This document shows positions 1 to 64,000 of a stretch of 64,000 nt of DNA, piece by piece; position 1 is the first letter of the stretch; every line of letters begins with the position of its first letter. The notes under the pieces are model-generated. The model saw nothing but the letters and a program-made list of their open reading frames with translations. It was not told where the DNA came from and searched no databases. Both the position numbers and the translations under genes were made by a program. Origin of the DNA: Podarcis muralis (Eukaryota). The DNA is taken from the NCBI RefSeq assembly GCF_964188315.1, contig NC_135658.1, positions 22,072,001 to 22,136,000 on the forward strand, given 5' to 3'.

Positions 1-118
1 CTACCTCAGTTGTCTAATCCCTGTCTTGTCTAGGAACTCTCTGCGGTTATGTAGGGCTCATCCTCACCATGCTATCCATTTCCTTAATACCTGAAGTATA
101 TCTGATTGACATACATAT

Positions 119-636
119 TGTTGTGAGTTTGTGGTGTGGGTCATTTAGGCTGTATGCCTGAGCCCATTCTAATTCATGAATCCAGGAAAGATTCCATTGT
201 TAGAATAGCCAGGCCAGCTTCTTGGTGAATCAATGGCCCCTAAGTATGCACCATTAGGGTAACAAAGGAGGTGACTCTGTGAAGGGGAACAAATGAGTGG
301 ATCCCCTCTCTCAACTGGCTGGTAGTTAGACGGTCAGAGCAGAGTTTGTGTGAGAGAGCTAGAAACTAGAAGCAGGAGGCAGGCAGAAGCCTGCAAGGAA
401 GAGGAATGTTTGATTTCTGCTTGAATTCAAGGCTGTGGCTATGGGAGAAGCAAGCTCTTCCGGGATGTTAATGCTGTGAGCCCCTCCATCATGGGCATGG
501 GCTGTATATATGTGTAAATAAGACATGTATCATAAAGACACCACAGTCTGTCCTTCATTCTGAGGAAACCAAACCCTGGGCTTGCCTGGAACCCCAGGGG
601 TGTCACACCGCTCAGTGATTAGGGTGGTGTGCAATA
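119..636 (+). mobile_element. Solo LTR, Gypsy-like
   Basis: Begins TGTTG and ends CAATA (CAACA with one C>T). Flanked by a 4-bp TSD ATAT (115-118 and 637-640). Length 518 bp, with a degenerate polyA-signal-like tgtaaataa near 513-522. Confidence 0.65.
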
Positions 637-793
637 ATATGTGAAAGCTGAACTATTATCAACATAACCAGTACATATTGCTGCTTTTATATTGATGCAT
701 TAAATTATGCTTTACAGATATTGATTTTTTGTGTGAGAGAGAGCTGCTTTCATATATTGTGAGCTGCTTTGATACGTGTTATTAAAGTATGTA

Positions 794-1030
794 CAGTGGT
801 ACCTCAGGTTAAGTACTTAATTCGTTCCGGAGGTCCATTCTTAACCTGAAACTGTTCTTAACCTGAAGCACCACTTTAGCTAATGGGGCTTCCCGCTGTC
901 GCTGCGCCACCGGAGCACAATTTCTCATCCTGAAGCAAAGTTCTTAACCTGAGGTAATATTTCTGGGTTAGCGGAGTCTGTAACCTGAAGCATATGTAAC
1001 CTGAAGCGTATGTAACCTGAGGTACCACTG
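794..1030. mobile_element. Tc1/mariner (pogo/Tigger-like) MITE
   Basis: TIRs CAGTGGTACCTCAGGTT...AACCTGAGGTACCACTG with TA target duplication (792-793, 1031-1032). A second copy is at 2584-2809. Confidence 0.85.
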
Positions 1031-1036
1031 TATCAC

Positions 1037-1037
1037 A

Positions 1038-1096
<59 letters not shown>
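1037..1096 (+). repeat. (AAAG)15 microsatellite
   Basis: Perfect tetranucleotide run. Confidence 0.95.
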
Positions 1097-1097
<1 letters not shown>

Positions 1098-1164
1098 CCT
1101 CCAGATATCGCTGTTCTCCAAGTCCCGTCATCATTGACCATGTTGGTTGGGCCTGATGAGATTT

Positions 1165-1327
1165 AGGAACATAGGAAACTGCCTCATACCGAATCAGACC
1201 TTTGGTCCACCTTGCTGAATATTGCATACTATGACTGGCAGCAGCCCTCCTACCTCCAGATGCCAGGGATTGAAGCTGGAACTTTCCACCTGCAAAGCAG
1301 ATGCTCTACCACTGAGCTACAGTCCTT
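1165..1327 (-). mobile_element. tRNA-derived SINE, Squam2-like
   Basis: The reverse complement has a tRNA-like head (GTAGCTCAGTGGTAGAGCATCTGCTTTGCA...TTCAATCCCTGGCATC) and a CR1-type tail ending CCTATGTTCCT. Confidence 0.65.
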
Positions 1328-2583
1328 CTCCAAAAAATTGGGATCTGGAGGGCCACAGGTTCCCTATCCCTCCATTAAACACCACCCATCAATCACAGCA
1401 GCACCAGTCTAGGATGCCCTGAAGTCCTGAGGTGCTGGATGTCACCGAATACATAGTAGGGTGAAGTTAGGAGGGTGCCCAGTAAGTCCCGAAAGCCTGG
1501 GGCCAGCTCTGTGATATTGACTTGTACATTCCTGCTCATTCGTCCTCTCGCCGTCACTGCTGAAGATATACTTCTGTTATTTCTATTGATTTTCTGCTTT
1601 GGTGCTCCTGCCAACAGCACCATGAAGCCGTTTTTTTCCAACTGTTCCTCAAGCAATGACTCACAACGTTAAATATTTCTTAGACTCACAGAAATATTTT
1701 CCTCATTCTTAATATTCCCAATCAAATCCTTTTTATGCCAAAACATTTAGAGAAGCCAGTGGTGTCTGTCTGCACATATGTTACAAACCGACTTGGCAGA
1801 AGGTCGTCCAATCTTCGTTCTCTGAACCATTTGTTCAATTCAACATGTAAAATAACATTTTCCCCCCCTCTCCTACATAGGGCTTCAGTTCTACATATTA
1901 TAATTGCAAGCATTTTTGAAAAAAACTGGTTTTTAATTATAACTCCATGCATAAAATGTGTAATCATGAAAGCTGTAAGCATGCTGTGCTTGAATTTATT
2001 TGGGGATCTTAATGGCATTTTAAAAAGAGCAACCACCACCTGATCTTGACAAAATGTCCTGTGAGAGAAGGATGAATTGCAGAGCAATCAATCTCAAAGC
2101 TTAGAAAAGGAGAACCATGCTAGATCAGAGCAAAAGTCTATGTAGGCCACCATGACTTCCTCTGGGAAGTTCAGAAGCAGGACACCGTTGGAGATAAAAT
2201 GCATTTGAATACCAGGTGCTGGGCATCACAAGTGGCGGAGAGCACTGTTGCACTCAAGTGTTGTTTGAAGGCTTCCTGCCGGCATGCGACTGTCCACTGT
2301 GAGGCTATAGTGCATTGACACGTTGGCTTCGAATTTTCCTACATTTTTCATAAGAAGAGCCTGGCTGGATCAGATCAAAAGCTCAGCACAGTCCAGCACC
2401 CTGTTCTTGCAGTGAACCTAACTGCAATTGTCCTCTCCCCGCTTGTGATTCGAAGCAGCTGATAATTCTCTTGATCTGATGATTTTGCAAGCCAATTTAT
2501 CAAGTTCAGGGCTCAAAGTGACTGGGTGAGCAGAATGAGTTACGATTCCCTAAGTATATGAAGCGGACCTTCCGCAGCATATA

Positions 2584-2809
2584 CAATGGTACCTCGGGTT
2601 AAGTACTTAATTCATTCCGGAGGTCCATTCTTAACCTGAAACTGTTCTTAACCTGAAGCACCACTTTAGCTAATGGGGCCTCCTGCTGCTGCCGCACCAC
2701 CGGAGCACGATTTCTGTTCTCATCCTAAAGCAAAGTTCTTAATCCAAGATACTATTTCTGGGTTAGCTGAGTCTGTAACCTGAAGTGTATGTAACCTGAG
2801 GTGCCACTG
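2584..2809. mobile_element. Tc1/mariner (pogo/Tigger-like) MITE, same family as 794-1030
   Basis: CAATGGTACCTCGGGTT...AACCTGAGGTGCCACTG with TA flanks. The internal sequence is near-identical to 794-1030. Confidence 0.85.
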
Positions 2810-4506
2810 TACCTGCTCCTCAAACAATCTACTGTATACAGAAGCAAGTCTGTTGAATTTAGTCTAGCTTTCTCCCAGGGTACATGGGCACAGAATGGCT
2901 GCCTTAAACTTTGGTACTTCAAAAACTCAGATTTACTCCAGTGGCTCACACACCCTTCACACGCACAGCCATTTGGGGATGGTTTTCCATCATCTGGTAA
3001 TTAGAGGTATTTGTCTTCTTGCAATGGGTGTTCCATTTAGCTATCTTCACTAGCCTGTCCTTCCATTAATTTCTCTAATATTTGTACAAGGAGCGTAATG
3101 CTTGTTCATAGTGCAGAATGAGTAGACAACCTAAACTGTACAGTTGAGAGTCTTTATAAAAATTATATGACGTTGTTGTGGCTGGGTAAGGGGGAATTTA
3201 TACGCTTTTATGCCTCAGTTTCGCAGCCTCCAGAATTTAAGGCCCTGAAAGCTCTTTTTATAAACCTCTATATTTTATATTAGATAGTCTAGCCACTTTC
3301 TCAACATCGTTTTGCATTCCCCTTGTTCCAGTACAGAAACATGGCCTTCCGTATTCCATATATTTAGACATAAAATGAGAAGGCTGTATATACTAATCAC
3401 TCAACTTGGATAATGCTGCAAATGTAATCAAGCCAAGTCCAATAAATATGTTGTTCTGCATCTACCATGTTCACTGATATTCATTATAAATAATCCTTTT
3501 ATTGTCTATGTTTTACTGTAATATAGACTCCTGCTTACTTGGTTTCCTAGTAATGGGTTTATAAACTCTTTAATGTGTGAAGTGCAAATAATATTTTGCA
3601 TTTATATGCACTGGTCTTTTAAATACACAAGTCTTGAGCAATTTTTACATGCAATAGGAGTTATATGCAGAGGCATTTGTAAACCCAGTATAAACTCAGA
3701 GGGCAAGTAAGAGCCACCTTTGAACTTGGGTGAAAGCTGGTTTCCTATAATATTCTCCCTCACAGTTGTGTTGTGTCTGAATACTTCAATTAGAGATAGG
3801 CAAGTTATTCTGAGCTCACTTCAGATTAACTTGAAAATGTTCTGAGACCTTCCCTCAAAATCGGAAGATCTTATTGAAAGATAGAATTAATCAGCACATC
3901 GAGCTGGACGCTCTGCTAGTGAAATATTTTCTCCCCAAAGCTACAAAGATCTAAAAACCAAAGTGCTAATTAGCTACTTATTAGAGACAGCCAGACTGAC
4001 CATTACATGATTCTAGAAAAAAAAATATGTGCCGACACAGTTACAGGTATAATTTTTGCAATGGCTTTCTAGACAGATGTGAATTCACTTCACAAACATA
4101 CCAATATTGCATTTCAATGGCATTAGAGGATTCGGTTATGATTCTTTCTGTGTACACTCAAGGCTATTTTGAGAGAAAATCTGAGATATTCAAAATACAG
4201 CTCTACTTCCATGCATTTCTTTAGCATGGTATCCTCCTGTATGATAATATTCCATTCCACTGGACAGATTTCTCCCACTTGACATAAGATAGGACTTCTG
4301 TCTTGAACAACACAGAGACTCTCAATATACAGTGAAAGTATAGGCAAAGATTTTCATATGTAAATATTTCCCTTTGAGATGAACTGAACCAATGCTTACA
4401 GAGTCAGATATAAGTTATATAATAGTGCTCATTATAACCATACCCTTTTGAAACTTAGTGCATTGTTCACTTCTGTGATCTAGAATGATTTTAGTTCCTC
4501 TGTTCA

Positions 4507-6714
4507 TTATGATGGAGAGATTCTTGAACTCTTTCTTCTAACCTTGTTGCTTAGCACAAACCTGTAATACACACCCATGCCAACGGCAGCAGTCACTGTG
4601 GAAAGGACCAACACACTTCCTACAATACTACCTACAATGACACCATTCCAGTTTTTTGAAATTGGTCCACTGTCAATGCTGCCCCCATATCCTTTCTTTA
4701 GACAGTCAGGAGGGGCCCAACCATAAGAACAATGGCAGTGTTTGTGGTTGTTGCATATTCCCCTATTATGGCACTTTGTGGCATTGCAATCATACTGCAA
4801 GAGGGACACGTTCTTGCATTCCCTACGAATGCACATCATGCCAGTGCCACAAGGTGTACCGTCTTCCACTGCTCCAAGATCAGCTACTTCCATTCCACTG
4901 TGGTAGTCTGTAGCCCAGCAGTTACTTTTGCCAATGGTGGTTTGAATGATGGTTTGGTGTTCCTCCAAGGTAGGTAGCCCATAAATATTACTACACTGCA
5001 TTCGGCCACATAGAATATTTTCAGCTTTGCATTTCTTAAAAATACCATGTTCAAGGCCACAGTTGCCAAAGCGATCACCTCGAGCATTCAGTCCTCTGAA
5101 ACAATCCTCTGAAGCTCGTATGGTTTTCTTGCCAAATATATTTTCGCACTGCCCATTAGGAGTACTACAACGACCATGATAGCAATAGACTCCATCACCA
5201 CAAGGGGCACCATCTTGTACATAAACATCTTCTGGACACTGATCTGAAGTCCCAGTGCAAAATTCAGGAAGATCACACATACTAATACTCTTTCTGCAAA
5301 TGGATCCAGGGGGACGGTACTTGCACCTGTCACAGCACAGTCCAGAAGAACAATTGGCACATGGACGCAACGTGCAATCTGGCCTGCAACAATAATTCAA
5401 TCGACACTGTTCAGTTGTACCACAGTCGCATTGCTCTCCTTTTTCCACTACTTTGTTGCCACAGTATTCGAGGTTATACATTTCATCAGGGTCTGGTGGA
5501 ATCAACAAGCAAGGTGAGTCCTTTTGATTGAAATACTCATAGTAACTGCAGTTGCTAAACTTATCAACCTCTGAGTGCCAAGCAGACATAATGCAGGCGC
5601 GTCGGTCACATTTACAGACCAAATCATCATGGTTCATACCAAGATTATGTCCAAATTCATGGGCAAATAGCACAGAAAAATCAAACAAATTGAAATTCTT
5701 TGATACTATAACACCAGTAGCCCAATACTCACTACAAATTTCTCCTACATATGCTAATCCAATAGGACCTATAAATGACCTGTGTACAATTAAGTGAGCA
5801 GCATCATTCTTTAGATGGTTAAGTAGAGTGTTATGTCTCCATATACTGAAAGCATTAAGTGTGGCTCCGATACCGTGATCAACATCTATGAGGTTCTTTT
5901 CCGTCCATATCTCCAGTCCTGCTACAGACACGTCAAGTAAAAGTGGCTCAAAAAATGAATTTACAGCATGGATAGCCTCAAGAATTTTCAGAGCAATATC
6001 AGTTTCATTTTTATTAAACTTAACATATCGTTCATGCTCCACCACAAATGCCACTTCTGCATGTCTCTTGTGTGGCCACCAGAGTCCTGCTGGAGCACTT
6101 TTGACAGCCACATGCTCTGCATCGTGGATCATGGCCTCTTGACGCCTTTGCTCTTCCTCCGTCAACCCACACCTCATGTGCATGGCACCCTCCTCTATTT
6201 CCAGTCGATACACCACATGCTGAAAGGTAGCAGATGGCTGGACAGGTTCAATTTGATATGTCTCATTGTTAAGTTGTAACAGGCCCCTGAGTCCGCCTGA
6301 GCAAGTGCTGAGAGTGAGTGAAGAGAGAGGCTTGTCCTGTATGAAGCCACTGTAGAAACAATCATCCCTGATGTAATGATAGTCACCCAGGAGGTCCCCT
6401 TCCTTATTGTACGTGAAGATGGGGAAGCGTTTAGGAACAATGCCCTTCTTCTGCTTGAGATGCACCACCCGGCCCTTCCCCTCAATCTGTAGCAGGTAGC
6501 TGACATCCTGGGTTTCCTGTAGTCCATACCTGAAGCTCAGTCTCCTTGGGATGGTCACCTCATAAGAGGCATACCTAAAGCCCTGAGGTGGTGTCTGGCC
6601 ACCAGTCACACTCAAGAGATTCCTCAAGAACATAATGAACAGCCATGCCAGGCTGCCACTCATTTTCCAAGAAAGAGGAAAGAATCTCTTGAAGCACTGC
6701 CTCTGGCATCTCAT
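4507..6714 (-). CDS. ADAM metalloprotease-disintegrin, ADAM20/21/30-like, single coding exon (copy 1; likely start is the ATG at 6663)
   Basis: Uninterrupted 735-aa ORF. It has a signal peptide (MSGSLAWLFIMFLRNLLSVTGG), a prodomain with cysteine-switch-like MRCGLT, zinc motif HEFGHNLGMNHD (5629-5661) and Met-turn CIMS. These are followed by a disintegrin domain (CGNKVVEKGEQCDCG...MCDLPEFC), Cys-rich and EGF-like domains, a TM helix and a short basic tail. Confidence 0.95.
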   Translation of the reverse strand: MRCQRQCFKRFFPLSWKMSGSLAWLFIMFLRNLLSVTGGQTPPQGFRYASYEVTIPRRLSFRYGLQETQDVSYLLQIEGKGRVVHLKQKKGIVPKRFPIFTYNKEGDLLGDYHYIRDDCFYSGFIQDKPLSSLTLSTCSGGLRGLLQLNNETYQIEPVQPSATFQHVVYRLEIEEGAMHMRCGLTEEEQRRQEAMIHDAEHVAVKSAPAGLWWPHKRHAEVAFVVEHERYVKFNKNETDIALKILEAIHAVNSFFEPLLLDVSVAGLEIWTEKNLIDVDHGIGATLNAFSIWRHNTLLNHLKNDAAHLIVHRSFIGPIGLAYVGEICSEYWATGVIVSKNFNLFDFSVLFAHEFGHNLGMNHDDLVCKCDRRACIMSAWHSEVDKFSNCSYYEYFNQKDSPCLLIPPDPDEMYNLEYCGNKVVEKGEQCDCGTTEQCRLNYCCRPDCTLRPCANCSSGLCCDRCKYRPPGSICRKSISMCDLPEFCTGTSDQCPEDVYVQDGAPCGDGVYCYHGRCSTPNGQCENIFGKKTIRASEDCFRGLNARGDRFGNCGLEHGIFKKCKAENILCGRMQCSNIYGLPTLEEHQTIIQTTIGKSNCWATDYHSGMEVADLGAVEDGTPCGTGMMCIRRECKNVSLLQYDCNATKCHNRGICNNHKHCHCSYGWAPPDCLKKGYGGSIDSGPISKNWNGVIVGSIVGSVLVLSTVTAAVGMGVYYRFVLSNKVRRKSSRISPS

Positions 6715-6716
6715 CC

Positions 6717-6755
6717 CTGAAAGGGAAGCTCCAAACAGTTGTTACCAGGTTAGTA
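6717..6755 (-). promoter_or_regulatory. Branch point, polypyrimidine tract and 3' splice acceptor of the ADAM coding exon (copy 1; homologues before copies 2-5)
   Basis: Minus strand reads TACTAAC(6755-6749)...CTTCCCTTTCAG|GGATG. The same arrangement occurs at 13378-13416, 20164-20202 and 26990-27028. The acceptor is kept but the branch point is deleted at 53047-53079. Confidence 0.75.
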
Positions 6756-6936
6756 GATAGATGGGAAGGAGGCTATGTGTGAATCAGAAGAGGAGGAAGA
6801 TACGTTGCCTAGCAACTGCCAGGGTGCTCCATCTGTGGAATGTGGGTGGAGCTTGGAGGATCAAAGATGGAACAGAATGGCAGAGGAAGAACAGGGACGA
6901 AAACATTCCTAAGAAGTTTCTGCCTGGGAGGGTTGC

Positions 6937-7236
6937 AGGTTTGTCATTGGTTTTCTCCCAAGAAGCAGGTGTCTTTTAATTTTGTGACTGCTGTCACCAT
7001 CTGCAGTGATCATGGAGCCCAAGAAAGTAAAATCTCTCACTGCCTCCATTTCTTCCCCTTCTATTTGCCAGGAGGTGATGGGCCCAGTGACCATGGTCTT
7101 AGTTTTTTTGATGTTGAGCTTCATACCGTATTTTGCGCTCTCCTCTTTCACCCTTATTAAAAGGTTCTTTAATTCCTCCTCACTTTCTGCCATCAAGGTT
7201 GTGTCATCTGCATATCGAAGGTTGTTGATATTTCTT
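6937..7236 (-). mobile_element. BovB (RTE) LINE RT fragment
   Basis: Translates to NINNLRYADDTTLMAESEEELKNLLIRVKEESAKYGMKLNIKKTK (YADD motif of RTE/BovB). It has the same 5' truncation point as 14241-15038. Confidence 0.9.
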
Positions 7237-8289
7237 AGTTTTATCAAACCGTGTATTGGCTTCCCTAAAAATAGTTCATTTTGAGGAATACCCCAATTTA
7301 TTTCAAAATCTGCTCTGAGAATTAGAAATAAGCTAGAATACTGTTTACTTGGTTTCCCAGTATTAGATTTATAAAATCTTTAATCTGTGAGGTGCAAAAA
7401 ATATTTTGCATTTATATGCACTGGTGTTTAAGGACACAAATCTTGAGCCATTTTTACATGTAATCTAAGTTAAATACAGGGGCATTTGTAAACCGTGTAT
7501 AAACTCAGAGGGCAAATAAGGGCTACCTTTTGACCTGGGTGAAAGCTGGCTTCCCATAATATTCTCCCTCACAGTTGTGTTGTGTCTCAATACTTCAATT
7601 AGAGATAGGCAAGTTATTCTGAGCTCACTTCAGATTAACTTGAAAATGTTCTGAGACCTTCCCCCCAAATCAGAAGATCTTATTGAAAGATGGAACTAAT
7701 CAGCACATAGAGCTGGACATTCAGCTAGTGGAATATTTTCTCCCCAAAGCCACAAAGATCAAAAAAGCAAAGCTCTAATTTGCTAATTATTAGAATCAGC
7801 CAGACTGTCCATTACATGATTGGGGGGGGGGGGGGAATTGACAGCGTACTGGTATAACAAAATGTGGAATATTGTTCTAGTGGGAAAACTGTCAAACAAA
7901 GTAAGAATAACCAGGGTTGGGTTTTTTGTTTTTTTAAAGGCCAAGCAACAGTATGCCAGGGTGAAAAGCCCAGGGGATCATGGGTAAGCTGGGCATTGTA
8001 GGCAACTAAGTGAAATTCAGAGTCGAAGGAAAGCAATGGGCATAAGATGATCCAGTCCATTAATTGCAAAAGGTCTACTCTGAGTATGACTCCAGCTCAA
8101 GGGTTTTATAAATCTCATATCTCCTTTGAAGCCAGATTTTACTGCACTGGCACCCATGGCAGTTGCCATGAGCACGGATCCAATTCTCCTGGTCTTTCCC
8201 TCGTGGTCTGCAATGCTCGGTGTCAGATAGTGTGAGAAAGACAGTCATGCAAGAGATGATATGATAGAGGAGTATGAAACAGTATCCCT

Positions 8290-8425
8290 CGGGAGGTGGT
8301 GGACTTTCCTTCCTTGGAGGTTTTTAAGCAGAGGTTGGATGACCCTCTGTCATGGATGCTTTTGTTGAGATTCCTGCATTGCAAGGAGTTGGACTAGTTG
8401 AACCTTGAGTCCCTTCCAACCCATT
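8290..8425 (+). mobile_element. CR1 LINE 3'-end fragment (duplicated at ~15865-16000 and ~22650-22785)
   Basis: GGTGGTGGACTTTCCTTCCTTGGAGGTTTTTAAGCAGAGGTTGGATG...GGACTAG matches the squamate CR1 3' terminus. Confidence 0.7.
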
Positions 8426-8635
8426 ATTGTATGGAGAAAGAAGGCCAGAACATGAAGAAATTCAATGAAGCTGAAGGATGGAAGATTCAGGGCAGACAGA
8501 ACAATTTACATAGTGCATATTTAAACTATAGAATTTGTTCTCAAAAGGTGCAGTGATAGTCACCAACTTTGGTTGCTTTTTAGAGGATTAGACAAATTCC
8601 TAGCACATAAGGATATTAACATCTACGAGCCACAA

Positions 8636-8892
8636 TAGAAGGAGGAGGAGGAGGAGTCTGGACTTGATAGCCCACCTTTCACTCCCCTTAAGGAGTCTCA
8701 AATTTGCTAACCATCTCCTTTCCCTTCCTCCCCAACAACAAACACTCTGTGAGGTGAGTGAGGCTGAGAGACTTCAGAGAAGTGTGATTAGCCCAAGGTC
8801 ACCCAACAGCTGCATGTGGAGGAGCGGGGAAATGAACCCGGTTCACCAGATTACGAGTCCACCACTCTTAACCACGACACTATACTGGCTCT
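8636..8892 (-). mobile_element. tRNA-derived SINE, Squam3-like
   Basis: The reverse complement starts AGAGCCAGT...GTGGTTAAGAGTGGTGGACTCGTAATCTGGTGAACCGGGTTC and ends in a (CTC/CTT)n tail. Paralogous copies are at 16211-16466 and 22979-23240. Confidence 0.8.
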
Positions 8893-9029
8893 GTATGACC
8901 TCCAGTGTTGGAGCCAGTATGGCTCTGAACAGGGCCAGCCCACCTATGGGGCAAGGTGAGGCGACCACCTCAGGTAAGGTTGATTTGATTTGTGATGTAG
9001 ATCTTCACTCCCCCATTTCTTCCCAGTGG

Positions 9030-9539
9030 TGTCATGGACAGGGCAGAGGAGGAAGAATGGTAGAGACCACCGCTGCAGGCGTTGACTAGAGAGGAGGAAC
9101 CGGCAGGTAGCATAGACCTCCAGGAGTGATTTGGCACAGAGCATACATGTAAGGGAGATGAGGGCAAAAGGGGAGAGGAGGAGGAGGAGGAGGAGGAGGA
9201 GGAGGAGGAGGAGGAGGAGGAGGAGGAGAACGTGGACAGCATTCAGCAGAAGGAGGCTGAGCAGCAGTTGAATGAGATGCTGTCGCTGGAGAGTATCCCT
9301 GCCCCAAACCAGGGATTTGCTGAGTACAGTCAAACAGAGAGCTCAGAGGCAACTGACTCATACCAGTCACAGTCAGAGGCAGGAGGAGAAGTCAGATGAA
9401 CAGGAAAGTAACGAAGAAGGGGGGTGGAACTTCACTCAGGGCAACATTAGGTGCATCTTGAATTCTTCTCTGCAAATTCTATTATAAGCAGAACTGAAAA
9501 AACTTGCTGTTTCTCTATCTCGCAGCCTTCCTGGGAATC
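9030..9539 (+). mobile_element. LTR-like element (Gypsy-type solo LTR remnant) carried in each repeat unit
   Basis: Starts TGTCATGGACA and has a purine-rich body with a (GAG)n tract and a TATA-like TATTATAAGC (~9480). Copies start at 16617 and 23569. No clean CA end or TSD was found. Confidence 0.5.
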
Positions 9540-10559
9540 AAACTACTTTTGAATTGGCAAAGAAAGGAGGAAGATATCAAAGAAATTATAGTAAAATTGG
9601 AGAGGGACCTGGGACATACGATCAAACCCAATATTTGGAATGAATTATGGACTAAAAATATAAAATTCATGGCTTGTTTCCTTATAAGGGAAAATCTTAT
9701 GAAAATGTACTATAGGTGATACCTGACCCCTGTAAAACTTGCAAAAATAAATAAATCAAACAATAACAAGTGCTGGCGATGTAAGGAAGAGATAGGAACT
9801 TACTACCATATGTGGTGGTCCTGTCTAGAGATTCAAACATTTTGCAACATGATTTATGAAGAGATAAAGAGATTGATAAAAACTACATTTAGCAAGAAAC
9901 CGGAAGAATTTTTACTAGGAATGGTTTCAGATAATATTCCCAAAAACAAAACTAGGCTATTTATGTATGCAACGTCAGCAGCAAGGGTTATAGTGGCAAA
10001 ACACTGGAAAGATAAAAATACACCCACTAAAGAGGAATGGGTAGTCAAATTGTGTGAGTACTTGGAGCTCGCAAAGCTGACAGATGCAATAAGAGATAAA
10101 CCAAAAAAATTGGTGAAAGAAGAATGGGAGTGTTTAAATAATTAATTAGGGGTCAAGGGCTCAGCAAGAAAGATCTGGCTATGTTTAGATTGATACCGCA
10201 TAGAGAAATGTTCCCTGATACCAAGATGAGGGATTCCTTTGGAATGCAGATAGAGATAATTGATAAGAATAATGATCTGTTGTGAGCTTGATGGAAGTGT
10301 ACAATGGATGAGCTTTCCTGCTTTGGCTCATCTTCCTTTTTCTTTTTCTTTTTCTTCTATTTTTCTTTTTTCTTTTCTTTTATGTTTCCTATAGTTGCTT
10401 ATGTTCTGTGTCATGTACTTCAATATTTTTTGTAGTGTTTTTTTTTTAAAAAAAATCATTACTATTAAGGAATTTTCCTTTGTAATTTTGGTTGTCTATA
10501 TATATATATATGCACCTGTTTAAAGCAAAATAAAAGTTTAAAGAAAGAAAGAAAGAAAA
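9540..10559 (+). mobile_element. L1-clade LINE, 5'-truncated 3' fragment
   Basis: ORF2 C-terminus with a Cys/His knuckle (KCWRCKEEIGTYYHMWWSC) and YATSAARVIVAKHWK, then a T-rich 3' UTR, AATAAA and an A-rich tail. Confidence 0.85.
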
Positions 10560-11167
10560 AGCTTTAATGAAAAGATTGCACCCTCAAATATGTTACATAA
10601 CATTCACCATTATTTCCATCATAGCTTTTTGAAATATTATGTGTTGGTGGTTTTATAATATTTTTAATATATTGTCTCATTTCAACACTAACATTTCTGC
10701 CAACACAGTTATTGGTATAATGTTTGCAATGGCTTTCTAGACAGATGTGAATTCACTCCACAAACGTACAAATATTGCATTTCAATGGCTTTAGAGGATT
10801 GGGTTGTGATTCTATTCCTGTACACCCTAGGTTGCTTTGGGAGAGGATCCGAGATATCCGAGATACCAGCACTCCTTCCATGCATTTCTTTAGCATGGTA
10901 TGATAACATTTCATTCCACTGTACAGATTTCTCCCATTTACATAGGATAGGACTTCTGTCCTGAACAACAAAGAGACTCTCAACATACTGTGAAAGTATA
11001 GGCAAAGATTTTCATATGTGAATATTTCCCTTTGAGATGAACTAAACCAATGCTTGCAGAGTCAAATATAAGTTATACAATAGTACTCATCATACCCATC
11101 ATACCCTTTTGAAACTTTCTGCATTGTTCACTTCTGTGATCTAGAATGATTTTAGTTCCTCTGTTCA

Positions 11168-13324
11168 TTATGATGGAGAGATTCTTGAACTCTTTCTTCT
11201 AACCTTGTTGCTTAGCACAAACCTGTAATACACACCCATGCCAACAGCAGCAGTCACTGTGGAAAGGACCAACACACTTCCTACAATGCTACCTACAATG
11301 ACACCATTCCAGTTTTTTGAAATTGGCCCACTGTCAATGCTGCCCCCATATCCTTTCTTTAGACAGTCAGGAGGGGCCCAACCATAAGAACAATGGCAGT
11401 GTTTGTGGTTGTTGCATATTCCCCTATTATGGCACTTTGTGGCATTACAATCATACTGCAAGAGGGACACATTCTTGCATTCCCTACGAATACACATCAT
11501 GCCAGTGCCACAAGGTGTACCGTCTTCCACTGCTCCAAGATCAGCTACCTCCATTCCACTGTGGTAGTCTGTAGCCCAGCAGTTACTTTTGCCAATGGTG
11601 GTTTGAATGACGGTTTGGTGTTCCTCCAAGGTAGGTAGCCCATAAATATTACTACACTGCATTCGGCCACATAGAATATTTTCAGCTTTGCATTTCTTAA
11701 AAATACCATGTTCAAGGCCACAGTTGCCAAAGCGATCACCTCGAGCATTCAGTCCTCTGAAACAATCCTCTGAAGCTCGTACGGTTTTCTTGCCAAATAT
11801 ATTTTCGCACTGCCCATTAGGAGTACTACAACGACCATGATAGCAATAGACTCCATCACCGCAAGGGGCACCATCTTGTACATAAACATCTTCTGGACAT
11901 TGGTCTGAAGTCCCAGTGCAAAATTCAGGAAGATCACACATGCTAATACTCTTTCTGCAAATGGATCCAGGGGGACGGTACTTGCACCTGTCACAGCACA
12001 GTCCAGAAGAACAATTGGCACATGGACGCAACGTGCAATCTGGCCTGCAACAATAATCCAATCGACACTGTTCAGTTGTACCACAGTCACATTGCTCTCC
12101 TTTTTCCACTACTTTGTTGCCACAGTATTCGAGGTTATACATTTGATCAGGGTCTGGTGGAATCAACAAGCAAGGTGAGTTCCTTCGATTGAAATAGTCA
12201 TAGTAACTGCAGTTGCTAAACTTATCAACATCTGAGTGCCAAGCAGACATAATGCAGGCACGTCGGTCACATTTACAGACAAAATCATCATGGCTCATAC
12301 CAAGATTATGTCCAAATTCATGGGCAAATAGCACAGAAAAATCAAACAAATTGAAATTCTTTGATACTACAACACCAGTAGCGAATTTCTCACTACAAAT
12401 TTGTCCTACATATGCAATTCCAATAACACCTTTATACGACCTGTATACAATTAAGTGAGCAGCATCATTCTTTAGATGGTTAAGTAGAGTGTTACGTCTC
12501 CATATACTGAAAGCATTAAGTGTGGCTCCGATACTTTTATCAACATCTATGAGGTTCTTTTCCGTCCATATCTCCAGTCCTGCTACAGACACGTCAAGAA
12601 ACAGTGGCTCAAAAAATGAATTTATAACATGGGTGGCCTCAAGAATTTTCAGAGCAATATCAGTTTCATTTTTATCAAATTTAACATATCGTTCATGCTC
12701 CACCACAAATGCCACTTCTGCATGTCTCTTGTGTGGCCACCAGAGACCTGCCGGAGCACTTTTGACAGCCACATGCTCTGTGTCCTGGATCATGGCCTCT
12801 TGACGCCTTTGCTCTTCCTCCGTCAACCCACACCTCATGTGCATGGCACCCTCCTCTATTTCCAGCCGATACACCACATGCTGAAAGGTAGCAGATGGCT
12901 GGACAGGTTCAATTTGATATGTCTCATTGTTAAGTTGTAACAGGCCCCTGAGTCCCCCTGAGCAAGTACTGAGAGTGACTGAAGAGAGAGGCTTCTCCTG
13001 TATGAAACCACTGTAGAAACAATCATCCCTGATGTAATGATAGTCACCCAGCAGGTCCCCTTCCTTATTGTATGTGAAGATGGGGAAGTGTTTAGGAACA
13101 ATGCCCTTCTTCTGCTTGAGATGCACCACCTGGCCCTTCCCCTCAATCTGCAGCAGGTAGCTGACATCCTGGGTTTCCTGTAGTCCATACCTGAAGCTCA
13201 GTCTCCTTGGGATGGTCACCTCATAAGAGGCATACCTAAAGCCCTGAGGTGGTGTCTGGCCACCAGTCACACTCAGGAGATTCCTCAAGAACATAATGAG
13301 CAGCCATGCCAGGCTGCCACTCAT
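11168..13324 (-). CDS. ADAM20/21/30-like metalloprotease-disintegrin (copy 2)
   Basis: 718-aa uninterrupted ORF with HEFGHNLGMSHD and the complete domain set. Confidence 0.95.
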   Translation of the reverse strand: MSGSLAWLLIMFLRNLLSVTGGQTPPQGFRYASYEVTIPRRLSFRYGLQETQDVSYLLQIEGKGQVVHLKQKKGIVPKHFPIFTYNKEGDLLGDYHYIRDDCFYSGFIQEKPLSSVTLSTCSGGLRGLLQLNNETYQIEPVQPSATFQHVVYRLEIEEGAMHMRCGLTEEEQRRQEAMIQDTEHVAVKSAPAGLWWPHKRHAEVAFVVEHERYVKFDKNETDIALKILEATHVINSFFEPLFLDVSVAGLEIWTEKNLIDVDKSIGATLNAFSIWRRNTLLNHLKNDAAHLIVYRSYKGVIGIAYVGQICSEKFATGVVVSKNFNLFDFSVLFAHEFGHNLGMSHDDFVCKCDRRACIMSAWHSDVDKFSNCSYYDYFNRRNSPCLLIPPDPDQMYNLEYCGNKVVEKGEQCDCGTTEQCRLDYCCRPDCTLRPCANCSSGLCCDRCKYRPPGSICRKSISMCDLPEFCTGTSDQCPEDVYVQDGAPCGDGVYCYHGRCSTPNGQCENIFGKKTVRASEDCFRGLNARGDRFGNCGLEHGIFKKCKAENILCGRMQCSNIYGLPTLEEHQTVIQTTIGKSNCWATDYHSGMEVADLGAVEDGTPCGTGMMCIRRECKNVSLLQYDCNATKCHNRGICNNHKHCHCSYGWAPPDCLKKGYGGSIDSGPISKNWNGVIVGSIVGSVLVLSTVTAAVGMGVYYRFVLSNKVRRKSSRISPS

Positions 13325-14240
13325 TTTCCAAGAAAGAGGAAATTATCTCTTGAAGCACCACTTCTGGCATCTCATCCCTGAAAGGGAAGCCCCAAACAGT
13401 TGTTACCAGGTTAGTAGATAGATGGGAAGGAGGCTATATGTGAATTAGAAGAGGAGGGAGATATGTTGCCTAGCAACTGCCAGTGTGCTCCGTCTGTGGA
13501 ATGTGGGTGGAGCTTGGAGGATCAAAGATGGAACAGAATGGTAGAGGAAAAGAAGGTTCCTAAGAGGTTTTTGCCTGTGAGGGTTGCATGAAGAAGAGCA
13601 AAAAAGGAGAGAGTCTTATAGCACCCCATGGACGAACAAGTTCTATTTCAGCATCAGTCAGTGGACATGAGCTCACTTCATACATTGGATGGGTCATAAT
13701 CCTCAGTTGTCAGGTATGGAACATTAAAAGTACTTTCTGTGACAATTCAACTAGTGTTTAAATATATGCAAAACATAAAAATAACTGGTGATAGAACAAT
13801 CATCTTTGCATTGCTGAGTTCCTTTTCAGCTCTGAGGCAGAACCTCCTCTTCACTTGGCCAGTTGAAGAAGCCCAGGTGAGCAAAGTGCTTCTTTCGGTC
13901 ACAGTTTTTACTCGTCCACCTCATTCAGAGAAGGGAAGCCAGCAGGGAGTGCTCAGTCAAAACCACCCGGATGAGTGAATGGCCCCTCTAATCCCTTCCA
14001 ATCCCCTCAGCATCTTCCTTTTTTGCACACCAAACTGTGGCCTCCCTTAATGGGAGATTCCATGCGCCCCTTTTGACTGGAGATACAACAAGAGATTCAT
14101 TCTGGATCTTCTGCGTACAATATATGGTGTACACCACTGAACTATGGATCTTCCCATCCTTAAATAAGTAAGGGAAATGCAAACTCTTAGGGTCATGTGA
14201 AATATTTTAGAAAGGGGATCTAGCATTTCCAGAGAGCATC

Positions 14241-15038
14241 TTGTTGTTGTGTAGTCGTTTAGTCGTGTCCGACTCTTTGTGAACTCATGGACCAGAGCAT
14301 GCCAAGCACTCCTGTCTTCCACTGCCTCCCACAGTTTGGTCTAACTCATGCTAGTAGCTTCAATAACACTGTCCAACCATCTCGTCCTCTGTTGTCCCCT
14401 TCTCCTTGTGCCCTCAATCTTTCCCAGCATCGTGGTCTTTTCCAGGGAGTCTTCTCTTCTCATGAGGTGGCCAAAGTACTGAAGCCTCAGCTTCAGAATC
14501 TATCCTTCCAGTGAGCACTCAGTGCTGATTTCTTTCAGAACGGATAGGTTTGATTTTTTGCAGTCCATGGAACTCTCAAGAGTCTCCTCCAGCACCATAA
14601 TTCAAAAGCATCAATTCTTCGGCGATCAGCCTTCTTTATGGTCCAGCTCTCACTTCCATACATCACTACTGGGAAAGCCATAGCTTTAACTACATGGACC
14701 TTTGTTGGCAAGGTGATGTCTCTGGTTTAAGATGCTGTCTAGGTTTCTCATTGGTTTTCCCAAGAAGCAGGTGTCTTTTAATTTTGTGACTGCTGTCACC
14801 ATCTGCAGTGATCATGGAGCCCAAGAAAGTAAAATCTCTCACTGCCTCCATTTCTTCCCCTTCTATTTGCCAGGAGGTGATGGGCCCAGTGGCCATGATC
14901 TTAGTTTTTTTGATGTTGAGCTTCATACCGTATTTTGCACTCTCCTCTTTCACCCTCATTAAAAGGTTCTTTAATTCCTCCTCACCTTCTGTCATCAAGG
15001 TTGTGTCATCTGTATATCTGAGGTTGTTGATATTTCTT
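14241..15038 (-). mobile_element. BovB (RTE) LINE, 5'-truncated
   Basis: Contains the RT end (RYTDDTTLM...) and the BovB 3' end with (CAA)n tail (ttgttgttg at 14241). Confidence 0.9.
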
Positions 15039-16210
15039 AGTTTTATCAAAAAGTGTATTGGCTTCCCTAAAAATAGTTCATTTTGAGGAAAACACCAATT
15101 TATTTCATAATTTGCTCTCTGTTAATTAGAAATATGCTAGAATACTGTTTACTTGGTTTCCCAGTATTAGATTTATAAAGTCTTTAATGTGTGAAGTGCA
15201 AAAAATATTTTGCATTTATATGCATTGGTGTTTTAAATACACAAGTCTTGAGCCATTTTTACATGTAATGGGAGTTAAATACAGGGGCATTTGTAAACCG
15301 TGTATAAACTCAGAGGGCAAGTAAGGGCTACCTTTTGACCTGGGTGAAAGCAGGTTTCCCATAATATTCTCCCTCACAGTTGTGTCTCAATACTTCAATT
15401 AGAGATAGGCAAGTTATTCTGAGCTCACTTCAGATTATCTTGAAAATTTTCTGAGACCTTCCCCCAAAATCAGAAGTTGTTATTGAAAGATAGAACTAAT
15501 CAGCACATTGAGCTGGATGCTCAGCTAGTGGAATATTTTCTCCCCAAAGCTCTAAAAAGATCTAAAAAGCAAAGCGCTAATTAGCTACTTATTAGAGACA
15601 GCCAGACTGACCATTACATGATTCTAGAAAAAAAAATATGTGCCGACAGTATGACTCAGGACCCCTGAAGGGATTTATGAAGCTCATATCTCCTTTGAAG
15701 CCAGATTTTACTTCACTGGCACCCATGGCAGTTGCCATGAGCATGGATCCAATTCTCCTGGTCTTTCCCACATGATCAGCACTGCTTGCTCTCAGTTGCT
15801 GATGATGTGAGAAAGACAGGCATGCAAGAGAGGATATGATAGAGGAGTATGAAACAGTATCCCTCGGGAGGTGGTGGAATTTCCTCCTTGGAGGTTTTTA
15901 ATCAGAGGTTGGATGACCCTCTGTCATGGATGCTTTAGCTGAGATTCCTGCATTGCAAGGGGTTGGACTAGATGAACCTTGAGAGCCTTCCAACCCATGA
16001 TTCTATGGAGAAACAAGACTAGAACATGAAGACATTCAAAGAAGTTGAAGGATGGAAAATACAAGACAGAAAAACCCATTTACATAGTGCATACTTAAAC
16101 AGTAGAATTTGTTCTCAAAAGGTACAGTGACGGTCACCAGCTTTGGTTGCTTTTTAGAGGATTAGACAAATTCCTAGCACATAAGGATATTAACATCTAC
16201 GAGCCACAAT

Positions 16211-16466
16211 AGAAGGAGGAGGAGGAGGAGTCTGGACTTGATAGCCCACCTTTCACTCCCCTTAAGGAGTCTCAAAGTGGCTAACCATCTCCTTTCCCTT
16301 CCTCCCCAACAACAAAAACTCTGTGAGGTGAGTGGGGCTGAGAGACTTCAGAGAAGTGTGATTAGCCCAAGGTCTCCCAGCAGCTGCATGTGGAGGAGTT
16401 GGGAAGAGAACCCGGTTCCCCAGATTATGTGTCCACCGCTCTTAACCACGACACCACACTGGCTCT
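16211..16466 (-). mobile_element. Squam3-like SINE (duplicated with the unit)
   Basis: Paralog of 8636-8892 with the same flanks. Confidence 0.8.
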
Positions 16467-16616
16467 GTATGATGTCCAGTGTTGGAGCCAGTATGGCTCT
16501 GAACAGGGCCAGCCCACCTATGGGGCAAGGTGAGCCGACCACCTCAGGTAAGGTTGATTTGATTTCCCCACCTTGTTTGTGATGTAGATCTTCACTCCCC
16601 CATTTCTTCCCAGTGG

Positions 16617-17135
16617 TGTCATGGACAGGGCAGAGGAGGAAGAATGGTAGAGACCACCGCTGCAGGCTTTGACTAGAGAGGAGGAATGGGCAGGTAGCAT
16701 AGACCTCCAGGAGTGGTTTGGCACAGAGCATACATGTAAGGGAGATGAGGGCAAAAGGGGAGAGGAGGAGGAGGAGAACATGGACAGGATTCAGCAGGAG
16801 GAGGCTGAGCAGCAGTTGAATGAGATCCTGTCACTGGAGAGTATCCCAGAACCCGTACCCTCCCCCCCCAAAAAAAACCAGGCATTCGCTGAGTCTCGTC
16901 GAACAGGGAGCTCAGAGGCAACTGTCTCATACCAGTCACAGTCAGAGGCAGGAGGAAAAGTCAGATGAACAGGAAAGTAACGGAGAAGGGGGGCGGAAAT
17001 TCACTAGGGGCAACATTAGGTGCATCTTGAATTCTTCTCTGCAAATTGTATTATAAGCAGAACTGAAAAAGCTTGCTGTTTCTCTATCTCGGAGCCTTCT
17101 TGGGAATCGACCACAGCTGCCGACAGTACCCTGAC
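16617..17135 (+). mobile_element. LTR-like element (duplicated with the unit)
   Basis: Paralog of 9030-9539. It runs on to ...CCCTGAC at 17135. Confidence 0.5.
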
Positions 17136-17953
17136 TTCATTCCCTGCTTGTCCCTCATGTGGCTCATCACCCATCCCTTCTTCCATGGCGGGGGGGGGGG
17201 GATTTTGTATATTCCGCGTTAAAGTAGAGAGATGGTCTCAAAATATCTGAAAAGGTCTTCCCCCCAAAATGGTTTGTGGATAAACCAAAGATTACGCTGT
17301 GTGACACATTTTATCAACAAACTGTTAAAACAAAAAACTTTAATGAAAAAATTGCACCCTCAAATATGTTACAAAACATCCACCATTATTTCCATAATAG
17401 CTTTTTGAAATATTATGTGTTGCTGGTTTTATAATGTTTTTAATATATTGTCTCATTTCAACACTAACATTTCTGCCAACACAGTTATTGGTATAATGTT
17501 TGCAATGGCTTTCTAGACAGATGTGAATTCACTCCACAAACATACAAATATTGCATTTCAATGGCTTGAGAGGATTGGGTTGTGATTCTATCCCTGTACA
17601 CCCAAGGTTACTTTGAGTGAAAATCTGAGATATTCAAAATACCAGCACTGCTTCCATGCATTTCTTTAGCATGGTAATGCTCCTGTATGACAACATTCCA
17701 TTGCGCTGGACAGATTTCTCCCACTCAACATAGGATAGGACTTCTGTCCTGAACAACAAAGAGACTCTCAAAATACTGTGAAAGTATAAACAAAGATTTC
17801 CATGTGAATATTTCCACTTGAGATGAACTGAACCAATGCTTACAGAGTCAAATATATGTTATATAATAGTGCTCATTATACCCATCATACCCTTTTGAAA
17901 CTTTCTGCATTGTTCGCTTCTGTGATCTAGAGTGGTTTTAGTTCCTCTGTTCA

Positions 17954-20110
17954 TTATGATGGAGAGATTCTTGAACTCTTTCTTCTAACCTTGTTGCTTA
18001 GCACAAACCTGTAATACACACCCATGCCAACAGCAGCAGTCACCGTGAAAAGGACTAACACACTTCCTATAATACTACCTACACTGACACCATTCCAGTT
18101 TTTTGAAATTGGCCCACTATCAATGCTGCCTCCATATCCTTTCTTTAGACAGTTAGGAGGGGCCCAACCATAAGAACAATGGCAGTGTTTGTGGTTGTTG
18201 CATATTCCCCTATTATGGCACTTTGTGGCATTGCAATCATACTGCAAGAGGGACACATTCTTGCATTCCCTACTAATACACATCATGCCAGTGCCACAAG
18301 GTGTACCGTCTTCCACTGCTCCAAGATCAGCTACCTCCATTCCACTGTGGTAGTCTGTAGCCCAGCAGTTACTTTTGCCAATGGTGGTTTGAATGATGGT
18401 TTGGTGTTCCTCCAAGGTAGGTACACTATGGATATTACTACACTGCATTCTGCCACATAGAATATTTTCAGCTTTGCATTTCTTAAAAATACCATGTTCA
18501 AGGCCACAATTTCCAAAGCGATCACCTTGAACATTCAGTCCTCTGAAACAATCCTCTGAAGCTCGTACGGTTTTCTTACCAAATATCTTTTCACACTGCC
18601 CATTGGGAGTAGTACAATGACCATGGTAGCAATAGACTCCATCACCGCAAGGGGCACCATCTTGTACATAAACATCTTCTGGACACTGATCTGAAGTCCC
18701 AGTGCAAAACTCAGGCAGGTCACAGATGCCAATACTCTTTCTGCAAATGGATCCAGCGGGACGGTACTTGCACATGGCACAGCACAGTCCAGAAGAACAA
18801 TTGGCACATGGACGCAACGTGCAATCTGGCCTGCAACATCGATCCGATTGACACTGTGCAGCTGAACCGCAGTCACATTGCTCTCCTTTTTCCACTACTT
18901 TGTTCCCACAGTATTCGAGGTTATAGATTTGATCAGGGTCTGGTGGAATCAACAAGCAAGGTGAGTCCTTTCGATTGAAATATCTATGGTAACTGCAGTT
19001 GCTAAACTTATCAGTCCGTGAGTGCCAAGCGGCCATAATGCAGGCACGTCGATCACATTTACAGTCCGAACTATCATGGGGCATACCAAGATTATGCCCA
19101 AATTCATGGGCGAATAGCACAGAAAAATCAAACAAATTGAAATATATTGATACTTCAAGAGCAGTGGCCCAATATTTACTACAAATTTGTCCTACATATG
19201 CTAGTCCGATAGTACTTCCATACGACCTGTATACAATTAAGTGAGCAGCATCATTCTTTAGATGGTTAAGTAGAGTGCTACGGCTCCATATACTAAAAGC
19301 TTTAAGTGTGGCACCTATTCCATCATCAACATCTATGAGGTTCTTTTCTGACCATATCTCCAGTCCTGCTATAGACACTTCAACTAAAAATGGCTCAAAA
19401 AATGAATTTACCATATGGATGGTCTCAAGAAGTTTCATAGCAATATCAGTTTCATTTTTATTAAACTTAACATATCGTTCATGCTCCACCACAAATGCCA
19501 CTTCTGCATGTCTCTTGTGTGGCCACCAGAGTCCTGCTGGAGCACTTTTGACAGCCACATGCTCTGCGTCCTGGATCATGGCCTCTTGACGCCTTTGCTC
19601 TTCCTCCGTCAACCCACACCTCATGTGCATGGCACCCTCCTCTATTTCCAGCTGATACACCACATGCTGAAAGGTAGCAGATGGCTGGACAGGTTCAATT
19701 TGATATGTCTCATTGTTAAGTTGTAACAGGCCCCTGAGTCCCCCTGAGCAAGTGCTGATAGTGACTGAAGAGAGAGGCTTGTCCTGTATGAAGCCACTGT
19801 AGAAACAATCATCACTGATGTAATGATAGTCACCCAGGAGGTCCCCTTCCTTATTGTATGTGAAGATGGGGAAGTGTTTAGGAACAATGCCCTTCTTCTG
19901 CTTGAGATGCACCACCTGGCCCTTCCCCTCAATCTGCAGCAGGTAGCTGACATCCAGGGTTTCCTGTAGTCCATACCTGAAGCTCAGTTTCCTTGGGATG
20001 GTCACCTCATAAGAGGCATACCTAAAGCCCTGAGGTGGTGTCTGGCCACGGGTCTCAATCAGGAGATTCCTCAAGAACATAATGAGCAGCCATGCCAGAC
20101 TGCCACTCAT
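17954..20110 (-). CDS. ADAM20/21/30-like metalloprotease-disintegrin (copy 3)
   Basis: 718-aa uninterrupted ORF with HEFGHNLGMPHD and the complete domain set. Confidence 0.95.
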   Translation of the reverse strand: MSGSLAWLLIMFLRNLLIETRGQTPPQGFRYASYEVTIPRKLSFRYGLQETLDVSYLLQIEGKGQVVHLKQKKGIVPKHFPIFTYNKEGDLLGDYHYISDDCFYSGFIQDKPLSSVTISTCSGGLRGLLQLNNETYQIEPVQPSATFQHVVYQLEIEEGAMHMRCGLTEEEQRRQEAMIQDAEHVAVKSAPAGLWWPHKRHAEVAFVVEHERYVKFNKNETDIAMKLLETIHMVNSFFEPFLVEVSIAGLEIWSEKNLIDVDDGIGATLKAFSIWSRSTLLNHLKNDAAHLIVYRSYGSTIGLAYVGQICSKYWATALEVSIYFNLFDFSVLFAHEFGHNLGMPHDSSDCKCDRRACIMAAWHSRTDKFSNCSYHRYFNRKDSPCLLIPPDPDQIYNLEYCGNKVVEKGEQCDCGSAAQCQSDRCCRPDCTLRPCANCSSGLCCAMCKYRPAGSICRKSIGICDLPEFCTGTSDQCPEDVYVQDGAPCGDGVYCYHGHCTTPNGQCEKIFGKKTVRASEDCFRGLNVQGDRFGNCGLEHGIFKKCKAENILCGRMQCSNIHSVPTLEEHQTIIQTTIGKSNCWATDYHSGMEVADLGAVEDGTPCGTGMMCISRECKNVSLLQYDCNATKCHNRGICNNHKHCHCSYGWAPPNCLKKGYGGSIDSGPISKNWNGVSVGSIIGSVLVLFTVTAAVGMGVYYRFVLSNKVRRKSSRISPS

Positions 20111-21519
20111 TTTCCAAGAAAGAGGAAAGAAGCTCTTGAAGCACCACCTCTGGCATCTTATCCCTGAAAGGGAAGCTCCAAACAGTTGTTACCAGGTTAG
20201 TAGATAGATGGGAAGGAGGCTATATGTGAATTAGAAGAGGAGGGAGATATGTTGCCTAGCAACTGCCAGTGTGCTCCGTCTGTGGAATGTGGGTGGAGCT
20301 TCGAGGATCAAAGAAGGAACAGAATGGCAGAGGAAGAGCAGGGAAGAAAATATTCCTAAGAAGTTTCTGCCTGGGAGGGTTGCAGGAAGAAGAGGGAAAA
20401 AAGAGAGTCTTATAGCACCCCATGGACGAACAAGTTCTATTTCAGCATCAGTCAGTGGACATGAGCTCACTTCATACATTGGATGGGTCATAATCCTCTG
20501 TTGTCACGTATGGAACATTAAAAGTACTTTCTGTGACAATTCAACTAGTGTTTAAATGTATGCAAAACATAAAAATAACTGGTGATAGAACAATCATCTT
20601 TGCATTGCTGAGTTCCTTTTCAGCTCTGAGGCAAAAGCTCCTCTTCACTTGCCCAGGTGAAGAAGCCCAGGTGAGCAATGTGCTTCTTCTAGCAACAGTT
20701 TTTACTCATCCACCTCATTTATATGCACTGGTGTTTTACGTGTAATGGGAGTTAAATACAGGGGGATTTGAAAACCCTGTATAAGCTCAGAGGGCAAATA
20801 AGGGCTACCTTTTGACCTCGGTGAAAGCTGGTTTCCCATAATATTCTCCCTCACAGTTGTGTTGTGTCTGAATACTTCAATTAGAGATAGGCAAGTTATT
20901 CTGAGCTCACTTCAGATTAACTTGAAAATGTTCTGAGACCTTCCCCCCAAATCAGAAGATCTTATTGAAAGATAGAACTAATCAGCACATAGAGCTGGAT
21001 CTTCAGCTAGTGGAATATTTTCTCCCCAAAGCTACAAAGAACTAAAAAGCAATGCTCTAATTTGCTACTTATTAGAATAAGCCAGACTGACCATTACATG
21101 ATGGTGGGGGGGGGGGGATGACAGCCTACTGGTATAACAAAATGTGGAATATTGTGCTAGTGGGAAAACTGGCAAACAAAGTAAGAATAACCAAGGTCGT
21201 TGTTGTTGTTTTTAAGGCCAAGCTTCTTGATGGAATAGTTTGATTTTCTTATATACATTACAAGGCAGGAATCATCCTGGACAACAGTATGCGAGGGTGA
21301 AAAAGCCCAGGGGATCATGGGTAAGCTGGGCATTGTAGGCAACTAAGTGAAATTCAGAGTCGAAGGAAAGCAATGGGCATAATCCGTCCATAAATTGCAG
21401 AAGGTCTACTCTGAGTATGACTCCAGCTCAAGGGTTTTATAAATCTCATATCTCCATGATTCTATGGAGAAACAAGACTAGAACATGAAGACATTCAGTG
21501 AAGCTGAAGGATGGAAGAT

Positions 21520-22421
21520 GAATGAATGAATCTTTATTTGCGTCAGCCAACGGCCATAGCAACAAAACAACAATACGACACACAAAGAATAGAAATAAAA
21601 AGTCAATTATATAAAATACATTTTAGAGTTTTGAATCAATAGTCAGATAGTGGATCAATAATCTCAATACTTAAAACTTGGCAGAGGTGATAAAATAATA
21701 GTAGTAAAACATAATGATAATAATAATAAGATCCTAGGCAAGGAATCCGGGTGACGACACTAATGTCATTCAGATGGCAGCTCTCAGTCTCATTGCTCTC
21801 TCGATAAATTTGGCAACCTTCTCTGTTGTCGAGCTGTTCTGGTCGGCTAGGAGTGAGAACAGTTTGGCTTCACAAGAGTGGCCCGGGATGGCAGATAGGA
21901 GCGGGGTGATGGTCTCATCCCTGAGATCTTTATATAGGGAGCAAGACAAGAGAACGTGTGACACAGTCTCTACGTAGCCAGCTCCACAAGGGGCAGAGCT
22001 GGTTCTCGAATGAAATTTTTTGATATCTACCTTCAAGAACAGCTGAGGGTAACATATTTAGTCTGGCCAGTGTAAAGGCCCGCCTGAGTTTTGGAATGGT
22101 TAAGGTAGACAAATAAGGTGCCCGAAAATCAAAGTGGGAGGGGGGCAGATAAGCGTACCAAGCACTAAATTTCTTAATATAGGCCAGGTTATTCTGCTGC
22201 TCAATATCCTTCATTCGCTGGTCAATAATAGTTTTTGCCTTAGGGAGACCCATTTTCAGGAGATGCTGTGCTTGGAGGCCACATATAAGTAGCTTTTGAT
22301 GCACTACTTTGGACCACCGACTTCTATGAGCATCTCGTGCTACTAAAGATAGTAGTCCGGATGGGTTTAAATTTAAGCGAAGCCAATAGTTAAATGTTCT
22401 TAACCAGGTTCGGGTTTTGAC
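21520..22421 (-). mobile_element. 5'-truncated non-LTR retrotransposon (RTE-X- or Crack/Daphne-like; clade uncertain)
   Basis: 14-bp TSD GAAGGATGGAAGAT (21506-21519, 22422-22435). The 3' end is AATAAAG+(ATTC)n. The frameshifted C-terminus reads RRAFTLARLNMLPSAVLEGRY...LCPCGAGYVETVSHVLLSC (Cys/His motif). Confidence 0.75.
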
Positions 22422-22978
22422 GAAGGATGGAAGATTCAGGACAGCTGAATGGATTTATAAATCTCATATCTCCTTTGAAGCCAGATTTTACTTCACTGGC
22501 ACCCATGGCAGTTGCCATGAGCATGGAGCCAATTTTCCTGGTTTTTCCCACATGACCCGCACTGCTTGCTGTAAGTTGCTGATGATGCGAGAAAGACAGG
22601 CATGCAAGAGAGGATATGATAGAGGAGTATGAAACAGTATCCCTCGGGAGGTGGTGGACTTTCCTCCTTGGAGGTTTTTAAGCAGAGGTTGGATGACCCT
22701 CTGCCATGGATGCTTTAGCTGAGATTCCTGCATTGCAAGGGGTTGGACTAGATGAACCTTGAGAGCCTTCCAGCCCATGATTCTATGGAGAAACAAGACT
22801 AGAACATGAAGACATTCATTGAAGCTGAAGGATGGAAGATTCAGGACAGACAGAACCATTTACATAGTGCATACTTAAACTATAGAATTTGTTCTCAAAA
22901 GGTAACCAGCTTTGGTTGCTTTTTAGAGAGTTAGACAAATTCCTAGCACGTAAGGATATTAACATTTATTAGCCACAA

Positions 22979-23240
22979 TAGAAGAAGAAGAGAAGAAGAA
23001 GAGTTTGGGCTTAATATCCTGCCTTTCACTCCTCTTAAGGAGTCTCAAAGCGGCTAACCATCTCCTTTCCCTTCCTCCCCAACGACAAACACTCTGTGAG
23101 ATGAGTGAGGCTGAGAGACTTCAGAGACGTGTGGTTAGCCCAAGGTCACCCAGCAGCTGCATGTGGAGGAGTTGGGAAGAGAACCCGGTTCACCAGATTA
23201 CGAGTCCACCGCTCTTAAACCACTACACCACACTGGCTCT
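22979..23240 (-). mobile_element. Squam3-like SINE (duplicated with the unit)
   Basis: Paralog of 8636-8892, with a (GAA)n tail on the plus strand. Confidence 0.8.
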
Positions 23241-23342
23241 GTATGACGTCCAATGTTGGAGCCAGTAGGTCTCTGAACAGGGCCAGCCCACCTATGGGGC
23301 AAGGTGAGGCAACCACCTCAGGTAAGGTTGATTTGATTTCCC

Positions 23343-23512
23343 CAGTGGCGTAGCGTGGGTTGTCAGCACCCGGGGCAAGGCAAGTAATTTGCGCCCCCTA
23401 ACCCGTGGATTTTAGCAGGGGGCAGAGAGCTGCGAGTGCGAGTGTGCGCCCCCCCCCAGAAGTTGTGCCCGGTGCGGCCGGGCCCCCCTGCACCCCCCAC
23501 GCTACGCCACTG
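23343..23512. mobile_element. hAT-type MITE
   Basis: 13-bp TIR CAGTGGCGTAGCG/CGCTACGCCACTG and 8-bp TSD GATTTCCC (23335-23342, 23513-23520). The empty site is visible in the paralogous unit at 16561-16568. Confidence 0.9.
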
Positions 23513-23568
23513 GATTTCCCCACCTTGTTTGTGATGTAGATCTTCACTCTCCCATTTCTTCCCAGTGG

Positions 23569-24080
23569 TGTCATGTACAGGGCAGAGGAGGAAGAATGGT
23601 GGAGACCACCGCTGCAGGCTTTGACCAGAGAGGAGGAATGGGCAGGTAGCATAGACCTCCAGGAGTGGTTTGGCACAGAGCATACCTGTAAGGGAGATGA
23701 GGGGAGGGGAGTTGGGGGGGGGAGTTGGGGGGAAATGGGAGAGGAGGAGGAGGAGAACATGGATAGCATTCAGCAGGAGGAGGCTGAGCAGCAGTTGAAT
23801 GAGATTATGTCGCTGGAGAGTATCCCAGAACCCGTTCTCTCTCCCCAAATCAGGCATTCGCTGAGAATAGTCAAACAGAGAGCTCAGAGGCAACTGTCTC
23901 ATACCAGTCACAGTCAGATGCAGCAGGAGAAATTAGATGAACAGGAAAGTAACGGAGAAGGGGGGTGGAACTTCACTCAGGGCAACATTAGGTGCATCTT
24001 GAATTCTTCTCTGCAAATTGTATTATAAGCAGAACTGAAAAAGCTTGCTGTTTCTCTATCCCACAGTCTTCCTGGGAATC
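23569..24080 (+). mobile_element. LTR-like element (duplicated with the unit)
   Basis: Paralog of 9030-9539. Confidence 0.5.
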
Positions 24081-24779
24081 GGCTGCAGCAAAAGTGGTTT
24101 GTGGATAAACCAAAGATTACCCTGTGTGACAATTTTTTATCAACAAGCTGATAAACAGAAAACTTTAATAAAAAGATTGCACCCTCAAATATTTTACATA
24201 ACATTCGGCATTATTTCCATCATAGCTTTTTGAAATATTATGTCCTGGTGGTTTTATAATATTTTTAATATATTGTCTCATTTCAGCATTAAAATTTCTG
24301 CCAACACAGTTATCAGTATAACGTTTGCAATGGCTTTCTAGACAGATGTGAATTCACTCCACAAACGTACAAATATTGCATTTCAATGGCTTGAGAGGAT
24401 TGGGTTGTGATTCGATCGCTGTACACCCAAGGTTACTTTGAGAGAAAACCTGAGATATCCAAAATACCAGCACTGCTTCCATGCATTTCTTTAGCATGGT
24501 AATGCTCCTGTATGACAACATTCCATTGCGCTGGACAGATTTCAACCACTTACATAGGACAGGAATTCTGTCTTGAACAGCAAAGAGACTCTCAACATAC
24601 TGTGAAAGTATAAACAAAGATTTTCATATGTGAATATTTCCACTTGAGATGAACTGAACCAATGCTTACAGAGTCAAATATAAGTTATATAATAGTGCTC
24701 ATTATACCCATCATACCCTTTTGAAACTTTCTGCATTGTTCACTTCTGTGATCTAGAATGATTTTAGTTCCTCTGTTCA

Positions 24780-26987
24780 TTATGATGGAGAGATTCTTGA
24801 ACTCTTTCTTCTAACCTTCTTACTTAGCACAAACCTGTAATACATACCCATGCCAACAGCAGCAGTTACCATGGAAAGGACTAACACACTTCCTACAATA
24901 CTACCTACACTGACACCATTCCAGTTTTTTGAAATTGGCCCACTGTCAATGCTGCCCCCATATCCTTTCTTTAGACAGTCAGGAGGGGCCCAACCATAAG
25001 AACAATGGCAGTGTTTGTGGTTGTTGCATATTCCCCTATTATGGCACTTTGTGGCATTGCAATCATACTGCAAGAGGGACACGTTCTTGCATTCCCTACG
25101 AATACACATCATGCCAGTGCCACAAGGTGTACCGTCTTCCACTGCTCCAAGATCAGCTACTTCCATTCCACTGTGGTAGTCTATAGCCCAGCAGTTACTT
25201 TTGCCAATGGTGGTTTGAATGATGGTTTGGTGTTCCTCCAAGGTAGGTACCCCATAAATATTACTACACTGCATTCGGCCACATAGAATATTTTCAGCAT
25301 TGCATTTCTTTAAAATACCATGCTCAAGGCCACAATTGCCAAAGCGATCACCTTGAACATTCAGTCCTCTGAAACAATCCTCTGAAGCTCGTACGGTTTT
25401 CTTGCCAAATATCTTTTCACACTGCCCATTAGGAGTACTACAACGGCCATGATAGCAATAGACTCCATCACCACAAGGGGCACCGTCTTGTACATAAACA
25501 TCTTCTGGACATTGGCCTGAGGTTCCAGTGCAAAATTCAGGAAGATCACACATACTAATACTCTTTCTGCAAATGGATCCAGCGGGACGGTACTTGCACC
25601 TGGCACAACACAGTCCAGAAGAACAATTGGCACATGGACGCAACGTGCAATCTGGCCTGCAACAATAATCCAATCGACACTGTTCAGTTGTACCACAGTC
25701 ACATTGCTCTCCTTTTTCAACTACTTTGTTGCCACAGTATTCGAGGTTATACATTTGATCAGGGTCTGGTGGAATCAACAAGCAAGGTGAGTCCTTTCGA
25801 TTGAAATACCTATGGTAACTGCAGTTGCTAAACTTATCAGTCCGTGAGTGCCAAGCAGCCATAATGCAGGCACGTCGGTCACATTTACAGTCCGAACTAT
25901 CATGGGGTATGCCAAGATTATGCCCAAATTCATGAGCAAATAGCACAGAAAAATCAAACAAATTGAAATATATTGATACTTCAAGAGCAGTGGCCCAATA
26001 TTTACTACAAATTTGTCCTACATATGCTAGTCCGATAGTACTTCCATACGACCTGTATACAATTAAGTGAGCAGCATCATTCTTTAGATGGTTAAGGAGA
26101 GTGCTACGGCTCCATATACTAAAAGCTTTAAGTGTGGCACCTATTCCACCATCAACATCTATGAGGTTCTTTTCTGACCATATCTCCAGTCCTGCTATAG
26201 ACACTTCAACTAAAAATGGCTCAAAAAATGAATTTACCATATGGATGGTCTCAAGAAGTTTCAAAGCAATATCAGTTTCATTTTTATTAAACTTAACATA
26301 TCGTTCATGCTCCACCACAAATGCCACTTCTGCATGTCTCTTGTGTGGCCACCAGAGTTCTGCTGGAGGACTTCTGACAGCCACATGCTTTCTGTCTTGG
26401 ATCATGGCCTCTTGATTCCTTTGCTCTTCCTCCGTCAACCCACACCTCATGTGCATGGCACCCTCCTCTATTTCCAGCCGATACACCACATGCTGAAAGG
26501 TAGCAGATGGCTGGATAGGTTCAATTTGATATGTCTCATTGTTAAGTTGTAACAGGCCCCTGAGTCCCCCAGAGCAAGTGCTGAGAGTGACTGAAGAGAG
26601 AGGCTTGTCCTGTATGAAGCCACTGTAGAAACAATCATCCCTGATGTAATGATAGTCATTCAGGAGGTCCCCTTCCTTATTGTATGTGAAGATGGGGAAG
26701 TGTTTAGGAACAATGCCCTTCTTCTGCTTGAGATGCACCACCCGACCCTTCCCCTCAATCTGTAGCAGGTAGCTGACATCCAGGGTTTCCTGTAGTCCAT
26801 ACCTGAAGCTCAGTCTCCTTGGGATGGTCACCTCATAAGAGGCATACCTAAAGCCCTGAGGTGGTGTCTGGCCACCAGTCGCACTCAGGAGATTCCTCAA
26901 GAACATAATGAGCAGCCATGCCAGGCTGCCACTCATTTTCCCAGAAAGAGGAAAGAATCTCTTGAAGCACCACCTCTGGCATCTCAT
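24780..26987 (-). CDS. ADAM20/21/30-like metalloprotease-disintegrin (copy 4; likely start is the ATG at 26936)
   Basis: 735-aa uninterrupted ORF with HEFGHNLGIPHD and the complete domain set. Confidence 0.95.
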   Translation of the reverse strand: MRCQRWCFKRFFPLSGKMSGSLAWLLIMFLRNLLSATGGQTPPQGFRYASYEVTIPRRLSFRYGLQETLDVSYLLQIEGKGRVVHLKQKKGIVPKHFPIFTYNKEGDLLNDYHYIRDDCFYSGFIQDKPLSSVTLSTCSGGLRGLLQLNNETYQIEPIQPSATFQHVVYRLEIEEGAMHMRCGLTEEEQRNQEAMIQDRKHVAVRSPPAELWWPHKRHAEVAFVVEHERYVKFNKNETDIALKLLETIHMVNSFFEPFLVEVSIAGLEIWSEKNLIDVDGGIGATLKAFSIWSRSTLLNHLKNDAAHLIVYRSYGSTIGLAYVGQICSKYWATALEVSIYFNLFDFSVLFAHEFGHNLGIPHDSSDCKCDRRACIMAAWHSRTDKFSNCSYHRYFNRKDSPCLLIPPDPDQMYNLEYCGNKVVEKGEQCDCGTTEQCRLDYCCRPDCTLRPCANCSSGLCCARCKYRPAGSICRKSISMCDLPEFCTGTSGQCPEDVYVQDGAPCGDGVYCYHGRCSTPNGQCEKIFGKKTVRASEDCFRGLNVQGDRFGNCGLEHGILKKCNAENILCGRMQCSNIYGVPTLEEHQTIIQTTIGKSNCWAIDYHSGMEVADLGAVEDGTPCGTGMMCIRRECKNVSLLQYDCNATKCHNRGICNNHKHCHCSYGWAPPDCLKKGYGGSIDSGPISKNWNGVSVGSIVGSVLVLSMVTAAVGMGMYYRFVLSKKVRRKSSRISPS

Positions 26988-29900
26988 CCCTGAAAGGGAA
27001 GCCCCAAACAGTTGTTACCAGGTTAGTAGATAGAGGGGAAGGAGGCTATATGTGAATTAGGAGAGGAGGAAGATATGTTGCCTAGCAACTGCCAGTGTGC
27101 TCCGTCTGTGGAATGTGGGCGGAGCTTGGAGGATCAAAGAAGGAACAGAATGGCAGAGGAAGAGCAGGGAAGAAAACATTCCTAAGAAGTTCCTGCCTGA
27201 GAGGGTTGCATGAAGAAGAGCAAAAAAAAGAGAGAGTCTAACAAGTTCTATTTCAGCATCAGTCAGTGGGCATGAAGCCACTTCTTACATTGGATGGGTT
27301 ATAATCCTCAGTTGTCAGGTATGGAATATAAATAGTACTTTCTGTGACAATTCAATTAGTGTTTAAATGTATGCAAAACAAAAAAGTAACTGGTGATAGA
27401 ACAATCGTCTTTGCGTTGCTGAGTTCCTTTTCAGCTCTGAGGCAAAAGCTCCTCTTCACTTGGCCAGTTGAAGAAGCCCAGGTGAGCAAAGTGCTTCTTC
27501 TGGCCACAGTTTTCACTTGTCTACCTCCTTCAGAGAAGGGAAGCCAGCAGGGAGTGCTGGCCACCAGCTCATTCAAAACCACCCGGATGAGTGAATGACC
27601 CCTCTAATCCCTCCCAATCCCCTCAGCATCTTCCTTTTTTGCACACCAAGCTGCAGCCTCCCTCAACGGGAGCTTCCATGAGTTCCTGCTCCAGGCCTTG
27701 AGTTCCAAATCTCCCACAGTTTCTTTCCCAAATGAAGCACCTCAGTGGCACACAATGGGCACCCAGGTCTCTTCACTTTCCAGCTCCATAGTTGTTCTGT
27801 CAGGTACTGGACTTCCCCTGCTCTTCCCACCCCCACACAAATTCACCACCATCACCTCAGTTCTCTCCCAATTTCCAGTTTGACTTGGTTCATTCTGGCA
27901 GCTGCTGCAGGACACAAAACTCCCCCCAACTTTCTCCCTCCATTTCAAGAAAGTGGAGTGCCTTACCTGGTAGGTGGGTGGTGGGGATGTGTGCACCTCT
28001 GACTCACAGTCTCACCACACTGCTTGCCGGCCAAGGGGTGTTGCTGGGTGGCCTATACCACCCCAGAAAAACCCCTTCCATCCAGGAGCCAGTCTAGGAT
28101 GATGCAGCAGAAGCACAATTATTGCACACACACCCCAGGCCTGTGTCTCCAGTGGGGGCCACCTTGGTCAACCCCTAGGTACACCCCTTCTTCGTGCAAA
28201 CAGCCCATAGCACCTAGCTACCATACCTAAGTTCCTTGAATTCCCCCATCAAAAGCAACCTGCCACTTCCCTCAAAGACAGTCTGTGCTTTTCAACCTTC
28301 CATTCAACTCAGAACATTCACAAACATTCCCTGACAGTACAAGAGCTTAGCCTCTTTATTAAACCAGCAGACAAGATAGCAATTCTTCATTTACAGCAAA
28401 ATGCAATTTGCCTATATACAGAGTAAACAGAAACCACGCATCCTTCTTTATTCGACCTCTGCCTACTCTTCAGACTACATTAGAATATGGCATTTTCCAC
28501 CCTGTCTAGCTGTTACCATTTTATTTCTGTCAACTATTTAAACTTTTTTTTGCTCTAAAGAGGTGAAGTGATTTATAATGTTATTCCAGTGGTTCAACAT
28601 CCTCTTAACTAGAGATGTGCTCTCTTAAATGCATGTCATAGTTTTTTATCAGTTTGGTAGCAAAGTTGCAGAGATAAGAGGAAGGTGTTACTTTACGTTG
28701 TGATGTAAGTCCTTCTTGGAGGTAGGAAAAAACAAGTCACTATCTATGGCTCTAAAGTGTTTTCCTTTGATAGAAAAGATTAGCTAGGAGGCTTTGCTTT
28801 GCTGCAGTGTTGCTGCCAGAGAAAAAAGGGGGTCTGAAAATCAACGTACCCTGGGATACTGTAATCTTTTCTAATGGTATGCGGTAGGAGCCAGGCTCAG
28901 AACCTTTATGAAGTGAGAGGACAATTATTATTTTTCTTTGGTTCTCTCTTTCCTGACAGGCCAACACATTTCATGTCTGTTCTTTAGTTTTTGAACCCTA
29001 CAGTAGAAGACAGGTGTAAGGGCACCATTTAAGGAGTACAGGAGAAGTTGTCCCCCCCTCCCCAATTTCACATGGGATCACTAATTCTGGAGGTAGCTAG
29101 ATTTCTGGCAAATCCATTGTTGGTAGCTCTACACACGTGCTTCATATGTCATGCTAAAGTAATCCATGGCTTAGTGCAGAAGCATCAGCATGTGGGTTCT
29201 CTGGTAAGATATTGCAACTGCTTTTCTCCTCCTTCTACTCCAGTCCTGCTGTTGCTATGCTGCTGTGAACCAAGCCAAACTATGGCTTGGCTCTCAACAG
29301 CAGCAGAGCCAGAGGAGAGGCAAAGTGGCTGCAATCTTCTCTCTGGTGAGGTCCTTTATACTCCAGTGCTTGCACTAAGCCATTGTTCGTATTTGCATGA
29401 GGTGCATATCAAGCTGCACTTCACCCCACCCCTGAGGGATTGTTGCTGCAAATTTAATATACTAGGGCATGAATTTATTTGACCCTATCTACATCAAGCT
29501 ATATTCTATCTTTATCACCAAACTCCAAATATAATTGCACATTGTATTAATTAACATTCTTTTTTAATATATTAGTGGCCATGTGATAATTTTAGCTTAT
29601 AAATTTTATTGTTTAATGTCTTAACTTGTATAATAAGGTACTTGTATAGCTCTGTTTAGAGTAGATAATATAAATGTTTTAAGTTTGTTGTATCAATCCA
29701 GTATATTTTCTTTTAATTGTTGAATGATTCTGTGTACACTGTGGCAGCCTTTGACTATGTGCAATAAAACTGACTGACTGAATATACTAGGGCAGAGATG
29801 TCCAACGTGTCAATCATGATCAACAGGTAGATGGATGGATTTCCATCAGTCACAATATGGCCAGGCAGCCTTTGCTCCTCCCTCGCAGCCAGGGTTTGGC

Positions 29901-30234
29901 TGCGGGAGGGAGGGAACTGTGCCTCCGCTTCCACAGTCCCATGAGGTCCACAGCACACACCGGAAGGCTGAATGGGGTTTGCGAGGTGGCTGCAGGAGGG
30001 AGAGAGTTGTGCCTCCGCTTTTGCCGTCCTCGGCTGGGCAGCCCTTGCTGGGTGCTGCAGGGCCGTGCTCGTGTGACGGGCAGAGGGTGCAGCAGTCCCC
30101 CTCGGGAGCAAAGGGAAGTGGGCTGTGGGGCTGCCGATGTTGCACATTCGGGGTGAGGCTGGATAAAAGGAGGGCACTTTTCTTTCCTCCTCCATACAGA
30201 GTGACCTGTGGTTTGATCAGCTGTTACCTCCCTT

Positions 30235-30520
30235 TGGGCAATACATGGAAAAAGGCGATGGAATCGAACGTGGACCTTGGAGGATGAAGTTAATGGACTA
30301 TGCAGAACTAGATAAATTAACAGGAAGGATTCAAAACCAGTGGGACCAGAAATTCACAGAAGACTGGAGTAAATTTACAGACTATTTGAAAAGTATTTGT
30401 GAAGACCAGACGATGTTTGTAGGTTTGCAAGAAGTTTTGTGAGGAGTATTATTGGAATTATTGCAAAAATGTATAAAGGGAAGGATGATTTGTTAAAAGA
30501 TTTAAAAATTATTAAAAAAG
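30235..30520 (+). mobile_element. L1-clade LINE 3' fragment
   Basis: Encodes WRMKLMDYAELDKLTGRI...FTEDWSKFTDYLK, homologous to the ORF2 end of 31633-32361. Confidence 0.65.
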
Positions 30521-30946
30521 GAATCGACCGTGGATCTGTGCTAAGGAAAGAAAGGGGTTTTTCCTGGCCACCAACACCTTACCCCTTGCACCTAATGACA
30601 ATGGGATAGTGTGGTAGATCACTGCCAGTTTTTAATGCTGGATAGTAGATCTCAGCCTACTTGAAGTTGGGTATGCCTGTACTAGAGGATGCATTTCAAT
30701 TCCCTGCCAAAGCTTCTCTTGTCCCCACTGCCCCTGCCCACATGTGGAAGTCTCTCTCACCAAGCCCCATACTGCAGAGGACGCCTACACAGACACACAG
30801 GAGAGCATTGTATGCAGAAGGCTTCACACAACAAAAGCTCGGAAGGGGGAGATTGTTGGCCATGCCACATTAAATCAGTATCTGAATTCACTAGTGAATT
30901 GTTCAACCACACACAACCTAGGTTGACAAAAATTGTTACAATGGAC

Positions 30947-32725
30947 TAAAGATAACTGAGAAATGCTGGTCAGAAGTGAAAAAAGATCTAGAAATTTGGA
31001 TGAACTTGAAGCTTTCCTTGCTTGGTCGAATTGCTGTTATTAAGATGAATGTATTGCCAAGAATGCTGTTTTCGTTTCAATCATTGCAAATTATTGACAA
31101 AATGGATTGTTTCAAGAAGTGGCAAAGAGATATTTCTAGATTTGTCTGGCAGGGCAAAAAGCCCAGAATTAAATTTAAGATACTTACTGATGCTAAAGAC
31201 AGAGGGGGGTTTGCCCTGCCAGATCTTAAACTTTATTATGAATCAGCAGCTTTTTGCTGGTTGAAGGAATGGCTGCTTCTTGAGAACACAGACATTTTAG
31301 ATCTTGAAGGTTATGATAATGTATTCGGGTGGCATGCATACTTGTGGTACGGCAAGGTTAAAGCTCATAAGGCATTTAAAAACCATATTGTCAGGAAAGC
31401 ACTGTTTAATGTCTGGATAAGGTATAAAGACTTCTTGGAGAGTAAAACCCCAAGGTGGTTATCACCTATGGAAGCGAAAGCTTTGAAAAAGCTCAATATG
31501 GAGGCCAAATGGCCAAAATATTGGGTAATTTTGGAACAGGAAGGTGACAAATTGAAATTGCAGAGCTATGAGAAACTTAAAGAGAAGGTGTGAGACTGGT
31601 TACATTATTTTCAAATAAGAGAGGTTTATAATTTGGATAAAAAAATTGGTTTCCAGGTGGAAAAATCAAAATTAGAAACAGAATTGTTAGAACCCAATGC
31701 TAAGACACTATCAAGAATGTATAATTTGCTGTTGAAATGGAACACTGAGGAAGAAACGGTAAAATCTGCTATGATAAAATGGGCACAAGATATAGGATAT
31801 AATATTATGTTTGCTGACTGGGAGCAGTTGTGGACCACTGGGGTTAAATTTACGGCATATAATGCCCTTAGAGAGAATATTATGAAAATGATGTACAGGT
31901 GGTACATGACCCCAGTCAAGCTCGCAAAAATCTATCATTTGCCCGATAATAAATGTTGGAAATGTAAAGAAACTGAAGGTACATTATTTCACCTTTGGTG
32001 GACGTGCCCAAGGATTAAGGCCTTCTGGGAAATGATCTATAACGAAATGAAAAAGGTATTTAAATATACTTTTCTGAAGAAACCAGAGGCCTTTCTCCTG
32101 GGCATACTCGGCCAATTGGTGCCAAAGAAGGACAGAACTTTCTTTATGTACGCTACAGCTGCAGCAAGAATACTCATTGCAAAGCATTGGAAGACACAAG
32201 ATCTACCCACCTTGGAAGAATGGCAGATGCAAGTAATGGATTACATGGAAATGGCGGAAATGACTGGCAGAATTCGGGATCAGGGAGAAGAGTTGGTGGA
32301 AGAAGATTGGAGGAAATTTAAAGTCTATTTACAGAAACATTGTAAAATTTTTGAATGTTGATGACATTGAAATGAAATGAAGGGGTTCTAGTAAATAAAG
32401 CAAAAGATTACTTAAGAGTGGATTGAGATTAGATGAAAGTTTGAAGTTAAAATATGTGAAATATGTGAGGAAAAATAATTAAGGACTAACCAATAGGATA
32501 TGAATTTGCTGAACCAATTTTTAATTGGAATACAAAAAAGGGAGGCATGAGGAAGTCAGGATAATAAGTTGACTAAAGTGGATAAATGAAAAAAGAGGGT
32601 TTTTTCTTTTTCTTTTTCTACCTTATGTTAATTGTTTGTATTTTTGTATTTTTGTGCTTTTGAGTTTATTTTTGTGTTTTTCTTACTGTTTGTCTTATAA
32701 TTTCTTTGTTGTGAAAACTGAATAA

Positions 32726-32783
<58 letters not shown>
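30947..32783 (+). mobile_element. L1-clade LINE, 5'-truncated, with (TA)n tail
   Basis: 16-bp TSD AATTGTTACAATGGAC (30931-30946, 32784-32799). The ORF2 C-terminal half (LSLLGRIAVIKMNVLP...GGFALPDLKLYY...KCWKCKETEGTLFHLWWTCP) is in one frame broken by a single TGA at 31591-31593. Confidence 0.92.
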
Positions 32784-32787
<4 letters not shown>

Positions 32788-33275
32788 GTTACAATGGACA
32801 AGAAATTAATAAGACCATTCCTAATTCCTGGCATAGGGACAGTATTTTAAGAGTCCATCTCAAAAGAAGTCCCCGAGCTGGTTATTTGAATCAGACCTAA
32901 ATATGTATATGCTGCCAAAAATAAATAAAATCCTCCATGGTGCACTCTCATGGGGCTGCTATTTCTTTAAGGAAGAATTTCTGGCAGAATTAATTCTTAT
33001 CTTACATTATTTCTGATGTCTGAAGCCTGCACACCTTAAGATAGTCACAGAAGGCAGCTTCAGTAAGAAATGACGGAACCAGAAGACAAGCATGGAATAT
33101 ATGTGTTTTGCGTTCAGTTTTCTTCTCCAACAGGTTTGTTTTTTTTTTAAAAAAACTGAGTTTTGCAGAAGGAAATGTTCAACTTGTCTAGGATTGGAAA
33201 CTTTCCTTAATGTATGGCTTCTGCACGATGTACAAAAATAAACATATGTTTAAAATGTGCAAGTAAAGCTTTTCC

Positions 33276-33632
33276 AGGAATGCGGGTGGCGCTGTGGGTT
33301 AAACCACAGAGCCTAGGACTTGCTGATCAGAAGGTCGGTGGTTCAAATCCCCGTGATGGGGTGAGCTCCTGTTGCTCGGTCCCTGCTCCTGCCAACCTAG
33401 CAGTTCGAAAGCATGTCAAAGTGCAAGTAGATAAATAGGTACCACTCCAGTGGGAAGGTAAACGGCGTTTCCGTGTGCTGCTCTGGTTCACCAGAAGCGG
33501 CTTAGTCATGCTGGCCACATGACCTGGAAGCTGTACGCCAGCTCCCTCAGCCAATAAAGCGAGATGAGTACCACAACCCCAGAGTCGGCCACGACTGGAC
33601 CTAATGGTCAGGGGTCCCTTTACCTTTACCTT
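33276..33632 (+). mobile_element. Sauria SINE (Squam1), full length
   Basis: GCGGGTGGCGCTGTGGGTTAAACCACAGAGCCTAGG head and ...GGGGTCCCTTTACCTTTACC tail. TSD TAAAGC(T/A)TTTCC at 33264-33275 and 33633-33644. Confidence 0.9.
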
Positions 33633-34437
33633 TAAAGCATTTCCTGGCATGGAGATGAAGTGATGGGAATATCTTCACCTAGTGAATTTGTGTAAGTTGG
33701 GCATGCTGCTGTTCTCCAGGTGCAGGTACGGTAAAAAGTACTGTGAATGCTGAAGATGGGATCCATCCCACCCCAAAGCCAGCAAAACTCATGTTAAATT
33801 TTTCCACGTTCCTTGTGGAATCCCCTCCTCCTCCTTCCAAAGTTCCCACTTGTCCCAGTATGTCCTGGGGCCTTTAAGAAGACCCTAAATTCTTCCAAGC
33901 TGATTCTTCCAAGCTTTTAGTTTGTTTGTTTTTTTGCAACTGTTTTATTATTTATACCCAGAGGTCTCAGGACGGTTCACAGAATAAAATCAAAATATAA
34001 AACAACAAAATACATAATCAAAATAAAAAACAACAACCCAGTAACTCCCCCCCCCCCCAAGGAAAAAACACACATTTTAAAAGGGCATTGGATGTCAATC
34101 AAATCAACCAAAGGTCGGGTAAAAAGGAACATTTTCTCTGATGTCATCTTTTCGATGGCTTTGTTTTTATGTCCTCTTTATGTTCAATTCTTTTGTTCTT
34201 AACACTTTTATTATAAGTTTCCTTGTCAGGCAACGCAGAGGCATGGGGGGAATAATATCTAAGGACTCAGGACCAGTTTACAAATTTGCAAAAAGAAACA
34301 AGAGCTCAATTTCTTCATCAGCTGTACCACTTCAGGTTAGTGAAGTGCTGGAAATACCAAACCAAAGGCACGCTGCCAATTCAAGACCTGTTGGGAATTT
34401 CCCCAGTTCCGCTCCGTATGACTGGCTCCGTATAGGT

Positions 34438-47744: not shown

Positions 47745-50700
47745 AATTAAAACATGAGGCTTCCATCAAAAACAAGGTGGAAGGAAGACTCCAGGTGCAG
47801 GGAAATAAGTTTGCTGGTAAGAGTCAGAGGCTTCCTTCACTCTATTCCATCACCCCTTCAGCAGCTCAGGAATATAGCCACTCCTCCCAATTTTGTGCTG
47901 TCTGCATATCGGATGAGCATCCCCTCACTTCTTTCATCCAAGTCATTTATAATGACGTGCACAACTGGCAGTGCACTTAAAAGCTCCCAGTTGTGCATTG
48001 GAAGCCATGTCTCTATCTGTCCCACACCTGATATATGTCAACAGGTGTGGGGCAGGTGGCCATGATTTGGGGGAAATGACCTCATAGGCCACATCTGAAG
48101 CGCCAGGAGCGCCAACTCTGGCCTGCATGTGGGAGGTTCCCTATCCCGTTGTAGCTGGTGTCCCAGCCAAACTTAGTTAAAGGAGCTCTGGGTCAACCAG
48201 GCTGCCTGAGATTCCAGTGGCAGAAGTGGGTGAGCAGAAGTGGGTGAGCTGTCACTCCATATTCCAAGGCTACTAGACATGTCCAGTCCTTGTTGGGCTG
48301 CTTCTGAGAGCATTGCTCCTGCTTTGGGGGTGGGAATGCACTTCTAAAGTCCATGGGACTTCACTGAGCACGCTGATACCTTCACCCCGCCCCCACCAAT
48401 TGTTTCATTATGCCTCTGCTTTGGCAACAGTCCTGTTGGGACTCACCACTTAAGTTTACTATTAGTAGTAGTTGTAAAGCTAAAAGAGAGACGAGCCTCT
48501 TTCTAATCTTCCCCAATAAGCTAGCTTCCTTTGAATTCCTTTAGATGTTTCAGCTGATCAAATCCACCTTGGAATTTGTCTAACAGGTGAAAAATCAGTG
48601 GTAGCTCTAATTAAAACCATGAGTGACTTCATCCTGACAAACCGTTTCACAGGCAGTTGAAACGAGCGCTGATACGACTGAAAACTCCATGGCAACTTCA
48701 AGTGAATTTATTTTTGTTTGGCTGGGGGGGGGGGATGTATTTGGCACAAGCATAGTTTTGCACACGGACTATCAGAGGATAGCTCAAATTATTGTTTTGA
48801 TGCAAGGTCATTTTTTAAAAAAAAGTAAATGGAGAATTTAGCGATTTAACTTCCCTGATACAGGACAGCAGTGTTAGGTATCTTCACAGCTAATTATACC
48901 TACCATTTCTACATGCCCCTGGAGGGAATTAATTACAGTGATATTCAGAAGTGAAGTTTACCTGCTTTGAATATGAAAAGATCTCAATTCAGTTCACACA
49001 AGTTGTGCATAGTAGGTACACGCACTGCACTGAATATTCTACTAACAACTCTCTAAAGGAATAATTAATTCAGCTTATGCTGACCTAGAGCATTATCTTT
49101 CCTGTATTCTTCCCCAAAAACACCGAATTCTCCATAGAATGCTACACAGAGACTACATTATTAAGGACTGGCATTTAAGCTCCTAAGCTTTCAAGTTAAC
49201 GTATTAAGAAGGGCTTGCTTCTCAGAGTAAGAAAATCTAGAACTTGCAAAAGGAATACAATAACCTTTCGTGTTAACCTTGATAAGCGTTCAGTCTACCT
49301 GCACAAAACGTTCATCCCTGGAATGGAAAAAATAAATCTTAAGATATTCACTGTGTTCTAGGGAAGCAGGGGTTTTTTATGATTCAAGACTGAACATGCT
49401 GGGACACACGCAACACAATTTGGTAACTGGAATAAATGATGCAAATTATAAATGTTTCCATTAATGCATTTAATCTCCATTTTCATTATTTTGAACCTGT
49501 AATAGCAAAACTGCCTTACAATGAGTCAGACCTTTCATCCATCCAAACCAATATCGTGCAATATGGCAAAGGATCTCGAGGGACACAGGTCACTTTCAGA
49601 CTGTCAGTATTTTGCAAGTGGGATTGTGCAATTAAACTGGACTAAAAAGCACTTGGGTGCTCTGACATTCAAATTTGTTTTTTAAATGGATTCTCTTTAG
49701 TGATTAGAGGAGTGATGGGGAAATGCAGAACCTTGGCACAAACAAATCAAGATGAATGCTCAATAAGCAGGTCATCTGGGGGATCCCGCAGGCTCTCTGG
49801 CATCTCAGTGGCTCTTCTAGCCATTCTGCTACCTGAGAACCTTTTGAATGGAGTCACAAAAATACATTCATCCTGGACCTTCTGCATAAAAAAAAAATAA
49901 GGGCTCAGCCACTGAACTATGACTCTTCCTGTCCTTAACTAGGTAAGGGAAGTTAAAACTCTCAGGGGAATGTGAAACATTTCAGAAAGGGGATGTACCA
50001 TTATCAGAGAGCACCCTTACCTGCTAGTTTTATCCAAAAGTGCTTTGGCCTCTCTAAAAATAAGATCTTCTAACCATGTAGCATTCCTTTTTAAAGACAG
50101 GTTTCCAATCACTGACTACCTTCCAATGGCTAAAAGGACATGATTCTGTGTTAAAGCACAGAGAGATGCTCTAAATATATGAAACTATTTTCTCCTTGTG
50201 GATAAATTAAAGATTATCCTGTGTGGCAAATTTTATAAACAAGGTGCTAAACAAACATAAAACTTTAATGAAAAGATTGCACCCTCAAATATGCTACATA
50301 ACATTCACCATTATTTCCATTATAGCTTTTTGAAATATTATGTGTTGGTGGTTTTGTAATATTTTTAATAAACTATCTCATTTCAACATTAACATTTGTG
50401 TCGACATAATTATCAGAACAATTTTTGCAATGGCTTTCTAGACAGATGTGAATTCACTTCACAAAAATACCAGGTTATGATTCTGTCCCTGTACACCCAA
50501 GGTTACTTTGGGAGAGAATCTGAGATATCCGAGATACCAGCACTACTTCCATGCATTTCTTTAGCATGGTATGATAATATTCCATTCCACTGGACAGATT
50601 TCTCCCACTCAACATAGGATAGGACTTCTGTCCTGAACAACAAAGAGACTCTCAACATAAAGTGAAAGTATAGGCAAATATTTTCATATGTGAATATTTC

Positions 50701-50824
50701 CCTTTGAGATGAACTGAACTAATGCTTACAGAGTCAAAAATATGTTATATAATAGTGCTCATTATACCCATCATACTCTTTTGAAACTTTCTGCATTGTT
50801 CACTTCTGTGATCTAGAGTGGTTT

Positions 50825-52993
50825 TCATTCCTCTGTTGATTCTGAGGGAGAGATTCTTAAACTCATTCTTCTAACCTTGTTACGTAGCACAAACCTGTAA
50901 CAAACACCCATGCCAACAGCAGCAGTCACTGTGGAAAGGACCAACACACTTCCTACAATGCTACCTACACTGACACCATTCCAGTTTTTTGAAATTGGCC
51001 CACTGTCAATGCTGCCCCCATATCCTTCCTTTAGACAGTCAGGAGGGGCCCAACCATAAGAACAATGGCAGTGTTTGTGGTTGTTGCATATTCCCCTATT
51101 ATGGCACTTTGTGGCATTGCAATCATACTGCAAGAGGGACACATTCTTGCATTCCCTACGAATACACATCATGCCAGTGCCACAAGGTGTACCGTCTTCC
51201 ACTGCTCCAAGATCAGCTACCTCCATTCCACTGTGGTAGTCTGTAGCCCAGCAGTTACTTTTGCCAATGGTGGTTTGAATGATGGTTTGGTGTTCCTCCA
51301 AGGTAGGTAGCCCATAAATATTACTACACTGCATTCGGCCACATAGAATATTTTCAGCTTTGCATTTCTTAAAAATACCATGTTCAAGGCCACAGTTGCC
51401 AAAGCGATCACCTCGAGCATTCAGTCCTCTGAAACAATCCTGTGAAGCTCGTACGGTTTTCTTGCCAAATATCTTTTCGCACTGCCCATTAGGAGTACTA
51501 CAACGACCATGATAGCAATAGACTCCATCACCGCAAGGGGCACCATCTTGTACATAAACATCTTCTGGACATTGGTCTGAAGTCCCAGTGCAAAATTCAG
51601 GAAGATCACACATACTAATACTCTTTCTGCAAATGGATCCAGCGGGACGGTACTTGCACCTGGCACAGCACAGTCCAGAAGAACAATTGGCAAATGGATG
51701 CAATGTGCAATCTGGCCTGCAACATCGATCCGATTGACACTGTGCAGCTGAACCACAGTCACATTGCTCTCCTTTTTCCACTACTTTGTTCCCACAGTAT
51801 TTGAGTTTATACATTTGATCAGGGTCTGGTGGAATCAACAAGCAAGGTGAGTCCTTTAGATTGAAATATTTATGGTAACTGCAGTTGCTAAACTTATCAG
51901 TCCGTGAGTACAAAGCAGACATAATGCAGGCACGTCGATCACATGTACAGTCTGGTTCATCATGGCTCATACCAAGATTATGTCCAAATTCATGGGCAAA
52001 AAGTACAGAAAAATCAAACAAATTGAAATTTCTTGATACTTCAACACCAGTAGCCCTGTTATCACAAATTTCTGCTACATATGCTCGTCCAAGATTCCTT
52101 CCATACGACCTGTATACAATTAAGTGAGCAGCATCATTCTTTAGATGGTTAAGTAGAATGTCATGTCTCCATACAGTAAAAGCTTTAAGTGTCCTTCCTA
52201 AAGTTTTACCAATATCTATGAGGTTCTTTTCCGTCCATATCTCCAGTCCTGCTACAGATACTTCAACCAAAAATGGCTCAAAAAATGAATTTACCATATG
52301 GATGGTCTCGAGAAGTTTCATAGCTATATCAGTTTCATTTTTATTAAACTTAACGTATCGTTCATGCTCCACCACAAATGCCACTTCTGCATGTCTCTTG
52401 TGTGGCCACCAGAGTTCTGCTGGAGGACTTCTGACAGCCACTTGCTTTCTGTCTTGGATCACGGCCTCTTGATGCCTTTGCTCTTCCTCCGTCAACCCAC
52501 ACCTCATGTGCATGGCACCCTCCTCTGTTTCCAGTCGATACACCACATGCTGAAAGGTAGCAGATGGCTGGACAGGTTCAATTTGATATGTCTCATTGTT
52601 AAGTTGTAACAGGCCCCTGAGTCCCTCTGAGCAAGTGCTGAGAGTGACTGAAGAGAGAGGCTTGTCCTGTATGAAACCACTGTATAAACAATCATCCCTG
52701 ATGTAATGATAGTCAACCTGGAGGTCCCCTTCCTGATTGTACGTAAAGATGGGGAAGTCTTTAGGAACAATGCCCTTCTTCTGCTGGAGATGCACCACCT
52801 GGCCCTTCCCCTCAATCTGCAGCAGGTAGCTGACATACCGGGTTTCCTGTAGTCCATACCTAAAGCTCAGTTTCCTTGGAATGGTCACCTCATAAGAGGC
52901 ATACCTAAAGCCCTGAGGTGGTGTCTGGCCACCAGTCTCACTCAGGAGATTCCTCAAGAACATAATGAGCAGCCATGCCAGGCTGCCATTCAT
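50825..52993 (-). CDS. ADAM20/21/30-like metalloprotease-disintegrin (copy 5, most diverged)
   Basis: 722-aa uninterrupted ORF with HEFGHNLGMSHD. It has a one-codon deletion in the protease domain (ICDNRATG) and a tail extended by ESTEE. Confidence 0.93.
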   Translation of the reverse strand: MNGSLAWLLIMFLRNLLSETGGQTPPQGFRYASYEVTIPRKLSFRYGLQETRYVSYLLQIEGKGQVVHLQQKKGIVPKDFPIFTYNQEGDLQVDYHYIRDDCLYSGFIQDKPLSSVTLSTCSEGLRGLLQLNNETYQIEPVQPSATFQHVVYRLETEEGAMHMRCGLTEEEQRHQEAVIQDRKQVAVRSPPAELWWPHKRHAEVAFVVEHERYVKFNKNETDIAMKLLETIHMVNSFFEPFLVEVSVAGLEIWTEKNLIDIGKTLGRTLKAFTVWRHDILLNHLKNDAAHLIVYRSYGRNLGRAYVAEICDNRATGVEVSRNFNLFDFSVLFAHEFGHNLGMSHDEPDCTCDRRACIMSALYSRTDKFSNCSYHKYFNLKDSPCLLIPPDPDQMYKLKYCGNKVVEKGEQCDCGSAAQCQSDRCCRPDCTLHPFANCSSGLCCARCKYRPAGSICRKSISMCDLPEFCTGTSDQCPEDVYVQDGAPCGDGVYCYHGRCSTPNGQCEKIFGKKTVRASQDCFRGLNARGDRFGNCGLEHGIFKKCKAENILCGRMQCSNIYGLPTLEEHQTIIQTTIGKSNCWATDYHSGMEVADLGAVEDGTPCGTGMMCIRRECKNVSLLQYDCNATKCHNRGICNNHKHCHCSYGWAPPDCLKEGYGGSIDSGPISKNWNGVSVGSIVGSVLVLSTVTAAVGMGVCYRFVLRNKVRRMSLRISPSESTEE

Positions 52994-54399
52994 TTTCCCA
53001 GAAAGATGAAAGAATCTCTTGAAGCACCACCTCTGGCATCTTATCCCTGAGAAGGAAGTCCCAAACAGTTGTTACCAGATAGATGGGAAGGAGGCTATGT
53101 GTGAATTAGAAGAGGAGGAAGATATGTTGCCTAGTAACTGCCAGTGTGCTCCATCTGTGGAATGGGGGTGGAGCTTGGAGGATCAAAGATGGAACAGAAT
53201 GGTAGAGGAAGAGCAAGCAAGAGAAGGTTCCTAAGAAGTTTCTGCCTGAGGGGGTTGCAGGAAGAAGAGCAAAAAAAGAGTCTTATAGCACCCCATGGAC
53301 TGACAAGTTTTATTTTGGCATCAGTCAGTGGACATGAGCTCACTTCATACATTGGATGGGTCATAATCCTCAGTTGTCATGTATGGAATATGAAAAGTAT
53401 TTTCTGTGACAATTCAATCAGCATTTAAATGTATGCAAAATATAGAAACTGGCTTAAACATAAAGACCCATGTGAAAAGGGAGCAAGAGGATGTTGAAAT
53501 TGTCCATCAACAACTAGCACAGTCTTTCCCACTATGACAAACTGCCTTTCTATATAAATTATGGCCATTATTTCTACATTTACCTATAAATGAACAAATG
53601 CCAAATTTATGCCAATCTTTGCCACCTTGCATTTCCCTTTTTGGTGATGGATTTTCTCATTTTTAGCGATGTACATGTGGCCATCCCACACCTAATACTG
53701 GTGATGAGGTGTTCTGCATATATTTAGAGTGGAAGGGCAGGGCCTGAACAATCATGGGGCCCAATCTGGACAAAGTGGTACCAATTCTAACTTTCAGCTT
53801 TGCCTGCTACCTTCACCATCTGGAAGGCACGTTAGACTTCCTGTGGCCGTTTCCCTATCTTATATGATTCAGGAGAATGAACCGAAAGAAAACATTGCCC
53901 TTTAGAGAACCTCAATTGGTAGATGAAGGCTATAATCAGCAGAACAAGCCTTTGTGATGTGTGGCAGTTAATGGTGGTTGGCCAACAATGTAGCAAACAC
54001 AAAAAACAAGAAAAAGATCATGAAAGATATAAAAGACTAGACCTGAAAGAGAAGCCTGGGTAATGTGCTGTATTTAAAATTCATAAGGAATCAGCAAGGA
54101 GAAAGGAATAATTTTAGGATTAAGGTGGAACAGATGGGGTGGAATTTTGATAGTGATGGAAGGCCTGTACTTATTTTAGATGGGCTGAAAATAATGTTGG
54201 ATAATTTTGAGCCTCAAAGATACCAGAATGCAGAGCCCTGCTTACTTGTTTGAACTACAAGCTATACAGTTATACGCATATGTTATATGAGGGGATATCA
54301 TTCCTTTATGGGGAAGGCCAGTACGGGGTTTGGGATCACCACCTTTGAAGAGCTAGGGAGGTCTGGCGGTGGGGGTAGATGTTATAGGTTTTGAGATGC

Positions 54400-55730
54400 G
54401 GAGATGCTTGAACCCCTTCCAATCTACACCCCATCCTGAGGGAAGAGGGTAGGGTGAGCAGGGATTACTCATCTCCGTCACTGGTGTTGTGCAATGCCAG
54501 GTCTATAGGCAATAAAACCACCACCAGACTTTTTTATCTCGCAGGGGGTTGACCTGGCTTGTGTGACGAAGACCTGGGTGCGGGAAGGCAAAGTAATCAC
54601 CTTGATTGAGATGGCACCCCCGGGTTTCTCTGTCCTCCACCAGTCACGGACTGTGGGTCAGAGGGGAGGGGTAGCATTAATCGGGGAGGATTGCTCTTTC
54701 AGGGCTCAGCCAGCACCATCGATCTCTGGCACTGAATGTGTTGACCTGGTGTGGGGCACCAAGGAGAGTTTGGCTGTCTGGCTGGTGTACCAACAACCTA
54801 GCACACCGGCAGCCACCCTGTCAGGCCTGCTGGAGGTGGTGGCAGGCTGGGCCTTGGAGTTCCCTAACCTATCGGTTCTGGGGGACTTCAACATCCATGC
54901 CGATGCCATCCCTTCCTCTTGGGCTCTGGACCTGGTATCTTCCATGGTGACATTAGGGCTCTCCCAGTTTGTTTTGGGTCCCATACATCAAGCAGGCCAC
55001 ACTCTGGATCTGATCTTTGGGGCAGGTATAGATGTGATCATCTATAGGTATAGCTGTGCCCCCCTTGTGGAAGTGCCATCGTCTGATCACTACGCTCTGA
55101 AAGCCAGGATTGACTCCCCCCCCCCCCCGCCCACCCGCTTGGGTGGCGAACCTATTTGGGCTCACCCATGGAGGCTGATGGATCCTGATGGATTTTGTCA
55201 GGCCTTGCGGGACCCTGCTCCCCCCGGCAGCTCACTAGATGAGCTTGTCAAGAACTGGAATAACCGGCTCTTAGTGGCCATCAATGAGATTGCATCTAAG
55301 CGCCCTCTGTGACCCCACCGAAACTGGGCCCCCTGGTTTACCGAGGAGCTCTGGAAAATGAAAGAGGACCTCAGACGGCTAGAGCGGGCAGCGGGCATGC
55401 AACGGGGCCTCAAGAACATCTTATAGGATGCTTAGGAAAGCCTAGGACAGGGGTCAGCAAACTTTTTCAGCAGGGGGCTGGTCCACTGTCCCTCAGATCT
55501 TGTGGGGGGCTGGACTATATCTTTTTTGGAAGAAATGAATGAATTCCTATGCCCCACAAATAACCCAGAGATGCATTTTAAATAAAAGGGCATATTCTAC
55601 GCATGTAAAAACACGCTGATTCCCAGACCGTCCGTGGGCCGGATTTAGAAGGCAATTGGGCTGGATCCGGCCCACGGGCCTTAGTTTGCCTACCCATGGC
55701 CTAGGAGATGGCAGTGAAAGCTGCTAAGAA
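54400..55730 (+). mobile_element. Degenerate L2 LINE segment (APE endonuclease region)
   Basis: ORF 54563-55312 has APE motifs (GGVAL, VLGDFNIH, AGHTLDLIFG, SDHYAL). It is frameshifted downstream and interrupted by a MITE. Confidence 0.75.
55448..55698. mobile_element. hAT-type MITE nested in L2
   Basis: Ends CAGGGGTCAGCAAAC...GTTTGCCTACCCATG with 8-bp TSD GCCTAGGA (55440-55447, 55699-55706). Confidence 0.85.
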
Positions 55731-57141
55731 GTTTTACATGTAGGATCACACTACAAAATGCGACCTCATCATGACCCTTCACAATAAAATATAGACATCC
55801 TGGAAGTTTTGTTGTGTTCTGTTCATCCAATAACAGAGGTTTCTGTTCACTAGCTCTTTGTCCTGAAGGACCAACATGAATCCTAAACCTCTGGTGTTAT
55901 TTGAAGAATGGTTAAGGAACTCAAACTTCCTTAATAATACAAGGCTACGATAATTTGACAGCCACACAAAGTGTGAAATCCCACTTAAAACAGCAGGGGA
56001 TACCCACAGATATCTGAGTGCAGTATTGTGCCCTTTTGCAAATTGTCTTCGGTAACTTGCCTTAATTGAGAGTTTCATATAGGTTTGTTTGTTTTAGGGA
56101 GCCTTCATGCTGAAACTATTTCGCAAGGCACATCAGTTTCCATCTGAGCTCCAGTTGACAAAAGGTTGATAAATGGATTATTTCATGAAATATAGTGATA
56201 GGTGTTGTCAGACCTATTAAATGTGGTAACTTTTCTGCTGTCGCTCCATTCCACTGAAGTTTCCAGCTTGTCGGGAGACAAGATGCCACCACTGCCTCAT
56301 TCATGGTGCTACACACCCTTCATGCTGGGCAGGTGGCAGCACAGCTGTGTGTGATGCTGACATCTGTGTGGGGTGTTGTGGGCTCAGTGGGTGGGGGAAG
56401 TATATTCCGCTCTGGAGAGGATAAGGAAAGCACAGGAGGATGTTATCAGTGGCTTCCTAGCAGTCATGCAATTCCTTTCCCTTAAGGACACATCAAAAAT
56501 GGATCATGGGCATAATTACAAAGCATTTCTAAAGAGAAGTCTGCTTTATCTGTTCATCTGTGTATAGCACCATCAGTGTGTATGGTGGTTTATGGAGGTC
56601 TCTGCCTCCAAGGAAGAGTGGGAGGAAATTCAACCAACCAACTAACCAGTCAGTTAAAAACAGACACCACACAGGACAACCAGATCATGGAACTATTGCA
56701 GCAACCACATCATGCATTTGATGAACGTTTATGCCACAGTAAATGCTAGGCCATCCATGACCATCTGTCATGGATGCTTTAGCTGAGATTCCTGCATTGC
56801 AGGGAGTTGGACTAGATTCTATGATTCAAAGTGCTGCAAGGGTACTGCAGTTGAATGTGGGGCTATTGTAGCGGCATGACTCATGGGTGCTTTCTCCTGG
56901 AATGCAATGACATGCTTTGAGCGTAGTATTCTTTGGTAGGCTAAACCAAATCTTTTCAATCTTCACTCAAAAAAAATATTTGTGGCCTTCAGTCCACACA
57001 CCAACGTTGAGATGGTGATATAAGAAAAACATTATGAAAATGAATTTTTTTAAAAAAATTTGGTTGGAATCTTCCATCTCCCAATGCCATTTGTATTTTA
57101 TGGAGTGCAGTTCAAGAGCAATTTTAAAGGAAAACTGCATC

Positions 57142-57875
57142 NNNNNNNNNNNNNNNNNNNNNNNNNNNNNNNNNNNNNNNNNNNNNNNNNNNNNNNNNNN
57201 NNNNNNNNNNNNNNNNNNNNNNNNNNNNNNNNNNNNNNNNNNNNNNNNNNNNNNNNNNNNNNNNNNNNNNNNNNNNNNNNNNNNNNNNNNNNNNNNNNNN
57301 NNNNNNNNNNNNNNNNNNNNNNNNNNNNNNNNNNNNNNNNNNNNNNNNNNNNNNNNNNNNNNNNNNNNNNNNNNNNNNNNNNNNNNNNNNNNNNNNNNNN
57401 NNNNNNNNNNNNNNNNNNNNNNNNNNNNNNNNNNNNNNNNNNNNNNNNNNNNNNNNNNNNNNNNNNNNNNNNNNNNNNNNNNNNNNNNNNNNNNNNNNNN
57501 NNNNNNNNNNNNNNNNNNNNNNNNNNNNNNNNNNNNNNNNNNNNNNNNNNNNNNNNNNNNNNNNNNNNNNNNNNNNNNNNNNNNNNNNNNNNNNNNNNNN
57601 NNNNNNNNNNNNNNNNNNNNNNNNNNNNNNNNNNNNNNNNNNNNNNNNNNNNNNNNNNNNNNNNNNNNNNNNNNNNNNNNNNNNNNNNNNNNNNNNNNNN
57701 NNNNNNNNNNNNNNNNNNNNNNNNNNNNNNNNNNNNNNNNNNNNNNNNNNNNNNNNNNNNNNNNNNNNNNNNNNNNNNNNNNNNNNNNNNNNNNNNNNNN
57801 NNNNNNNNNNNNNNNNNNNNNNNNNNNNNNNNNNNNNNNNNNNNNNNNNNNNNNNNNNNNNNNNNNNNNNNNNNN
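57142..57875. other. Assembly gap (734 N)
   Basis: Run of N. The poly-X ORFs are artefacts. Confidence 1.
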
Positions 57876-59029
57876 TGTGAGGCATCTAAGCATGTACACC
57901 AAGTATAATGCAATGTTTGTAATGTTCGTTTTAAGGACATTAACTCTGACCCATAGACTTAATCGGAGAACTGTCCATCTTTCTAAGACCCAACAGATTT
58001 CCCCTCTATTTACTTCCCAGTTTTAATTTGACCGTGTTTTCTACTTGATTAGAGACTAACCAGAGTCCTAAATATTTGATGACTTTTTACTGCAATCCAA
58101 ACTCCCACAGTAATAATATGTGCTGGGGGGGGGGGCAGCCAGGGGAAATGTCTTGGACCACTGGACTTGGACTATTTTGTCTTGCATTCTGATAGATTGC
58201 TGGATTCTTGGATTAAAACCAGCATTTTGGAGACTGAGTTTTCTGGTTTGTGCTGCAATAACAGTGTTTAGCGCAACAGGGCTTTAATGTGGAGAGTCAT
58301 ATTTTGAGATGTGTTGCTTTCACCTTTGTGCCTGGTAAGCTTTAACCTTATTAAAAGACCACCACATATGATGAAAAGAACCTTCTTTCTCTTTACATTT
58401 CCAGCACTTATTTGATTTATACATTTTTTTGCCAATTTATTCAGTGTTAGATACCTGTCGATCTATCATTTTCATATAAATTTCTCTTAGACCATAACAT
58501 GCTGTAAATTTTATATCCATATTCCACAATCGTTCCCATTGGGTGAGGAAGCCACCTTGGTCAAAGGAAGCCCAAGAGGTGATACCCCCCCCCATGGGCA
58601 CACCACCACCATTGCAGAAGGGATGCTTGTTTCTGGCGAGATCTCGCCTTAGGCGGCGAAACGGAAGGCTCCACGCCTGGTTGGCACCACCATGCTGTGC
58701 ATTCTGGCACCAGCTGTAAACTCAAGAGATTTGCTCAGGTCTTCTCTGCTCATTTACGGCTATGTAATTGGATAGGCTTGCATATCAGACATCCTGTCTG
58801 CAACATTGGTGTATATAAGAATTGTGATTGGACTTAGCGTTTTATTGCTCTCGTTATCTTATGATAAAGTTTTATTGCATTGCATGATGTTGTACTTTTA
58901 TGTATGCACCCTGCCAAGTGCCGCGGGAATTTTTAATGATGATGGGTGGGCTTAGCAAAATAAATAATTGTTTTAAATAAATAAATCAGTAATGCAAATC
59001 TGTGAGGGGCGATCGCTCTTGGAAATCCT

Positions 59030-59340
59030 CTTATTTATTAGATTTATAGACTGCCCTTCATCACAATATCTCAGGGCTGTTCACAATATAAAAATACAAA
59101 AGTATAAATAAATAGTTAAAACAAAAACAACAAAAGGAGAACCCCCCTCCCACAAACACATTTTAAAAGCTGTGGAATATTAATAAGCCAAAAAGCCTGG
59201 TTGAAAAGAAATGTTTTTTGCCTCGCGCCTAAAGATATATAATGAAGGTACCATGTGGTAGGGGCGCCGACATTGAGAGGGTGCTGTCACATCACCACCC
59301 AGCTCCTGGGCTCCTGAGCCGCCAGACAGAAGCTAGGATG
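59030..59340 (-). mobile_element. Degenerate L2 3' fragment
   Basis: TTATTTATTAGATTTATAGACTGCCCTT...GCCTGGTTGAAAAGAAATGTTTT pattern resembles the L2 3' UTR at 33945-34140 and 34460-34620. Confidence 0.45.
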
Positions 59341-61459
59341 AGCAAAATAAAGATCTAAAGATCTCGCTTGTCCCAGCTGCCGCCCAGCTCCTGGGCTGCT
59401 GGGCAGAGGCTGGGCCTGGGGCATGTGGAATGCACTCAGCGGCGGGGTGTAGCAGCCCCCTCAATTTTGGGTGGGTACTGCCCCCTGCCCAAAAATATTG
59501 GGGGAACTGAAGCCCACTCAGCCCCCTATACCCAGTGCGCCTGCTCCCTGGTTTCCATACCTGCTAAAAAGAGGCTGGAAAGGACAACCCAAATGTTCAA
59601 GGGGCTGGAGCAATGCCAACTTCAATGATAGGGTCACCATATTTGCAGCTTTTTAGTTTGGGAAAAAGGCGTGTAAGTGGGGGAACGAAAGAGGTGTGTG
59701 ATGCGGAAAAGTGGATGGAGAGGTGAGGAATTTCTCTTTCTCTCGTTAATTCTAGAATCACGGATCATTCAATGCCGAAAGATACAGGACAGGCAAAAGG
59801 AACTATTTCTTCACATGGTGCACAAACTGTAGAATCACCTCAAGACCTAATGATGGCCACCGATTTGGATGGTTTTAAAAAACAGAATAGGCAAAATTAT
59901 GGAAGATAAGCCCATTAATGGCTATGAGAAACAACGTACCTGTTTCTGGTGATCCCAAGCGGGAGAATGATGCTGTGCTCATTTCCTACTCATGGGATTT
60001 CCGTAGATGTATGGCTGGCCACTGTGAGAACAGAAAGCTGGACCAGAAGAGATTTTGATCCAGTAGGGCTTTCCTTATGGCAAGGAAGAGGTTTTGTGAT
60101 AGTGCTTAACAAATGAATTCCTAGCCTAGATGAAATCTGAACCAGGGACTTTCTTGCTCATAGTTCATTCCATGCTCCCCTATACCAGATCATCCCTCTA
60201 GCCTAGCTTACTATTTTAGTCCTGTCCAGTCATTCAGGTACTGAACATTAATGGTGTTGGTGGTGAAAGCTGGTTCATTTGCACTCCTGAACAGAGAATC
60301 GGAACAGTCCTGTGCAGACAATCAAATTAACCATGCATGCTTGTCAGGGGCAGAACGTTTCCTGCACACACCTATTCACACCCCATATGTGTACAGCTTC
60401 CACAGATACTGAACAACAGATCAGGGCTTTGATGTTTGAATCATAGACTTTTTAGAGTTGGAAGGAGCTGTCCAACTCACAGCTCAAAGCAGGAATCTGC
60501 AGAACTCCTGGCATATGGCTCCTGAAATACTACTAGGAATCAAGAGGCCCATCGCCTCCTGAGGAAGCCTGTTCCACTGTTAAGCAGCTTGCAGTATTAG
60601 GAAGTTTCTCCTAATGTTTAGCCAAAATCTGCTTCCATGCAAATTCCACCCATTAAATTGGTCTACCCTCTGGAGCAACAGAGAACAAGTCTGCTCTGTC
60701 TTCAGATATCCGAGGAAGACTCACATCATATCACCACTTATTGGCTTTTTGGTTTATTGTCTCTTATCTTTGGAAGGGCAGGTGTCTGATGGGTTTAGCG
60801 TTCATATTGTTGAGTTCTTCTTTTCAAGTTATTGTAGGACACCTTGCATAGGCATTTTCCAGAAAGGCAGTCCAAAAATATTTTAAAATGATAAAATAAA
60901 TCAATCTTCTCTTTTCCATATTAAATGCACCCTGCTCTTTCAGCTGCTCTCCATGGCATCATTTTTGTTGACTTCATCTGAACATCATCCCACTACCATC
61001 AGCAACAGTGGGAGTTGTGGTCCAACAACATTTGGAGACCCAGGCTTGGGAGGAGACTGCTCTAGCTTGCCGATGCCTTTCTTAAAATGTGGCAGTTGGA
61101 CCTGGATCCTGGAGGGATGGTTTGTGTGTGTGCATGGGCCACAGCCCTACTCAAGCCACTTGTTCTTCAGCTGAGTCCATTCACAGCGATGCACTTAGGC
61201 AATTATAAACTCTGGATTTAATGGTTTTATCCAAGGCTTTTTTCAGCTGGAGCTCACCGGAGCTCATCTCTGGCACCTCTCAAATGGGTGCCATTGTCAT
61301 TCTAAGAGTACAAAGGAAGCATTCATGGTGAGCTCTGGCACCTCTTTTTCGAACAAAAATAAAAATATGGCACTGGTTTTATCCCTCTCTGAGGGAGTTC
61401 TTCCTCAAAAGTGCTGCCCTGACTGTACTACTATCCCTTCAAATAAATAACGGATTAGT

Positions 61460-62000
61460 AAAGGAAGCGCGAAGAGGGAGGAGACCCAAGGGACCTGTCC
61501 ACACGTGTGTACTGAGGGGGAAACCATCCATCTGCCTTTTGCCCGTGTGGACTAGAGAACGCCTTCCCCGCACTGAGAGAGGGCGCGTGCACACGAGCGC
61601 GCCATGAGGGGCCGTCACTCCCTCATGAATTTGCGGCAGGGCCGTCTCTCTTCCGAACCCATCATCTGTGTGGCGCGCGTTAAGTAACCCTGGGCGCCCA
61701 AAGGCGCTGAAAAGCGCGCGCTCCGCCGCCGCCATCCCCGTTGTGTGCGCGAGTGTGTGTGTGTGTTTGTGTATCTGCTGAGGGGCGCCAGGGCGGGAAG
61801 GAAGGAGGGAGGGAGGGTAGCGGCGGTCGGAGCAGGAAGGCGGGAGGAATAGCGCATGTCTTCATTTCTGAGCGCAGCCACTAGACTCCTCTCTCCCCAG
61901 CACCACCAAACTCTCCACCATCTTTTGCATGTGAAACATTTGCAGCCGGACAGAAACCTCTGCCAGGGCTATGGAGACTGCGGGAAAAATCCGCCTCAGC
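61460..62000 (+). promoter_or_regulatory. GRIA4: CpG-island promoter and 5' UTR region of GRIA4
   Basis: Abrupt rise in GC and CpG (GCGCGCGCTCCGCCGCCGCC, GGCGGGAAG) directly upstream of the GRIA4 start codon, against a CpG-depleted background. Confidence 0.7.
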
Positions 62001-62278
62001 AGGATGGCTTGCTGAGGGGAAGAAGGAAGGCGGGAGGGAAGAGAGAGAGAGCTTTATCCAGAGACGAAAGGGACGAAAGAAGAAGGGGGGAGAGAAAGAG
62101 AAGGGAGGGGGAGGGGGAAAAAACCACCCACCCTCTTCTCTTTTCTTCCCTACCCCATTTTTAATTTTTTTCCCTCCCTCCCCCCTTTTCTCAATTTTGT
62201 GTCCTGCCCCCCCTTCCCTCCCCCACCACCAGCGTGTCCTCAATGCCTCTCTGAACAACATCTAGGGAGAGAGCGTGA

Positions 62279-62683
<405 letters not shown>

Positions 62684-63661
62684 TGAATGCGTGCGTGTTG
62701 TGTATAGTGTGTTGGCAAACTTGGGAAGATGCTCTCTGAGCCAACCCCCCCCCCCGCAAGGCTCACCCTTGAGCTGCCTGCATCCCCAATTCAGGATGCT
62801 CTGTGGAACCTCGTCTAGCACAGCCTGCACGTTGCAGTAACCTATTTGCCACGGAGCGGGAGGAGGGATAGCTCTTCTTGCTTCAGAGCCTTTCCGGGCA
62901 CTACTTGGAAACTTAGAGCATTTCCAGCCCCCCCCCCCCCTGCTAATGTCGATATTCCCAACCCCCTGGCCTCCCCCTGCCTAGCACCAGCTTGGGTCTG
63001 TGCCTCTTCTCTGCCTGGTCCAGGTTGCCTTCCCTTTCTGCTTCCCCCCCATCTTTGGATGGGACGCAGCTCTTGAATCCCTTCCAGTTGCAGCTCCATC
63101 ACTGCATCATTTCTCATGCACTCCAAAAGGTGTTGCTAATAAGGCTGCCGGCCCATAGGCTGCAGAGGGACAAAGTTCGTGGTGCTCCACTTCCCTATAG
63201 ATTATTCTCCCTGGTGTCCCAAGGTAAATGCACATCTGCACAGGCACACAGAAAGGGAACGTGCCCGTATACCCCCCAACAGATGTCTCGATAGAAGATC
63301 CACTCTTTAATCCGCCTGCCACTGAATACCAGGGAGGGCCAATTTAGCAATGTGTTCAACGTTAACAGAGATGGATGCTAAATGGTTTCAAAGGTCGCTC
63401 TCATCACAAGAGATATGGCTATTTAAGGGATGCAGGACCAGTGCAGCTTGGGAGCCCCACTATGGGAAAAACAGGAGCTGGGGTCCTGAAAGTCTCGTAA
63501 ACCTCATATCTCAGTGTGCATAAACATGTATTTTTTACAAGGAGGACCTAAAGATGCTGTTTAATAATAATGTAGAGCTGTTTTCACTATAGCTGCTGCC
63601 TGACACAGAAACAATTAACTGTGACACTTTTTATTGTTTGGTATCATTTATCTATTGGTAG

Positions 63662-63820
63662 GTGGCCTCTTCATCCGAAACACAGATCAGGAATATACTG
63701 CTTTTCGATTAGCAATTTTTCTTCACAACACCAGCCCCAACGCATCTGAAGCACCTTTTAATTTGGTTCCTCATGTAGACAACATTGAAACAGCAAACAG
63801 CTTCGCTGTAACAAATGCCT
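63662..63820 (+). CDS. GRIA4: GRIA4 second coding exon
   Basis: Acceptor TAG|, a 159-nt phase-1 exon encoding [52 protein letters not shown], and donor |GTAAGT. It is in frame with the first coding exon. Confidence 0.95.
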
Positions 63821-64000
63821 GTAAGTAAAAAAAAAAAAGTCATTTATGTAAAGTTGCCGTCAGATGACAGTGAAATTAAGAAGAGAAAGCATAATTACAT
63901 TCCTCTTCAGTTTCAAAGTCCCCGTTCCCTGAATGCATTGAAACCCTAGTTAGTTTCTATCCTTGGTGAAATCCCTTAGGCTTCCTTGTACTGACTAACT

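Follow-up and report, generated by a model that had tools for sequence, protein, structure and literature searches.

The window, by which we mean the whole stretch of 64,000 nucleotides analyzed here, harbors five complete single-exon ADAM genes in tandem, all on the minus strand and with intact open reading frames, in which the catalytic domain and the remainder of the protein have separate histories. The genes represent three catalytic types, A, B and C, all of which predate the Podarcis/Lacerta split, with B and C also predating the Zootoca split. In the prodomain and the disintegrin, cysteine-rich, EGF, transmembrane and tail regions, gene conversion has moved sequence between paralogues, and these regions follow the species, while a catalytic core of ~170 codons shows no exchange between types and follows the three lineages. 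We consider it probable that this is a mosaic array in which the scaffold parts were converted and the three old catalytic types diverged, driven to different substrate preferences. The five copies and their protease domains are located as follows.

4507..6714, minus strand: ADAM copy c1, catalytic type A; ORF of 735 aa from an upstream ATG, with the likely start methionine at 6663 giving 718 aa
5464..6063, minus strand: c1 protease domain, codons 201-400, the segment escaping conversion
11168..13324, minus strand: ADAM copy c2, catalytic type A, 718 aa; protease-domain equivalent at 12125-12724
17954..20110, minus strand: ADAM copy c3, catalytic type B, 718 aa; protease-domain equivalent at 18911-19510
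24780..26987, minus strand: ADAM copy c4, catalytic type B, 718 aa from the likely start at 26936; protease-domain equivalent at 25737-26336
50825..52993, minus strand: ADAM copy c5, catalytic type C, 722 aa; protease-domain equivalent at 51797-52393, one codon shorter

In gene orientation, the array reads c5 (C), c4 and c3 (B), then c2 and c1 (A). P. raffonei and Lacerta share the C-B-A order, and Zootoca has C-B; the array is the lacertid C-B-A set of intron-less ADAM20/21-like genes, with A and B each duplicated here. It forms a lacertid-specific clade in the tree, with one Rhineura gene as sister. The coding sequence is free of introns, as seen from the uninterrupted ORFs of 718-722 aa and from c2 RNA contigs without joints. 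Public 718-aa models start at MSGSL, which bears on the choice of start in c1. A tblastn search of the window identified no ADAM fragment beyond the five ORFs. The five genes are already present in public annotation as ADAM20-like or ADAM21-like, and the array itself is not a new kind of biology. The 24-kb spacer between c4 and c5 contains one interruption.

42837..43016, no strand: assembly gap (N), touching no ADAM ORF

The flanks of this gap map to P. raffonei L003 with order and orientation kept; the match stops at 20960 and picks up again at 21094, a distance of 133 bp, and the join across the gap is therefore supported by synteny.

Pfam matches above the cut-off were obtained in c1 and c5 for Pep_M12B_propep, Reprolysin, Disintegrin and ADAM_CR, in that order, and all five copies align over their full length. 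The HEFGHNLGxxHD motif at 335-346, the CIM Met-turn at 357-359 and the MRCG cysteine switch at 163 are present in every copy, and NLFDFSVLFAHEFGHNLG is invariant across the five. Judged by these motifs, the five copies appear catalytically intact. The five intact ORFs and all sequence strings quoted in an earlier note on this DNA, including the invariance of the latter string, were found again. The junction between the pro- and catalytic domains reads PHKR in the sequence, with no canonical RxxR furin site. An AF2 model of the protease domain built from a 116-sequence alignment reached a pLDDT of 88 and superseded a single-sequence AlphaFold model (pLDDT 30), which was discarded. The modeled fold is adamalysin-like, with a Foldseek TM of 0.9 to P-I snake-venom enzymes, ADAM33 and ADAM8, and the top Swiss-Prot structural match outside the venom enzymes is human ADAM20, with 37% identity over the protease domain.

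The separate histories emerged from comparison with genes of P. raffonei, Lacerta agilis and Zootoca, the codon analysis comprising 14 genes from four species; proteins of P. lilfordi and P. muralis served for comparison at the protein level only. All 14 genes in the codon analysis have intact ORFs and catalytic motifs. Trees of the protease domain group the genes by type across species (A with c1 and c2, B with c3 and c4, C with c5), whereas trees of the prodomain and of the part from disintegrin to C-terminus group them by species or genus. In AU tests, the type tree is ahead by a delta lnL of 179 for the protease domain (species tree p-AU 2e-9), and the species tree is ahead by 115 for the prodomain and 175 for the disintegrin-to-C-terminus part, with the type tree rejected in both. 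A sliding parsimony comparison confines the advantage of the type tree to approximately codons 225-400. For the orthologues c5 and Pr_137, dS is 0.019 in the protease domain versus 0.118 in the disintegrin-to-C-terminus part. Additionally, a mosaic block at 416-424 contains two haplotypes shuffled among the paralogues, and an example of a conversion tract could be placed in c1.

4889..5108, minus strand: example conversion tract in which c1 is identical to c5, CDS nt ~1555-1774 with approximate bounds, permutation runs test p = 0.0005

Since both the prodomain and the region from disintegrin to C-terminus follow species or genus, the common scaffold owes its uniformity largely to concerted evolution. 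The likeness of the adhesion scaffold described in the earlier note reflects within-lineage gene conversion, as indicated by the AU tests and dS, as well as purifying constraint (Nei-Gojobori dN/dS of 0.07-0.72 between copy pairs from disintegrin to C-terminus). Mosaic concerted evolution is a feature of tandem gene families in which conversion evens out part of the gene and a functionally divergent segment keeps its orthologous history. This array resembles those families in having one part homogenized and the divergent segment orthologous; no description of such evolution in ADAM arrays was found in the searchable literature.

Differences between the copies are concentrated in the protease domain, as the earlier note had maintained from counts that were reproduced exactly: c1 and c2 differ at 7 residues in the signal and prodomain, 25 in the protease domain and 3 from disintegrin to C-terminus. 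Nei-Gojobori dN/dS of the protease domain lies between 0.6 and 1.4 in all copy pairs except c3-c4 (0.15), reaching 1.42 for c1 versus c2. Between types, dN of the protease domain is approximately four-fold that of the disintegrin-to-C-terminus part, while dS is similar. The c1/c2 differences were counted codon by codon in one region.

5701..5800, minus strand: bulge and edge strand of c1 (residues 294-319); relative to c2 (12362-12461), 9 codons are replaced and 1 is changed synonymously, with 14 nucleotide differences in total

An ectopic donor for this c1 edge-strand cluster was considered and rejected, as no similar squamate paralogue segment was found and only one synonymous change accompanies the cluster. 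Double (multi-nucleotide) codon changes are known to inflate branch-site tests, and four of the nine replaced codons here are changes of this kind, holding two differences each.

Codon models were run on the conversion-free catalytic partition. This partition holds a class of sites with omega >1, comprising ~6% of sites, with 2 delta lnL of 47.8 for M1a/M2a and 47.2 for M7/M8 compared to a maximum of 8.3 in 40 null simulations. When gamma among-site rate variation was allowed, 2 delta lnL fell from 47 to 8.5 (p = 0.014, 14 sequences), and the test was also significant for the five genes of the window (p = 0.032) and for type A (p = 0.0125). The strength of the positive-selection signal in the catalytic domain is graded as moderate, and it depends on the model, with an approximately five-fold fall of the likelihood ratio once rates vary. 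Branch omegas are 1.93 for the inter-type stems, 1.20 for type A, 0.49 for type B and 0.41 for type C (p = 0.001 versus one ratio), the stem value not being significantly above 1 (p = 0.087). Branch-site tests are significant for the inter-type stems (p = 0.008) and for type A (p = 2e-4). Among the types taken singly, site tests show a signal in type A, a marginal one in type B and none in type C. Within the catalytic domain, replacements accumulated most rapidly on the branches between types and inside type A, and B and C have been conserved since. The signal for the proposed diversification under positive selection sits on the inter-type stems and in type A, is marginal in type B and was not seen in type C. 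Site-model signals in the prodomain and in the disintegrin-to-C-terminus part (2 delta lnL 23.6 and 42.2) were distrusted on account of recombination in these partitions; of the eight sites flagged from disintegrin to C-terminus, four (416, 421, 422 and 424) fall in the mosaic block at 416-424.

With regard to the cleft, the earlier note had located the diversification specifically in three segments, one before AYV, one after the third His and one after the Met-turn. All three hold residues of the omega >1 class (298/300/303, 347/348 and 365/366), and the type A branch-site test flags 298, 300, 303, 313 and 314. By homology, the residues in the three segments belong to cleft-forming elements, while the flagged residues 233, 263-267, 313/314 and 376 were given no cleft placement. 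However, a focus specifically at the cleft is overstated, as 50 of the 64 variable residues fall outside the three segments and a cleft set predefined by homology has an omega of 0.61 versus 0.76 for the remaining sites. Enrichment of variable sites in the note's own segments (odds ratio 5.2) was rejected as circular because the segments had been picked for being variable; with homology-defined cleft elements used instead, selected sites show weak enrichment (odds ratio 2.2-3.8, p 0.38-0.016).

These results bear on a neutral mosaic, which we regard as rather unlikely. Here, the catalytic domains would be older as conversion misses them and only weakly constrained, and the omega >1 class would come from hypervariable surface positions and multi-nucleotide mutations, with no adaptive differences in specificity. 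Given the fall of the likelihood ratio to 8.5 under rate variation, much of the omega >1 class could indeed consist of hypervariable surface positions; M1a with gamma (lnL -2277.8) fits better than M2a without it (-2279.1), and the flagged positions vary likewise across 116 squamate homologues. The absence of elevated omega in the cleft set and the high M0 omega outside the protease domain (0.71 in the prodomain, 0.50 from disintegrin to C-terminus), which extends along the whole gene, point the same way. Nevertheless, the gamma-model test remains significant in three data sets, the four-fold excess of inter-type dN in the protease domain occurs at similar dS, and genes in all four species keep their reading frames and catalytic motifs. 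The cleft segments of types B and C have hardly changed between genera, RSYGSTIGLA being identical from Podarcis to Zootoca, and this later conservation argues for differences that bear function.

Transcripts were seen only in a related species. Contigs of the RNA-type run X1, from a related species, span 10940-13900 and cover c2 (type A), and words from the c3 protease domain (type B) are present in the RNA-type runs X1-X3 and X25; all of these type A contigs and type B words come from runs of one study of that species. Depth on c2 was zero in X9, X7 and X21, RNA-type runs with the species label that best matches the window, and no type B words occurred in five further RNA-type runs with the same species label as X9 (X30-X34). 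Literature searches for an ADAM20 array in lizards or for testis expression in Podarcis returned nothing relevant. That all five copies are in a continuing, cleft-focused arms race over gamete recognition on a conserved adhesion scaffold, as the earlier note suggested, seems very improbable: the c1/c2 omega and replaced codons near the edge strand, the signals of type A at 298, 300 and 303 in site and branch-site tests and the testis expression of mammalian intron-less ADAMs (PMC4550289) are in its favor, but the types are old, B and C have been conserved since their origin (omega 0.4-0.5) with little or no site signal and nearly unchanged cleft segments, the scaffold likeness is due to conversion, the variable residues lie mostly outside the cleft segments, and the eight species-matched runs gave neither c2 depth (three) nor type B words (five).

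Under the mosaic of converted scaffold and old catalytic types that we favor, the catalytic domains would have been driven toward different substrate preferences after duplication. The preference changes would lie partly in the bulge and edge strand and in the loops on either side of the Met-turn, elements that shape the cleft and the S1'/S3' pockets in related enzymes. Selection may have removed conversion events that erase the differences, the divergence itself may have blocked them, or both may apply.

Among known enzymes, the closest solved structures are snake-venom metalloproteinases of classes P-I and P-III (acutolysin A, BaP1, catrocollastatin/VAP2B and adamalysin II), with E 1e-36, TM 0.9 and rmsd 1.5-2.0 A, which share with the lizard array the zinc motif, the Met-turn and a disulfide-linked lower subdomain. 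Venom metalloproteinases arose from an ADAM28-like gene and are secreted toxins encoded with introns; unlike them, the lizard genes are membrane-anchored and intron-less, with no sign of venom use. Substrate recognition and target specificity in relatives depend on the lower subdomain and on the loops flanking the Met-turn (PMC4885070, PMC7399193). The array also resembles the group I intron-less testicular ADAMs of amniotes (ADAM20, 21, 25, 26, 29, 30 and 34), which are expressed in testis in mammals, in its single-exon coding sequence, full ADAM architecture and tandem clustering after retroposition (PMC4550289). The putative kinship to ADAM20/21 rests on annotation names and the human ADAM20 structural match, the array itself being a lacertid-specific clade, and a role in reproduction is suggested only by analogy to the mammalian intron-less ADAMs. 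Like the mammalian sperm-surface Adam genes, including those of mouse, the array is a fast-evolving duplicated family with codon-model signals linked to duplication and neofunctionalization; in those genes, positive selection was reported in the adhesion (disintegrin/Cys-rich) domain (PMC3849967). In the lizard array, by contrast, the cleanest signal is catalytic and the adhesion part is homogenized by conversion.

To our knowledge, nearly all vertebrate work on reproductive-type ADAMs has been aimed at the adhesion domains, and a diverging catalytic domain is therefore unusual. We tentatively raise the possibility that the array is a fixed protease 'cassette' system of three specificities, in which selection keeps the catalytic modules distinct while, through conversion, the adhesion, membrane and prodomain modules evolve together as a unit. 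Type A would be the member still under pressure toward new specificities, possibly with fast-evolving reproductive substrates as targets. If this reading is true, the array would invert the pattern of mammalian sperm ADAMs, in which selection falls on the adhesion domains. A prediction for the array is that A, B and C should cleave different sequences and that swaps of the bulge/edge strand and the Met-turn loops should transfer the preference. The array offers a clean natural case in which conversion homogenizes some modules and one functional module escapes.

The earlier note had reported an array of five intact ADAM genes, and the array is real. Each copy has propeptide, reprolysin, disintegrin and ADAM Cys-rich domains. 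The sequence also shows, in every copy, the catalytic signatures (MRCG cysteine switch, HEFGHNLGxxHD, CIM Met-turn) together with an EGF-like module, a single transmembrane segment and a tail of 18-22 residues.

4507-6714, minus strand, ADAM copy c1 (type A), intact ORF
11168-13324, minus strand, ADAM copy c2 (type A), intact ORF
17954-20110, minus strand, ADAM copy c3 (type B), intact ORF
24780-26987, minus strand, ADAM copy c4 (type B), intact ORF
50825-52993, minus strand, ADAM copy c5 (type C), intact ORF

Copies c1 to c4 are spaced by ~6.7 kb each and c5 is set apart by 24 kb on their upstream side; no further ADAM fragments were found within the window by tblastn. In c1 and c4 an upstream ATG provides 17 extra residues, and public models begin at MSGSL, giving 718 aa. 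An assembly gap in the c4-c5 spacer (42837-43016) is surrounded by transposon remnants and leaves every ADAM ORF untouched; both flanks are collinear with P. raffonei, where 133 bp separate them, which supports the order c5...c4. The array does not include a second N run, at 57142-57875; six listed ORFs at 56967-58026 are presumably artefacts of translating N, since they span it.

The five proteins match P. muralis entries almost residue for residue. In P. raffonei, P. lilfordi, Lacerta agilis and Zootoca vivipara, homologues carry the annotation "ADAM20-like" or "ADAM21-like". For c1, an earlier P. muralis gene model bears a low-quality flag; in the window the gene is intact. Intron-less ADAM clusters are known from all amniotes, Anolis included (PMC4550289), and c1-c5 are ordinary members of this gene group; a literature search on this lizard array found nothing. 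With outgroups, types A, B and C formed a lacertid-specific clade adjoining one Rhineura gene. The order C-B-A is conserved across the compared arrays, which hold from two (Zootoca) to five copies, and no type A gene was found in Zootoca. Copy number also differs among P. raffonei, P. lilfordi and P. muralis: at the P. raffonei locus (L002) the single type A gene is followed by no c1-type gene over the next 10 kb (downstream of 12157), and the second P. lilfordi type A protein is truncated at 467 aa. The proteins in this comparison were P0034 and P0125.

Comparison of c1-c5 with four P. raffonei (Pr_), three Lacerta (La_) and two Zootoca (Zv_) genes, 14 in all, revealed a mosaic history. The catalytic-domain tree grouped genes by type, across species, as follows.

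Type A: c1, c2, Pr_123, La_140
Type B: c3, c4, two P. raffonei genes, La_003, Zv_142
Type C: c5, Pr_137, La_141, Zv_004

All three types are therefore older than the Podarcis/Lacerta split, and B and C are also older than the Zootoca split. The prodomain and the disintegrin-to-C-terminus part grouped by species or genus. AU tests were decisive, the type tree being ahead by delta lnL 179 in the protease domain and the species tree by 115 in the prodomain and 175 in the disintegrin-to-C-terminus part. Sliding parsimony restricted the type signal to approximately codons 225-400. Informative-site blocks swap partners within the window ("45" at nt 500-599, "35" at nt 1200-1299), and a permutation runs test detected tracts, 100-220 nt long, that look converted between copies of differing type. 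Between the syntenic orthologues c5 and Pr_137, dS was 0.019 in the protease domain versus 0.118 downstream. The copies are thus alike in the "shared adhesion scaffold" of the earlier note, but this likeness is kept largely by concerted evolution. Across the repeat unit, non-coding flanks differ by 5-13% and the mid protease domain by 13-20% between types.

The counts given previously for c1 versus c2 were reproduced, with 7 residue differences in signal plus prodomain, 25 in the protease domain and 3 from disintegrin to C-terminus, and nine replaced codons beside one synonymous codon in a 100-nt stretch; four of the nine carry double changes. Nei-Gojobori pairwise omega was 0.6-1.4 in the protease domain, but 0.15 for c3-c4, and 0.07-0.72 from disintegrin to C-terminus.

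Codon likelihoods were computed with our own Goldman-Yang program (F3x4) on the protease partition with one coherent tree, where M0 omega was 0.72. Model M2a improved on M1a (2 delta lnL 47.8), placing 6% of sites at omega 6.4, as did M8 on M7 (47.2) and M8a (47.1); each half of the domain was significant alone, and 40 data sets simulated under M1a gave values of at most 8.3. The five window copies alone gave 31.9, and by type the values were 17.1 (A), 6.3 (B) and 0 (C). Branch models (p = 0.001) gave omega 1.93 for the three stems between types, a value not significantly greater than 1 (p = 0.087), and 1.20, 0.49 and 0.41 inside types A, B and C, respectively. Branch-site tests were significant for the stems (p = 0.008; sites 347, 366) and type A (p = 2e-4; sites 233, 263, 298, 300, 303, 313, 314). 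With gamma rate variation among sites the null fits far better, and the statistic fell to 8.5 for 14 sequences (p = 0.014), 6.9 for the five window copies (p = 0.032) and 8.8 for type A (p = 0.0125). Because of this drop, the double-change codons and the hypervariability of the flagged positions among 116 squamate homologues, support for positive selection in the protease domain is moderate, not overwhelming. M0 omega was also high in the prodomain (0.71) and from disintegrin to C-terminus (0.50), where recombination makes site tests unreliable. One position flagged by that unreliable model is c1 residue 462 in the disintegrin loop (SxCD); the loop reads a non-canonical MCD in place of ECD or RGD, and the residue preceding CD is M, I, T or Y among lacertid copies.

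A structure model built from the 116-sequence alignment (pLDDT 88; 718-aa numbering) predicted an adamalysin fold for the catalytic domain, with these elements.

Residues 302-304, strand beta-4
Residues 326-340, active-site helix
Residues 341-370, irregular lower subdomain
Residues 371-380, C-terminal helix

In close structural relatives the wall of the pocket is built by the divergent lower subdomain and that of S3' by a QDHSK-equivalent segment (PMC4885070), and target specificity is set by loops on either side of the Met-turn (PMC7399193). Of the flagged sites, 298/300/303, 347/348 and 365/366 fall by homology within such cleft-forming elements and 344 adjoins the third His; the others are 233, 263-267, 313/314 and 376. 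Of the 38 residues in a cleft set fixed beforehand by homology, 17 vary among the five copies, as do 47 of the other 162 (p = 0.08). Enrichment of selected sites in the set is 2.2-3.8-fold (p 0.38-0.016), and its omega (0.61) is not greater than that of the remainder (0.76). Since, in addition, 50 of the 64 variable residues fall outside the three segments originally singled out, diversification "specifically at the cleft" was an overstatement.

Types A and B are transcribed in a related species, as contigs of run X1 (RNA-type, ~74 Mb) span c2 (~10940-13900) at depths of 30-230 and differ from it by 2-5%, and runs of the same study contain 36-53% of type B protease-domain words. The X1 contigs showed no coverage of the silent stretches adjoining c2 and no splice joints. 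The RNA-type runs X9, X7 and X21, from the species label that best contains the window, had zero depth on c2, and five further runs of that label contained none of the type B words. A textbook acceptor-like motif, ttccctttcag|G, occurs ~50 nt before the start codon (13360-13400 in c2; equivalent 6715-6760 in c1); use of a spliced 5' leader there lacks support because the X1 contigs run through it to ~13900 without a joint.

Other elements were also recorded in the window.

14207-14600, probably an abundant transcribed repeat, with similar copies at 36596-37011 and 41527-41844
34549-36579, minus strand, LINE-type element in the c4-c5 spacer with a 676-aa ORF (RVT_1 reverse-transcriptase domain, E 1e-37)
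40637-41530, plus strand, 297-aa ORF adjoining the gap, likely a DNA-transposon remnant
1261-1321, minus strand, candidate tRNA gene or tRNA-derived SINE (Rfam tRNA match, 36 bits)

The first repeat reaches word depth 10^4 in the contig-based RNA runs X1, X9 and X7, is the sole part of the stretch with X21 reads (depth 11-127) and matched no Rfam family. The 297-aa ORF had no Pfam match, and its reading as a remnant follows from a feature search with weak hints of relatedness to RAG1/Transib-like RNase-H-fold transposases (scores 0.83-0.95).

In mammalian sperm Adams it is the adhesion domain that shows selection (PMC3849967). The new point about the lizard array is how it evolves: a catalytic module that evades conversion, in three old types, of which type A is still changing.
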